Shown: piece after piece, positions 1 to 64,000 of the stretch
Numbering within the stretch: position 1 is the stretch's first letter
Layout of the letters: the number at the start of each line of letters is the position of its first letter
NCBI GenBank assembly: GCA_001643675.2
Contig: LSRY02000003.1
Coordinates: 1,488,001-1,552,000, forward strand
Direction: 5' to 3'
Length of the DNA stretch: 64,000 nt
Origin: Monocercomonoides exilis PA203
Taxonomy: Eukaryota > Protista > Preaxostyla
Notes under the pieces: generated by a model
The model's input: the letters and a program-made list of their open reading frames with translations, nothing else
What the model was told of the DNA's origin: nothing
Databases searched by the model: none
Position numbers and translations under genes: made by a program

Positions 1-140
1 ACTGTTACACTTTGCTCCCTTTCATCACTTCTCCCCTTTATTCCTTCAATGAAATTCCACCTGCAATTTTCCTTCTTCTTCCTCTTTCTCTTTCTCTTCC
101 AATTCCTCTTCTTCTATGCTGCTTCATCTAAATCCTCCTT

Positions 141-3100
141 TCATGAGGTGTAGCTGGCATCTTCCACTTCCCTCTCCTGGTTCTCACAAATCCACCTCGT
201 TGTTTCTTCTTTCTGCTTTTGTCCTGCACCTTCCTCAATAATTTTCTTTCCATCTTCATTCATTTTCTCTCTATTCTCTTCTTCCTCTTCTTCTTTGCGT
301 TCTTCTTCTTCATCATCCTCTTCTTCTTCTTCATTTGCTTCTTCTTCATTTGCTTCTCCCAATCCATTTCTTTCCTTTCATTCAAAAAATCTCTTCAATC
401 CTCAAGACCACATTTCCTTTCATAATATTCAATAAAATCGAGATCTTCGTTTTCTTTCACTTTGCTCATCAGTCTTCCCTCTTTTCTTTCTTTTCCATTT
501 TTTCTCTTTCCAATTTTTGTTTCTGCTTTATTTCTTAAGAAATCCTCTTTTTCTTCATTTTCCTCTTTATCCCCGATTCCGATGATGAATGCAAAGTGAT
601 CCAATCAGTTGAAGCAATGATGATGAGGAGGATGATGAGGAGGATGATGAGGAGGATGATGGGGATAGGGATGAATTTATGTGATATGATGTCGATGAAT
701 TTGAAGAAGAAGAAGAAGCGAATTGAATGTGATGACTGAAGGTCGAGAATTGTGAAGAGAAACGTATCAATCAACAACGGAGAAGTTCACCAGAAATTAC
801 CTTTTCTTGATAACATCTTCTTTATTTATATATCTTTTTCTGCCAAATAAGATCCTCCAAATCCATCAAACATTCAGCTCTATCATCCCCCCTCGCCAAC
901 AAAAAATTGGAAACCTATGTAAATCCCTTTTTCATTCCATCTCTTCTTCTTTCACTTCCCTTCTTTCACAAAAAATCTTCTTTCTTCAAAAATAATTCTT
1001 TGTCAAAGCCCAACACCAGGCATCTTCGTAATATCTCGCATTTCATCTGTCTGTCTAATTTTTCCTTCAAAACTTTTCTTCTTCTTCTTCAAAGCCATCT
1101 AATCCTTCTCTCTTTCAGCACCCTGAATAAAAAAATTAATAATCGCTTCAAAATAAATAACGACAGCAAACCTTCTAAACATATTTTTAAGCCAATGTCT
1201 ATATTTTATCCCATTGGCACCTGTTTTCTTCAATACAATTTCATTATTTCTTCCTTTTTCAAGTGTTTCATCTCTGATTCGCAAATCATCCTTTCCATCA
1301 GTTGTTTCTCCATCAAATGCATCGATTTCTGGTCCTTCTGAAAAATGTGAGATTTATGCATTCTGCTCAAATTCCACCCTCATTATTGAAAAATGTCCTG
1401 TTTTTTGTCAAAAATATCATCTCCAATTCCCTTCCCAATCCCTTCACCCTGGGCACTTTCCATATGAATTTTCTGGCTCAGCTCGATAGCCACCCTACAC
1501 AACGCGACATCCCGCTTTCATTCATTTTCATTCATTTCCACCTCCTCCCCTGAAAACAACACAAAAACATTCAACAGATAAATATTCATATAAATAAAAT
1601 AAATAAAGAACAAACTGCGCTTAGACTGTTTTTTGCCAAACACACTCATTTCCACAGCCATCATCATTCAAAAATTCAATCTCTTCATTTCAGTCTCAGA
1701 ATGGTTGAATACAGCATGGAATGCATCTTCACAAAATACATCGTGTATCTCGCTGAAGGGTCTTTTCAGCCCGTACACATTGTGATGGATGTCCAGAGGC
1801 GTTTTTTCTTTTCGTCCATGATCATCTCCTTTAATAATATTCTCAACCACCAAAAGAAGTGTTTGAGGTTTATCTCATCAACACCTTGCACATGAGGGAT
1901 ATGGCGCATACAAGTGATGGAAGAATATTTTTTGTGGCAGGGAGTAGAAGTTGGGTGTTTTTTTGAATGTTTATATTTCAAGAGGGATTTTTGAATAAAC
2001 AAAATTTGGAGACAAAGGGGTGGGGAAGAGTGGGTGGAGATTTTGAGAAGATTATATAGTAAATATGTAGGGAAGTGGCTGAGGATGGTGAGGAAGATAT
2101 TTGAGGCAAATTGGAGAAATGGATTTTGAAAAGAAAGAAAAGAGGGCAAAAGTGTGCAAGAAGAAGAATATTCTGAAGTGTTCAAATGGAAAAGGGTGTT
2201 TTTTTAGAAGAAAAGATTTTATGGAAGAGACTGAGAATTCTGAAGAAAAGGAGGGGATTGATATTTTCTGATGATTTTGTGAGCTGAATGGAAGAGGGGA
2301 ATGGAAAGGAAAATAAATTGAGTGATATTATCATTTTTTGTTTCTGAGGGGAAAGGAAGGGAAATCGCAAAATGAAATTCAATTGCCTTTGGAAAAATAC
2401 AGCAAGATTGATTACCACAATCTGTTCGTCATATATTTGGTGATTATGTTTTTCTAACCAAACTGAGGTTCATACATCAAGCGAGACGTTTTGGCCAATC
2501 AACAACATCACACAAAGAGTCCTCGTCATCTTCTTCAGAAATGTTAGTTGACTGATTGCACATTTCTCAATAATTTCTTCTTCTTCCACATCATTTCCTT
2601 CTTTTTCATCATCTTCTTCTTCAGATAATCCCCTTTCATTCAATCGACCATTTTCCTCATTTCTCGGTTTGCAAACACAAAATTCGCCTTCTCACAATTC
2701 ACTTGCTTATTCAGCGACAAGCACGCCTGTTATGAACCGCATAGCCAAAAACACACAAAATCTTCTTCAGTCAAATTTTGCTTCTTCTTCTTCTTCTTCT
2801 TTGACTTCGCTCTTCCTCATTCGTTCGCGCATTCACACAGCATCTATCTTCATTTCAACAATTGTGATCCTCCTTTTCTTCTTCAACTCTTTCTTCGATG
2901 AACGAATTTAAAATATTCCTATTTCCATTTCATTCAACTTCCCATTGAATTTATCAAGAAGCATTAAAACCTGCTCAAATAGGAAACGCAAAAGAAATGT
3001 TCATTCTGACATAGAATTTCAGCCAGACCTAACACGGAGATGAAATGGGTAATATTGATCCGGAATAGCCGAACATCAGGCATGCAACAAAAAATAGAGA

Positions 3101-3600
3101 TTGCCTCTGACTTTTTTCATTTGGAAGCTGAAAGAATTCACCGAAAACATAAAGAACAGGACAGGATAGGATGTTTGGGGCGAATGATTATGAGGATGAC
3201 CTTCGACAAATTTCACAACGTCATTTGCCTTCAATGGAACGAGAGGATGATTAAATGAGGAGAACATAATTTATTAGAAAACAAATGATCGAAGGATAAT
3301 TCTATGAAATAAGTGCGTCTGCAGCGCTCAAAAAAGGAGAAATGGGAATGGAAAAAGAAATTGAAAGTTTTGAAGAGCTTGTTGATATGCTTGAAGAAAT
3401 GCATTTTGAAGAGATGAAATAGATGATTCCTAAAAGCAACAAGCGGAATTTGCATTTGATGAAAAGGAGAAATTAGAAGAGGAAATATCGAAGAAATATT
3501 TATATTTGAGCTGACGTTAAGTATTTTGGTAAAATTAAGTGATATGTTCTTCAGTTGAAAAGAAGATGAAAGCGTCTGAATTTTTCAATGACATGGAAAA
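141..3600 (-). pseudogene. Degenerate, apparently intron-containing gene/repeat of unknown function with acidic tracts (mirror of 17715-21200)
   Basis: Short protein-like frames (KTPLDIHHNVYGLKRPFSEIHDVF; IHMESAQGEGIGKGIGDDIF) are conserved with the 56100-58150 paralogue but broken by stops and frameshifts. Confidence 0.4.
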
Positions 3601-3604
3601 TGAA

Positions 3605-4891
3605 TCAAAATTTGAAGAAGAAATAATTGAGGAAATTATGAGAAAGTTCATCATTTCCAGTGATTATAGTGTCAACAGCGCTGAAAGTGAGTGTTTGAGA
3701 AGGAACAAATGTTGAGGCGAGGAGGGTGAGAGAGGCATCTTGGGCATCTGTCATGCGAACAAGAGCGAATTCAATTGTTTTGCATGGACTGAGTTGTGTG
3801 ATTCCGCAGAGATCGGTGTTTGTTCCATTATTTGACACGATTTTGAATGTTGTTATGAGAGGGAGCCATCTGTTGAACTCAACATTATCTGCTTCTCCTG
3901 CATTCCACACTCTTTTTGATTCTGTTGTTGACCCGCACTGATTGAATGGGGATTGGGTGATGCTGCTGCCATTAAAGAACACATCATTACCTCTGCCATT
4001 CGTCGCAGTGTTGCCATCGAAGAAGCAGAATGTGATGAAATTTACTCCATTCATCCAAGTGAAGGTTGCATCCAAATAAATACCAGCTCCGCCGCGTGTA
4101 GATGAAGTTGACGTCAATTCATTATTTACAAATTGGCACTCATTGATTGAAAACTGACTTGGTTTGTTTCCTGGTGGCCAACTGAATGTTAATGATCCCG
4201 CAGCATCACCACCTGAGTTTGAAATGCACTTGCATTTAGAAAACAGGAATTGAAAATTTAACTGATTATTATTTAGTCCAAAATACCAACCAGTTCCGCA
4301 CCAATCTGTTATTGAACAACTTTCCACTCTGTTTTCTGAGAATGAATAAACAGAATTTGATTGTGGCCAGCCAACGTAAGCAGCTCCTCCATGAGCAGCT
4401 GAACAACTTGTGAAATTGGATTTTGTGATGTTAACATTCAACAGATATAAGCAATATAACGCTCCACCACTGTATCCGTTTGTTGAACAATTGAAAAATG
4501 AACACGAAGTGATCGATAAATTTGCGTTTGTGCAATTGACTTTCAGAGCACCTCCTTGATCATTTCCGCTGTATGAATCATTCCATTCGCACCACTCAAA
4601 GAGGTAGCTATTCAAATCAGTAAAGGACAATCTACCAGGTTTCGCTCTTTGGGTTTCGGATCCGTTATATTTTACAAGATCATTTGATGAAGATCGTGTT
4701 TGGTGGAGAAAAGAGGCGTTGAAGGCAGAGAGAGAAGTGAATGGGCTGTTGATGGAAGGGAGAATGGTTCCATCGATGGGGTTGTGGATGTGTTTGAAGA
4801 TGATTGAGATGAATGCGAAAAATATTTGGAGGATTTTGTTTGTCAGAAGAACACGCAAAAATAAAAGAGGAGAAAAAAATAGAAATTTCAT
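3605..4891 (-). CDS. Beta-helix-like GGA-motif surface protein family, 5'-truncated cassette type B (428 aa; ATG and hydrophobic N-terminus supplied by the flank)
   Basis: Open frame with repeated GGA(L/I/V) and FxxN/FxxC motifs, FEWCEW, WCGTGW, FITFCFFDGN and CGxxxxxPCxTI. Family homology starts near HNPIDG. Confidence 0.75.
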   Translation of the reverse strand: MKFLFFSPLLFLRVLLTNKILQIFFAFISIIFKHIHNPIDGTILPSINSPFTSLSAFNASFLHQTRSSSNDLVKYNGSETQRAKPGRLSFTDLNSYLFEWCEWNDSYSGNDQGGALKVNCTNANLSITSCSFFNCSTNGYSGGALYCLYLLNVNITKSNFTSCSAAHGGAAYVGWPQSNSVYSFSENRVESCSITDWCGTGWYFGLNNNQLNFQFLFSKCKCISNSGGDAAGSLTFSWPPGNKPSQFSINECQFVNNELTSTSSTRGGAGIYLDATFTWMNGVNFITFCFFDGNTATNGRGNDVFFNGSSITQSPFNQCGSTTESKRVWNAGEADNVEFNRWLPLITTFKIVSNNGTNTDLCGITQLSPCKTIEFALVRMTDAQDASLTLLASTFVPSQTLTFSAVDTIITGNDELSHNFLNYFFFKF

Positions 4892-7800
4892 CGAAACTCT
4901 CTGTTTTTATTTGTTATTATTCTCCTCAGCAAATTTCGACCTTCAATCAACTTTTCCTATTTGTTCGTCATCATCGTTTATTCCTTCTTCACCTTCTTCT
5001 TCTCCTTCTTCTCCTTCATCTTCTCCTTCTTCTCCTTCTTCTCCGTCTTTTTCTTCTTCTCCTCCTTCACTTTCATTATCATCTATGTTATCTTTTTTAT
5101 CTTCATTCTCAAGTCAGTGTGTACAATAATATTATCTGCAATTTCCTTATGACAAAGAGAAACCACAGATTAATTTTCATGTCTTTCTCTTCTCTTTCCT
5201 TCTCCATCTCCTTCATTTTCATGTGCTTCTTCATTTTCATCATCATCATCTTCTTCTTCTTCAACTCCTCCAACTTTTTCAATGCCATCTTCACTCACTT
5301 GGAGTTGAATCGGAATATCACCTATCTGTTGCATTCATACGCTCCAATCAACAGAGACGCAAAATTGAACTAATAATTATTTCACTTGCATTTCTTTGTC
5401 TCAACAATCAATCACTGAACTAGTCTTCATTTTTCATTCACAATTTTGATGATGAAAAAAGGTAATTTGAACGAATTGATTTCATTTCATTAAAATCGTC
5501 TTCTTTTTCATCAACCTTCTTCAACGAACAACAAAAAAATTGTCATTTCCATTTCATTCAACTCCTGTTAAATCCAGGGCCAAGCGTCATCTTTCATTTT
5601 CTTTTCGGAAGCACAAAAGGATTATTTATTCTATCGCAGAATATCAGCTGAAATTATATGTCAACGGAAGTGATTCAATGTCAAACCAAGAAAAGCCAAT
5701 CATCGGGTGCACGATCCATGAAGGTTGCCTCTGCATAATTCATTTTGAGATTGAAAGAATAACATGAAGCAGAAAGAACAAAGTGGGAAAAGATTTTTTT
5801 GAACAAACAGTTGCAGGGATGGTTTTTGAGAGATTTCACAAGGCCACATGCCTTCAACAAGTCGCGGAAGATGAAATGGGAGAGGAAACATTAAAGAGAT
5901 ATAAGTTTTTGAGTGGATGTCAAGGGTTTTTAAAAGCAAGTGATGATATATTCCTCAAATGAAAAGCAATGAAAGCTTATGAATTTTTCCATGATATGGA
6001 AAATGGTGAAAATTGGAAAATGGAAGGAATAATAAAGAAATTAGAAAAAGTTTATCATTTCCTGTTATTTTTATATCAACTGCGCTGGATGTGAGTGGAG
6101 TTGGAACAAATATCAATGGGGTCTGTTGGGGTCTGCCACAGGCATCTGTATTGGTTCCGTTGTTAGAAACGATTTTGTTCTGAGCAATGAGGGGGAGCCA
6201 GCTATTGAACACATCGCTATTAGCTGTATTGTTATTCCACACTCTTTGTGTTGGAGTTGTTGAGCCACAATTCTCAAACGGAGATTGAATGATGCTGCTT
6301 CCATTGAAAAATACATCATTTCCTCTGCCATTTTTTGCAGTGTTGCCATCGAAGAAACAGAATGTGATGAATTTATTTCCGCTCATCCAGTTATATGTTG
6401 CATAACAGTAAATGGCAGCGCCTCCATAATTAGTAGAGGCAGTCAATTCATTTTTGATAAACTGGCAATCATTAACCAAAAATTGACTCGGTTTGTTGCT
6501 TGGAGGATAACGAAATGTTAAAGAACCAGCAGAATCACCACCAGAATTTGCAATGCACTTGCATTTGGTAAACAAAAATTTTCCGTTTGATGGCATGTCA
6601 TCGAGCAAGAAATACCAGCCGGTTCCACACCAATTTGTTATTTTACAACTTTCCACTCTGTTTTCTGAGAATGTCCAAACAGAATTTGATTGTGGATTCC
6701 TTGTGTGAACTGCTCCTCCATGAGCAGCTGAACAGCTTGTGAAATTGGATTTTGTGATATCAATTTTTAACAAACTATCGCAATATAACGCTCCACCATG
6801 ATTTGTTGTTGAGCATTTGCTATACGAGCAAGAAGTGATTGTGAGATTTGCATTAGTGCAAACAACTTGAAGTGCACCACCAGATGAAGATCCACCATTT
6901 GAATCATTCCATTCGCACCATTCAAAGCGATGACTGTTCACATCAAAAGAAGTCAATCTTCCAGGTGTTTTTCTATCAGTTTTAGTTCCAATATACACCT
7001 TTGCAGCATTTGATGGAGATCGTGTTTGGTGAAGGAAAGAGGCGTTGAAGGCAGAGAGAGAAGTGAATGGGCTGTTGATGGAAGGGAGAATGGTTCCATC
7101 GATGGGGTTGTGGATGTGTTTGAAGATGATTGAGATGAATGCGAAAAATATTTGGAGGATTTTGTTTGTCAGAAGAACACGCAAAAATAAAAGAGGAGAA
7201 AAAAATAGAAATTTCATCGAAACTCTCTGTTTTTATTTGTTATTATTCTCCTCAGCAAATTTCGACCTTCAATCAACTTTTCCTATTTGTTCGTCATCAT
7301 CGTTTATTCCTTCTTCACCTTCTTCTTCTCCTTCTTCTCCTTCATCTTCTCCTTCTTCTCCTTCTTCTCCGTCTTTTTCTTCTTCTCCTCCTTCACTTTC
7401 ATTATCATCTATGTTATCTTTTTTATCTTCATTCTCAAGTCAGTGTGTACAATAATATTATCTGCAATTTCCTTATGACAAAGAGAAACCACAGATTAAT
7501 TTTCATGTCTTTCTCTTCTCTTTCCTTCTCCATCTCCTTCATTTTCATGTGCTTCTTCATTTTCATCATCATCATCTTCTTCTTCTTCAACTCCTCCAAC
7601 TTTTTCAATGCCATCTTCACTCACTTGGAGTTGAATCGGAATATCACCTATCTGTTGCATTCATACGCTCCAATCAACAGAGACGCAAAATTGAACTAAT
7701 AATTATTTCACTTGCATTTCTTTGTCTCAACAATCAATCACTGAACTAGTCTTCATTTTTCATTCACAATTTTGATGATGAAAAAAGGTAATTTGAACGA

Positions 7801-9361
7801 ATTGATTTCATTTCATTAAAATCGTCTTCTTTTTCATCAACCTTCTTCAACGAACAACAAAAAAATTGTCATTTCCATTTCATTCAACTCCTGTTAAATC
7901 CAGGGCCAAGCGTCATCTTTCATTTTCTTTTCGGAAGCACAAAAGGATTATTTATTCTATCGCAGAATATCAGCTGAAATTATATGTCAACGGAAGTGAT
8001 TCAATGTCAAACCAAGAAAAGCCAATCATCGGGTGCACGATCCATGAAGGTTGCCTCTGCATAATTCATTTTGAGATTGAAAGAATAACATGAAGCAGAA
8101 AGAACAAAGTGGGAAAAGATTTTTTTGAACAAACAGTTGCAGGGATGGTTTTTGAGAGATTTCACAAGGCCACATGCCTTCAACAAGTCGCGGAAGATGA
8201 AATGGGAGAGGAAACATTAAAGAGATATAAGTTTTTGAGTGGATGTCAAGGGTTTTTAAAAGCAAGTGATGATATATTCCTCAAATGAAAAGCAATGAAA
8301 GCTTATGAATTTTTCCATGATATGGAAAATGGTGAAAATTGGAAAATGGAAGGAATAATAAAGAAATTAGAAAAAGTTTATCATTTCCTGTTATTTTTAT
8401 ATCAACTGCGCTGGATGTGAGTGGAGTTGGAACAAATATCAATGGGGTCTGTTGGGGTCTGCCACAGGCATCTGTATTGGTTCCGTTGTTAGAAACGATT
8501 TTGTTCTGAGCAATGAGGGGGAGCCAGCTATTGAACACATCGCTATTAGCTGTATTGTTATTCCACACTCTTTGTGTTGGAGTTGTTGAGCCACAATTCT
8601 CAAACGGAGATTGAATGATGCTGCTTCCATTGAAAAATACATCATTTCCTCTGCCATTTTTTGCAGTGTTGCCATCGAAGAAACAGAATGTGATGAATTT
8701 ATTTCCGCTCATCCAGTTATATGTTGCATAACAGTAAATGGCAGCGCCTCCATAATTAGTAGAGGCAGTCAATTCATTTTTGATAAACTGGCAATCATTA
8801 ACCAAAAATTGACTCGGTTTGTTGCTTGGAGGATAACGAAATGTTAAAGAACCAGCAGAATCACCACCAGAATTTGCAATGCACTTGCATTTGGTAAACA
8901 AAAATTTTCCGTTTGATGGCATGTCATCGAGCAAGAAATACCAGCCGGTTCCACACCAATTTGTTATTTTACAACTTTCCACTCTGTTTTCTGAGAATGT
9001 CCAAACAGAATTTGATTGTGGATTCCTTGTGTGAACTGCTCCTCCATGAGCAGCTGAACAGCTTGTGAAATTGGATTTTGTGATATCAATTTTTAACAAA
9101 CTATCGCAATATAACGCTCCACCATGATTTGTTGTTGAGCATTTGCTATACGAGCAAGAAGTGATTGTGAGATTTGCATTAGTGCAAACAACTTGAAGTG
9201 CACCACCAGATGAAGATCCACCATTTGAATCATTCCATTCGCACCATTCAAAGCGATGACTGTTCACATCAAAAGAAGTCAATCTTCCAGGTGTTTTTCT
9301 ATCAGTTTTAGTTCCAATATACACCTTTGCAGCATTTGATGGAGATCGTGTTTGGTGAAGG
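4710..9361. repeat. Direct tandem duplication, unit 2326 bp (4710-7035 / 7036-9361), present only in the left arm of P1
   Basis: Identical ORFs offset by 2326 (4719/7045, 5540/7866, 5955/8281). The right arm has one copy. Confidence 0.95.
5955..7217 (-). CDS. Chimeric family member (420 aa): N-terminus of type B fused in frame to the variable domain of type A
   Basis: The N-terminal ~60 aa are identical to 3605-4891 and the remainder is identical to 8281-10368. Crossover lies within AAAGAGG at 7036-7042. Confidence 0.8.
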   Translation of the reverse strand: MKFLFFSPLLFLRVLLTNKILQIFFAFISIIFKHIHNPIDGTILPSINSPFTSLSAFNASFLHQTRSPSNAAKVYIGTKTDRKTPGRLTSFDVNSHRFEWCEWNDSNGGSSSGGALQVVCTNANLTITSCSYSKCSTTNHGGALYCDSLLKIDITKSNFTSCSAAHGGAVHTRNPQSNSVWTFSENRVESCKITNWCGTGWYFLLDDMPSNGKFLFTKCKCIANSGGDSAGSLTFRYPPSNKPSQFLVNDCQFIKNELTASTNYGGAAIYCYATYNWMSGNKFITFCFFDGNTAKNGRGNDVFFNGSSIIQSPFENCGSTTPTQRVWNNNTANSDVFNSWLPLIAQNKIVSNNGTNTDACGRPQQTPLIFVPTPLTSSAVDIKITGNDKLFLISLLFLPFSNFHHFPYHGKIHKLSLLFI

Positions 9362-10368
9362 AAAGAGGTGTTGAAGGCAGAGAGAGAAGTGGATGGGCTG
9401 TTGAGGTTGGGGAGGATGGCACCATCGATGGGGTTGTGGGTGTGTTTGAAGATGGTTGAATGGATGAAGAGGGATGAGTGAAGAGAGAATGAGGGAATTG
9501 TATTGGTGTTAGTATTGGTGGAAATGGAAGTGGTTGAGGTGGTTGAGATGAATGAATTGAGTGAGTGGGAGGGAAGGGATGGAAGAGATGGATGGGATTG
9601 GGGAGATGAGATGTTGGAGAAGAGGGTGTTTGAGAGATGGAGATTGAGGTGGATTTGGAGGTGAGGATGGGATTGGTGATGGATATGGAGAGGGGAAGGG
9701 GAAGAGGAAGAGGAAATCGAAGGGGAAAGGGAAGGGGAAGGGGAAGGGGAAGAAAAAAATGATGATGAGGATGAGGATGAGAAAGATGAAGGAGAAGGGG
9801 AAAGGGAAGGAGATGGAGAAGGGGAAGGGGAAGAGAGGGAAAAAGGAGAAAAAAGGAAGGGCTGGATGAGGGAGACGAAAGAGGAGAAGGAGGAGTGGGA
9901 GATGGAGAAGGAGGCAGGGATTGGGGAGTGGGCATGTGGGAGGAGATTGTTTGGGGTGGAGAAGAGGGGGAAGGAGAGGATGGCAGGTTGGTGGGTGGTG
10001 AGGGAGAAGTTTGTGAGGGCGAGGGAGGCATGGGCAGAGAGGAAGAGGGGGCAGTGGTGGTGGTGGCTGTTGGTGAGTGAAGGTGGGTGGATGGTGCAAG
10101 TGGAGGAGCAGATGGAGGCAGCGGAGTGGTGTTGGGCAGTGAGGAGTGGACAGCCACTGAGAGGGATGATGTTGAGATGGGTCACACACAAGGAGGTGTT
10201 GATGAGGGCGAGGCTTGTTTGAGCACCACAGATGTGATTGCCAGATGCATGTTCCACCTTGTCTGAGTGAGCGCCTCTGATGATGCTGTTTGCGATATCT
10301 TCTCCATGAACGAGATTTATGGTGAGGAGTGCAGCGAGTATCTGAGCTAATACTGTGATCCTAATCAT
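8281..10368 (-). CDS. N-terminally complete family member type A: signal peptide, Ser/Pro/His-rich linker, GGA-motif beta-helix domain (695 aa from the ATG)
   Basis: ATG at 10368 gives MIRITVLAQILAALLTINLVHG, a signal-peptide-like start. Uninterrupted ORF next to the P1 centre. Confidence 0.85.
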   Translation of the reverse strand: MIRITVLAQILAALLTINLVHGEDIANSIIRGAHSDKVEHASGNHICGAQTSLALINTSLCVTHLNIIPLSGCPLLTAQHHSAASICSSTCTIHPPSLTNSHHHHCPLFLSAHASLALTNFSLTTHQPAILSFPLFSTPNNLLPHAHSPIPASFSISHSSFSSFVSLIQPFLFSPFSLSSPSPSPSPSLSPSPSSFSSSSSSSFFSSPSPSPSLSPSISSSSSPSPLHIHHQSHPHLQIHLNLHLSNTLFSNISSPQSHPSLPSLPSHSLNSFISTTSTTSISTNTNTNTIPSFSLHSSLFIHSTIFKHTHNPIDGAILPNLNSPSTSLSAFNTSFLHQTRSPSNAAKVYIGTKTDRKTPGRLTSFDVNSHRFEWCEWNDSNGGSSSGGALQVVCTNANLTITSCSYSKCSTTNHGGALYCDSLLKIDITKSNFTSCSAAHGGAVHTRNPQSNSVWTFSENRVESCKITNWCGTGWYFLLDDMPSNGKFLFTKCKCIANSGGDSAGSLTFRYPPSNKPSQFLVNDCQFIKNELTASTNYGGAAIYCYATYNWMSGNKFITFCFFDGNTAKNGRGNDVFFNGSSIIQSPFENCGSTTPTQRVWNNNTANSDVFNSWLPLIAQNKIVSNNGTNTDACGRPQQTPLIFVPTPLTSSAVDIKITGNDKLFLISLLFLPFSNFHHFPYHGKIHKLSLLFI
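9690..9840 (+). repeat. Polypurine G-run tract (GGGGAA-type repeats) encoding the Ser/Pro linker; G-quadruplex/H-DNA potential on the template strand
   Basis: GGGGAAAGGGAAGGGGAAGGGGAAGGGG at 9722-9749. Homologous tracts at ~13805-13955 (minus) and 60714-60850. Confidence 0.7.
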
Positions 10369-11719
10369 TTTCAAACTGTGATGCAATTTGATTGGAATGA
10401 ATATGAATGAAGCCTTAATTGGTGGAGAGGGGAGAAATGCAATGTGAAGAGAAAATAGAAGAGGAAATCTTGTGAGTCATTGCTTATAATCTGAAATATC
10501 TGCTTTTGTGAATATGAGTATCAATTTATTTCTTGTTTGCATTCGTTTCTCTCGTGTGCACTCAATTTTTTATTCGGAAATTAAATAGATTTTTTTTGAA
10601 ACAATTATTTTTCATCTGAAGAATTCATATTGATGAATAATTTGATGATTTATTTTCATGAAAGATGTAATTTCGATATTGCAGATAATGCCCCAACAAT
10701 CTCCTCTATTAACTTGAGAAATGGTTGAAATGTATGTATTTGGAAATGGGGAAATCTGAAAAAAATATTGGCATCTCAAATAAATACATACTGTTTGGAA
10801 TTACAACCAATGACTGACAAACAACAGTCGGCGATTTAAAAAAATATATATTTTTTAATCAAAAAACTATAATCCACCGAAACATTTTTTCTTCTTTTTT
10901 TGAAATCCACAAATTTGATAATTAATCTGTGAAATACAAAATTCAACTTTGTTGTTAATGAATACCAAAAAAGGAAAACAAGTGTGTGAGAAAAAAATAA
11001 CATTTATAATGGATAATGAATAAACGAACAACGAAATGCATTTGTGGTGCTTCAAATATCTGAGGAGCTTTCGAAACAGTTGAGACTATTATCATACATA
11101 TTATTATTCAAAAGTTATTTTCTCAAAAAATCTTATCAGAATTTCTTTGATGAATAAATCTTCTGAGAAAATCAGTTTTATTTTGGTTGAATGTCAGAAA
11201 CGGAGTTTGATTTCATGCATTGATAATACTCGTGAAATTGATGAAAATTTTGAGTTTCTTCTTCAATTTTTTAAAAAACAAACCTGAGAACAATATTTCT
11301 TTCAATAAACATTCACTTTTTCATCCCAAATGAAATTCTGGAATGAATGAGATAATTGGAGATAATTGGAGATTATTTTTGAAATCATAACTTTTTTCGG
11401 TGAGAGTATTTATTTTTTCAATAATTGTTCTTTATATTAACAATTCAATAACTGTTTTTGCACCATTTATTAAATAAAATTGTTGAACTTATCTTTCTAA
11501 ATTATTCAAATTCAGTATTTTTTTCACAAAAATTACTTTGAGATGAATTGGTTTTTGGCTGAGTGACAAAAAGTGATGAAGAATTAATATTCAGTCAACA
11601 TTTGAAAAAAGGATGAGAAATTGAACCTCGATTTTTATTGTTTGTGAATGAACATAAAAAATTTCTGATTTTTCGGAAAAAATTCATCTTCATGAAAATC
11701 AGATAATTTTCAAATGAAT

Positions 11720-11930
11720 ATTCCTCACATCGTTAAATTGTGCACAATACTATCAAGAAAAGATATTGATATTTAAATATATTCTATTAATCAATTAATA
11801 ATACATAAAGAATTCCGTATGTGCATTGATAAATTTATTCAGTTATGAATATTTTATGTTTTCAGTATTTTGTATTGTTGCAAATTATTCATTTCGATTC
11901 ATAAATGTGTAATCGAACAATGTGATGTGA
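11720..11930. other. Non-palindromic spacer (loop) of P1, ~210 bp
   Basis: Arm pairing stops at 11719/11931. Gapless homologue at 62720-62931. Confidence 0.9.
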
Positions 11931-13281
11931 ATTCATTTGAAACTTATCTGATTTTCATGAAGATGAATTTTTTCCGAAAAATCAGAAATTTTTTATGTTC
12001 ATTCACAAACAATAAAAATCGAGGTTCAATTTCTCATCCTTTTTTCAAATGTTGACTGAATATTAATTCTTCATCACTTTTTGTCACTCAGCCAAAAACC
12101 AATTCATCTCAAAGTAATTTTTGTGAAAAAAATACTGAATTTGAATAATTTAGAAAGATAAGTTCAACAATTTTATTTAATAAATGGTGCAAAAACAGTT
12201 ATTGAATTGTTAATATAAAGAACAATTATTGAAAAAATAAATACTCTCACCGAAAAAAGTTATGATTTCAAAAATAATCTCCAATTATCTCCAATTATCT
12301 CATTCATTCCAGAATTTCATTTGGGATGAAAAAGTGAATGTTTATTGAAAGAAATATTGTTCTCAGGTTTGTTTTTTAAAAAATTGAAGAAGAAACTCAA
12401 AATTTTCATCAATTTCACGAGTATTATCAATGCATGAAATCAAACTCCGTTTCTGACATTCAACCAAAATAAAACTGATTTTCTCAGAAGATTTATTCAT
12501 CAAAGAAATTCTGATAAGATTTTTTGAGAAAATGACTTTTGAATAAAAATATGTGCGATAGCAGTCTCAACTGTTTCGAAAGCTCCTCAGATATTTGAAG
12601 CACCACAAATGCATTTCGTTGTTCGTTTATTCATTATCCATTATAAATGTTATTTTTTTCTCACACACTTGTTTTCCTTTTTTGGTATTCATTAACAACA
12701 AAGTTGAATTTTGTATTTCACAGATTAATTATCAAATTTGTGGATTTCAAAAAAAGAAGAAAAAATGTTTCGGTGGATTATAGTTTTTTGATTAAAAAAT
12801 ATATATTTTTTTAAATCGCCGACTGTTGTTTGTCAGTCATTGGTTGTAATTCCAAACAGTATGTATTTATTTGAGATGCCAATATTTTTTTCAGATTTCC
12901 CCATTTCCAAATACATACATTTCAACCATTTCTCAAGTTAATAGAGGAGATTGTTGGGGCATTATCTGCAATATCGAAATTACATCTTTCATGAAAATAA
13001 ATCATCAAATTATTCATCAATATGAATTCTTCAGATGAAAAATAATTGTTTCAAAAAAAATCTATTTAATTTCCGAATAAAAAATTGAGTGCACACGAGA
13101 GAAACGAATGCAAACAAGAAATAAATTGATACTCATATTCACAAAAGCAGATATTTCAGATTATAAGCAATGACTCACAAGATTTCCTCTTCTATTTTCT
13201 CTTCACATTGCATTTCTCCCCTCTCCACCAATTAAGGCTTCATTCATATTCATTCCAATCAAATTGCATCACAGTTTGAAA

Positions 13282-15361
13282 ATGATTAGGATCACAGTAT
13301 TAGCTCAGATACTCGCTGCACTCCTCACCATAAATCTCGTTCATGGAGAAGATATCGCAAACAGCATCATCAGAGGCGCTCACTCAGACAAGGTGGAACA
13401 TGCATCTGGCAATCACATCTGTGGTGCTCAAACAAGCCTCGCCCTCATCAACACCTCCTTGTGTGTGACCCATCTCAACATCATCCCTCTCAGTGGCTGT
13501 CCACTCCTCACTGCCCAACACCACTCCGCTGCCTCCATCTGCTCCTCCACTTGCACCATCCACCCACCTTCACTCACCAACAGCCACCACCACCACTGCC
13601 CCCTCTTCCTCTCTGCCCATGCCTCCCTCGCCCTCACAAACTTCTCCCTCACCACCCACCAACCTGCCATCCTCTCCTTCCCCCTCTTCTCCACCCCAAA
13701 CAATCTCCTCCCACATGCCCACTCCCCAATCCCTGCCTCCTTCTCCATCTCCCACTCCTCCTTCTCCTCTTTCGTCTCCCTCATCCAGCCCTTCCTTTTT
13801 TCTCCTTTTTCCCTCTCTTCCCCTTCCCCTTCTCCATCTCCTTCCCTTTCCCCTTCTCCTTCATCTTTCTCATCCTCATCCTCATCATCATTTTTTTTCT
13901 TCCCCTTCCCCTTCCCTTCCCTTCGATTTCCTCTTCCTCTTCCCCTTCCCTCTCCATATCCATCACCAATCCCATCCTCACCTCCAAATCCACCTCAATC
14001 TCCATCTCTCAAACACCCTCTTCTCCAACATCTCATCTCCCCAATCCCATCCATCTCTTCCATCCCTTCCCTCCCACTCACTCAATTCATTCATCTCAAC
14101 CACCTCAACCACTTCCATTTCCACCAATACTAACACCAATACAATTCCCTCATTCTCTCTTCACTCATCCCTCTTCATCCATTCAACCATCTTCAAACAC
14201 ACCCACAACCCCATCGATGGTGCCATCCTCCCCAACCTCAACAGCCCATCCACTTCTCTCTCTGCCTTCAACACCTCTTTCCTTCACCAAACACGATCTC
14301 CATCAAATGCTGCAAAGGTGTATATTGGAACTAAAACTGATAGAAAAACACCTGGAAGATTGACTTCTTTTGATGTGAACAGTCATCGCTTTGAATGGTG
14401 CGAATGGAATGATTCAAATGGTGGATCTTCATCTGGTGGTGCACTTCAAGTTGTTTGCACTAATGCAAATCTCACAATCACTTCTTGCTCGTATAGCAAA
14501 TGCTCAACAACAAATCATGGTGGAGCGTTATATTGCGATAGTTTGTTAAAAATTGATATCACAAAATCCAATTTCACAAGCTGTTCAGCTGCTCATGGAG
14601 GAGCAGTTCACACAAGGAATCCACAATCAAATTCTGTTTGGACATTCTCAGAAAACAGAGTGGAAAGTTGTAAAATAACAAATTGGTGTGGAACCGGCTG
14701 GTATTTCTTGCTCGATGACATGCCATCAAACGGAAAATTTTTGTTTACCAAATGCAAGTGCATTGCAAATTCTGGTGGTGATTCTGCTGGTTCTTTAACA
14801 TTTCGTTATCCTCCAAGCAACAAACCGAGTCAATTTTTGGTTAATGATTGCCAGTTTATCAAAAATGAATTGACTGCCTCTACTAATTATGGAGGCGCTG
14901 CCATTTACTGTTATGCAACATATAACTGGATGAGCGGAAATAAATTCATCACATTCTGTTTCTTCGATGGCAACACTGCAAAAAATGGCAGAGGAAATGA
15001 TGTATTTTTCAATGGAAGCAGCATCATTCAATCTCCGTTTGAGAATTGTGGCTCAACAACTCCAACACAAAGAGTGTGGAATAACAATACAGCTAATAGC
15101 GATGTGTTCAATAGCTGGCTCCCCCTCATTGCTCAGAACAAAATCGTTTCTAACAACGGAACCAATACAGATGCCTGTGGCAGACCCCAACAGACCCCAT
15201 TGATATTTGTTCCAACTCCACTCACATCCAGCGCAGTTGATATAAAAATAACAGGAAATGATAAACTTTTTCTAATTTCTTTATTATTCCTTCCATTTTC
15301 CAATTTTCACCATTTTCCATATCATGGAAAAATTCATAAGCTTTCATTGCTTTTCATTTGA
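13282..15361 (+). CDS. Right-arm copy of type A; frame broken by small indels in the Ser/Pro tract (~13890-13955), possibly assembly error
   Basis: ORFs 13264-14133 and 13493-15361 together reproduce the left-arm protein. Net -8 bp in low-complexity sequence. Confidence 0.75.
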
Positions 15362-15910
15362 GGAATATATCATCACTTGCTTTTAAAAACCCTTGACATC
15401 CACTCAAAAACTTATATCTCTTTAATGTTTCCTCTCCCATTTCATCTTCCGCGACTTGTTGAAGGCATGTGGCCTTGTGAAATCTCTCAAAAACCATCCC
15501 TGCAACTGTTTGTTCAAAAAATCTTTTCCCACTTTGTTCTTTCTGCTTCATGTTATTCTTTCAATCTCAAAATGAATTATGCAGAGGCAACCTTCATGGA
15601 TCGTGCACCCGATGATTGGCTTTTCTTGGTTTGACATTGAATCACTTCCGTTGACATATAATTTCAGCTGATATTCTGCGATAGAATAAATAATCCTTTT
15701 GTGCTTCCGAAAAGAAAATGAAAGATGACGCTTGGCCCTGGATTTAACAGGAGTTGAATGAAATGGAAATGACAATTTTTTGTTGTTCGTTGAAGAAGGT
15801 TGATGAAAAAGAAGACGATTTTAATGAAATGAAATCAATTCGTTCAAATTACCTTTTTTCATCATCAAAATTGTGAATGAAAAATGAAGACTAGTTCAGT
15901 GATTGATTGT
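15362..15910 (+). repeat. Dispersed downstream module that follows most family copies
   Basis: Shared motifs (CCTTTTGTGCTTCCGAAAAGAAAAT, TTTCAGCTTCCAAAT, TTGAATGAAATGGAAAT) recur at ~2900-3600, 5400-5950, 7730-8280, 17715-18400, 28550-29300, 30720-31330, 42890-43500, 44915-45670, 53180-53900 and 58440-59290. Confidence 0.8.
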
Positions 15911-16423
15911 TGAGACAAAGAAATGCAAGTGAAATAATTATTAGTTCAATTTTGCGTCTCTGTTGATTGGAGCGTATGAATGCAACAGATAGGTGATATT
16001 CCGATTCAACTCCAAGTGAGTGAAGATGGCATTGAAAAAGTTGGAGGAGTTGAAGAAGAAGAAGATGATGATGATGAAAATGAAGAAGCACATGAAAATG
16101 AAGGAGATGGAGAAGGAAAGAGAAGAGAAAGACATGAAAATTAATCTGTGGTTTCTCTTTGTCATAAGGAAATTGCAGATAATATTATTGTACACACTGA
16201 CTTGAGAATGAAGATAAAAAAGATAACATAGATGATAATGAAAGTGAAGGAGGAGAAGAAGAAAAAAGACGGAGAAGAAGGAGAAGAAGGAGAAGATGAA
16301 GGAGAAGAAGGAGAAGAAGAAGGTGAAGAAGGAATAAACGATGATGACGAACAAATAGGAAAAGTTGATTGAAGGTCGAAATTTGCTGAGGAGAATAATA
16401 ACAAATAAAAACAGAGAGTTTCG

Positions 16424-17710
16424 ATGAAATTTCTATTTTTTTCTCCTCTTTTATTTTTGCGTGTTCTTCTGACAAACAAAATCCTCCAAATATTTTTCGC
16501 ATTCATCTCAATCATCTTCAAACACATCCACAACCCCATCGATGGAACCATTCTCCCTTCCATCAACAGCCCATTCACTTCTCTCTCTGCCTTCAACGCC
16601 TCTTTTCTCCACCAAACACGATCTTCATCAAATGATCTTGTAAAATATAACGGATCCGAAACCCAAAGAGCGAAACCTGGTAGATTGTCCTTTACTGATT
16701 TGAATAGCTACCTCTTTGAGTGGTGCGAATGGAATGATTCATACAGCGGAAATGATCAAGGAGGTGCTCTGAAAGTCAATTGCACAAACGCAAATTTATC
16801 GATCACTTCGTGTTCATTTTTCAATTGTTCAACAAACGGATACAGTGGTGGAGCGTTATATTGCTTATATCTGTTGAATGTTAACATCACAAAATCCAAT
16901 TTCACAAGTTGTTCAGCTGCTCATGGAGGAGCTGCTTACGTTGGCTGGCCACAATCAAATTCTGTTTATTCATTCTCAGAAAACAGAGTGGAAAGTTGTT
17001 CAATAACAGATTGGTGCGGAACTGGTTGGTATTTTGGACTAAATAATAATCAGTTAAATTTTCAATTCCTGTTTTCTAAATGCAAGTGCATTTCAAACTC
17101 AGGTGGTGATGCTGCGGGATCATTAACATTCAGTTGGCCACCAGGAAACAAACCAAGTCAGTTTTCAATCAATGAGTGCCAATTTGTAAATAATGAATTG
17201 ACGTCAACTTCATCTACACGCGGCGGAGCTGGTATTTATTTGGATGCAACCTTCACTTGGATGAATGGAGTAAATTTCATCACATTCTGCTTCTTCGATG
17301 GCAACACTGCGACGAATGGCAGGGGCAATGATGTGTTTTTCAATGGCAGCAGCATCACCCAATCCCCATTCAATCAGTGCGGGTCAACAACAGAATCAAA
17401 TAGAGTGTGGAATGCAGGAGAAGCAGATAATGTTGAGTTCAACAGATGGCTCCCTCTCATAACAACATTCAAAATCGTGTCAAATAATGGAACAAACACC
17501 GATCTCTGCGGAATCACACAACTCAGTCCATGCAAAACAATTGAATTCGCTCTTGTTCGCATGACAGATGCCCAAGATGCCTCTCTCACCCTCCTCGCCT
17601 CAACATTTGTTCCTTCTCAAACACTCACTTTCAGCGCTGTTGACACTATAATCACTGGAAATGATGAACTTTCTCATAATTTCCTCAATTATTTCTTCTT
17701 CAAATTTTGA
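16424..17710 (+). CDS. Right-arm copy of cassette type B (428 aa)
   Basis: Same protein as 3605-4891 except TESK->TESN. Four synonymous SNPs at 17323-17341. Confidence 0.75.
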   Translation: MKFLFFSPLLFLRVLLTNKILQIFFAFISIIFKHIHNPIDGTILPSINSPFTSLSAFNASFLHQTRSSSNDLVKYNGSETQRAKPGRLSFTDLNSYLFEWCEWNDSYSGNDQGGALKVNCTNANLSITSCSFFNCSTNGYSGGALYCLYLLNVNITKSNFTSCSAAHGGAAYVGWPQSNSVYSFSENRVESCSITDWCGTGWYFGLNNNQLNFQFLFSKCKCISNSGGDAAGSLTFSWPPGNKPSQFSINECQFVNNELTSTSSTRGGAGIYLDATFTWMNGVNFITFCFFDGNTATNGRGNDVFFNGSSITQSPFNQCGSTTESNRVWNAGEADNVEFNRWLPLITTFKIVSNNGTNTDLCGITQLSPCKTIEFALVRMTDAQDASLTLLASTFVPSQTLTFSAVDTIITGNDELSHNFLNYFFFKF

Positions 17711-17714
17711 TTCA

Positions 17715-20700
17715 TTTTCCATGTCATTGAAAAATTCAGACGCTTTCATCTTCTTTTCAACTGAAGAACATATCACTTAATTTTACCAAAATACTTAACG
17801 TCAGCTCAAATATAAATATTTCTTCGATATTTCCTCTTCTAATTTCTCCTTTTCATCAAATGCAAATTCCGCTTGTTGCTTTTAGGAATCATCTATTTCA
17901 TCTCTTCAAAATGCATTTCTTCAAGCATATCAACAAGCTCTTCAAAACTTTCAATTTCTTTTTCCATTCCCATTTCTCCTTTTTTGAGCGCTGCAGACGC
18001 ACTTATTTCATAGAATTATCCTTCGATCATTTGTTTTCTAATAAATTATGTTCTCCTCATTTAATCATCCTCTCGTTCCATTGAAGGCAAATGACGTTGT
18101 GAAATTTGTCGAAGGTCATCCTCATAATCATTCGCCCCAAACATCCTATCCTGTCCTGTTCTTTATGTTTTCGGTGAATTCTTTCAGCTTCCAAATGAAA
18201 AAAGTCAGAGGCAATCTCTATTTTTTGTTGCATGCCTGATGTTCGGCTATTCCGGATCAATATTACCCATTTCATCTCCGTGTTAGGTCTGGCTGAAATT
18301 CTATGTCAGAATGAACATTTCTTTTGCGTTTCCTATTTGAGCAGGTTTTAATGCTTCTTGATAAATTCAATGGGAAGTTGAATGAAATGGAAATAGGAAT
18401 ATTTTAAATTCGTTCATCGAAGAAAGAGTTGAAGAAGAAAAGGAGGATCACAATTGTTGAAATGAAGATAGATGCTGTGTGAATGCGCGAACGAATGAGG
18501 AAGAGCGAAGTCAAAGAAGAAGAAGAAGAAGAAGCAAAATTTGACTGAAGAAGATTTTGTGTGTTTTTGGCTATGCGGTTCATAACAGGCGTGCTTGTCG
18601 CTGAATAAGCAAGTGAATTGTGAGAAGGCGAATTTTGTGTTTGCAAACCGAGAAATGAGGAAAATGGTCGATTGAATGAAAGGGGATTATCTGAAGAAGA
18701 AGATGATGAAAAAGAAGGAAATGATGTGGAAGAAGAAGAAATTATTGAGAAATGTGCAATCAGTCAACTAACATTTCTGAAGAAGATGACGAGGACTCTT
18801 TGTGTGATGTTGTTGATTGGCCAAAACGTCTCGCTTGATGTATGAACCTCAGTTTGGTTAGAAAAACATAATCACCAAATATATGACGAACAGATTGTGG
18901 TAATCAATCTTGCTGTATTTTTCCAAAGGCAATTGAATTTCATTTTGCGATTTCCCTTCCTTTCCCCTCAGAAACAAAAAATGATAATATCACTCAATTT
19001 ATTTTCCTTTCCATTCCCCTCTTCCATTCAGCTCACAAAATCATCAGAAAATATCAATCCCCTCCTTTTCTTCAGAATTCTCAGTCTCTTCCATAAAATC
19101 TTTTCTTCTAAAAAAACACCCTTTTCCATTTGAACACTTCAGAATATTCTTCTTCTTGCACACTTTTGCCCTCTTTTCTTTCTTTTCAAAATCCATTTCT
19201 CCAATTTGCCTCAAATATCTTCCTCACCATCCTCAGCCACTTCCCTACATATTTACTATATAATCTTCTCAAAATCTCCACCCACTCTTCCCCACCCCTT
19301 TGTCTCCAAATTTTGTTTATTCAAAAATCCCTCTTGAAATATAAACATTCAAAAAAACACCCAACTTCTACTCCCTGCCACAAAAAATATTCTTCCATCA
19401 CTTGTATGCGCCATATCCCTCATGTGCAAGGTGTTGATGAGATAAACCTCAAACACTTCTTTTGGTGGTTGAGAATATTATTAAAGGAGATGATCATGGA
19501 CGAAAAGAAAAAACGCCTCTGGACATCCATCACAATGTGTACGGGCTGAAAAGACCCTTCAGCGAGATACACGATGTATTTTGTGAAGATGCATTCCATG
19601 CTGTATTCAACCATTCTGAGACTGAAATGAAGAGATTGAATTTTTGAATGATGATGGCTGTGGAAATGAGTGTGTTTGGCAAAAAACAGTCTAAGCGCAG
19701 TTTGTTCTTTATTTATTTTATTTATATGAATATTTATCTGTTGAATGTTTTTTGTGTTGTTTTCAGGGGAGGAGGTGGAAATGAATGAAAATGAATGAAA
19801 GCGGGATGTCGCGTTGTGTAGGGTGGCTATCGAGCTGAGCCAGAAAATTCATATGGAAAGTGCCCAGGGTGAAGGGATTGGGAAGGGAATTGGAGATGAT
19901 ATTTTTTGACAAAAAACAGGACATTTTTCAATAATGAGGGTGGAATTTGAGCAGAATGCATAAATCTCACATTTTTCAGAAGGACCAGAAATCGATGCAT
20001 TTGATGGAGAAACAACTGATGGAAAGGATGATTTGCGAATCAGAGATGAAACACTTGAAAAAGGAAGAAATAATGAAATTGTATTGAAGAAAACAGGTGC
20101 CAATGGGATAAAATATAGACATTGGCTTAAAAATATGTTTAGAAGGTTTGCTGTCGTTATTTATTTTGAAGCGATTATTAATTTTTTTATTCAGGGTGCT
20201 GAAAGAGAGAAGGATTAGATGGCTTTGAAGAAGAAGAAGAAAAGTTTTGAAGGAAAAATTAGACAGACAGATGAAATGCGAGATATTACGAAGATGCCTG
20301 GTGTTGGGCTTTGACAAAGAATTATTTTTGAAGAAAGAAGATTTTTTGTGAAAGAAGGGAAGCGAAAAAGGAAGAGACGGAATGAAAAAGGGATTTACAT
20401 AGGTTTCCAATTTTTTGTTGGCGAGGGGGGATGATAGAGCTGAATGTTTGATGGATTTGGAGGATCTTATTTGGCAGAAAAAGATATATAAATAAAGAAG
20501 ATGTTATCAAGAAAAGGTAATTTCTGGTGAACTTCTCCGTTGTTGATTGATACGTTTCTCTTCACAATTCTCGACCTTCAGTCATCACATTCAATTCGCT
20601 TCTTCTTCTTCTTCAAATTCATCGACATCATATCACACAAATCCATCCCTATCCCCATCATACTCCTCCTCATCCTCCTCATCATCATTGCTTCAACTGA

Positions 20701-21200
20701 TTGGATCACTTTGCATTCATCATCGGAATCGGGGATAAAGAGGAAAATGAAGAAAAAGAGGATTTGTTAAGAAATAAAGCAGAAGCAAAAATTAGAAAGA
20801 GAAAAAATGGAAAAGAAAGAAAAGAGGGAAGACTGATGAGCAAAGTGAAAGAAAACGAAGATCTCGATTTTATTGAATATTATGAAAGGAAATGTGGTCT
20901 TGAGGATTGAAGAGATTTTTTGAATGAAAGGAAAGAAATGGATTGGGAGAAGCAAATGAAGAAGAAGCAAATGAAGAAGAAGCAAATGATGAAGAAGAAG
21001 AGGATGATGAAGAAGAAGAAGAGGATGATGAAGAAGAAGAACGCAAAGAAGAGGAGGAAGAAGAGAATAGAGAGAAAATGAATGAAGATGGAAAGAAAAT
21101 TATTGAGGAAGGTGCAGGACAAAAGCAGAAAGAAGAAACAATGAGGTGGATTTGTGAGAACCAGGAGAGGGAAGTGGAAGATGCCAGCTACACCTCATGA
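17715..21200 (+). pseudogene. Degenerate gene/repeat of unknown function with a probable GT-AG intron at ~19700-19766
   Basis: A T-rich segment GTTTGT...TTTTCAG separates protein-like frames. The acceptor is conserved in the paralogue at ~57260. Many stops. Confidence 0.4.
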
Positions 21201-22273
21201 AAGGAGGATTCTGATGAAGCAGAATAGAAGAAGAGGAATTGGAAGAGAAAGAGAAAGAAGAAGAAGGAAAATTGCAGGTGGAATTTCATTGAAGGAATAA
21301 AGGGGAAAAGCGATGAAAGGGAGCAAAGTGTAACAGTCTCGTTTGCAGAAGTTTTAGCATTCCAGACTCTTTTTGTTGGGGTTGTTGAACCACAATTCTC
21401 GAATGGGGATTGGGTGATTGCATTGCCACTGAAAAATACATCATTCCCTCTGCCATTTGTGGCAGTGTTGCCATCGAAGAAACAGAATGCGATGAATTTA
21501 TTTCCGCTCATCCAGGAATAAGTTGCTGTGCAACACAGCGCAGCACCTCCCCATGAAGTTGATGAACTTGTCAATTCATTATTTACAAACTGACAATCGT
21601 TGTTCGAAAATTGATTTGGCTTGTTGGTTGGAGGCGAATGAAATGTTAAAGAGCCAGCAGCATTTCCACCAGAATTTGAAATGCATTTGCAGTTTGAAAA
21701 CAGAAACTGGCAGGCTGAGGCCATGTTATCGAGAGTAAAATACCAAGCAGTTCCACACAAGTTTGTTATTTTACAGTTTTCCGCTCTATTTTCTGCGAAC
21801 ATCCAAATTGAATTTGACTGTGGGTATCTGATGCAAGCAGCTCCTCCGTGTTCAGACGAGCAACTTGTAATATTGGATTTTGTGATGTTGACATTTAACA
21901 GATACCTGCAGTATATCGCACCGCCATCACATCCACTTCCTGAGCAACTGCAATTATTGAATGAACAAGAAGTGATTGTGAGATTGGCATTCGTGCAAGA
22001 AACAGAAAGCGCGCCACCATAACTTGATCCACCAGTTGAATCATTCCATTCGCACCATTCAAAGCGATGACTGTTCAGATCAAAAGAAGTCAACCTCCCA
22101 GGTTTCAATTTTTGAGATTCATTTCCTTCATATACAACAGCAGCATTTGATGAAGAGCGTGTTTGGTGAAGAAAAGAGGTGTTGAAGGCAGAGAGGGAAG
22201 TAGAAGGGCTGTTGAGATTGGGGAGGATAGCGCCATCGATGGGGTTGTGGGTGTGTTTGAAGATGGTTGAATT
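21188..22273 (-). pseudogene. 5'- and 3'-truncated family cassette type C (no in-frame upstream ATG)
   Basis: Frame open from NSTIFKHTHNPIDG (22273) after an upstream TGA. Family similarity ends at RVWNAKT (~21350). Confidence 0.75.
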
Positions 22274-22960
22274 GGAGGATTTTATTTGTCAGAAGAACGC
22301 AAAAAGAAAAGAAGAAGAAAGAAATAGAGATTTCAACGAGACTCCCTGTTTTTTTATTTGTTATAATCTGCCTTCACAATTCTCTGCCTTCAATGATCTC
22401 ATTAATTAATTTCTCTTCTTCCTCTTCTTCAAACACATCAACAGCATATAACACAACAATTTCCTCAACATATTCTTCATCTGTCTTGAATTCTCCATCA
22501 ATTGCATCAGCATGAGAGGAAAAGAGAGAAAAGAAGAAACGAAGAAATTATACAGCCGAAGGAAAAAAATTACAAATTAAAATTGGAAGGACATAGATTG
22601 GAAAATGAAGGCAGGCAAGAAAACTCACACAAAGCCAGAGAAGATATTTATCGTCTGGAGTTAGAGCGAAATTGACTTCATCTTTTGAGGAAGGCATATC
22701 AATCATTTTGTGGAATCTTTCTGAAGCCTCATGGCTTCTGTGGGATTTTTGCCTTAATCCAACGGAATGAGCAGATGAAAGCAACTGCAGCTTTTTCCAT
22801 TTCTGAATTGATCTTTTCACATATTCCTCATCTAATTCATCTGATGCAAGACCAGAACGATTATTCATTCATCATCAGCATAACTTCTTCATCTTCTCAT
22901 TTCAACTCAACTTTTTAAGAAACCCTGTTCCATCTGTTTCCATCACTTGAGAACGGAGAG

Positions 22961-24023
22961 CTTTCACAGCTGGTTGATCTTTCTGATCCGAATGTGGATG
23001 TTGTGTTTGTGTCATAAGAGGAGCTGTTGCATGACACGAAAGCCTATTTCAAAAAGCTTCTTGTTTCCAGGGCAGCGCAGCAGTCGTCTCTTCGCTCAGC
23101 GCCTTCGTCTTCTTCGTCTGCTAAAGAATTCCGGAGGCGGAGAAGCGAAGAGAAGAAAGTGACAGGAGATGATAAGCCATCATCAGCACCTGCGATTGAC
23201 CCTTCGGATGCGTCGGCTGTGGCTGCGTCATACACGTCTGCAGGAGCGATGGATGATATCGAGAGGCGGCTGCGGATTGTGGTGCCAGAGGCGGCTGGGG
23301 TGTATGGGCGGCACATGCCGCTGTCGCTGCAGCAGCTGCTGTCGCCACGGGCGCTGCAGACGCTTCGAATGATTTGTTGTGGCTCGGCGGGCGGTGCTGT
23401 ATGGGGGTGTTGTGTGTGCACACGATGTGGCGCTTTCGACGATGCTTTCGGTTCCGCTGGTGGCACCGCTTCCGTCGCTTGCAGCGTCTGTGGGAACGAA
23501 ATCGGGGAGCAAGCGGATCTTTGCAGCGCCAGACGCGAATGCTTTCCCGTCGATCTACGATCTGTTTGACCCGTCGCTGCAGATATGGAGATCACAACAG
23601 TCGAGGCGTGTGGAGGTGAAACTGGACGACGAAATGATGGGGCGAGGGATTGAAGTGCGTGAAGTGGATAAGAGAATGGATGCGGTTTGGTTGAGGATGG
23701 AGGATATGGTTCTGTTGCCTGAGGAGATTGTGCTGGTGGTGCTGGAGGAGCGGGAAGAGGCAGAGGAAGGTGATGTGAATGAAGTGAAAGGCGGGTATCC
23801 GGCAGCGCACAGAGAGTTTGTGGAGAGAATCAAAGAGAACCGGGGGAAGCTGGAAGAAGCGATGGCGCCACTGGTTGTGGAGGCGCTTGGGATGAGTGGG
23901 CTGAGGTTTGTGAAGGCGGAGACATGGACAGAGATTTTTTTCAGAGAGGCGCCTTTCACAAATGCTGAACAATGCTTTCACTTTGCGTGCCTGCTGTGCA
24001 ACATTGGAATACACGAGAAATAA
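22961..24023 (+). pseudogene. IQCH: IQCH-like (IQ motif containing H; ATP-grasp-like region) gene fragment, GC-rich, disrupted
   Basis: The joined frames read LVDLSDPNVDVVFVS*EELLHDTKAYFKKLL...RLRIVVPEA...LLSPRALQTLR...RAVLYGGVVCAHDVALSTMLSVPLVAPLPSLAASVGTKSGSKRIF...IYDLF...KLDDEMMGRG, collinear with IQCH motifs recalled from memory. TAA at 23015 and a +1 frameshift at ~23384. Confidence 0.7.
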
Positions 24024-27000
24024 GAATGTTACAGCAGGAAAAGAATATGAGTGTTTGAGTATTTCTTCAGTGAAAAGTCGAATTGAAATGACTGAAGATG
24101 TGGAGCAGTTGTAAATATCAGTTGATCATTTGACAGTAATTGAGGAAAAAGGCAAATTCGATGAAGAAGTTGGGTGAGAAAATTGTTTGTTTTGTGTTGA
24201 GTGAAAAGAATAAGAAGAAGGGAAAAAGAAGGAGAGAAGAAGAGGGAAGTGAGTTGGCTGACATAGCTTGTTAGTGATATGGAAAGCTTTTGTGTATTCC
24301 ATAATGTGATGCAGAGCGAGAGAGAATGGGTTGAGCGGATGTTGGCCAATGCAGCAACAGCCGTGGCGACGATGGAGTTGTGAAAGAATTCAATGAAAAT
24401 ACACATTTTCTTTGCTTTTCTCTGCGCTTGTGCTTTGTTGCGGCCAGAAGGGTTGCTTGTGTGTGAAGTGTGTTTCCTCGAAATTTCTGTTTTTTGAGAC
24501 AAATAATGAAAATAACAAATATTTTTTAATTTAATTTAATTTTATTTATTTTTCCTTATGTGTGAAATTTCTTTATTGAAGGAAAAAGCCTTTTTATTTT
24601 ATAACATATATTTTCTTCTGTATTGTTTGGTTTATGCCAGATTCCTTTCCAGAGAAGCATTCAAGAAGCGCATCAAGGCTTGCCAGCAGGTTTATGAAAA
24701 GGCGAAAGAAGCAGAAACCGAGTTGAGTGGGATCATCTGCTGGCCTTCTCTTTGGGCCATGCTTCGATGGGCAGTCTTCTTCCACGATGGCAGGGCTGAT
24801 TGGAGAAGGTGGGCAGAGGGGATGGGCGAGATGCATCTGATTGAAGGGATCTGCTCTTCAAGCAGGATCGGTGTGGAACAGGAATGAAAGCTGGGCAAAT
24901 GGAAGTGAATATGGAGAAATTTACGGAAGGACAGAAGGAATGAAGGAACGAATGGCGATAGGCGACAGACGAAAGGGAAAAAAGAAAAGGAAGGAGCCAG
25001 CGAAGATCATTCAACTGAAGAAGAACGAAGAAGAGGACTGAAAGCAGACGGCGGGTGGGCTTGGAGTTGCATGTTCAGCGCATTGGCAGCTGGTGTGTGC
25101 TGTTTGTGTGCTTTCGGAATGGTTGGCGGAGTGAAACGGTTGTGCACTGCGGGAAGTGGGTGATTGCGCCTTCTTTCCTCGGAAGCAGCCTTTTTTCCTG
25201 TGGGAATTTGCAGTTTCAGCAGTGCGCGTTGCTTGGAATGTGGATGCTTCTGGAGGTGGGAGGGGAGCAGAATCAGATGGCGGTGGACTGTTTGTGGGGG
25301 TTTCTGGCCAAAAAAAAAAAGCAGCCGGGGCAAAGTGTGGAAGTGTCTTTTTTTTCAGAGGAGGCGCAGATGGAATAGAGAGCGGGTTGCATGAGTGTAG
25401 GAGAGGATTGAAAATCAAAAGGAAAGAGAAGCAGAAATGGCAAAGCAGATGCGGGGGTTGGGGCAGGCATTTCTTCTCTGAGCTTGCCGGCATGCAGCGG
25501 CCGTGGATGTTCGTTGGGAGAACAAGCAAAAAGAGGGATGAAGAAAGATGGAAGAAGAAGAAGACGAAGAAGAAGAGGTTTGAAGCAATGGCAAATATTA
25601 TGATTATTTATTTATTTATTTATTCATTTATTTGTTTGTTTGTTCATTCATTCATTTTTGCCGAATGCAGATGTCGATTGCTCATTTCTGTCGAGCGTGC
25701 GATCCAAAAAGGAATATGACAGAGGTCAATTAATCCGTTGTGTGTTCCATTTGTTTAATTCCAGCGTTATTAAACAATATCTCATTTTTTCTTTTTCTTT
25801 TTCCTTTTTTTTTTTTTTTGAAAATGATAACCCCTTTTGACGATCCCTTTGGCTTCATAGAAATATTCAAAGGCTTCGAAATGAAGAAATAAAAGCGGAG
25901 ATTTCCAGAGTCCTCTAATTATGAAGTCTAACGCCAAGGGTGCATCTGTTACCCATTTGCAACGATGCACAAAGATGGAGCAGCAAATGAAGATACCAAG
26001 GCAGTCGATCTTAATTTCTTTTTGCCTCAACGATTTTTCGATCAAAGAAATGACGGGCTATTGGGCAAAGAGGGGGGGAAAAATGAACGGTGCAAATTTG
26101 GGTTGCTTGCTCACAAGGCATATCGAGTCTTGAGCATTTGCTGGAGACAGAAACGAAACGAAACGAAACGAAAAGGGGAAAAAAATAAATAAATAGAAAA
26201 AGGAAAAAGGAAATTGAAGATTATGAAGTATTTTTGCCTGGTGGCGGAGCAACAGCCAGAATATTACGTTGATTTTTGTTTCATGAAAAGGGTGTGGATG
26301 CAGTTGATGAGATGGAGAAGGCACTCACGACTGAATGCAAATGCCAATTCTGTTGAACGAGCGTATCGCCTTGCTGCTTTCAGACAGTTTTGGTATTTCT
26401 CTGTGCAAGCTAAAAAGCCGGAGTTGCTCAAAGGCATTGCAGATGAGCCGGGGTGCTGTAATTTAGCAAGAAGGTGGTTGCAATGCTTTTCACCGAAATG
26501 GAAGCTTATGTGCGGCTGTAAAAGGATCATCATACCCAAAAGCCATCGTGTCATCTCGGCCTTTGCTGTTTTGGCTGTCGGGGGGAGCATGTTGTGAACC
26601 ACGAAATTTCATGCCTGTTTGAGGGCAAGTGCAATGCTGCCGAGACGCAACATACGAGGAGCATTGTCCAGGAAAGCATTGACCAGATGATGCATGCGAA
26701 TGGAAAAGGGCATCTGGGCAATCAGAAAGAACGCAAGCGGAACAAGCGGAAGGAGGTGTGGATGCTGAGGTTAGATTTGTGTGACATAATTATTAATTTT
26801 AAGTTTCAGGGTTCGTGTTTAAGGGCTTGCAGCTGGTTTATTCAAATTGATGCGATATTGTTTCATTTGCTACACTTTTTTCCCCCCTGGAAAGTTCGAT
26901 CAAAGGCAGAAACAATTATAAAGAGGGTTGCATGGAAGATTGGGCAAGGGCTGTGCCATTTTCGTTCTGATGAAATTCCTGTTTGAAGCATTGGCACATG

Positions 27001-29311
27001 GTCAATGCAGTTATTATATATTTTTTTGGTGGGAAAGAAGCATCACTCGCTGGAAATGGTTTTATTTTACAAGAGATTCGTGCCATTGAAAGAAAACTGC
27101 AGCTCTGAAGAAAACGCTTTTGCTGCTGTCTTCATCATTGCCATTGCCACTGCTATTGCCATTGCCACTGTTGTTTCGTTTTGGGGGAAATGAAATGCAG
27201 ATTTTCCTGTGCATTATTCTTTTTCCCCCTCTTTATGCACCAAATGCGTTATTGCGAATTTTTAACGAGCAATTGAGCACACATTGGAACTGCATGTTGA
27301 TGGCACAGCCAATCAAGAGATCATTTATCTGTCTGAAGACTTTTGACATGTTCTGCTCATGATGATGCCAAGCAAACACAAATGAAATGCCAAAAACTCT
27401 GCGATTTACCAGCTGGAAGCAGCCAATCCTTAAAATGCGAACTTCAAAGATGAGAGCGCGAATTCTACACAGCCAAAAAGCTAAGTGCTCGGCATAAAGC
27501 AAACTCCGCTGTTTGTTTTACGCAGCCATCAGAGAAACTCTTTTTTTTTCTTTAGAAAAAAGGTTTATAATGTTCATGAGCTTTGCTGTTAGCTTTTCTG
27601 ATTTCGGAATCGCAGTGTCAAGTCTGTATCTAGTTTTGCCAAGCTTAATTGCCTCGTTTTTGAAGTCAACTGAGCCCGTGGCTGTTAGATTCGGCTGCCT
27701 CAAGCAAAAAGTGGCTAACGAACTTTGTAATGAGCTTGAGAAGAGAACAAAGCCCAGCTGCAATTAGAAACGCAATTCATCGCAATATTGCGGAAAGCAG
27801 GACATTGGGCAATCTTCGCATCTGGCCATTCCCCATCAAAAATCCTTTGCTCTGCAGACTCGATTTCGCATCCCGCAAACAGGACGTGAAGCGTCAAACG
27901 CTCGCGCTGAATCAAACACGCCGATGCCACAGCAGTCTTTCTTGGTGCACTTTTTGCTGTTCTGTTCGTCAGCTCAGACGTCTTCCGCTGCATGCAGTCC
28001 TTTTATATTATCTTCATTATCCTCAAAATCGGGCAAGGGCGATAGAGAATCTCAGTTGCTTTCATTTACCGATGAATAATCGGAATATGTTATGGCAATG
28101 GCAAAGACTAAAGTCGATGAAGTGCCAGAATTGATAAAAAAAGTCGTCTGAACGAAGTGCGATTCAAAAAGTTTTTATTCGAAAGACAATGTAATGCAAT
28201 GAGTCGGATTTTGAAGAGAGAAAAAAACCATGGCCCCTGCTCTTCAAACGAGCGAAGCGCCCTCATTTGCGACTCAGAACAAGAAACGAGCATCGGGGGG
28301 TTCTGTCCATTTCAAAATGAAAATTGTGATTTCTTTATCATTTCTTGTTCTGTGAACCAGCATGAACAGCGAAGCCAACAAATCCACAATCAGCTTCTCG
28401 AGTTGCAGCGAAAATACCAACACATTTGCTGGACTTGCATTGGCAAGGTGGTTGGGCTCAGTTTCTCATCCTCGTGAGGGCTGTTCCTGCGCCACAGGTA
28501 TCAATTGTTGGGGTGTGCGAAATGGATTACGATGCTCATTTCTGTGTTCTTGCTTCTCATTCTTTTTCACCAGCCTTCTTCGACGAACAACAAAAAATTG
28601 TCATTTCCATTTCATTCAAATTCTCATCGAATTCAGGGCCAAGCGTCATCTTTTATTTTCTTTTCGGAAGCACAAAAGGATTATTTATTCTATCGCAGAA
28701 TATCAGCTGAAATTATATGTCAACGGAAGTGATTCAATATCAAATTAAGAAAAGCCGATCATCGGGTGCACAATCCATGAAGGTTGAATCTGACTTTTTT
28801 TCATTTGGAAGCTGAAAGAATTCACAGAAAACAAAAGGAGCAGGGCAGAAGACGTTATTTGGAACGAACGATTATGTGGATGATCTTCGAGAGGTTGCAT
28901 TATTACATGCGCCTTCAACATATCACAGAAGATGAAACAAAAAGAGAAAGCGGTTGTTTTAGGAAGATCAATAATCGAAGGATAATTCTATGAAATAAGT
29001 GCGTCTGCAGCGCTCAAAAAAGGAGAAATGGGAATGGCAAAAGAAATTGAAAGTTTTGAAGAGCTTTCTGATATGCTTGAAGAAATGCATTTTGAAGAGA
29101 AGAATAATAGAAAGCATTCCTAAAAGCAACAAGCGGAATTTGCATTTGATGAAAAGAAAAAATTAGATGAAGAAATGACAAAGAAATATGTTTAATGCGA
29201 TCCGATGTGAGACTTCTCAAAAGAAAAGTGATGATATGTTCTCTTGTTGAAAAGAAGATGAAAATTCATGAATGCAAAGTGAAATGAAAAGCCATCAGAA
29301 TTAGAAGAAAT

Positions 29312-30534
29312 TTATATGAGAATTAGAAAAATAATATCGCATACAGTGAATTTTGTATCGACCGCGCAGAATGTGAGAGTGTTTGTGGGAGTGAAAGTGG
29401 AGATGAGAAGAGAGGGGGAGGCATCGCTGAAGGGAGCAATGCATCCGAGAGCATACTCCACTGTGGCGCATGGGCTTTGCTGTGCTTTGCCACAGGCATC
29501 AACATCACTTCCATTGCTGGCAACGATTTTGTTCTGGCTGATGATTGGAAGCCAGCCATTATATTCAGCGTTTTCAGCTGTATTGTTGTTCCACACTCTT
29601 TTTGATTCTGTTGTTGAACCGCATTGCTGGAATGGAGATTGAGTGATGCTGCTGCCATTGAAAAACACATCATTGCCCCTGCCATTTTCTGCTGTATTTC
29701 CATCGAAAAAGCAGAATGCGATGAATTTTACTCCATTCATCCAATCATATGTTCTTGTGCAGCACAGCGCGGCACCACCGTAGATAGTTGGATTTTCGAC
29801 TTTATTGCCGATGAACTGACACTCGTGGAGCAAGCACTGATTTGGTTTTTGTGGCGGAAGCCAATTGAATGTTACTGCTCCAGCCGCATCACCACCAGTA
29901 TTTGCAACACATACACAATTTTTGAACAAAAATTTTGCATCTGGTGGCATGTCGTCAAGGGCAAAAAACCAACCAGTTCCGCACCAGTTTGTTATTGAAC
30001 AACTTTCCACTCTGTTTTCTGAGAATATCCAATCAGAATTTGATTGTGGCCAAGCTATACAATTCGCTCCGCCATGGGCAGCTGTACAATTTGAGAAATT
30101 GGATTTTATGATATCAATTTTTAACAAATTTCCGCAAAACAACGCTCCTGCATGATCGCTTGTTGAGCAATTGAAAAAGAACAAGAAGTGATTGTGAGAT
30201 TTGCGTTTGTGCACTCGACATGAAGTGCTCCGCCCCAATCACTTCCACTATTTGAATCATTCCATTCGCACCATTCAAAGCGATGACTGTTAACATCAAA
30301 GGAATCCAGTCTTCCAGGTTTAGCTCTTTGAGATTCAGTTCCAACATGCACAACAGCAGCATTTGGTGAAGAGCGTGTTTGGTGGAGAAAAGAAACATTG
30401 AAGGTAGAGAGAGAAGTGGATGGGCTGTTGAGGTTGGGAAGGATGGAACCATCGATAGGGTTGTGGGTGTGGAGGAAGAGGGTTGAGTGGACAGAGAGGG
30501 GTGAGACGGAGGATTTTATTTGCCCGAAGAACAC
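29312..30534 (-). pseudogene. Cassette type D, left-arm copy (1-bp homopolymer frameshift at ~30175)
   Basis: ORFs 30121-30534 and 29312-30238 together equal the 407-aa ORF 43688-44911. Confidence 0.75.
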
Positions 30535-31469
30535 GCAAAAATGGAAGAAGAAAACAAGAAAAAATGATTTCAGCTAACATCTCCATTGTTGTTGGTTTTT
30601 ATTTATTTTCACAATCCACAGTGTCCAATCATTTCTTCAATTCAGTCATCGTTGCCTTCTTCTTCACCTTCTTCACCTTCTTCTTTGTTTCTTGATCTCA
30701 TTTCGAGTTGAAACAGAGCATCGACCTTCAAATGCCTTTATGTCATTCTATTTGGCAGAGCCGCCATGTGATCCAAAAATTATTACATTCATATTTCTTC
30801 CTCTCAACGACCGTTCACCAAATGCGCCTTCATTTCATTTTTCATTCATTATTCTGATGAGAAAAAAGCCATCTGGACGATTCATTTCATTCAAATTGAC
30901 TTCTTCTTCTTCGATTAGAAACAAAAAATGTTTTTGCATTCGTTTCATTCAACTTTCGTCAAATTCAGGGATAAGCCTCGTCTTTTATTTTCTTTTCGGA
31001 AGCACAAAAGGATTATTCATTCTATTACAAAATGTAGCCAAATTTAAATAGCAATAGAGGTGATTTCGAGTCGAAAAAAGCTGATCAGTCGGAGCGAAAT
31101 CAAAAAAGGAGGACGATTTTGCCTTTTTTTATTTGGAAGCTGAAAGAGGCGCAGATAAAAAAGAAAGAGTATTAGAGCAATTCTTTTATGAAATGAATGA
31201 GCTCAAAAATAGCGTTCGGCAGGTTACACAACGTCACACGCCTTCAATATGTCGGAGAAGATGAAACGATGAGGGAAACATATTTATTTGAAAAGGCATA
31301 TTTAATGGATAATTCTATGAAAGAAGAGAATAAATTCCCGACAAGCAATGTTGATTTCATCAAATGCACATATGAGATGTTTTCTTCTATTTTGTGTGCC
31401 TTCTCTTCAAATATCTTCGACTTTGCCTTCATTTGTACATAAATTCACAATTTGTCTGCTCATTCAATA

Positions 31470-33714
31470 TTATTTACCAACTTTCTTCACCTTCTTCAGA
31501 AAGCCCATTGCATTGCGTGTGCTCTTGCAGGGCATCTTTGATAGCCAACAACGCATTGCTTTGATGCCAAGTATGTTTTCCATATGTTCGTCATAAGCTG
31601 AATGCCCGTTGAGAAATATGAACAAATCGACATTCCAATCACCGAATGCTTCTGTTCTGTCATGTCCAACAACCGAGTTGTCTTTCTGAGTGATGTTTCC
31701 CATGAAGGCGAACAAGGGCTCTTTCACAGAAGCGACAAATGATTCACACACAAAATACACATCTCTTCCGACACTGGCCTTGTTGGCTGAAAACACGATA
31801 TTGGTGATGGAAAAGGTTGTGGATGACACTTCTGAATCATCGTTGTACTCGATCATGAGAGCACCGCCTCTTCCTCCAGAACTTGTATCATCGCTCACAG
31901 AGCAGCTGGAGAAGGTGGAGTTCCTCACAGAAAATGTGTTGGCAGTGGAAGATGAGGCGAATGAGATGCACCCGCCATTGGTGGCAGTTTGTTGGCTCAA
32001 CTGTTCTGAGTTGATACTGGTGATGGTGCAGTTGGCGAGGGAGAGGGAGAGGGCAGGGGAGGTGGCAGAGGAGAGGACACAACTGGTGGGGGTGGTAGTG
32101 GAGGTGATGCCGGTGATGTTGGAGGAGTTGAGGGTGAGAGGATTTGTGAGGGAGGTGAGGTGGAAGATGCTTTGGCTGTTGAGGGGGGAGACTGGTGATT
32201 GCTGTGTGGTTGAGGGAGAGGGAGCCAGCAGTGAGGAAGAAGAGGGGTGTTTTGATTGTTATGGAGGTTGTTCCGGTGATGGTGGTTGTGTTGAGGTTGA
32301 GGGAAGGGGAGTTACCGGAGAGGTGGAAGAGGATGGGGGTGATGGGGTTTGATGAGTTGTGGGCGATGGCGAGGGCAGAGACTGTGAGGGAGCCCTGTGT
32401 TTGTTGGAAGAGGGCAGACGAGGCAGATGGATCTAGTGAAGAAGATGTTGATAATGATGAAAATGATGAAAATGATGAAAGAGATGATGTTGATTGTGAT
32501 GAGTGTGAATGTGAGTTTTGTGGTTGAGGAATGCCACTGGAGGCGATGGTGGTGGCAGTTGTGCCATTTCCAGTGATTTTAGTGTCAACCGCGCTGAAAG
32601 TGAGTGTTTGAGAAGGAACAAATATTGAGGTGAGGAGGGTGAGGGAGGCGTCTTGGAGGAGGGAAATGAATCCGGTGAGGGCATACTCGATGGTGGCACA
32701 TGGGGTTTGTTGGGGTCTGCCACAGGCATCAGCATCAGTTCCATTGCTGGCAACGATTTTGTTCTGGGCGATGAGGGGGAGCCAGCCATTATACACAGCG
32801 TTATCATCTTGTCCATTATTATACACTCTTTTTGTTGGAGTTGTTGAGCCACAATTCTCGAATGGAGATTGAGTGATATCACTTCCGTAAAAGAACACAT
32901 CGTTTCCCCTTCCATTAGTTGCAGTGTTGCCATCGAAGAAGCAGAATGTGATGAATTTTACTCCATCCATCCATGAAAAAGGAGGATAAAAACACATTGC
33001 AGCACCTCCATATGTCGAAGAAGCAGTCAATTTGTTATTAATGAACTGGCACTCATTGATTGAAAATTGACTTGGTTTATTTTGTGGAGGATTATAAAAT
33101 GTTAAAGAACCAGCAGAATCTTTTCCAGAATTTGAGATGCACTTGCATTTGGAAAACAGGAATTGAGCATCTGAGGGCATGTAATAGAGGGAAAAGTACC
33201 AACCAGTTCCACACCAATCTGTTATTGAGCAACTTTCCACTCTGTTATCTGAGAATGTCCAAACAGAATTAGGTTGATTGCAATACAAATAAGCAGCTCC
33301 TGCATGAGCAGCTGAACAGCTTGTGAAATTGGATTTTGCGATATCAACTTTTAACAAATAATCGCAATATAACGCTCCTCCATGATTCGTATTTGAACAA
33401 TTATCGAATGAGCAAGAAGTAATCGTGAGATTTGCATTTGTACAACTAACATAAAGTGCACCGCCAACACTTGATCCACTGCTTGAATCATTCCATTCAC
33501 ACCACTCAAATTGATAGCTATTCAAAGCAGTAAAGGACAATCTACTTAATTCTTTTCTTTGAGATTCAGATCCAATATATTCAACAGGATCATTTGGTGA
33601 AGAGTGTGTTTGGTGGAGAAAAGAAGCATTGAAGGCAGAGAGAGAAGTGGATGGGCTGTTGAGGTTGGGAAGGATGGCACCATTGATGGGATTGTGAGTG
33701 TGGAGGAAGATGGT
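31470..33714 (-). pseudogene. Cassette type E (with C-terminal extension), left-arm copy (1-bp G-run frameshift at ~32185)
   Basis: ORFs 31888-33540 and 31470-32000 together equal the 689-aa ORF 40685-42754. Confidence 0.75.
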
Positions 33715-34301
33715 TTAATAGAAGTATTTCACTTGCAAGAAAAACACACAAAAATGAAAGAAGAAAACCAGAAAAAATGATTTCTCCGAAACTCTCTGTT
33801 TTTATTTGTTATCATTTGCCCTCACAATTTAGCAATTTATTGTCTCATTCATTGACCTTCTTCTTCTCCTTCTCCTTCAAACATATCAACAACATGTCAC
33901 ACAATTTCTTCTTCGACTTTATCATTCACTTCCCAATTTTTAATTCTTCATCAATTGCTTCAGCCGCAGAGATGATAAGAGAAACGAAGAAGAAACGAAA
34001 AAATTTTGCAGTTGAAGGAAAAACTTTCAAATAAAATTTAGAGGAAGAAGAATGAGAGAAGAGGCGAAAAAGAAAGCAAATGAAGAGTCTATTTTGAAAG
34101 AGGATTCAGAAAGAAAATGGATTAGAAGGATTATGCAAATTTTTTGAATGAAAAGACGAAGATGGAAGGAGAGAAGATTCGGGTTGGAAATTAAATTTGA
34201 GAAGAGAAGGAATCAGCAATTAACGCAAAGAAAAGCATTTGGATAAACAGAGGATAAATTTGAATAAAGAAACAACAACAAACAAGGCAGGGAGATGCAA
34301 T

Positions 34302-35540
34302 TCAGAAGAAATTAAAAATATGATTAACGAGAGAAAAGAAGGAATATGAGGAGAAGCGAGGGGAAAAAATAAAATAAAAATAAAATTGGAAAAGAAAATA
34401 TAGTGAGAAAAGCTTTTTGTTAGAAGAATTAGTTAAGAAAAGATGAGAGAGCCAGCCATTGTACTCGGTATTATCAGCTGTTCCTTGATTCCACACTCTT
34501 TTTGATGGAGTCGTTGAGCCACATTGCTGGAATGGAGATTGTGTGATGCTGCTTCCACTGAAGAACGCGTCATTCCCTCTGCCATTCGTTGCGGAATTGC
34601 CATCGAAGAAACAGAAAGTGATGAATTTTAGCCCGCTCATCCAGGGAAATGTCACTTCAGTAAAAATTCCAGCTCCGCCGCGTGTTGACGAACTTGTCAA
34701 TTTGTTGTTTATAAACTGGCAATCATCAATCAAAAATTGATTTGGCTTCACTTGAGGAGGCCAATTGAATGTGAGAGAACCAGCAGAATCACCACCAGAA
34801 TTTGCGATACACTTGCATTTGGAAAACAAAAATTGACCGTTTGAAGATAAGGTGCTGATAGCAAAAAACCAACCAGTTCCGCACCAGTTTGTGATTGAAC
34901 AACTTTCCACTCTGTTTTCTGAGAATGTCCAAACAGAATTTGATTGTGGAGTAGATAAACAATTCGCTCCTCCATGTAAAGCAGAACAACTTGTGAAATT
35001 GGATTTGGTGAAGTTGAGATTTAACAAACTGTAACAGTATAACGCTCCACCATAACCGTTTCCTGTGCAGTAGCAATTGTTGAATGAACAAGAAGTGATT
35101 GTGAGATTTGCATTTGCGCGGTTAACATAAAGCGCTCCTCCATCACTTGATCCACCAGTTGAATCATTCCATTCACACCATTCAAATTTATGGCTGTTAA
35201 CATCAAAGGAATCCAGTCTTCCAAGTTTCACTCTTTGAGATTCAGATCCAACATGTACAACAGCAGCATTTGGTGAAGAGCGTGTTTGGCGAAGAAAAGA
35301 GGTGTTGAAGGCAGAGAGGGAAGTAGAAGGGCTGTTGAGGGAAGGGAGGATGGCTCCATCGATGGGGTTGTGGGAATGGAGGAAGATGGATGAGTGGATG
35401 GAGAGAGATGAGTGAAGGAAGAAGGAGGAGATTGAATTGGCATTGGTGTTTGCGGAAGTGGAAGAAGAGGAAGAGGAAGAAGTGGTTGAGATGAATGAAT
35501 TGAGTGAGTGTGAGGGAAGAGATGGAAGGGTTGGATGGAT
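34302..35540 (-). pseudogene. Cassette type F, left-arm copy (5'- and 3'-truncated)
   Basis: 309-aa ORF identical to 38994-39923. Homology extends upstream to HPTLPSLPSHSLNSF. Confidence 0.75.
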
Positions 35541-36634
35541 CGAGAAAGAAGTCGAATAAATGAAAAGAAGTTAGGAATGTGATGTGTTTCATTGAAACAA
35601 CTTTTATGTTTGTGTTTGGAGCAATGAAGATTTTTTGGAATATAACAAAAAAAAAAAGCAAAAACTGTGACAAAGTTAGAAATCAACAGCCTTTTTTTTT
35701 CAAATTATTTTTTTTATAGATTTCATGTTCAATCGAATAAATAAAATTGTTCATTGAAGTTTTCTTTGTTTGAATTATTAAATCTAATTTTCATTTCACC
35801 AAACTGAACTTTTTTGCTTTTTGAAGTTGGGTTCAATTGTTGAAAATAAAAATAAAAAATAAAAAAACATAAAAAACTTTATTTGAAGTGTAACATGCTC
35901 TAATGAGTATTCGGGATCAAATCTATTGCTTTCAAAATTTTGTTCCAACCAGCATTTTTGAACCTTTTCGTTAACAGATAATTTTTCAATTTTTCAACTT
36001 TTTTTATTTAAAAATGTTATAGTTATGATGATTTGAAAGCAGAATTTGTTTGGAACAAATAATGGTTTTTTATTTTCAAAAAGGAAATAATATTTTCCCC
36101 ATTTTCTGGTCATGCCAACGACTTATCTTAAGATATTTTGTGTTTCAAAAAATAAACGATGCTGAGAATTTTTAAATTTGATTCAAGAATTATTTTCTTC
36201 TTTTTAATTAAATCTTTTCTTCCTTTGTTTTCAATAACAAACTTTTTTTTAAAAATAAACAATAGCCATTATTGGATGTGAAATATCAAAGTGTATTTTT
36301 CATCTTATGGGAGAAAATACGGACAATAAAGCTTTTTTTTTTTATCACAAAGCATAAAAAAATTGTTTCGCTCACAACATTATTAAACTTTAACAGATTT
36401 CAAAATAAATTGAACCTTCATATCTGCAATAAGGCATCATTGATATATTGGCATAATGTTTTGTGACTTCAAACGTATTTCAAAAAATCAACAAATTGTT
36501 TATGTTGGGTCAGCAATTTATCAAACCCCTTTTTTTATCGGTACCTAAAATTTCTGGCTCTCCAGAGCATTTTTAGAAGAAAGCAAATAACAGGAAACCT
36601 TCAAAATATTATAATATGCTATTTTAGAAAATAT

Positions 36635-36889
36635 GGGTAATTATTTTTGAAGTCATATTTTTTCATTCAAAATTTTCGGTTCAAGAATTTCCTTTGAATA
36701 TGAATAATTGATCACTACTGAGTGAAAAGGCTCAATAAAGACATTCGAATATTGATTTCAGCTAATTCACTTAATCTTAAAACAGTTCCGATAATTTTTC
36801 AATTTAAATTCAAAAGCTCTTTTCAATGACAAGCAAATTTTGAAAAATGTGAAACCCAAATAAATTTATGATTTCAAAAATAATCACTC
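36635..36889. mobile_element. 255-bp MITE-like element, 23-bp imperfect TIRs, ATAT target duplication (alternatively 257 bp with a TA duplication)
   Basis: Left GGGTAATTATTTTTGAAGTCATA; right end reverse complement GAGTGATTATTTTTGAAATCATA. ATAT on both sides. The right arm shows the empty site with one ATAT (37595-37598), and the arm offset differs by exactly 259 bp. Confidence 0.8.
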
Positions 36890-37102
36890 ATATTTTTCAA
36901 TTTTTGAATTTTTGTGAAAAGATCTGGAGTGTTTTGTTTTATTTTTAAGATCAAAGACTTGCTTGTATTTCAACGAGCTTTTTGTTTTGAAAGTTTTAAG
37001 CTATTTTATCGTTTATAAACTTAATTTCTTTATTATTTTGGTTATTTTTCATTGTTTTACACTTCGTTTTTTCATTATTTTTTGCATTTCACAAAATTTC
37101 GA

Positions 37103-37385
37103 TAATATTATTCAAAAAGAAAATTTTTGTTGTCTTGTTTTTATAAGTTGAATAATAGTTATAAAACTGATTGAAATGTGGATCATCAAGATTTTTAAAT
37201 GAGAGAATGCGATTTGAAGAAAATGAAACATCAATACACATTTATAAGATTTTTGAATAACAATCACGATCATTTTTAATTCAAGTTTTTCCTCATATTT
37301 GATTCATTTGTGAATAGATAATTTTCGTGTTTCTGCTATTTAAATAACAAAAAATCTTATATCTTCAAATGGATTCTTCAATTTC
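37103..37385. other. Non-palindromic spacer of P2 (283 bp)
   Basis: Pairing ends at 37102/37386. No visible similarity to the P1/P3 spacers. Confidence 0.85.
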
Positions 37386-38684
37386 TCGAAATTTTGTGAA
37401 ATGCAAAAAATAATAAAAATACGAAATGTTAAACAATGAAATATAACCAAAATAATAAAGAAATTAAGTTTATAAACGATAAAATAGCTTAAAACTTTCA
37501 AAACAAAAAGCTCGTTGAAATACAAGCAAGTCTTTGATCTTAAAAATAAAACAAAACACTCCAGATCTTTTCACAATAATTCAAAAATTGAAAAATATTA
37601 ACTGAAATAGCATATTGTAATATTTTGAAGGTTTCCTGTTATTTGCTTTCTTCTAAAAATGCTCTGGAGAGCCAGAAATTTTAGGTACCGATAAAAAAAG
37701 GGGTTTGATAAATTGCTGACCCAACATAAACAATTTGTTGATTTTTTGAAATACGTTTGAAGTCACAAAACATTATGCCAATATATCAATGATGCCTTAT
37801 TGCAGATATGAAGGTTCAATTTATTTTGAAATCTGTTAAAGTTTAATAATGTTGTGAGCGAAACAATTTTTTTATGCTTTGTGATAAAAAAAAAAAGCTT
37901 TATTGTCCGTATTTTCTCCCATAAGATGAAAAATACACTTTGATATTTCACATCCAATAATGGCTATTGTTTATTTTTAAAAAAAAGTTTGTTATTGAAA
38001 ACAAAGGAAGAAAAGATTTAATTAAAAAGAAGAAAATAATTCTTGAATCAAATTTAAAAATTCTCAGCATCGTTTATTTTTTGAAACACAAAATATCTTA
38101 AGATAAGTCGTTGGCATGACCAGAAAATGGGGAAAATATTATTTCCTTTTTGAAAATAAAAAACCATTATTTGTTCCAAACAAATTCTGCTTTCAAATCA
38201 TCATAACTATAACATTTTTAAATAAAAAAGTTGAAAAATTGAAAAATTATCTGTTAACGAAAAGGTTCAAAAATGCTGGTTGGAACAAAATTTTGAAAGC
38301 AATAGATTTGATCCCGAATACTCATTAGAGCATGTTACACTTCAAATAAAGTTTTTTATGTTTTTTATTTTTTATTTTTATTTTCAACAATTGAACCCAA
38401 CTTCAAAAAAGCAAAAAAGTTCAGTTTGGTGAAATGAAAATTAGATTTAATAATTCAAACAAAGAAAACTTCAATGAACAATTTTATTTATTCGATTGAA
38501 CATGAAATCTATAAAAAAATAATTTGAAAAAAAAAGGCTGTTGATTTCTAACTTTGTCACAGTTTTTGCTTTTTTTTTGTTATATTCCAAAAAATCTTCA
38601 TTGCTCCAAACACAAACATAAAAGTTGTTTCAATGAAACACATCACATTCCTAACTTCTTTTCATTTATTCGACTTCTTTCTCG

Positions 38685-39923
38685 ATCCATCCAACCCTTC
38701 CATCTCTTCCCTCACACTCACTCAATTCATTCATCTCAACCACTTCTTCCTCTTCCTCTTCTTCCACTTCCGCAAACACCAATGCCAATTCAATCTCCTC
38801 CTTCTTCCTTCACTCATCTCTCTCCATCCACTCATCCATCTTCCTCCATTCCCACAACCCCATCGATGGAGCCATCCTCCCTTCCCTCAACAGCCCTTCT
38901 ACTTCCCTCTCTGCCTTCAACACCTCTTTTCTTCGCCAAACACGCTCTTCACCAAATGCTGCTGTTGTACATGTTGGATCTGAATCTCAAAGAGTGAAAC
39001 TTGGAAGACTGGATTCCTTTGATGTTAACAGCCATAAATTTGAATGGTGTGAATGGAATGATTCAACTGGTGGATCAAGTGATGGAGGAGCGCTTTATGT
39101 TAACCGCGCAAATGCAAATCTCACAATCACTTCTTGTTCATTCAACAATTGCTACTGCACAGGAAACGGTTATGGTGGAGCGTTATACTGTTACAGTTTG
39201 TTAAATCTCAACTTCACCAAATCCAATTTCACAAGTTGTTCTGCTTTACATGGAGGAGCGAATTGTTTATCTACTCCACAATCAAATTCTGTTTGGACAT
39301 TCTCAGAAAACAGAGTGGAAAGTTGTTCAATCACAAACTGGTGCGGAACTGGTTGGTTTTTTGCTATCAGCACCTTATCTTCAAACGGTCAATTTTTGTT
39401 TTCCAAATGCAAGTGTATCGCAAATTCTGGTGGTGATTCTGCTGGTTCTCTCACATTCAATTGGCCTCCTCAAGTGAAGCCAAATCAATTTTTGATTGAT
39501 GATTGCCAGTTTATAAACAACAAATTGACAAGTTCGTCAACACGCGGCGGAGCTGGAATTTTTACTGAAGTGACATTTCCCTGGATGAGCGGGCTAAAAT
39601 TCATCACTTTCTGTTTCTTCGATGGCAATTCCGCAACGAATGGCAGAGGGAATGACGCGTTCTTCAGTGGAAGCAGCATCACACAATCTCCATTCCAGCA
39701 ATGTGGCTCAACGACTCCATCAAAAAGAGTGTGGAATCAAGGAACAGCTGATAATACCGAGTACAATGGCTGGCTCTCTCATCTTTTCTTAACTAATTCT
39801 TCTAACAAAAAGCTTTTCTCACTATATTTTCTTTTCCAATTTTATTTTTATTTTATTTTTTCCCCTCGCTTCTCCTCATATTCCTTCTTTTCTCTCGTTA
39901 ATCATATTTTTAATTTCTTCTGA
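38685..39923 (+). pseudogene. Cassette type F, right-arm copy
   Basis: Open frame after TAA at 38652 with no upstream ATG or signal peptide. Family similarity ends at EYNGWL. Confidence 0.75.
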
Positions 39924-40510
39924 ATTGCATCTCCCTGCCTTGTTTGTTGTTGTTTCTTTATTCAAATTTATCCTCTGTTTATCCAAATGCTTTTCTTTGC
40001 GTTAATTGCTGATTCCTTCTCTTCTCAAATTTAATTTCCAACCCGAATCTTCTCTCCTTCCATCTTCGTCTTTTCATTCAAAAAATTTGCATAATCCTTC
40101 TAATCCATTTTCTTTCTGAATCCTCTTTCAAAATAGACTCTTCATTTGCTTTCTTTTTCGCCTCTTCTCTCATTCTTCTTCCTCTAAATTTTATTTGAAA
40201 GTTTTTCCTTCAACTGCAAAATTTTTTCGTTTCTTCTTCGTTTCTCTTATCATCTCTGCGGCTGAAGCAATTGATGAAGAATTAAAAATTGGGAAGTGAA
40301 TGATAAAGTCGAAGAAGAAATTGTGTGACATGTTGTTGATATGTTTGAAGGAGAAGGAGAAGAAGAAGGTCAATGAATGAGACAATAAATTGCTAAATTG
40401 TGAGGGCAAATGATAACAAATAAAAACAGAGAGTTTCGGAGAAATCATTTTTTCTGGTTTTCTTCTTTCATTTTTGTGTGTTTTTCTTGCAAGTGAAATA
40501 CTTCTATTAA

Positions 40511-42754
40511 ACCATCTTCCTCCACACTCACAATCCCATCAATGGTGCCATCCTTCCCAACCTCAACAGCCCATCCACTTCTCTCTCTGCCTTCAATGCT
40601 TCTTTTCTCCACCAAACACACTCTTCACCAAATGATCCTGTTGAATATATTGGATCTGAATCTCAAAGAAAAGAATTAAGTAGATTGTCCTTTACTGCTT
40701 TGAATAGCTATCAATTTGAGTGGTGTGAATGGAATGATTCAAGCAGTGGATCAAGTGTTGGCGGTGCACTTTATGTTAGTTGTACAAATGCAAATCTCAC
40801 GATTACTTCTTGCTCATTCGATAATTGTTCAAATACGAATCATGGAGGAGCGTTATATTGCGATTATTTGTTAAAAGTTGATATCGCAAAATCCAATTTC
40901 ACAAGCTGTTCAGCTGCTCATGCAGGAGCTGCTTATTTGTATTGCAATCAACCTAATTCTGTTTGGACATTCTCAGATAACAGAGTGGAAAGTTGCTCAA
41001 TAACAGATTGGTGTGGAACTGGTTGGTACTTTTCCCTCTATTACATGCCCTCAGATGCTCAATTCCTGTTTTCCAAATGCAAGTGCATCTCAAATTCTGG
41101 AAAAGATTCTGCTGGTTCTTTAACATTTTATAATCCTCCACAAAATAAACCAAGTCAATTTTCAATCAATGAGTGCCAGTTCATTAATAACAAATTGACT
41201 GCTTCTTCGACATATGGAGGTGCTGCAATGTGTTTTTATCCTCCTTTTTCATGGATGGATGGAGTAAAATTCATCACATTCTGCTTCTTCGATGGCAACA
41301 CTGCAACTAATGGAAGGGGAAACGATGTGTTCTTTTACGGAAGTGATATCACTCAATCTCCATTCGAGAATTGTGGCTCAACAACTCCAACAAAAAGAGT
41401 GTATAATAATGGACAAGATGATAACGCTGTGTATAATGGCTGGCTCCCCCTCATCGCCCAGAACAAAATCGTTGCCAGCAATGGAACTGATGCTGATGCC
41501 TGTGGCAGACCCCAACAAACCCCATGTGCCACCATCGAGTATGCCCTCACCGGATTCATTTCCCTCCTCCAAGACGCCTCCCTCACCCTCCTCACCTCAA
41601 TATTTGTTCCTTCTCAAACACTCACTTTCAGCGCGGTTGACACTAAAATCACTGGAAATGGCACAACTGCCACCACCATCGCCTCCAGTGGCATTCCTCA
41701 ACCACAAAACTCACATTCACACTCATCACAATCAACATCATCTCTTTCATCATTTTCATCATTTTCATCATTATCAACATCTTCTTCACTAGATCCATCT
41801 GCCTCGTCTGCCCTCTTCCAACAAACACAGGGCTCCCTCACAGTCTCTGCCCTCGCCATCGCCCACAACTCATCAAACCCCATCACCCCCATCCTCTTCC
41901 ACCTCTCCGGTAACTCCCCTTCCCTCAACCTCAACACAACCACCATCACCGGAACAACCTCCATAACAATCAAAACACCCCTCTTCTTCCTCACTGCTGG
42001 CTCCCTCTCCCTCAACCACACAGCAATCACCAGTCTCCCCCTCAACAGCCAAAGCATCTTCCACCTCACCTCCCTCACAAATCCTCTCACCCTCAACTCC
42101 TCCAACATCACCGGCATCACCTCCACTACCACCCCCACCAGTTGTGTCCTCTCCTCTGCCACCTCCCCTGCCCTCTCCCTCTCCCTCGCCAACTGCACCA
42201 TCACCAGTATCAACTCAGAACAGTTGAGCCAACAAACTGCCACCAATGGCGGGTGCATCTCATTCGCCTCATCTTCCACTGCCAACACATTTTCTGTGAG
42301 GAACTCCACCTTCTCCAGCTGCTCTGTGAGCGATGATACAAGTTCTGGAGGAAGAGGCGGTGCTCTCATGATCGAGTACAACGATGATTCAGAAGTGTCA
42401 TCCACAACCTTTTCCATCACCAATATCGTGTTTTCAGCCAACAAGGCCAGTGTCGGAAGAGATGTGTATTTTGTGTGTGAATCATTTGTCGCTTCTGTGA
42501 AAGAGCCCTTGTTCGCCTTCATGGGAAACATCACTCAGAAAGACAACTCGGTTGTTGGACATGACAGAACAGAAGCATTCGGTGATTGGAATGTCGATTT
42601 GTTCATATTTCTCAACGGGCATTCAGCTTATGACGAACATATGGAAAACATACTTGGCATCAAAGCAATGCGTTGTTGGCTATCAAAGATGCCCTGCAAG
42701 AGCACACGCAATGCAATGGGCTTTCTGAAGAAGGTGAAGAAAGTTGGTAAATAA
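40511..42754 (+). pseudogene. Cassette type E: variable domain plus ~360-aa C-terminal Ser/Thr-rich beta-helix-like extension; lacks start and signal peptide
   Basis: 689-aa ORF with an in-frame TAA at 40508 directly before TIFLHTHNPING. Extension contains NGGCI, GRGGAL and FSANKASVGRDVYF. Confidence 0.75.
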
Positions 42755-43687
42755 TATTGAATGAGCAGACAAATTGTGAATTTATGTACAAATGAAGGCA
42801 AAGTCGAAGATATTTGAAGAGAAGGCACACAAAATAGAAGAAAACATCTCATATGTGCATTTGATGAAATCAACATTGCTTGTCGGGAATTTATTCTCTT
42901 CTTTCATAGAATTATCCATTAAATATGCCTTTTCAAATAAATATGTTTCCCTCATCGTTTCATCTTCTCCGACATATTGAAGGCGTGTGACGTTGTGTAA
43001 CCTGCCGAACGCTATTTTTGAGCTCATTCATTTCATAAAAGAATTGCTCTAATACTCTTTCTTTTTATCTGCGCCTCTTTCAGCTTCCAAATAAAAAAGG
43101 CAAAATCGTCCTCCTTTTTTGATTTCGCTCCGACTGATCAGCTTTTTTCGACTCGAAATCACCTCTATTGCTATTTAAATTTGGCTACATTTTGTAATAG
43201 AATGAATAATCCTTTTGTGCTTCCGAAAAGAAAATAAAAGACGAGGCTTATCCCTGAATTTGACGAAAGTTGAATGAAACGAATGCAAAAACATTTTTTG
43301 TTTCTAATCGAAGAAGAAGAAGTCAATTTGAATGAAATGAATCGTCCAGATGGCTTTTTTCTCATCAGAATAATGAATGAAAAATGAAATGAAGGCGCAT
43401 TTGGTGAACGGTCGTTGAGAGGAAGAAATATGAATGTAATAATTTTTGGATCACATGGCGGCTCTGCCAAATAGAATGACATAAAGGCATTTGAAGGTCG
43501 ATGCTCTGTTTCAACTCGAAATGAGATCAAGAAACAAAGAAGAAGGTGAAGAAGGTGAAGAAGAAGGCAACGATGACTGAATTGAAGAAATGATTGGACA
43601 CTGTGGATTGTGAAAATAAATAAAAACCAACAACAATGGAGATGTTAGCTGAAATCATTTTTTCTTGTTTTCTTCTTCCATTTTTGC

Positions 43688-44911
43688 GTGTTCTTCGGGC
43701 AAATAAAATCCTCCGTCTCACCCCTCTCTGTCCACTCAACCCTCTTCCTCCACACCCACAACCCTATCGATGGTTCCATCCTTCCCAACCTCAACAGCCC
43801 ATCCACTTCTCTCTCTACCTTCAATGTTTCTTTTCTCCACCAAACACGCTCTTCACCAAATGCTGCTGTTGTGCATGTTGGAACTGAATCTCAAAGAGCT
43901 AAACCTGGAAGACTGGATTCCTTTGATGTTAACAGTCATCGCTTTGAATGGTGCGAATGGAATGATTCAAATAGTGGAAGTGATTGGGGCGGAGCACTTC
44001 ATGTCGAGTGCACAAACGCAAATCTCACAATCACTTCTTGTTCTTTTTTCAATTGCTCAACAAGCGATCATGCAGGAGCGTTGTTTTGCGGAAATTTGTT
44101 AAAAATTGATATCATAAAATCCAATTTCTCAAATTGTACAGCTGCCCATGGCGGAGCGAATTGTATAGCTTGGCCACAATCAAATTCTGATTGGATATTC
44201 TCAGAAAACAGAGTGGAAAGTTGTTCAATAACAAACTGGTGCGGAACTGGTTGGTTTTTTGCCCTTGACGACATGCCACCAGATGCAAAATTTTTGTTCA
44301 AAAATTGTGTATGTGTTGCAAATACTGGTGGTGATGCGGCTGGAGCAGTAACATTCAATTGGCTTCCGCCACAAAAACCAAATCAGTGCTTGCTCCACGA
44401 GTGTCAGTTCATCGGCAATAAAGTCGAAAATCCAACTATCTACGGTGGTGCCGCGCTGTGCTGCACAAGAACATATGATTGGATGAATGGAGTAAAATTC
44501 ATCGCATTCTGCTTTTTCGATGGAAATACAGCAGAAAATGGCAGGGGCAATGATGTGTTTTTCAATGGCAGCAGCATCACTCAATCTCCATTCCAGCAAT
44601 GCGGTTCAACAACAGAATCAAAAAGAGTGTGGAACAACAATACAGCTGAAAACGCTGAATATAATGGCTGGCTTCCAATCATCAGCCAGAACAAAATCGT
44701 TGCCAGCAATGGAAGTGATGTTGATGCCTGTGGCAAAGCACAGCAAAGCCCATGCGCCACAGTGGAGTATGCTCTCGGATGCATTGCTCCCTTCAGCGAT
44801 GCCTCCCCCTCTCTTCTCATCTCCACTTTCACTCCCACAAACACTCTCACATTCTGCGCGGTCGATACAAAATTCACTGTATGCGATATTATTTTTCTAA
44901 TTCTCATATAA
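43688..44911 (+). pseudogene. Cassette type D, right-arm copy (407-aa open frame, GTG start only)
   Basis: Family motifs throughout. Homology begins at ~43706. Confidence 0.75.
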
Positions 44912-47900
44912 ATTTCTTCTAATTCTGATGGCTTTTCATTTCACTTTGCATTCATGAATTTTCATCTTCTTTTCAACAAGAGAACATATCATCACTTTTC
45001 TTTTGAGAAGTCTCACATCGGATCGCATTAAACATATTTCTTTGTCATTTCTTCATCTAATTTTTTCTTTTCATCAAATGCAAATTCCGCTTGTTGCTTT
45101 TAGGAATGCTTTCTATTATTCTTCTCTTCAAAATGCATTTCTTCAAGCATATCAGAAAGCTCTTCAAAACTTTCAATTTCTTTTGCCATTCCCATTTCTC
45201 CTTTTTTGAGCGCTGCAGACGCACTTATTTCATAGAATTATCCTTCGATTATTGATCTTCCTAAAACAACCGCTTTCTCTTTTTGTTTCATCTTCTGTGA
45301 TATGTTGAAGGCGCATGTAATAATGCAACCTCTCGAAGATCATCCACATAATCGTTCGTTCCAAATAACGTCTTCTGCCCTGCTCCTTTTGTTTTCTGTG
45401 AATTCTTTCAGCTTCCAAATGAAAAAAAGTCAGATTCAACCTTCATGGATTGTGCACCCGATGATCGGCTTTTCTTAATTTGATATTGAATCACTTCCGT
45501 TGACATATAATTTCAGCTGATATTCTGCGATAGAATAAATAATCCTTTTGTGCTTCCGAAAAGAAAATAAAAGATGACGCTTGGCCCTGAATTCGATGAG
45601 AATTTGAATGAAATGGAAATGACAATTTTTGTTGTTCGTCGAAGAAGGCTGGTGAAAAAGAATGAGAAGCAAGAACACAGAAATGAGCATCGTAATCCAT
45701 TTCGCACACCCCAACAATTGATACCTGTGGCGCAGGAACAGCCCTCACGAGGATGAGAAACTGAGCCCAACCACCTTGCCAATGCAAGTCCAGCAAATGT
45801 GTTGGTATTTTCGCTGCAACTCGAGAAGCTGATTGTGGATTTGTTGGCTTCGCTGTTCATGCTGGTTCACAGAACAAGAAATGATAAAGAAATCACAATT
45901 TTCATTTTGAAATGGACAGAACCCCCCGATGCTCGTTTCTTGTTCTGAGTCGCAAATGAGGGCGCTTCGCTCGTTTGAAGAGCAGGGGCCATGGTTTTTT
46001 TCTCTCTTCAAAATCCGACTCATTGCATTACATTGTCTTTCGAATAAAAACTTTTTGAATCGCACTTCGTTCAGACGACTTTTTTTATCAATTCTGGCAC
46101 TTCATCGACTTTAGTCTTTGCCATTGCCATAACATATTCCGATTATTCATCGGTAAATGAAAGCAACTGAGATTCTCTATCGCCCTTGCCCGATTTTGAG
46201 GATAATGAAGATAATATAAAAGGACTGCATGCAGCGGAAGACGTCTGAGCTGACGAACAGAACAGCAAAAAGTGCACCAAGAAAGACTGCTGTGGCATCG
46301 GCGTGTTTGATTCAGCGCGAGCGTTTGACGCTTCACGTCCTGTTTGCGGGATGCGAAATCGAGTCTGCAGAGCAAAGGATTTTTGATGGGGAATGGCCAG
46401 ATGCGAAGATTGCCCAATGTCCTGCTTTCCGCAATATTGCGATGAATTGCGTTTCTAATTGCAGCTGGGCTTTGTTCTCTTCTCAAGCTCATTACAAAGT
46501 TCGTTAGCCACTTTTTGCTTGAGGCAGCCGAATCTAACAGCCACGGGCTCAGTTGACTTCAAAAACGAGGCAATTAAGCTTGGCAAAACTAGATACAGAC
46601 TTGACACTGCGATTCCGAAATCAGAAAAGCTAACAGCAAAGCTCATGAACATTATAAACCTTTTTTTCTAAAGAAAAAAAAAAGAGTTTCTCTGATGGCT
46701 GCGTAAAACAAACAGCGGAGTTTGCTTTATGCCGAGCACTTAGCTTTTTTGGCTGTGTAGAATTCGCGCTCTCATCTTTGAAGTTCGCATTTTAAGGATT
46801 GGCTGCTTCCAGCTGGTAAATCGCAGAGTTTTTGGCATTTCATTTGTGTTTGCTTGGCATCATCATGAGCAGAACATGTCAAAAGTCTTCAGACAGATAA
46901 ATGATCTCTTGATTGGCTGTGCCATCAACATGCAGTTCCAATGTGTGCTCAATTGCTCGTTAAAAATTCGCAATAACGCATTTGGTGCATAAAGAGGGGG
47001 AAAAAGAATAATGCACAGGAAAATCTGCATTTCATTTCCCCCAAAACGAAACAACAGTGGCAATGGCAATAGCAGTGGCAATGGCAATGATGAAGACAGC
47101 AGCAAAAGCGTTTTCTTCAGAGCTGCAGTTTTCTTTCAATGGCACGAATCTCTTGTAAAATAAAACCATTTCCAGCGAGTGATGCTTCTTTCCCACCAAA
47201 AAAATATATAATAACTGCATTGACCATGTGCCAATGCTTCAAACAGGAATTTCATCAGAACGAAAATGGCACAGCCCTTGCCCAATCTTCCATGCAACCC
47301 TCTTTATAATTGTTTCTGCCTTTGATCGAACTTTCCAGGGGGGAAAAAAGTGTAGCAAATGAAACAATATCGCATCAATTTGAATAAACCAGCTGCAAGC
47401 CCTTAAACACGAACCCTGAAACTTAAAATTAATAATTATGTCACACAAATCTAACCTCAGCATCCACACCTCCTTCCGCTTGTTCCGCTTGCGTTCTTTC
47501 TGATTGCCCAGATGCCCTTTTCCATTCGCATGCATCATCTGGTCAATGCTTTCCTGGACAATGCTCCTCGTATGTTGCGTCTCGGCAGCATTGCACTTGC
47601 CCTCAAACAGGCATGAAATTTCGTGGTTCACAACATGCTCCCCCCGACAGCCAAAACAGCAAAGGCCGAGATGACACGATGGCTTTTGGGTATGATGATC
47701 CTTTACAGCCGCACATAAGCTTCCATTTCGGTGAAAAGCATTGCAACCACCTTCTTGCTAAATTACAGCACCCCGGCTCATCTGCAATGCCTTTGAGCAA
47801 CTCCGGCTTTTTAGCTTGCACAGAGAAATACCAAAACTGTCTGAAAGCAGCAAGGCGATACGCTCGTTCAACAGAATTAGCATTTGCATTCAGTCGTGAG

Positions 47901-50205
47901 TGCCTTCTCCATCTCATCAACTGCATCCACACCCTTTTCATGAAACAAAAATCAACGTAATATTCTGGCTGTTGCTCCGCCACCAGGCAAAAATACTTCA
48001 TAATCTTCAATTTCCTTTTTCCTTTTTCTATTTATTTATTTTTTTCCCCTTTTCGTTTCGTTTCGTTTCGTTTCTGTCTCCAGCAAATGCTCAAGACTCG
48101 ATATGCCTTGTGAGCAAGCAACCCAAATTTGCACCGTTCATTTTTCCCCCCCTCTTTGCCCAATAGCCCGTCATTTCTTTGATCGAAAAATCGTTGAGGC
48201 AAAAAGAAATTAAGATCGACTGCCTTGGTATCTTCATTTGCTGCTCCATCTTTGTGCATCGTTGCAAATGGGTAACAGATGCACCCTTGGCGTTAGACTT
48301 CATAATTAGAGGACTCTGGAAATCTCCGCTTTTATTTCTTCATTTCGAAGCCTTTGAATATTTCTATGAAGCCAAAGGGATCGTCAAAAGGGGTTATCAT
48401 TTTCAAAAAAAAAAAAAAAAAGGAAAAAGAAAAAGAAAAAATGAGATATTGTTTAATAACGCTGGAATTAAACAAATGGAACACACAACGGATTAATTGA
48501 CCTCTGTCATATTCCTTTTTGGATCGCACGCTCGACAGAAATGAGCAATCGACATCTGCATTCGGCAAAAATGAATGAATGAACAAACAAACAAATAAAT
48601 GAATAAATAAATAAATAAATAATCATAATATTTGCCATTGCTTCAAACCTCTTCTTCTTCGTCTTCTTCTTCTTCCATCTTTCTTCATCCCTCTTTTTGC
48701 TTGTTCTCCCAACGAACATCCACGGCCGCTGCATGCCGGCAAGCTCAGAGAAGAAATGCCTGCCCCAACCCCCGCATCTGCTTTGCCATTTCTGCTTCTC
48801 TTTCCTTTTGATTTTCAATCCTCTCCCACACACATGCAACCCGCTCTCTATTCCATCTGTGCCTCCTCTGAAAAAAAAGACACTTCCACACTTTGCCCCG
48901 GCTGCTTTTTTTTTTTTTGGCCAGAAACCCCCACAAACAGTCCACCGCCATCTGATTCTGCTCCCCTCCCACCTCCAGAAGCATTCACACTTCATGCAAC
49001 GCGCACTGCTGAAACTGCAAATTCCCACAGGAAAAAAGGCTGCTTCCGAGGCAAGAAGGCGCAATCACCCACTTCCCGCAGTGCACAACCGTTTCACTCC
49101 ACCAACCATTCCGAAAGCACACAAACAGCACACACCAGCTTCCAATGCGCTGAACATGCAACTCCAAGCCCACCCGCCGTCTGCTTTCAGTCCTCTTCTT
49201 CGTTCTTCTTCAGTTGAATGATCTTCGCTGGCTCCTTCCTTTTCTTTTTTCCCTTTCGTCTGTCGCCTATCGCCATTCGTTCCTTCATTCCTTCTGTCCT
49301 TCCGTAAATTTCTCCATATTCACTTCCATTTGCCCAGCTTTCATTCCTGTTCCACACCGATCCTGCTTGAAGAGCAGATCCCTTCAATCAGATGCATCTC
49401 GCCCATCCCCTCTGCCCACCTTCTCCAATCAGCCCTGCCATCGTGGAAGAAGACTGCCCATCGAAGCATGGCCCAAAGAGAAGGCCAGCAGATGATCCCA
49501 CTCAACTCGGTTTCTGCTTCTTTCGCCTTTTCATAAACCTGCTGGCAAGCCTTGATGCGCTTCTTGAATGCTTCTCTGGAAAGGAATCTGGCATAAACCA
49601 AACAATACAGAAGAAAATATATGTTATAAAATAAAAAGGCTTTTTCCTTCAATAAAGAAATTTCACACATAAGGAAAAATAAATAAAATTAAATTAAATT
49701 AAAAAATATTTGTTATTTTCATTATTTGTCTCAAAAAAACAGAAATTTCGAGGAAACACACTTCACACACAAGCAACCCTTCTGGCCGCAACAAAGCACA
49801 AGCGCAGAGAAAAGCAAAGAAAATGTGTATTTTCATTGAATTCTTTCACAACTCCATCGTCGCCACGGCTGTTGCTGCATTGGCCAACATCCGCTCAACC
49901 CATTCTCTCTCGCTCTGCATCACATTATGGAATACACAAAAGCTTTCCATATCACTAACAAGCTATGTCAGCCAACTCACTTCCCTCTTCTTCTCTCCTT
50001 CTTTTTCCCTTCTTCTTATTCTTTTCACTCAACACAAAACAAACAATTTTCTCACCCAACTTCTTCATCGAATTTGCCTTTTTCCTCAATTACTGTCAAA
50101 TGATCAACTGATATTTACAACTGCTCCACATCTTCAGTCATTTCAATTCGACTTTTCACTGAAGAAATACTCAAACACTCATATTCTTTTCCTGCTGTAA
50201 CATTC

Positions 50206-51268
50206 TTATTTCTCGTGTATTCCAATGTTGCACAGCAGGCACGCAAAGTGAAAGCATTGTTCAGCATTTGTGAAAGGCGCCTCTCTGAAAAAAATCTCTG
50301 TCCATGTCTCCGCCTTCACAAACCTCAGCCCACTCATCCCAAGCGCCTCCACAACCAGTGGCGCCATCGCTTCTTCCAGCTTCCCCCGGTTCTCTTTGAT
50401 TCTCTCCACAAACTCTCTGTGCGCTGCCGGATACCCGCCTTTCACTTCATTCACATCACCTTCCTCTGCCTCTTCCCGCTCCTCCAGCACCACCAGCACA
50501 ATCTCCTCAGGCAACAGAACCATATCCTCCATCCTCAACCAAACCGCATCCATTCTCTTATCCACTTCACGCACTTCAATCCCTCGCCCCATCATTTCGT
50601 CGTCCAGTTTCACCTCCACACGCCTCGACTGTTGTGATCTCCATATCTGCAGCGACGGGTCAAACAGATCGTAGATCGACGGGAAAGCATTCGCGTCTGG
50701 CGCTGCAAAGATCCGCTTGCTCCCCGATTTCGTTCCCACAGACGCTGCAAGCGACGGAAGCGGTGCCACCAGCGGAACCGAAAGCATCGTCGAAAGCGCC
50801 ACATCGTGTGCACACACAACACCCCCATACAGCACCGCCCGCCGAGCCACAACAAATCATTCGAAGCGTCTGCAGCGCCCGTGGCGACAGCAGCTGCTGC
50901 AGCGACAGCGGCATGTGCCGCCCATACACCCCAGCCGCCTCTGGCACCACAATCCGCAGCCGCCTCTCGATATCATCCATCGCTCCTGCAGACGTGTATG
51001 ACGCAGCCACAGCCGACGCATCCGAAGGGTCAATCGCAGGTGCTGATGATGGCTTATCATCTCCTGTCACTTTCTTCTCTTCGCTTCTCCGCCTCCGGAA
51101 TTCTTTAGCAGACGAAGAAGACGAAGGCGCTGAGCGAAGAGACGACTGCTGCGCTGCCCTGGAAACAAGAAGCTTTTTGAAATAGGCTTTCGTGTCATGC
51201 AACAGCTCCTCTTATGACACAAACACAACATCCACATTCGGATCAGAAAGATCAACCAGCTGTGAAAG
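50206..51268 (-). pseudogene. IQCH: Mirror copy of the IQCH-like fragment
   Basis: ORFs identical to those at 23027-24023, with the same stop and frameshift. Confidence 0.7.
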
Positions 51269-51908
51269 CTCTCCGTTCTCAAGTGATGGAAACAGATGGA
51301 ACAGGGTTTCTTAAAAAGTTGAGTTGAAATGAGAAGATGAAGAAGTTATGCTGATGATGAATGAATAATCGTTCTGGTCTTGCATCAGATGAATTAGATG
51401 AGGAATATGTGAAAAGATCAATTCAGAAATGGAAAAAGCTGCAGTTGCTTTCATCTGCTCATTCCGTTGGATTAAGGCAAAAATCCCACAGAAGCCATGA
51501 GGCATCAGATACTTTCCGCAAAATGTTTGTCATTCCTTTCTCAAAAGATGAAGTCAATTTCGCTCTAACTCCAGACGATAAATATCTTCTCTGGCTTTGT
51601 GTGAGTTTTCTTGCCTGCCTTCATTTCCCTTTCTCACATAAAACACATTTTCATCTTCATAACAAAATATTCTTGCTCAAACAAGAATCTTCGTTTCTTC
51701 TTCATTTTTCTCTTTATCTCTCACACTGATGCAGAATGCGAAGAAATACAATTTGATGAAGCAAATTTTGATGATGAAGCAGAAGAAGTTGTATAATATG
51801 TTGTTGATATGTTTGCAGGAGAAGGAGAAAAAGAAGGTCATTGAATGAGGTTATTGAAGGCATAGAATTGTGAATGCAAATAATTACAAATAAAAACAGT
51901 GAGTCTCG

Positions 51909-53174
51909 TTGAAATTTCTATTTTTTTCTCCTCTTTTATTATTGCGTATTCTTCTGACAAACAAAATCCTCCAAATATTTTTCGCATTCAATTCAACCAT
52001 TTTCATTCACACCCACAACCCCATCGATGGTGCCATTCTCCCCAACCTCAACAGCCCATCCACCTCTCTCTCTGCCTTCAACACCTCTTTTCTTCACCAA
52101 ACACGCTCTTCATCAAATGCTGCAAAGGCGTATATTGGAACTAAAACTGATAGAAAAACACCTGGAAGACTGGATTCCTTTGATGTTAACAGTCATCGCT
52201 TTGAATGGTGCGAATGGAATGATTCAACTGGTGGATCTTCTGCAGGAGGTGCACTTTGTGTTTCTTGTACAAATGCAAATCTCACAATCACTTCTTGCTC
52301 ATTTAACAATTGCTATTGCACAGGAAATGGTGAAGGAGGCGCATTATACTGCATATATTTGTTAAAAGTCAATTTTTCAAAATCCAACTTTTTGAACTGC
52401 CAGGCGAGACACGGAGGGGCTGTTTATGTAGGGTATCCTCAATCCAATTCTGTTTGGACATTCTCAGAAAACAGAGTGGAAAGTTGCTCAATAACAGATT
52501 GGTGTGGAACTGGTTGGTACTTTTCCCTCTATTACATGCCCTCAGATGCTCAATTCCTGTTTTCCAAATGCAAGTGCATCTCAAATTCTGGAAAAGATTC
52601 TGCTGGTTCTTTAACATTTTATAATCCTCCACAAAATAAACCAAGTCAATTTTCAATCAATGAGTGCCAGTTCATTAATAACAAATTGACTGCTTCTTCG
52701 ACATATGGAGGTGCTGCAATGTGTTTTTATCCTCCTTTTTCATGGATGGATGGAGTAAAATTCATCACATTCTGCTTCTTCGATGGCAACACTGCAACTA
52801 ATGGAAGGGGAAACGATGTGTTCTTCAGTGGCAATGCCATATCTCAATCTCCTTTCCAGCATTGTGGATCAACAACTTTAACAAAAAGAGTATGGAATAA
52901 TGGAGAAGCAGACAATGAAACTTTCAATGGCTGGCTCCCCCTCATCGCCCAGAACAAAATCGTTGCAAATGGTGGAACTGATGCTGATGCCTGTGGCAGA
53001 CCCCAACAAACCCCATGTGCTACCATCGAGTATGCCCTCACTGGCTTCATTTCCCTCCTCCAAGACGCCTCCCTCACCCTCCTCACCTCAACATTTGTTC
53101 CAACTCAAACACTCACCTTCAGCGCGGTTTACACAAAAATCAATGGAAATGGTAACTTTTTTCTGATTTCGTGA
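51909..53174 (+). pseudogene. Mosaic cassette type G (421-aa open frame, TTG start)
   Basis: Core essentially identical to type E, N-terminal loop from type A, leader like type B. Confidence 0.75.
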
Positions 53175-54720
53175 GAATTTCTTCCATTTAGTAATTTTGA
53201 GCATTTTCCATTTCACAGAAAAATCCTTAAGCTTTCATCTTCTTTTCATCAGAAGTTTATTTTTTTTCAATCAATCTTTAATCTCCGCTCATATAAAAAC
53301 ATTTCTTCGTCATTTCTTCATCTATTTTCTTTTCTTCATCAAATGAAAATAAAGCTCATTGTTAAAAGCAATTTTCCATTTTCGTTTCTTCGATCATATC
53401 AGAAAGTTCTTCAAAAACATTTATTTCCTCGACTTTCTTATTCCAACTTGTTCTTATCCAATTAGAGCAAGAATCTCATACAATTTTTCTCCAAATATGC
53501 CTTTTCCTCTCAATTCCTTTTCTTCCTCATTTCATTTTCAATAATCTGTTGTGGTTTTGAAGTTGTGAAATCTGCCGAAGGCTATTTTGAAACCCATCCA
53601 TTTCATAAAAGAATTGTTTCAAAGCTCTTTCTGTTTTCAGCTCATGCTTCAGCTTCCAAATGAAAAAGGCGAAATCGTCCTCCTTTTCTGATTGTGTTCC
53701 TCCTTTTCTGCTTTTCTCCATTCAAAATCACCTCTATTGCTATTTAATTTCAGCTGATGTTTCATCCCAGAACAAATGTTTGCCTTGGCTTTCTGAATAG
53801 TAAATTGATGGCAATGTTTGACTTCGAATTCCACGGGAGATGCATCTGAAGAAAATTGTAACATTTTTGTTGCTCATTGAAGAAGGCGTTGAAGAAGAAC
53901 TTAACAAGAATGAAAAAACTGATATTGGCCCAAATCGACTTTTTGTCACAAATAACTTGAATGGAAATACAAATCATCCAGCTATTGATATGTTGAGAGG
54001 AGGAAATGCAAATGAAACAATTTTTGGCTCATGTGGTATTTCTGCTGACAGAAAATGCATAATATTTCCGAATGAGGATGCTCTGCCCCAATGTCAAGCG
54101 AGAGGGAGCGGCAAAATAGTCAAAGATCGACGAATAAGACGAAGAAGATAGTAAAAAAGGAAAATAAAAATGGAAATAATGAAATCCATGAAGAACCATA
54201 TGATTTTTCCGATGAAGAATATGAGAAGGTTCCATATGACGTTGCAGACTGAATATTATATCTTACTTAACAAGTTGACTTCACAAGGAGATAATAATCC
54301 AAATTGCAATATTTATGACAGATACTTTCAAGCCAATCAATAGAATTACATTCCCTCAAAGTCAATTGACTCCCTTTTTGCAAGATCCCTGCCTTTCCCT
54401 TCGCTAACAGAAAATGATGCTGTTCTGTCAGCGCTAAAAGTTCAAATTAATCAAATGCCTAATGATGATATCAGCAAAGAAGGCGAAGAATACGAAGAAG
54501 AATACGAAGGCGAAGAAGATGCAAAAGTCGTAGAAGAAGCCGTGTGATATCATAACTCAAAATAAGAAGAAGACAATGAAGACGATGAATTAGTAGAATG
54601 AGTTGATCGAAGATTGAGAATTGTGAAGATAAATGAAAACAAATAACAAAGGAGATGTTCGAAGAAATCGTTAATTTCCTGTTTTTCAACACTGAGTTCT
54701 TCTGACAAATAAAATCCTCC

Positions 54721-55677
54721 AACTCATCCCTCTCAATCCACTCAACCCTCTTCCTCCACGCCCACAACTCCATCGATGGCGCCATCCTCCCCGACCTCAA
54801 CAGCCCATCCACTTCTCTCTCTACCTTCAATGTTTCTTTTCTCAGCCAAACACGCTCTTTATCAAACGCTGCTGTGAAATATAACGGATCCGAAAATCAA
54901 AAAGCGAAACCTGGAAGATTGTCCTTTACTGATTTGAATAGCTATCTCTTTGAATGGTGTGAATGGAACGATTCAACTGGTGGATCAAGTTATGGTGGTG
55001 CACTTTATGTTAGTTGTACAAATGCAAATCTCACAATCACTTCCTGCTCTTTTGAAAATTGCTCAACAAGTGATCATGCCGGAGCGTTATATTGTGAATT
55101 GTTGTTAAATGTGAACATCGCAAAATCCAATTTCACAAGTTGTACAGCTGCCCATGGAGGGGCAAATTGCATAGCTTGGCCACAGTCATCCTCTGTTTGG
55201 TCATTCTCAGAAAACAGAGTGGAAAGTTGTTCAATCACAAATTGGTGCGGAACTGGTTGGAATTTTGGACTAAATAATAATCAGTTAAATTTTCAATTCC
55301 TGTTTTCCAAATGCAAGTGCATTTCAAACTCAGATGGTGATGCTGCGGGATCATTAACATTTTATTGGCCTCCACAAAATAAACCAAATCAATTTTTAGT
55401 TAATGATTGCCATTTCATAAACAACAAATTGACAAGTTCATCAACTTCCTATGGTGGCGCTGCGCTGTGTTGCACAGCAACTTATTCCTGGATGAGCGGG
55501 TTTAAATTCATCACATTCTGCTTCTTCGATGGAAACACCGCCAAAAATGGCAGAGGAAACGATGTTTTCTTCAGTGGCAATGCCATATCTCAATCTCCAT
55601 TTGAGAATTGTGGTTCAACAACCCCAACAAAAAGAGTGTATAATAATGGACAATCTGAAAACGCTGAAAAAAAATGA
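54721..55677 (+). pseudogene. Mosaic cassette type H (5'- and 3'-truncated)
   Basis: Frame open from 54706 after a TGA. The 267-aa ORF combines segments of types B, C, D and E. Confidence 0.75.
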
Positions 55678-55689
55678 CCGATTCTAGCT

Positions 55690-58150
55690 TTTCTTTCCAA
55701 ATTCTCCAATGAAATGCTTTTCCTGCTTCCATCTCTTATTTTTTCTTTCTCTATCATCTCCTCTCCTCTCATTCCTTCTTTGACTCATTTATTCAAAACT
55801 TTTGATTTCTTCTGCATTTCGTCATTTACCCCTATTTGTTATTTCTTCATTCAAATTTATCCTCTGTTTATCCAAATACATTTCTTTGTGTAAATTCCTG
55901 TTTCTTCTCTTCTCAAATCAAATTTCCTTCTCAAACTACATTTCCAAATATCTTCTTCTTTTCATTCAAAAAAAAAAATCTCTTCAATTCTCTCAATCAT
56001 ATTTCCATTCATCATGCTCTCTAAACTCTCCTAACTATCTTCATTCTCATCATTCTATTTATTTTCTTTTCTATTTTCTTTTCTATTTTCTTCTCGTTTC
56101 TGTTCCTGTTTCATTTCTTCAAAAATATCTTTCTTCATTTCTCTAACAATCTCTTGTGAAGACGCAAAATATGAAGAAATTCAATCAAATGGCGTGAATG
56201 AAGAAAAAGAAGAAGAAGAAGAAGAAGAAGAAGGAGAAGGAGAAGGAGAAGAAGGAGAAGAAAAAGAAGAAGAAGAAGAAGAAGAAGAAGAAGAAGAAGA
56301 AGAAGAAGAAGAAGAAGAAGAAGAAGAAGAAGAAGAAGAAGAAGAAGAAGAAGAAGAAGAAGAAGAAGAAATTGTGCGATATGAAATGACATCTATACAT
56401 TGGAAGAAGAAGATGATGATGCAGGAATTGCACAAGATGATCGGCTGCTGAAAAATGTGAAGGCGAATGCTAATAAATAAAAACAAAAATTTTCGCAGAA
56501 TTAATCTTTTCCTTCTTTCTTCTTCCGTTTTTGTATCTTTTCCTGCATATAAGATCCTCCAAATCCATCAAACATTCAGCTCTATCATCCCCCTCGCCAA
56601 CAAAAAATTGGAAAGCTATGTAAATCCCTTTTTCATTCCGTCTCTTCTTCTTTAACATCCCCTCTTTCTCAAAAAAATCTTCTTTCCTCAAAAATAATTC
56701 TTCGCCAAAGGTTAATGCCAGGCATCTTCGAAATATCTTGAATTTCATCAATCTTCATTTCATTTTTCTTCCTTGCTTTTCTTTTTATTCTTCAAAGCCA
56801 TATAATCCCTCGTTCTTTCAACATCCTGAACAAAAAAATAAATAATCACTTCAAAAAAATAATAATAACAGCAAACCTTCAGAACCTATTTTTAAAGGCA
56901 ATTTTCTGTTTTTTATCCCATTGGCAACTATTTTCTTCAATTCAATTTCATTATTCCTTCCTTTTTCAAGTGTTTCATCATCTGATTCGCAAATCATCCT
57001 TTCCATCAGTTGTTTCTCCATCAAATGCATCGATTTCTTGCTCTTCTGAAAAATGTGAGATTTATGTATTTAACTCAAATTCCATCTTTCTCATTGAAAA
57101 ATATCCTTGTTTTTCGTCTGAAAATATCATCTCCAATTCCCTTCCCAATCCCTTCACCCTGGGCACTTTCCATATGAATTCGCTCTCCCAACTCGGTGGT
57201 CACCCTGCACAACGAGATATCCCGCTTTAGTTCATTTTCATTCTTTTCCGCCTCCTGCCCTGAAAACAACACAAAAACAATCAACAGATAAATATTCATA
57301 TATAGAAAAATTAATAAATACCAAACTGCGCATCGATTGCATTTTGTTAAACACACTCATTTCCACAGCCATCATCATTCAAAAAATAAATCAATCTCTT
57401 TATTTCAGTCTCAGAATGGTTGAATACAGCATGGAATGCATCTCCTCAAAATACATTGTATGTCTCACTGGAGGGTCTTTTCAGTTCGAGCACATCGTGG
57501 TGGATGTCCAAAGGGGTTTTTTCTGTTTTTGGCATGATCATCTCCTTTAATAATATTCTCAACGATACAAAACAGTATTTGAGGTTTATCTCATCAACAC
57601 CAGGCACATGAGGGATATGGGGCAGAGAAGAGATGGAAGAATATTTTTTGTGGCAGGGGGTGGGAGTTGAGTGGTTTTTGGAATGTTAATATTTCAAGAG
57701 GGGTTTTTGAATGAAAGAAATTCTGAGACAAAGGGGTGGGGAAGAGTGGGTGGGGATTTTGAGAAGATAATATAGTAAATATGTAGAGAAGTGGCTGAGG
57801 ATGGTGAGGAAGATATTTGAGACAAATTGGAGAAATGGAATTTGGAAGAGAAGGAAAAGAGGGTAAAAGCTTGAAAGAAGAGGAAAATTGAGAAATGTTG
57901 AAAGGCTTGAAAGAGGAGCGCTTTTATGAGAGAAGAAAGGAGGTGAGAAGATATTTTGGAAGAGACTGTGAAAGGTGAAGAAAATGAATGGATTGATATT
58001 TTCTGAGAATATTGAGGGCTGAACGGAAGAGGAAAATAACAAAGAAAAAAAAGAAAGAACTGAGAGATATTTTCATTTTCTATTTCCGAGGGGAAAGGAA
58101 GGGAAATTGCCCAAAGGAATCAATGATTTTTGGAAAACCAACATTGTTGA
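55690..58150 (-). pseudogene. Diverged paralogue of the degenerate gene/repeat at ~1-2400 and 18900-21337
   Basis: Collinear similarity (ILQIHQTFSSIIP; IRKSSFPSVVSPSNASIS; MVEYSMECI frames). Confidence 0.5.
56200..56370 (+). repeat. (GAA)n microsatellite; pure 35 units at 56266-56370
   Basis: Direct inspection. Confidence 0.97.
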
Positions 58151-59294
58151 TTTACAAAAATCTATTGCAATAGATTTTGCGATGAGGGTTTTCATATTCC
58201 TCTTGAAGGCAACTTATCAAATACAATGTTTTATCTCATCGGCAACATCATATAAATCACTCTAACATATTTCCACGGAAAAATCATTGAAGTTTTTGAG
58301 ATTTCTCCATCTCCACATGCATATTCTGCTTCTTCTTCTTCTCACTTCGTATCGGATGCTCGTATGTCGAGTGCATTTATACAGCTCAATTCGGCAGAGT
58401 CGCTGAATTGAATAAAAAATTATTTCATTTACTTCCCTTCATCTCTTCAATCAATCACTGAACTAGTCTTCATTTTTCATTCACAATTTTGATGATGAAA
58501 AAAGGTAATTTGAACGAATTGATTTCATTTCATTAAAATCGTCTTCTTTTTCACCAGCCTTCTTCGACGAACAACAAAAAATTGTCATTTCCATTTCATT
58601 CAAATTCTCATCGAATTCAGGGCCAAGCGTCATCTTTTATTTTCTTTTCGGAAGCACAAAAGGATTATTTATTCTATCGCAGAATATCAGCTGAAATTGT
58701 ATGTCAACGGAAGTGATTTAATATCAAACCAAGAAAAGCCGATCATCGGGTGCACAATCCATGAAGGTTGCCTCTGCATAATTCATTTTGAGATTGAAAG
58801 AATTCACAGAAAACAAAAGGAGCAGGGCAGAAGACGTTATTTGGAACGAACGATTATGTGGATGATCTTCGAGAGGTTGCATTATTACATGCGCCTTCAA
58901 TATATCGCAGAAGATGAAACAAAGAGAGAAAGCGGTTGTTTCAGGAAGATCAATAATCGAAGGATAATTCTATGAAATAAGTGCGTCTGCAGCGCTCAAA
59001 AAGGGAGAAATGGGAGTGATAAAAGAAACAGATATTTTTGAAGAGATTGTTGCTATGCTTGAAGAAATGTATTTTGAAGATACGACAGCAATGAATCTTT
59101 TTTCATGAGCTTAATTTGTAGTTGATGGAGAAGAAAAATTAGATGAGGTAATGACGAAGAAATATTTTTGTCTTGTTGATGTTATGGATTTCTGAAAAAA
59201 ATAATGATGATATATACTCCAATTGAAAAAGCTATGATAGCTTATGAATTTTTCTATGATATGGAAAATGGTGAAAATAAGAAAATGGAAGGAA

Positions 59295-61382
59295 TCATAA
59301 AGAAATCAGAAAAAAGTCATTATTTCCTGTTGTTTTTGTGTAAACCGCGCTGAAGGTGAGTGTTTGAGTTGGAACAAATATTGAGGAAAGGAGGGTGAGA
59401 GAGGCGTCTTGGAGGAGGGAAATGAAGCCAGTGAGGGCATACTCGATGGTAGCACATGGGGTTTGTTGGGGTCTGCCACAGGCATCAGCATCAGTTCCGC
59501 TGTTAGAAACGATTTTGTTCTGAGCAATGAGAGGGAGCCAGCCATTATACACTGCATTGTCAGCCGTTCCTTGATTCCACACTCTTTGTGTTGGAGTTGT
59601 TGAGCCACAATTCTCAAACGGAGATTGAGTGATTGCATTGCCACTGAAGAACACATCGTTTCCTCTGCCATTTGTGGCAGTGTTTCCATCGAAGAAACAG
59701 AATGTGATGAATTTGAACCCGCTCATCCAGGAATAAGTTGAAAGAAAATAAATGGCAGCACCTCCATATGTCGAAGAAGCAGTTAATTTATTGTTTATGA
59801 ATTGGCAATCATTAACAAAAAATTGATTTGGCTTATTTACAGGAGGATTTGAAAATGTTAGAGAACCAGCAGAATTACCACCAGAATTTGCAATGCACTT
59901 GCATTTGGAAAATAGAAATTGAAAATTTGTATAATCATTTCCTAGAGCAAAATACCAACCAGTTCCGCACCAGTTTGTTATTGAACAACTTTCCACTCTG
60001 TTTTCTGAGAATGTCCAAACAGAATTTGATCGTGGACTTGTAGCATGGACTGCTCCTCCATGGGCAGCTGTACAGCTTGTGAAATTGGATTTTGTGATAT
60101 CAATTTTTAACAAACTATTGCAATATAACGCTCCGGCATGATCGCTTGCCGAACATTTGTTGAACGAACAAGAAGTGATTGTGAGGTTTGCATTTGCACA
60201 ATAAACATAAAGCGCTCCTCCATGGACAGCTCCACCAGTTGTATCTTTCCATTCGCACCATTCAAATTTGTGGCTGTTCAGATCAAAAGAATCCAGTCTT
60301 CCAGGTTTCGCTCTTTGAGATTCAGTTCCAACATGTACAACAGCAGCATTTGGTGAAGATCGTGTTTGGTGAAGAAAAGAGGCATTGAATGCAGAGAGAG
60401 AAGTGGATGGGCTGTTGAGGTTGGGGAGGACAGCACCATCGATGGGGTTGTGGGTGTGGATAAAGATGGTTGAGTGGATGGAAAGAGATGAGCGAAGGGA
60501 GAAGGAGGGGATTGAATTGGTGTTGGTATTGGTGTTTGTGGAAGAGAGGGAAGAGGAAGAGGTGGTTGAGGTGAATGGATTGAGTGAGTGTGAGGGAAGG
60601 GATGGAAGTGATAGAGGGGATTGGGGAGATGAGATGTTGGAGAAGAGGGTGTTTGAGAGATGGAGATTGAGGTGGATTTGGAGGTGAGGATGGGATTGGT
60701 GATGGATATGGAGAGGGGAAGGGAAAGAGGAAATAGAAGGGGAAAGGGAAGGGGAAGAGGAAGAAAAAGAAGAGGATGAGGATGAGGATGAGGAAGATGA
60801 AGGAGAAGGGGAAAGGGAAGGGGAAGGAGAAGGGGATGGGGAAGAGAGGGAAGAAGGAGAAAAAAGGAAGGGCTGGACGAGGGAGACGAATGAGGAGAAA
60901 GAGGAGTGAGAGATGGAGAAGGAGGCAGGGATTGGGGAGTGGGCATGTGGGAGGAGATTGTTTGGGGTGGAGAAGAGGGGGAAGGAGAAGATGGCTGGTT
61001 GGTGGGTGGTGAGGGAGAAGTTTGTGAGGGCGATGGAGGCATGGGCAGAGAGGAAGAGGGGGCAGTGGTGGTGGTGGTGGCTGTTGGTGAGGGAAGGTGG
61101 GTGGATGGTGCAAGTGGAGGAGCAGATGGAGGCAGTTGAGTGGTGTTGGGCAGTGAGGAGTGGGCAACCAGCGAGGGGGATGATGTTGAGATGGGTCACA
61201 CACAAGGAGGTGTTGATGAGGGCGAAGCTTGTCTGAGCACCACAGATGTGATTTCCCGATGCATGCTCCACCTTGTCTGGGCGAGCGCCTCTGATGATGC
61301 TGTTTGCGATGTTCTCTCCACGAACCAGATTTATGGTGAGGAATGCAGCGAGTATTTGAGCTGATACTGTGATCCTAATCAT
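59295..61382 (-). CDS. N-terminally complete family member type A2: signal peptide, Ser/Pro/His linker, mosaic variable domain
   Basis: ATG at 61382 gives MIRITVSAQILAAFLTINLVRG. Intact ORF next to the P3 centre. The N-half is close to type A and the C-half differs in its loops. Confidence 0.85.
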   Translation of the reverse strand: MIRITVSAQILAAFLTINLVRGENIANSIIRGARPDKVEHASGNHICGAQTSFALINTSLCVTHLNIIPLAGCPLLTAQHHSTASICSSTCTIHPPSLTNSHHHHHCPLFLSAHASIALTNFSLTTHQPAIFSFPLFSTPNNLLPHAHSPIPASFSISHSSFSSFVSLVQPFLFSPSSLSSPSPSPSPSLSPSPSSSSSSSSSSSFSSSSPSLSPSISSFPSPLHIHHQSHPHLQIHLNLHLSNTLFSNISSPQSPLSLPSLPSHSLNPFTSTTSSSSLSSTNTNTNTNSIPSFSLRSSLSIHSTIFIHTHNPIDGAVLPNLNSPSTSLSAFNASFLHQTRSSPNAAVVHVGTESQRAKPGRLDSFDLNSHKFEWCEWKDTTGGAVHGGALYVYCANANLTITSCSFNKCSASDHAGALYCNSLLKIDITKSNFTSCTAAHGGAVHATSPRSNSVWTFSENRVESCSITNWCGTGWYFALGNDYTNFQFLFSKCKCIANSGGNSAGSLTFSNPPVNKPNQFFVNDCQFINNKLTASSTYGGAAIYFLSTYSWMSGFKFITFCFFDGNTATNGRGNDVFFSGNAITQSPFENCGSTTPTQRVWNQGTADNAVYNGWLPLIAQNKIVSNSGTDADACGRPQQTPCATIEYALTGFISLLQDASLTLLSSIFVPTQTLTFSAVYTKTTGNNDFFLISL

Positions 61383-61651
61383 TTTCAAACTGTGATGCAA
61401 TTTGATTGGAATGAATATGGATGAAGGCTTAATTGGTGGAAAGGGGAGAGATGCAACGTGAAGCGAAAATCGAAGAGGAAATCTTATGAATCGTTGATAA
61501 TATTGTTAAATTGCTTGCTTTTGTGCATGTGGATAACAATTTATTTCTTGTTTGCATTCGTTTCTCTCGCGTGCGCTCAATTTTTTATTCGGAAATTAAA
61601 TAGATTTTTTTTGAAACAATTATTTTTCGGCTGAAGAATTCATTTTGATGA

Positions 61652-64000
61652 ATAATTTGATGATTTATTTTCATGAAAGATATAATTTCGATATTGCAGA
61701 TAATGCCCCAACAATCTCCTCTATTAACTTGAGAAATGGTTGAAATGTATGTATTTGGAAATGTGAGAATCTGAAAAAAATATTGGCATCTCAAATAAAT
61801 ACAAACTGTTTCGAATCACAGCCAATGACTGACAAACAACAGTTGATGATTTGAAAAGAAATGTTTTTTAATCAAAAAACTATAATCCACCGAAACATTT
61901 TTTTTTCTTTTTTTGAAATCCACAAATTTGGAAATTAATCTGTGAAATACAAAATTCAACTTTATTTTTAATGAAAACTAAAAAAAGAAAACAAGTGTGT
62001 GAGAAAAAAATAACATTTATAATAAATTATGAATAAACGAACAACGAAATGTATTTGTGGTGCTTCAAATATCCGAGGAGCTTTCGAAACAGTTGAGACT
62101 GCTATCGCACATATTTTTATTCAAAAGTCATTTTCTCAAAAAATTTTATCAGAATTTCTTTGATGAATAAATCTTCTGAGAAAATCAGTTTTATTTTGGT
62201 TGAATGTCAGAAACGGAGTTTGATTTCATGTATTGATAATACTCGTGAAATTGATGAAAATTTTGAATTTCTTCTTCGATTTTTAAAAAAACAGATCTGA
62301 GAACAATATTTCTTTCAATAAACATTCACTTTTTCATCCCAAATGAAATTCTGGAATGAATGAGATAATTGGAGATTATTTTTGAAATCATAACTTTTTT
62401 CGGTGAAAATACTTTTTTCTTCAATAATTGTTTTTCATATTAATGATTCAATAACTGTTTTTACATTATTTATTTTTCAAAATTGTTTAACTTATCTTTC
62501 AAAATTATTCAAATTCAGCATTTTTTTCAAAATTTAATTTGTGAAAAATAGGTTTTTGGATGAATGTTTGAAAGTGATGATGAATTAATATTCAGTTAAC
62601 ATTTGAAAAAAAGGATGAGAAATTGAACCTCGATTTTTATTGTTTGTGAATTAACTCGAAAATTTCTGATTTTTCGGGAAAAAATCATCTTCATGAAAAT
62701 CAGATAATTTTCAAATGAATTCACATCACATCGTGAAATTGCGCACAATTCTTTCAATAAAAGATATTGATATTTTAATATATTCCATAAAGCAATGAAT
62801 AATACATCAAGAATTCCGAAAGTGCATTGATAGATTTATTCAGATGTGAAAATTTTTTGTTTTCAGCATTTTGAATTGATGCTAATTAATTCCTTCAATT
62901 CACAAATGTGTTATCGAATAATGTGAGGTGAATTCATTTGAAAATTATCTGATTTTCATGAAGATGATTTTTTCCCGAAAAATCAGAAATTTTCGAGTTA
63001 ATTCACAAACAATAAAAATCGAGGTTCAATTTCTCATCCTTTTTTTCAAATGTTAACTGAATATTAATTCATCATCACTTTCAAACATTCATCCAAAAAC
63101 CTATTTTTCACAAATTAAATTTTGAAAAAAATGCTGAATTTGAATAATTTTGAAAGATAAGTTAAACAATTTTGAAAAATAAATAATGTAAAAACAGTTA
63201 TTGAATCATTAATATGAAAAACAATTATTGAAGAAAAAAGTATTTTCACCGAAAAAAGTTATGATTTCAAAAATAATCTCCAATTATCTCATTCATTCCA
63301 GAATTTCATTTGGGATGAAAAAGTGAATGTTTATTGAAAGAAATATTGTTCTCAGATCTGTTTTTTTAAAAATCGAAGAAGAAATTCAAAATTTTCATCA
63401 ATTTCACGAGTATTATCAATACATGAAATCAAACTCCGTTTCTGACATTCAACCAAAATAAAACTGATTTTCTCAGAAGATTTATTCATCAAAGAAATTC
63501 TGATAAAATTTTTTGAGAAAATGACTTTTGAATAAAAATATGTGCGATAGCAGTCTCAACTGTTTCGAAAGCTCCTCGGATATTTGAAGCACCACAAATA
63601 CATTTCGTTGTTCGTTTATTCATAATTTATTATAAATGTTATTTTTTTCTCACACACTTGTTTTCTTTTTTTAGTTTTCATTAAAAATAAAGTTGAATTT
63701 TGTATTTCACAGATTAATTTCCAAATTTGTGGATTTCAAAAAAAGAAAAAAAAATGTTTCGGTGGATTATAGTTTTTTGATTAAAAAACATTTCTTTTCA
63801 AATCATCAACTGTTGTTTGTCAGTCATTGGCTGTGATTCGAAACAGTTTGTATTTATTTGAGATGCCAATATTTTTTTCAGATTCTCACATTTCCAAATA
63901 CATACATTTCAACCATTTCTCAAGTTAATAGAGGAGATTGTTGGGGCATTATCTGCAATATCGAAATTATATCTTTCATGAAAATAAATCATCAAATTAT
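61652..64000. repeat. Palindrome P3 (visible part): left arm to 62724, spacer 62725-62927, right arm 62928 to window end
   Basis: Pairing sum 125652 (62701/62951; 61652/64000). Homologous to the P1 centre. Confidence 0.97.

What the first reader, a model, noticed from the sequence alone, without database searches (positions are those of the whole stretch)
1..64000. Palindrome of palindromes: alternating-orientation chain of a ~25.5-kb unit
Seen: the homologous centres P1 (11825) and P3 (62826) have a midpoint of ~37325, essentially the P2 centre. Beyond P2's near-identical arms the mirror continues in diverged form (C at 22273 vs G at ~51960; 18900-21337 vs 55690-58150; A vs A2). The P1 and P3 spacers are in the same orientation. 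That is expected for tandem copies of an inverted dimer (s1-U-s2-U'-s1), or after a spacer flip, but not for a simple mirror about P2. Inference: amplification through a hairpin-ended or inverted-dimer intermediate (ODIRA-like, fold-back, or concatemer of a hairpin-ended replicon).
Basis: partly seen in the sequence, partly recalled or inferred. Interest (0 to 1): 0.85.

Follow-up and report, generated by a model that had tools for sequence, protein, structure and literature searches.

The report
Chained giant palindromes on hairpin transposons
In a chromosome of the mitochondrion-less protist Monocercomonoides exilis, a cluster of surface-protein-like genes is built from adjoining giant mirror-image duplications that each turn around on a small hairpin-forming mobile element; a two-palindrome block of about 51 kb occurs twice, which looks like old duplication plus ongoing copying between arms, not a free 25-kb replicon.

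Summary
The window (M. exilis chromosome C25:1488001-1552000) holds palindromes P1 (centre 11825), P2 (about 37115) and P3 (62826). P1 and P3 are homologous (86-89%) and their spacers lie in the same orientation.

- Arm cores are 99.3-99.9% identical by substitutions. P2's 13.9-kb cores have 15 substitutions. Divergence sits in the outermost 1-2 kb, which are paralogous genes.
- Every axis coincides with the axis of a dispersed foldback element. There are three families, each with at least 35-40 copies.
- One more P2-like centre (P4) follows, 35.8 kb beyond P3. None precedes P1.
- The unique part of the P2 arm occurs exactly twice in the genome.
- Centre spacing is 50, 25.3, 25.7, 35.8 and 46.6 kb, so there is no strict period.

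Best reading: hairpin elements seeded fold-back inverted duplications. A two-palindrome module was then duplicated in direct orientation long ago (7-14% divergence). Arms have since been kept or re-made identical.

This scan has already noted element-centred palindromes many times elsewhere in this genome. The genome paper does not mention them.

The parts
1..11734 (.). P1 left arm. It begins 932 bp before the window. The near-identical core is 955-11734.
   Evidence: inverted match to 11916-22270. Core substitution divergence in the outer alignment block is 0.28%; the outer 1.9 kb is 6.7% diverged.
3812..9466 (-). Arm-specific tandem duplication (offset 2332 bp, 92.7%) found only in the P1 left arm. 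It creates an extra chimeric family gene, ORF 5955-7217.
   Evidence: the left arm has three family genes and the right arm two. The N-terminus of the 420-aa ORF equals that of ORF 3605-4891, and its C-terminus equals that of ORF 8281-10386.
11477..12173 (.). s1-type foldback element at the P1 axis. Inverted repeats are 11477-11734 and 11916-12173; the loop (spacer) is 11735-11915.
   Evidence: at least 35 dispersed copies of about 700 bp on many contigs (68-78%), each matching on both strands. The element centre (11825) equals the palindrome centre.
11916..22270 (.). P1 right arm. Its outer 0.9 kb (21359-22270, a family gene) is also the diverged outer end of the P2 left arm.
21359..22725 (-). 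Diverged outer end of the P2 left arm. It is a paralogous family gene plus its upstream region, 19% diverged from 51504-52898.
   Evidence: identity switches sharply at 22725 / 51504.
22726..36634 (.). P2 left-arm core (13.9 kb). It holds three family genes on the minus strand, plus a 4.5-kb stretch present only twice in the genome.
   Evidence: 15 substitutions in 13909 bp, 12 of them in one patch at 25087-25399. The remaining differences are homopolymer indels; 24240-28780 has only the two arm copies at high identity.
36507..37722 (.). s2-type foldback element at the P2 axis. Outer inverted repeats are 36507-36634 and 37595-37722. Inner inverted repeats are 36890-37105 and 37383-37598 (96-97%). 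The loop is 37106-37382.
   Evidence: at least 40 dispersed copies (73-83%) on many contigs; the copy in L008 is solitary, with 82% inverted repeats and no large palindrome.
36635..36889 (.). A 255-bp element with its own 35-nt terminal inverted repeats, nested in the left inverted repeat of the s2 element. It accounts for most of the asymmetry of the 960-bp P2 spacer.
   Evidence: (pair I6), 38: related copies at -19449..-19197 and at 144758-144968 / 145385-145597; a homologue lies on the same side in the P4 spacer (70% direct vs 60.5% inverted; shuffles 54%).
37595..51503 (.). P2 right-arm core, the mirror of 22726-36634. It includes the 689-aa family ORF 40685-42754.
51504..52898 (+). Diverged outer end of the P2 right arm (family gene 'G').
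54722..62731 (.). P3 left arm (core 55695-62731). It is homologous to the P1 arms: module a 89%, module b 86%, outer gene about 77%.
62480..63172 (.). s1-type foldback element at the P3 axis. The spacer 62732-62920 is in the same orientation as the P1 spacer.
   Evidence: 87.6% to the P1 element. Spacers are 81.6% identical direct and 56% inverted.
62921..64000 (.). Start of the P3 right arm, which continues to window coordinate 70919, outside the window.

Best explanation
The window is the core of a roughly 170-kb cluster of a gene family specific to Monocercomonoides exilis. The family encodes all-beta, possibly beta-helix-like, probably secreted proteins. The cluster lies on a 2.55-Mb chromosome-sized contig.

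Three adjoining giant palindromes (P1, P2, P3) and a fourth just outside the window (P4) form two paralogous pairs, P1/P3 and P2/P4.

Step 1. The anatomy is shown; the process is inferred. Each palindrome turns around exactly on a pre-existing hairpin-forming foldback element. I infer that an intrastrand fold-back at the element's inverted repeats, during replication or break repair, copied one flank backwards. The copy rejoined the chromosome inside an inverted paralogue of the gene family. That would explain why identity drops sharply inside paralogous genes at the outer ends.

Step 2. The structure is shown; the mechanism is inferred. The likeliest route is unequal recombination between same-orientation family genes at its ends. 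This gave P1-P2-P3-P4 with all homologous spacers direct.

Step 3. Inferred. Since then the two arms of each palindrome have been kept or re-made almost identical, by arm-to-arm conversion or by repeated re-copying from the hairpin. Meanwhile the paralogous palindromes diverged by 7-14%.

The equal P1-P2 and P2-P3 spacing follows from this layout. It is not the period of a replicon. The consequence is twin, divergently oriented gene copies on either side of an AT-rich centre.
For: Identity of the genome:
- One search returns MONOS_ proteins, two of them (P0002, P0012) on a contig of 2548433 bp.
- (PMC8767320) give 101 contigs and 82,301,135 bp.

Axis coincidence in three independent element families:
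- The s1-type element spans 11477-12173, centre 11825, which equals the P1 centre.
- The s2-type element spans 36507-37722. Its loop centre is offset from the arm centre by about half of a nested 255-bp insertion.
- P5 has its centre at 145176.5, which equals the centre of a 412-bp foldback with at least 40 copies.
- A solitary s2-type copy exists without any large palindrome.

Age layers:
- Arm-core substitution divergence is 0.1-0.8%.
- Modules a and b are 99.6-100% and 97-99.7% identical within a palindrome, but 89% and 86% between P1 and P3.
- P2 and P4 share their inner 1 kb at 93-95% and the nearest gene at 84%.

Direct orientation of both spacer pairs.

Sharp boundaries inside paralogous sequence.

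Two-tier structure, seen independently at P5. Its 9.8-kb cores are near-identical apart from one diverged patch. The mirror then continues at 86-88% out to at least 19 kb from the centre.

That the arms are separate real loci:
- A 12-substitution patch in P2.
- A 2332-bp duplication in one arm of P1 only.
- Different flanks on the two P2 arms.
- Asymmetric spacers.
- The redundant contig C98 reproduces P4, including its arm-specific variants, with 0 substitutions.
Against: - No sequencing reads could be laid, so depth, reads spanning the spacers and spacer isomers are untested.
- The order of events cannot be read from the sequence, because a palindrome is its own mirror image apart from its spacer. 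Frequent spacer flips would erase the orientation argument.
- Four independent fold-backs at inherited seeds would mimic concerted evolution.
- P2/P4 are less diverged in their inner 1 kb (about 6%) than P1/P3 (11%). A single duplication event does not predict this.
- 21 kb of unrelated sequence separates P3 from P4, whereas P1 and P2 overlap.
- I could not take my own genome-wide census of elements with and without giant palindromes.
Confidence: 0.55

Rival explanations
1. A simple nested mirror. One large fold-back inverted duplication about the s2 element copied the B arm together with an already palindromic P1, giving P3. The P3 spacer later flipped by recombination between its arms. P4 arose in a separate event.
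For: Mirror collinearity of all modules from -940 to 70906, stopping at the same modules on both sides. P1-type palindromes abut both outer ends of the P2 arms. P5 shows that old large mirrors with a re-homogenised core do exist here.
Against: Both homologous spacer pairs (P1/P3 and P2/P4) are direct, so two independent flips are required. Because P1 and P3 are palindromes themselves, the mirror collinearity carries no information beyond their homology. This reading does not explain the s1-s2-s1-s2 alternation that includes P4.
Confidence: 0.17
2. The chain is a decayed concatemer or integrated copy of an inverted-dimer replicon. It would have arisen by ODIRA-like closed forks at s1 and s2, a hairpin-capped 25-kb linear molecule, a 51-kb inverted circle, and integration or rolling amplification.
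For: The topology U' s1 U s2 U' s1 U s2, with direct spacers and junctions on pre-existing interrupted inverted repeats, matches the ODIRA product class. ODIRA is described in PMC4689423 and PMC10766183.
Against: An ODIRA triplication leaves the first s1 and the last s2 non-palindromic, whereas all four centres here are palindromic. Copies are not of equal age. The unique part of the unit exists only twice. Periodicity does not continue. No replicon genes were found. The only extra contig, C98, is an indel-noisy redundant copy of the chromosome with 0 substitutions, not a free unit.
Confidence: 0.1
3. Independent parallel events without concerted evolution. A non-palindromic unit carrying the s1 and s2 seeds was duplicated long ago. 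Each of the four seeds then made its own recent fold-back duplication.
For: Arm cores are almost free of substitutions, as expected for young events. The seeds are hairpin elements that would be hot in every copy. Earlier unchecked notes from this scan report many such palindromes in this genome.
Against: It needs four events with matching module content on the new sides. The outer arm modules are graded, 87% and 97% rather than either 100% or unrelated. P5 has an old 86-88% mirror outside its near-identical core. Both favour old palindromes that were re-homogenised.
Confidence: 0.12
4. An assembly artefact, in which fold-back chimeric nanopore reads or mis-joins in the Canu assembly created the palindromes.
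For: The assembly is ONT-only with read N50 8.9 kb, shorter than the 13.9-kb arms. The differences inside the cores are mostly homopolymer indels. No reads could be examined.
Against: Turn-arounds fall exactly on natural foldback elements with asymmetric spacers of 181-960 bp, not at random spacer-less points. There are arm-specific substitution patches and an arm-specific 2.3-kb duplication. The two P2 arms have different flanks that are 11-25% diverged. The palindromes are interior to a 2.55-Mb contig; the genome paper's largest full-length chromosome is 2.54 Mbp. C98 independently reproduces P4.
Confidence: 0.04

Closest known systems
Large palindromes of mammalian sex chromosomes, maintained by arm-to-arm gene conversion (human Y P1-P8, primate X; PMC8600007, PMC8327919)
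   Same: Arms of many kb are more than 99% identical around a unique spacer. They carry multi-copy gene families. Arms are far more alike than paralogous palindromes are to each other. From my own knowledge, human Y P1 also contains smaller palindromes inside its arms.
   Different: Arms here are 6-14 kb rather than tens of kb to Mb. The organism is a unicellular, apparently asexual gut protist. Every axis is a mobile foldback element. Identity falls off sharply inside paralogous genes. There is no cross-species evidence of age.
Palindrome formation initiated by inverted repeats after breaks or fork errors (reviewed in PMC7999016; homology-mediated end-capping, PMC3834830; distant inverted repeats as a source of rearrangements, PMC10164571). 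From my own knowledge: the Tetrahymena rDNA palindrome, and the yeast and CHO experiments of Yao and of Tanaka.
   Same: A pre-existing interrupted inverted repeat sits exactly at the axis, its loop becomes the spacer, and one flank is copied in inverted orientation.
   Different: The known cases are experimental, somatic or tumour events, or programmed rDNA processing. They usually give terminal or dicentric products. Here the products are interstitial, stable and part of the reference genome. They are seeded by three transposon families and joined back within paralogous genes.
ODIRA inverted triplications (PMC4689423, PMC10766183)
   Same: Units alternate in orientation. Junctions lie at pre-existing interrupted inverted repeats at both ends of the unit. 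Homologous spacers are in direct orientation.
   Different: There is no triplication of one unit. Copy ages are unequal. All four junctions are palindromic. No origin or extrachromosomal form has been shown. The seeds are 0.4-1.2-kb foldback elements, not repeats of a few bases.
Foldback (FB-type) transposons and MITEs with long terminal inverted repeats (from my own knowledge: Drosophila FB elements promote rearrangements)
   Same: The central elements are AT-rich, 0.4-1.2 kb, almost entirely inverted repeat, and dispersed in dozens of diverged copies.
   Different: Target-site duplications, the transposase partner and mobility were not examined here. Their link to kb-scale flank palindromes is, as far as I could find, not described for this organism.

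Membership tests
ODIRA-type inverted triplication | Inversion junctions lie at pre-existing interrupted inverted repeats. | tested here: met
   The axes of P1/P3, P2 (and P4, in degraded form) and P5 coincide with dispersed foldback elements. These repeats are long (130-350 bp), not short.
ODIRA-type inverted triplication | Three copies of one unit, the middle one inverted. The outermost copies of the two junction repeats remain non-palindromic. | tested here: not met
   The unique 4.5 kb of the P2 arm occurs exactly twice in the genome. All four consecutive centres are palindromic.
ODIRA-type inverted triplication | All copies arise in one event, so they are of equal age. | tested here: not met
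   Substitution divergence is 0.1-0.8% within arm cores, against 11-14% (P1/P3) and 6-16% (P2/P4) between homologous palindromes.
ODIRA-type inverted triplication | The unit contains a replication origin, and a hairpin-capped linear or circular inverted-dimer intermediate exists. | not testable with these tools
   Origins are unknown in this organism.
Large palindromes with arm-to-arm gene conversion (sex-chromosome type) | Arms of many kb are more than 99% identical around a non-duplicated spacer. | tested here: met
   Cores of 6.0-13.9 kb show 0.1-0.8% substitution divergence. Spacers are 24-960 bp.
Large palindromes with arm-to-arm gene conversion (sex-chromosome type) | Arms carry members of a multi-copy gene family. 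| tested here: met
   34 family copies lie between window coordinates -4.4k and 163k. They face away from every centre. Homologues are M. exilis proteins only.
Large palindromes with arm-to-arm gene conversion (sex-chromosome type) | Concerted evolution: arms within a palindrome are more alike than homologous palindromes that split earlier. | tested here: inconclusive
   The pattern is present: 99.6-100% within against 86-89% between, with homologous axes and spacers. Independent recent fold-backs at inherited seeds would give the same pattern. No outgroup genome is available.
Inverted-repeat-seeded fold-back duplication | The axis lies on an inverted repeat that exists independently of the palindrome. 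| tested here: met
   There are dozens of dispersed copies, each limited to the element length. The one copy I could inspect with flanks (L008) has no extended palindrome.
Inverted-repeat-seeded fold-back duplication | Evidence of the initiating break or fork error and of how the far end was resolved. | tested here: inconclusive
   Outer boundaries are sharp and lie inside inverted paralogous genes. This is compatible with homology-mediated resolution, but the event itself cannot be observed.
Concatemer of a hairpin-ended linear replicon (poxvirus-like or linear-plasmid-like) | Units are equal and carry replication or resolution genes, and free monomer or dimer forms exist. | tested here: not met
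   17 large ORFs scanned against Pfam gave no replication or resolution domain, only two weak sub-threshold hits. The arms consist of a host gene family. Units are unequal in content and age. Free forms could not be tested.

The most novel reading that the evidence does not exclude
The foldback elements and the gene family form a self-renewing palindrome system. Hairpin elements repeatedly trigger re-copying of one arm onto the other, starting at the centre, with tracts of about 6-14 kb that end inside paralogous genes. This would keep twin, divergently oriented genes identical while creating hybrid genes at the tract ends. At times a hairpin-capped or inverted-dimer molecule would be excised and reintegrated, spreading whole two-palindrome modules. 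That would be a natural, germline-equivalent counterpart of ODIRA acting as a gene-family diversification and amplification mechanism.
Probability: 0.1. Interest if true: 0.8.

Novelty: new variant of a known kind. Interest (0 to 1): 0.5.

Why it matters
Palindrome formation seeded by inverted repeats is known mainly from yeast and cell-culture experiments, tumours and programmed rDNA processing. Concerted evolution of palindrome arms is known mainly from sex chromosomes.

Here both appear together in the ordinary chromosome of a deep-branching protist. The palindromes are seeded by at least three families of mobile hairpin elements, stacked side by side, and duplicated as a higher-order module.

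If read-level data confirm it, M. exilis would offer a natural system with many replicate events. It could be used to ask how hairpin transposons shape gene-family clusters, how far re-copying runs from the centre, and how hybrid genes arise at the boundaries.

It also matters in practice. About 35% of this assembly is 'unclassified repeat' (PMC8767320), and structures like this one probably account for part of that.

Tried and rejected
Only one solitary copy (L008) could be inspected.
- Gene function:
  - Pfam gave no hit for the 10 family ORFs. The other ORFs gave only weak sub-threshold hits.
  - The AlphaFold model is confident only for the first 200 or so residues, which are all-beta.
  - Foldseek against PDB gave nothing at E <= 0.001. 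The weak hits are nearly all parallel beta-helix proteins, so 'beta-helix-like' is only a suggestion.
- Rfam and tRNA scans: nothing found.
- Using the outer 'c' genes to decide whether P3 is a mirror or a direct copy of P1: all cross-pairs are 76-79%, so they are uninformative.
- Looking for older mismatches confined to the element repeats, as a signature of fold-back priming. This is seen only for the inner repeats of the s2 element, which are cut off from the arms by the nested insertion. Elsewhere identity runs to within about 30 bp of the loop.
- A third copy of the B arm, or B-like sequence in the predicted neighbouring units: only family-gene-level similarity was found.
- Literature: no paper in the library links Monocercomonoides with palindromes.

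Full report
WHERE THIS IS

The window is G000:C25:1488001-1552000. The genome has 82,301,135 bases in 101 contigs. The family proteins encoded here find only 'MONOS_' proteins of Monocercomonoides exilis, two of them (P0002, P0012) on a contig of 2,548,433 bp.

The genome paper (PMC8767320) describes exactly this assembly. It was built with Canu 1.8 from ONT reads (N50 8.9 kb, DNA sheared to about 20 kb) and polished with Nanopolish and ten rounds of Pilon. It has 101 contigs, and its full-length chromosomes range from 0.86 to 2.54 Mbp. C25, at 2,548,433 bp, fits the upper figure.

The paper contains neither 'palindrom' nor 'inverted'. No paper in the library links the genus with palindromes.

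Self-BLAST of the window, and of a 264-kb stretch I assembled around it (window coordinates -100000 to 164000), gives these palindromes:
- P0: centre -38403.
- P1: centre 11825, arms -932..11734 and 11916..22270.
- P2: centre 37114.5, arms 21359-36634 and 37595-52898.
- P3: centre 62826, arms 54722-62731 and 62921-70919.
- P4: centre 98613, arms 92156-98272 and 98954-105061.
- P5: centre 145176.5, arms 134437-145164 and 145189-155935.

P1 and P3 are homologous throughout. Module a is 89% identical, module b 86%, and the outer genes about 77%.

The mirror about P2 is collinear out to -940 on the left and 70906 on the right, and then stops.

The P1 and P3 spacers are 81.6% identical in direct orientation. 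Inverted, they are 56%, the same as shuffled sequence.

WHAT THE AVERAGE IDENTITIES HIDE

Substitutions pile up in the outermost 1-2 kb of each arm. These ends are paralogous family genes with 7-19% divergence. Identity then switches sharply to almost complete.

For P2 the switch is at 22725 / 51504. The 13,909-bp cores differ by 15 substitutions. Twelve of these lie in one 310-bp patch at 25087-25399. The other differences are homopolymer-run indels.

Core substitution divergence is 0.11% for P2, 0.28% for the outer alignment block of P1, 0.65% for P3, 0.13% for P4 and 0.79% for P5. The P3 and P5 values are dominated by single patches.

Identity runs to within about 30 bp of each spacer.

THE CENTRES ARE MOBILE HAIRPIN ELEMENTS

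- P1 and P3. The central roughly 700 bp of P1 (11477-12173) has 258-bp inverted repeats and a 181-bp loop. It has at least 35 dispersed copies on many contigs at 68-78%, each matching on both strands and each limited to about 700 bp. P3 carries the same element at 87.6%.
- P2. The central element spans 36507-37722. It has at least 40 dispersed copies of 0.8-0.96 kb at 73-83%. Its outer 128 bp are the innermost part of the P2 arms. Its inner repeats (216 nt, 96-97%) and 277-bp loop lie in the 'spacer'. The rest of the spacer is a 255-bp element with its own terminal repeats, nested in the left repeat. That insertion explains why the arm midpoint (37114.5) and the loop centre (37244) differ by about half its length.
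- P4. It carries a degraded version of the same centre, with the nested element on the same side: 70% direct against 60.5% inverted, with shuffles at 54%.
- P5. Its centre is exactly the centre of a third foldback family of 412 bp with at least 40 copies at 77-90%.
- Control. The one dispersed s2-type copy whose flanks I could inspect (L008) is solitary. Its repeats are 82% identical and it has no extended palindrome.

So three independent element families sit on three independent kinds of axis, with the arms continuing directly out of the element repeats. Elements inserted into older spacers would leave non-complementary spacer remnants on either side. None is seen.

CONTENT OF THE ARMS

tblastn with the 689-aa ORF finds 34 family copies between -4.4k and 163k, and none in the 95 kb to the left. 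On both sides of every centre the genes point away from it.

The family has no Pfam domain. The N-terminal 200 or so residues fold as an all-beta structure with pLDDT 80-90. Foldseek finds nothing significant; the weak hits are nearly all parallel beta-helix proteins.

The 701-aa ORFs start with a sequence that looks like a signal peptide. That is my reading of the output and was not tested.

IS THE STRUCTURE REAL?

Internal evidence argues strongly against fold-back read chimeras or mis-joins:
- The turn-arounds are on natural elements with asymmetric spacers of 181-960 bp.
- The arms carry arm-specific substitution patches.
- P1's left arm alone has a 2,332-bp tandem duplication that makes a chimeric gene.
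- The two P2 arms continue into different flanks that are 11-25% diverged.
- Contig C98 (25.6 kb) is a redundant copy of window coordinates 79350-105027. It has 62 indels but zero substitutions. It therefore reproduces the whole P4 palindrome, including the 22 positions at which the two arms differ.

IS IT A PERIODIC CHAIN?

Partly. The centre types alternate s1, s2, s1, s2 over P1-P4, and both homologous spacer pairs are direct. A simple mirror about P2 would need two spacer flips.

The chain ends there:
- No s2-type centre lies left of P1. The nearest inverted repeats are an unrelated 477-bp-arm foldback at -6664 and P0.
- P4 lies 35.8 kb from P3, with 21 kb of unrelated sequence in between.
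- P4 shares only its inner 2.2 kb with the P2 arms.
- The unique part of the P2 arm (24240-28780) exists exactly twice in the genome.
- P5 has a different seed.
- Centre spacing is 50.2, 25.3, 25.7, 35.8 and 46.6 kb.

The equal 25.3 and 25.7 kb intervals follow from the layout P1 | B s2 B' | P3. P1's extra 2.3 kb on one side is offset by one extra gene (about 2.8 kb) on the other.

AGES

Within palindromes, modules a and b are 99.6-100% and 97-99.7% identical. Between P1 and P3 they are 89% and 86%. P2 and P4 share their inner kb at 93-95% and the adjacent gene at 84%.

So the duplication of the two-palindrome module is old relative to the last homogenisation of the arms.

P5 shows the same two tiers independently. 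Its 9.8-kb cores are near-identical. The mirror then continues at 86-88% out to 125845 on the left and beyond 164000 on the right.

I take this as evidence that the palindromes are old and that their cores are repeatedly re-homogenised, either by arm-to-arm conversion or by renewed fold-back copying from the hairpin. Four independent recent fold-backs at inherited seeds cannot be excluded without an outgroup genome.

MECHANISM I COMMIT TO (confidence about 0.55)

1. Hairpin elements seed fold-back inverted duplication of one flank. The new copy is resolved within an inverted paralogue, which gives the sharp outer boundaries.
2. A type-1 plus type-2 palindrome module was duplicated in direct orientation. 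The simplest route is unequal recombination between same-orientation family genes at its ends. These are the plus-strand genes at -755..-21, 52185-53153 and 54919-55665. The arm-specific chimeric gene in P1 shows that such unequal exchange happens in this cluster.
3. Arms have evolved in concert since then.

What is shown: the anatomy, the element families, the age layers and the orientations. What is inferred: fold-back as the process, the order of events, and conversion.

COMPARISON WITH KNOWN SYSTEMS

ODIRA (PMC4689423, PMC10766183) shares the junctions at interrupted inverted repeats and the alternating orientation. The defining triplication, the equal copy age and the non-palindromic outer junctions are not met. 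Origin and intermediate are untestable here.

The closest analogues in behaviour are two. One is the sex-chromosome palindromes with arm-to-arm conversion (PMC8600007, PMC8327919). The other is inverted-repeat-initiated palindrome formation (PMC7999016, PMC3834830, PMC10164571).

What is new relative to these is the combination found in a protist autosome-like chromosome: mobile foldback seeds from several families, side-by-side stacking, a higher-order direct duplication of a palindrome pair, and boundaries inside paralogous genes.

EARLIER NOTES OF THIS SCAN

The scan has already recorded element-centred giant palindromes many times on other pieces of this genome. Examples are s1-466179, s1-468335, s1-466260 and s1-463979. 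I reached my reading before seeing these notes. They agree with it, but they are unchecked AI notes and are not used as evidence. What this finding adds is the higher-order module and the test of the replicon idea.

VERDICT

This is a new variant of a known kind, of moderate interest.

Noticed in passing
window 3812-9466 (ORF 5955-7217): A 2,332-bp tandem duplication is present only in the left arm of P1. It creates an in-frame chimeric family gene: the N-terminus of the gene at 3605-4891 joined to the C-terminus of the gene at 8281-10386. It shows unequal exchange between adjacent paralogues that has not yet been copied to the other arm.
   Followed up: partly
window 32183 vs 42042: A single-base difference in a run of G is the only reason the same gene reads as a 550-aa ORF in the left arm of P2 and a 689-aa ORF in the right arm. 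It may be a residual nanopore homopolymer error rather than a real frameshift.
   Followed up: no
window 25087-25399 vs 48827-49141: A 310-bp patch holds 12 of the 15 substitutions between the 13.9-kb P2 cores. No close donor was found in the genome; the best other match is 77% on C38.
   Followed up: partly
G000:C98:1-25606 (L017, L026, L027): The whole 25.6-kb contig is a redundant copy of C25:1567350-1593027 (window coordinates 79350-105027). It has 62 indels and no substitutions, so it is probably an unmerged, poorly polished contig. One end lies at the outer end of the P4 right arm.
   Followed up: yes
G000:C25:1622437-1643935 (L025, L028, L029; element at L028:971-1382): P5 is a palindrome with 10.7-kb arms and a 24-bp loop, centred exactly on a 412-bp foldback element that has at least 40 dispersed copies. 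An older mirror at 86-88% continues to at least 19 kb from the centre. Ordinary self-BLAST missed P5 because it crosses the diagonal.
   Followed up: yes
G000:C25:1445494-1453700 (L019, L011): P0 is an inverted repeat with 2.7-kb arms (99.8%) around a unique 2.75-kb spacer. It lies outside the gene-family cluster and has no foldback element identified at its centre.
   Followed up: no
window 22760-24240: This stretch at the outer part of the P2 core is itself a dispersed repeat, with at least 35 copies at 75-84% on many contigs. Its nature is unknown; it may be another gene family or a transposon.
   Followed up: no
protein P0009 (another contig of the genome): One annotated homologue of the family is fused in its gene model to DDE nuclease domains of the HARBI1 / PIF-Harbinger type (PF01609, PF13359). 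This hints that Harbinger-type transposases are present and could mobilise the small inverted-repeat elements.
   Followed up: no
window coordinates -7412..-5915 (L021) and 71291-72962 (L013): Two more foldback elements of other families, with arms of 477 and 599 bp at 99.2-99.4% identity, flank the P1-P3 block. Neither has seeded a large palindrome.
   Followed up: partly

Follow-up and report, generated by a model that had tools for sequence, protein, structure and literature searches.

Donor archives are known for the immune-evasion antigens of pathogens and for the antibodies of vertebrates. Does a 64-kb stretch of the Monocercomonoides exilis genome (the window, i.e., the whole stretch of DNA that was analyzed) that is filled with copies of one gene family hold such an archive, and which genes would it serve?

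Receptor fragments in a chromosomal array

The window is the beginning of an array of ~1 Mb on the largest M. exilis chromosome, of which the array (the C25 array) makes up ~40%. The sequence-only reading counted 15 copies of one family here, as confirmed by the positions of an HNPI[D/N]G motif: 4786, 7112, 9438, 22249, 30465, 33696, 35372, and 60452 on the minus strand and 14204, 16529, 38853, 40529, 43757, 52014, and 54763 on the plus strand (10 distinct copies after collapsing palindrome twins). All 15 are N-terminal fragments of a large receptor, none with the full receptor architecture, and 12 are headless. The features of the window are:

3605-4891, minus strand: copy B, headless (receptor residues ~321-710); the shared 5′ flank supplies an in-frame ATG and a hydrophobic leader of 35 aa
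5955-7217, minus strand: hybrid copy, present only in the left arm; A variable domain behind a 5′ flank of B type
8281-10368, minus strand: copy A, an A-type gene of 695 aa with a signal peptide, an N-half rich in Ser/Pro/His, and a beta-helix, but lacking a transmembrane segment (TM) and a kinase
10369-13281, no strand: P1 core, AT-rich; each arm holds the A-type upstream region, with a unique spacer of ~180 bp at 11734-11916
13282-15361, plus strand: copy A′, mirror of A with the same variable domain; N-half over two frames
16424-17710, plus strand: copy B′, mirror of B; 19-nt patch (4/4 sites) matching copy D
21188-22288, minus strand: headless copy (residues ~321-630) where P1 meets P2
21359-52898, no strand: palindrome P2; arms of ~15.3 kb that are nearly identical save for their ends and small patches, central ~930-bp spacer at 36651-37580 with a MITE-like end
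29312-30504, minus strand: copy D, headless (residues ~318-704); one homopolymer base is deleted here but not in the mirror arm
31470-33723, minus strand: copy C, a long headless piece covering residues ~322-1070; its frame is broken once, unlike that of the mirror copy
34302-35570, minus strand: copy E, mid-start fragment (residues ~280-636)
38655-39923, plus strand: copy E′, mirror of E
40511-42754, plus strand: copy C′, intact mirror of C
43649-44911, plus strand: copy D′, intact mirror of D
51699-51968, plus strand: example of the shared 5′ flank, ~280 nt, noncoding; abuts most headless copies
51903-53174, plus strand: copy G, headless patchwork; exact tracts in common with C, distant copies, and a full-length gene
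54706-55677, plus strand: copy H, headless (residues ~315-629), at the left end of palindrome P3
58470-59319, minus strand: one instance of the 3′ flank that copies share (~0.8-1.1 kb), starting at a junction near receptor residue 710
59295-61382, minus strand: copy A2, the other A-type gene of 695 aa; its identical mirror is just beyond the window
61383-64000, no strand: P3 core; contains the A-type upstream region and, at 62731-62921, a spacer of ~190 bp

In its full form, the family encodes proteins of ~3,050 aa in one long open frame, with a signal peptide, an ectodomain, a single-pass TM (hydropathy 3.7 at residue ~2592), and a kinase-like tail; this receptor kinase layout is present in the full-length relatives and in none of the window copies. 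The tail matches PF07714 in Pfam (E = 5.6e-11), covering only profile positions 160 to 258. The full-length receptor is probably a pseudokinase because, in the tail examined, the VAIK/HRD/DFG motifs are not intact: LRD stands in place of HRD, and DFG was not found. The next ectodomain segment occurs in 83 genome copies, of which 76 lie in frames of >2,000 codons (a lower bound, i.e., at least 76 full-length receptors genome-wide) and only 2 lie inside the array; kinase tails are missing from the array among the best 147 matches. The full-length parents of the window copies belong to the M. exilis tyrosine-kinase-like family; with 332 predicted kinases, no other family in this genome is larger, and it is noted as overlapping unclassified repeats (PMC6759080, PMC8767320). 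The passages searched in these two papers contain no head-only fragments, palindromes, or conversion, and the strings “palindrom” and “inverted” have 0 occurrences in PMC8767320.

The variable part of the copies is, as modeled, a right-handed beta-helix of pectate-lyase-like fold and the outermost domain of the receptor. Alignment-based structure prediction reaches a pLDDT of 79 and a pTM of 0.78 (single-sequence prediction, a pLDDT of only 34), and every top structural match of the predicted head is a right-handed beta-helix (Z of 19.2 and rmsd of 3.3 across 222 residues). Foldseek alone yields no match to the predicted head at an E of 0.001; Pfam assigns no family to the whole window proteins, and a weak match to PF02415, with an E of 0.009 at best and limited to 6 of 27 copies, falls short of the cut-off. 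M. exilis is a commensal bacterivore of the chinchilla gut (PMC12308965), and for such an organism the fold makes bacterial surface glycans a reasonable guess for the putative ligand.

Within the window, a leader and an N-half of ~310 aa occur only in A, A′, and A2. These belong to an A-type subfamily of 17 genome copies, all in the array, which have a signal peptide and are ~700 aa long. The sequence-only reading described two complete types with a near-constant N-half and different variable domains; the contrast stands (pN of 0.02-0.07 between the N-halves of A and A2), but neither type is complete, with full members of ~3,050 aa and both A and A2 ending at about receptor residue 700, without the TM and kinase-like tail. 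Judging from 7 synonymous versus 6 nonsynonymous changes (P of about 0.02), the A-type leader is under purifying selection. A conserved A-type upstream region is found in 12 copies, all in the C25 array. The split of the A′ N-half over two frames in the assembly is probably a nanopore error in a simple-repeat stretch. Exact look-up of the A, A2, B, and hybrid proteins in the public protein set found none of them; that set lacks most array copies.

Palindromes and the identity of their arms

The family had been described as housed in giant palindromes, and three genuine ones touch the window, with centers near 11,823 (P1), 37,115 (P2), and 62,826 (P3, which spans 54722 to ~70919, beyond the window end). 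Our array comparisons cover 204 kb of the ~1-Mb array plus three full-length loci, in one assembly; within these 204 kb are five palindromes, in series, whose ends lie inside cassettes. Within a palindrome, the two arms match except at homopolymer indels and in sharply bounded patches of substitutions, and the variable domains of A and A′, and likewise of A2 and its mirror A2′, show 0 differences. The cores of P1 and P3 are 90% alike, yet the arms within each are identical; more generally, the P1/P3 and P2/P4 cores are homologous but 7 to 13% diverged, each with a spacer of its own. On these comparisons, the palindromes are old yet internally identical, and conversion from arm to arm is shown to keep the arms so. 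Palindrome arms offer a built-in means of polarising conversion events.

The assembly was generated with Canu from ONT reads (PMC8767320), and both the homopolymer indels between arms and the recurrence of a palindrome (P4) on a small contig (C98) would suit an origin of the palindromes and duplicates as nanopore fold-back or assembly artefacts. We consider this origin highly improbable: arms differ by sharp patches with identifiable donors and by one whole extra unit, homologous cores have diverged around separate spacers, and the palindromes terminate within cassettes.

The proposed placement of leader-bearing copies on the flanks of the P1 and P3 centers holds within the window but is not general. 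Head-to-head pairing involves only 4 of the 17 A-type copies (at P1 and P3), most A-type copies lie away from palindrome centers, and the copies next to the centers of P2, P4, and P5 are headless or start midway.

Open headless copies and the direction of exchange

Each headless copy of the window has 300 to 740 open codons. Among 16 headless copies compared over 286 codons, there are 0 stops, with a framework dN/dS of 0.13 and a loop pN of 0.45. The shared 5′ flanks are ~26% diverged among copies, with ~30 gap positions per 170 nt, and ~6 stops per core would be expected if the cores had aged like these flanks; the 145 private changes in headless cores include 0 stops (P of about 0.001 if neutral). 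By these measures, headless cores are shown to keep a protein-coding signature while their flanks decay. The 5′ flank of most headless copies derives from one ancestral junction and is mostly confined to the C25 array; the shared 3′ flank (65-87% identity among copies) is a repeat dispersed over many contigs. Two further candidates were rejected: the shared flanks have no significant profile match to full-length genes that would make them decayed receptor coding sequence, and the “d” units of 1.5 kb, which lie behind this same 5′ flank and were tried as decayed cassettes, align no better than shuffles.

The claim that 12 copies begin near the motif, mostly without an ATG and often right after a stop, stands in part: the frames are long and, in 9 of the 12, neither a Met nor an AG lies between the upstream stop and the motif, but three (4786, 7112, and 16529) have an in-frame ATG 35 codons 5′ of the motif with a hydrophobic leader, and a stop lies within 6 to 19 codons of the motif in only four. 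The copies at 35372 and 38853 start ~45 codons ahead of the motif. With no AG in the same nine copies, splicing to their own upstream exons, named beforehand as a possible refutation of the cassette scheme, is not indicated. Use of the cassettes as alternative exons, of the Dscam/protocadherin type, was rejected: there is no conserved acceptor or donor at cassette edges, including no conserved GT at the 3′ junction (sites inside the core lie beyond this check), and the full-length genes are single long frames.

It is quite unlikely, in our estimation, that the headless copies act as independent genes, making small beta-helix proteins from upstream or internal starts or by trans-splicing. B, B′, and the hybrid do have the ATG and leader, annotated short models on the same chromosome (MONOS_14957 and MONOS_11836) start at an internal Met, and 33 to 42% of the words of window positions 3600-11900 are present in four RNA runs. 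However, that share is the one expected from A alone (0.34-0.43), the ATG is not conserved across homologous flanks and has no counterpart in the nine copies above, and conservation upstream of the internal Met equals that downstream.

Gene conversion among copies, as had been claimed, is evident in mosaic tracts and in polarised arm patches. Over-long identical tracts occur in 81 of 351 copy pairs, reaching 352 nt between otherwise 84% identical copies, with short tracts overcounted because conserved blocks alternate with variable ones, which the permutation test does not take into account. Distances in the first and last thirds of the variable domain are correlated at 0.05. Copy G matches C exactly over 352 nt, copies ~90 kb off over 224 nt, and a full-length gene over 75 nt. 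Exact tracts of 60 to 78 nt are common to the archive and full-length receptors, and a loop of C′ (41000-41089) is 100% common to array copies and 97% to three full-length receptor genes; at 97 to 100%, this allele is found in four array copies, the three full-length genes, and few others, after which matches drop to ≤91%. The full-length genes examined number three and were picked for matching A best, which biases their sharing upward.

Direction can be read in a few cases. B′ is, from its arm-specific patch, the recipient of a cassette-to-cassette conversion from a D-like source. In the hybrid copy (7112), the 5′ flank and first ~70 nt are B-type, whereas the variable domain and 3′ flank come from A, which thus donated its domain to a headless position; the copy lies in a 2,326-bp tandem unit, the apparent signature of unequal crossover. 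The three arm-polarised events all changed or created headless copies, with none in A or A2, and their small number gives low power to exclude extra transfer into A-type genes. Among the best-scoring genome matches, own twins aside, none is a near-exact donor for the central segments of A and A2 (183 and 301 nt): the best is 95 to 96% identical for A (outside the array) and 86% for A2. Exact tracts of ≥60 nt with the copies compared take up 17% of the core of A and 28% of that of A2, and the fraction of core in exact tracts is 0.24 for A/A2 versus 0.36 for headless copies. Taken as sequence patterns, these data show variable domains recombining patchwise in all directions among headless and A-type copies.

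The sequence-only reading had A and A2 as complete expression sites under frequent one-way conversion from silent cassettes, like vlsE or msp2. In its favor are the selected leader and own conserved upstream region of the A-type genes, the leaderless open cassettes close by, a 106-nt exact tract in common between A2 and its neighbor, and inverted repeats at the loci, as at vls (PMC11499132). This scheme now looks very unlikely: A and A2 are truncated, they are among 17 similar copies rather than one site, they match their twins without a difference, they are not more mosaic than headless copies and lack near-exact cassette donors, cassettes are themselves altered by conversion, and A has acted as donor. 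Exchange in all directions, which had been named as a refuting outcome, is what we find as far as a genome can show it.

The open frames of the fragments could come from passive overwriting by functional genes. On that account, the array is birth-and-death junk, readable only through overwriting by ~100 functional genes and giving nothing back, as might be expected from the confinement of polarised events to headless copies, from 3′ ends eroded at several positions and stops in some dispersed fragments, and from headless mosaicism that is at least that of A-type copies. We judge it rather unlikely. Only the variable domain is archived, with common junctions and without kinase tails among those best matches; private changes avoid stops; and the longest exact tracts are headless-to-headless, an exchange that alone would not purge stops.

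A proposed donor archive among known systems

With middling confidence, we read the window as part of an unprogrammed, recombining donor archive for receptor heads. The array looks like a slow store of receptor variation and not like a one-way switching system, and the full-length receptors (~76 or more, outside the window) are more natural beneficiaries than A and A2. The comparisons show that a few ancestral truncations fixed the common 5′ and 3′ junctions around the outermost beta-helix domain and that tandem and inverted duplication multiplied the truncated units. Ordinary homologous recombination, rather than a dedicated machine, may then move loop alleles between the archive and expressed genes, which we take to be the full-length receptors and the secreted ~700-aa A-type form (expression predicted), and the receptor binding surface would therefore be renewed over evolutionary time. 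Selection on receptor and A-type products would keep the fragments readable. A dedicated library that rewrites the putative ligand-binding helix of the receptor pseudokinases and of the secreted ~700-aa form fast enough to count within a host or culture, as an anticipatory, conversion-based and cassette-like recognition repertoire with many recipients, seems to us unlikely. What is archived in this harmless, bacterivorous gut protist is a signalling receptor's tip; if the fragments feed receptors, a single cell keeps a recombining library for recognition (e.g., of prey bacteria), not for hiding, and the array accounts for part of the “unclassified repeats” of this genome.

Literature on oxymonad gene conversion, Pmp, and receptor-kinase pseudogene reservoirs yielded no description of this locus; its parts have parallels elsewhere. 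The copies resemble Chlamydia Pmp and metamonad Pmp-like proteins in their GGA(L/I/V) and FxxN motifs, beta-helix fold, and weak PF02415 match, but they miss the Pfam gathering score and, unlike Chlamydia Pmp, belong to a single-pass receptor with a kinase-like tail and no autotransporter barrel. In Y-chromosome palindromes, arm-to-arm conversion holds arms near 100% identity while spacers and paralogous palindromes diverge; those of M. exilis are much smaller (12-31 kb), serial, and end inside gene fragments.

Variant surface glycoprotein (VSG) and chicken immunoglobulin systems have defined expression sites, the latter also a mutator enzyme, and many VSG donors are broken. The M. exilis array has in common with the chicken pseudo-V donors and the Trypanosoma brucei VSG archive (PMC13233330) that partial copies of an N-terminal variable domain form a eukaryotic array near a chromosome end and give mosaics by segmental conversion. 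In contrast to those VSG donors, cores here are almost all open, and the target is a receptor pseudokinase family.

The functional pseudogenes of Anaplasma msp2/p44 share with this array ~100 or more clustered, truncated donors and a variable region between conserved ends, but they serve a single expression site and switch within infection (PMC11946796, PMC2789410); the M. exilis system, known from one genome assembly, has many recipients and a signalling receptor in place of an outer-membrane antigen. As in the vls, pilE-pilS, and msp2 systems, donors are leaderless, open, and limited to the variable region; unlike there, no single expression site stands out among 17 A-type and at least 76 full-length genes, and donors do not stay unchanged, all three polarised events lying in headless copies. 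Borrelia vlsE/vls also has a conserved framework with variable loops, segmental conversion, and inverted repeats, but one expression site receives one-way transfer from contiguous cassettes ~90% identical to it (PMC11499132), whereas in M. exilis 17 leader-bearing short genes and 76 or more receptors accompany cassettes that are ~75 to 85% identical, separated by flanks, and engaged in multidirectional exchange.

Fragments of a large receptor family

A six-frame motif scan of the window counts exactly 15 family copies, the number given by the sequence-only reading, and these collapse to 10 distinct copies when mirror twins are merged. Every one is an N-terminal fragment of a much longer receptor, since kinase tails (0 of the best 147 matches lie in C25 1.48-2.55 Mb) and nearly all copies of the next ectodomain segment (complete at 83 places, 76 of them in frames of >2,000 codons, and only two inside the same interval) fall outside the array of ~1 Mb that begins with the window on contig C25. 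The fragments start at receptor residue 1, ~280 or ~320 and end at ~630, ~660-710 or ~1,070. Three copies bear the leader; the others, termed headless, start at or near the motif HNPI[D/N]G. The leader-bearing copies had been regarded as complete genes and prove to be fragments of the ~3,050-aa receptor as well:

8281-10368: copy A, in palindrome P1
13282-15361: copy A', its mirror twin
59295-61382: copy A2, in palindrome P3 (its twin A2' lies just outside the window)

The 286-codon variable domain, or core, is matched at ≥126 places across the genome (82.3 Mb, 101 contigs; C25, 2,548,433 bp), many in frames of 2,000-3,100 codons. Monocercomonoides exilis is a commensal bacterivorous flagellate of the chinchilla gut (PMC12308965), and PMC8767320 describes a nanopore assembly of 101 contigs, the largest being a full chromosome of 2.54 Mb. 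Of three full-length loci read, two are unbroken single frames of ~3,050 aa and the third contains an interrupting stop; they have a signal peptide, a long ectodomain, one transmembrane helix, and a kinase-like tail (PF07714, E 5.6e-11) that is probably a pseudokinase, because the standard catalytic motifs are missing. The receptors belong to the tyrosine-kinase-like proteins, the largest family of this genome (PMC6759080). Eleven receptor genes in C25:700,000-1,320,000, with kinase-like tails 91-100% identical, are a recent local expansion beside the array; a 2,957-codon frame (L020:6361-15234, C25 ~1,454,400-1,463,200, + strand), which lies 25-34 kb to the left of where the array begins, represents a more distant receptor-like family.

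A structure model of the variable domain from a 27-sequence alignment (pLDDT 79, pTM 0.78) has as its best structural matches exclusively right-handed beta-helices (tailspikes and polysaccharide lyases; Z up to 19.2), a shared fold that does not demonstrate function. Variable positions (~70 of 286) lie in loops beside the GGA, GTGW, and SLTF motifs. Profile searches recovered full-length relatives in M. exilis only, with repeat-level matches elsewhere, including Streblomastix strix.

Palindromes and array setting

Self-comparison finds three palindromes in the window (P1 to P3) and five in the 204 kb of sequence read. Over kilobases, their arms differ only by single-base homopolymer indels and sharp substitution clusters. 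Frame breaks in A' and in headless copies D and C occur in one arm only, those within cores being single-base homopolymer changes, and are presumably sequencing errors. Because the P1 and P3 cores (90% identical) and the P2 and P4 cores (87-93%) have diverged, each with its own spacer, the palindromes would be old structures whose arms evolve together rather than fold-back reads, and an assembly artefact is very improbable. Features of the palindromes are as follows:

21359-22270, 52014-52898, 54722-55660: palindrome ends
22550-29000 (mirrored at 45200-51700): P2 interior of higher GC content (43-48%), with short frames only and no gene recognised; part of it is repeated close to P5's right end
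36634-36890: MITE-like element of ~257 bp with inverted ends, in the P2 core, with further copies in the P4 core and at 19 kb to the left of the window
11370/12262 and 62373/63261: MITE-like end motif, carried by the arms of P1 and P3 at ~450 bp from the centre

Most ends examined fall within or beside a cassette, and copy 22249 is common to P1 and P2, which suggests that the palindrome boundaries result from recombination between cassettes. The MITE-like element may have been involved in their origin. A small contig (C98:2585-10202) seems to repeat P4 near-exactly, and is either assembly redundancy or a genuine additional copy. Ordinary single-copy genes form islands that break up the array (L007-L010, C25 ~1,561,000-1,580,000, and L012); they include ribosomal protein L10-like and DDE-transposase-like frames, judged by eye only.

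Headless and leader-bearing copies

At their 5' end, most headless copies abut a non-coding flank of ~280 nt through a single common junction; this flank is largely confined to the array, apart from a few copies on C31, C48, C80, and C98. Many headless copies also have one 3' junction in common, beyond which lies a dispersed repeat of 0.8-1.1 kb; neither flank has homology to the receptor gene. Read on the opposite strand, 3' flanks (e.g., 58470-59319, reverse strand) resemble a Glu/Lys-rich coding sequence that has decayed and accumulated many stops. A 1.5-kb non-coding unit that follows the 5' flank of the headless cassettes was rejected as a decayed cassette, having no homology to these copies (alignment scores equal to shuffles). 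Its copies, 85-87% identical and with no long frame, occur also in L013 and L016 and in the window at:

860-2400, + strand
18900-20460, - strand
56560-58100, + strand

The 5' flanks show 26% mean divergence and many gaps. Cores aged like them would be expected to hold ~6 stops each; the 16 distinct headless cores have none in 286 codons, their length changes are all in frame, and their framework dN/dS (0.13) equals that of the other classes. In 9 of the window's 12 headless copies, the stretch from the upstream stop to the motif lacks both Met and AG, which argues against an own start or splice acceptor there. The same absence weighs against independent expression of the fragments, which is distinctly unlikely. 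Of sampled words from 3600-11900, 33-42% are present in four RNA runs of one study, a share that A mRNA alone would give (0.34-0.43) and that partial cover of more than A also fits; about one-third of A's words are common to other copies.

The A type is a subfamily, not a single site. Its leader occurs in 17 copies (86-100% identity), all in frames of ≤836 codons, and its upstream region in 12, all within C25 1.49-2.44 Mb. Leader copies had been placed at the P1 and P3 centres, which holds for four of the 17, the head-to-head pairs, and not for the rest. Over the first 48 codons, A and A2 differ with pS 0.21 and pN 0.055, against 8-9% upstream divergence (binomial P ~0.02); with pN so far below pS, the A type appears to be functional, a secreted version of the receptor head of ~700 aa.

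Direction of sequence exchange

Of 351 pairs, 81 have identical tracts far longer than expected by chance, in a test that is lenient toward short ones; the tracts reach 352 nt and occur in every class combination but one. Distances in the first and last thirds of the domain are uncorrelated (0.05). Palindrome twins, used as before/after pairs, place three events: a 19-nt patch in headless copy B' matching D, a patch of 308 nt by which two headless twins of P5 differ, and a hybrid (5955-7217) joining the 5' end of B to the A domain. Because all three affect headless positions, the cassettes themselves are shown to be recipients; A equals A' and A2 equals A2', a comparison of little power (two A-type pairs versus nine others). 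A patch of 45 substitutions between otherwise identical P3 arms (57222-57722), inside the 1.5-kb unit, indicates that conversion also reaches non-coding repeats.

These events run counter to the proposed one-way conversion of A and A2 by cassettes. Among the matches listed, the central 183 nt of A has none >96% apart from its own copies, the top two being located outside the array, and a 301-nt segment of A2 has none >86%. A-type copies, moreover, are 17 in number and no more mosaic than headless copies, so one-way switching is very unlikely. Exact tracts of 60-78 nt are common to headless copies and full-length genes, the genes having been picked as top matches to A. A loop allele of copy C recurs at 100% at four array places and at 97% in three full-length receptors 0.5-0.7 Mb away; after 13 matches identity falls to ≤91%. 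We give roughly an even chance to the array being an unprogrammed, recombining archive of receptor heads that would feed, and be fed by, many expressed genes; passive overwriting of the fragments is an unlikely alternative to such an exchange.

A literature search found no published description of the C25 array. As a putative archive it would work in part like the msp2 and VSG donor archives, but it shows neither the single site nor the one-way transfer of cassette-to-expression-site systems.
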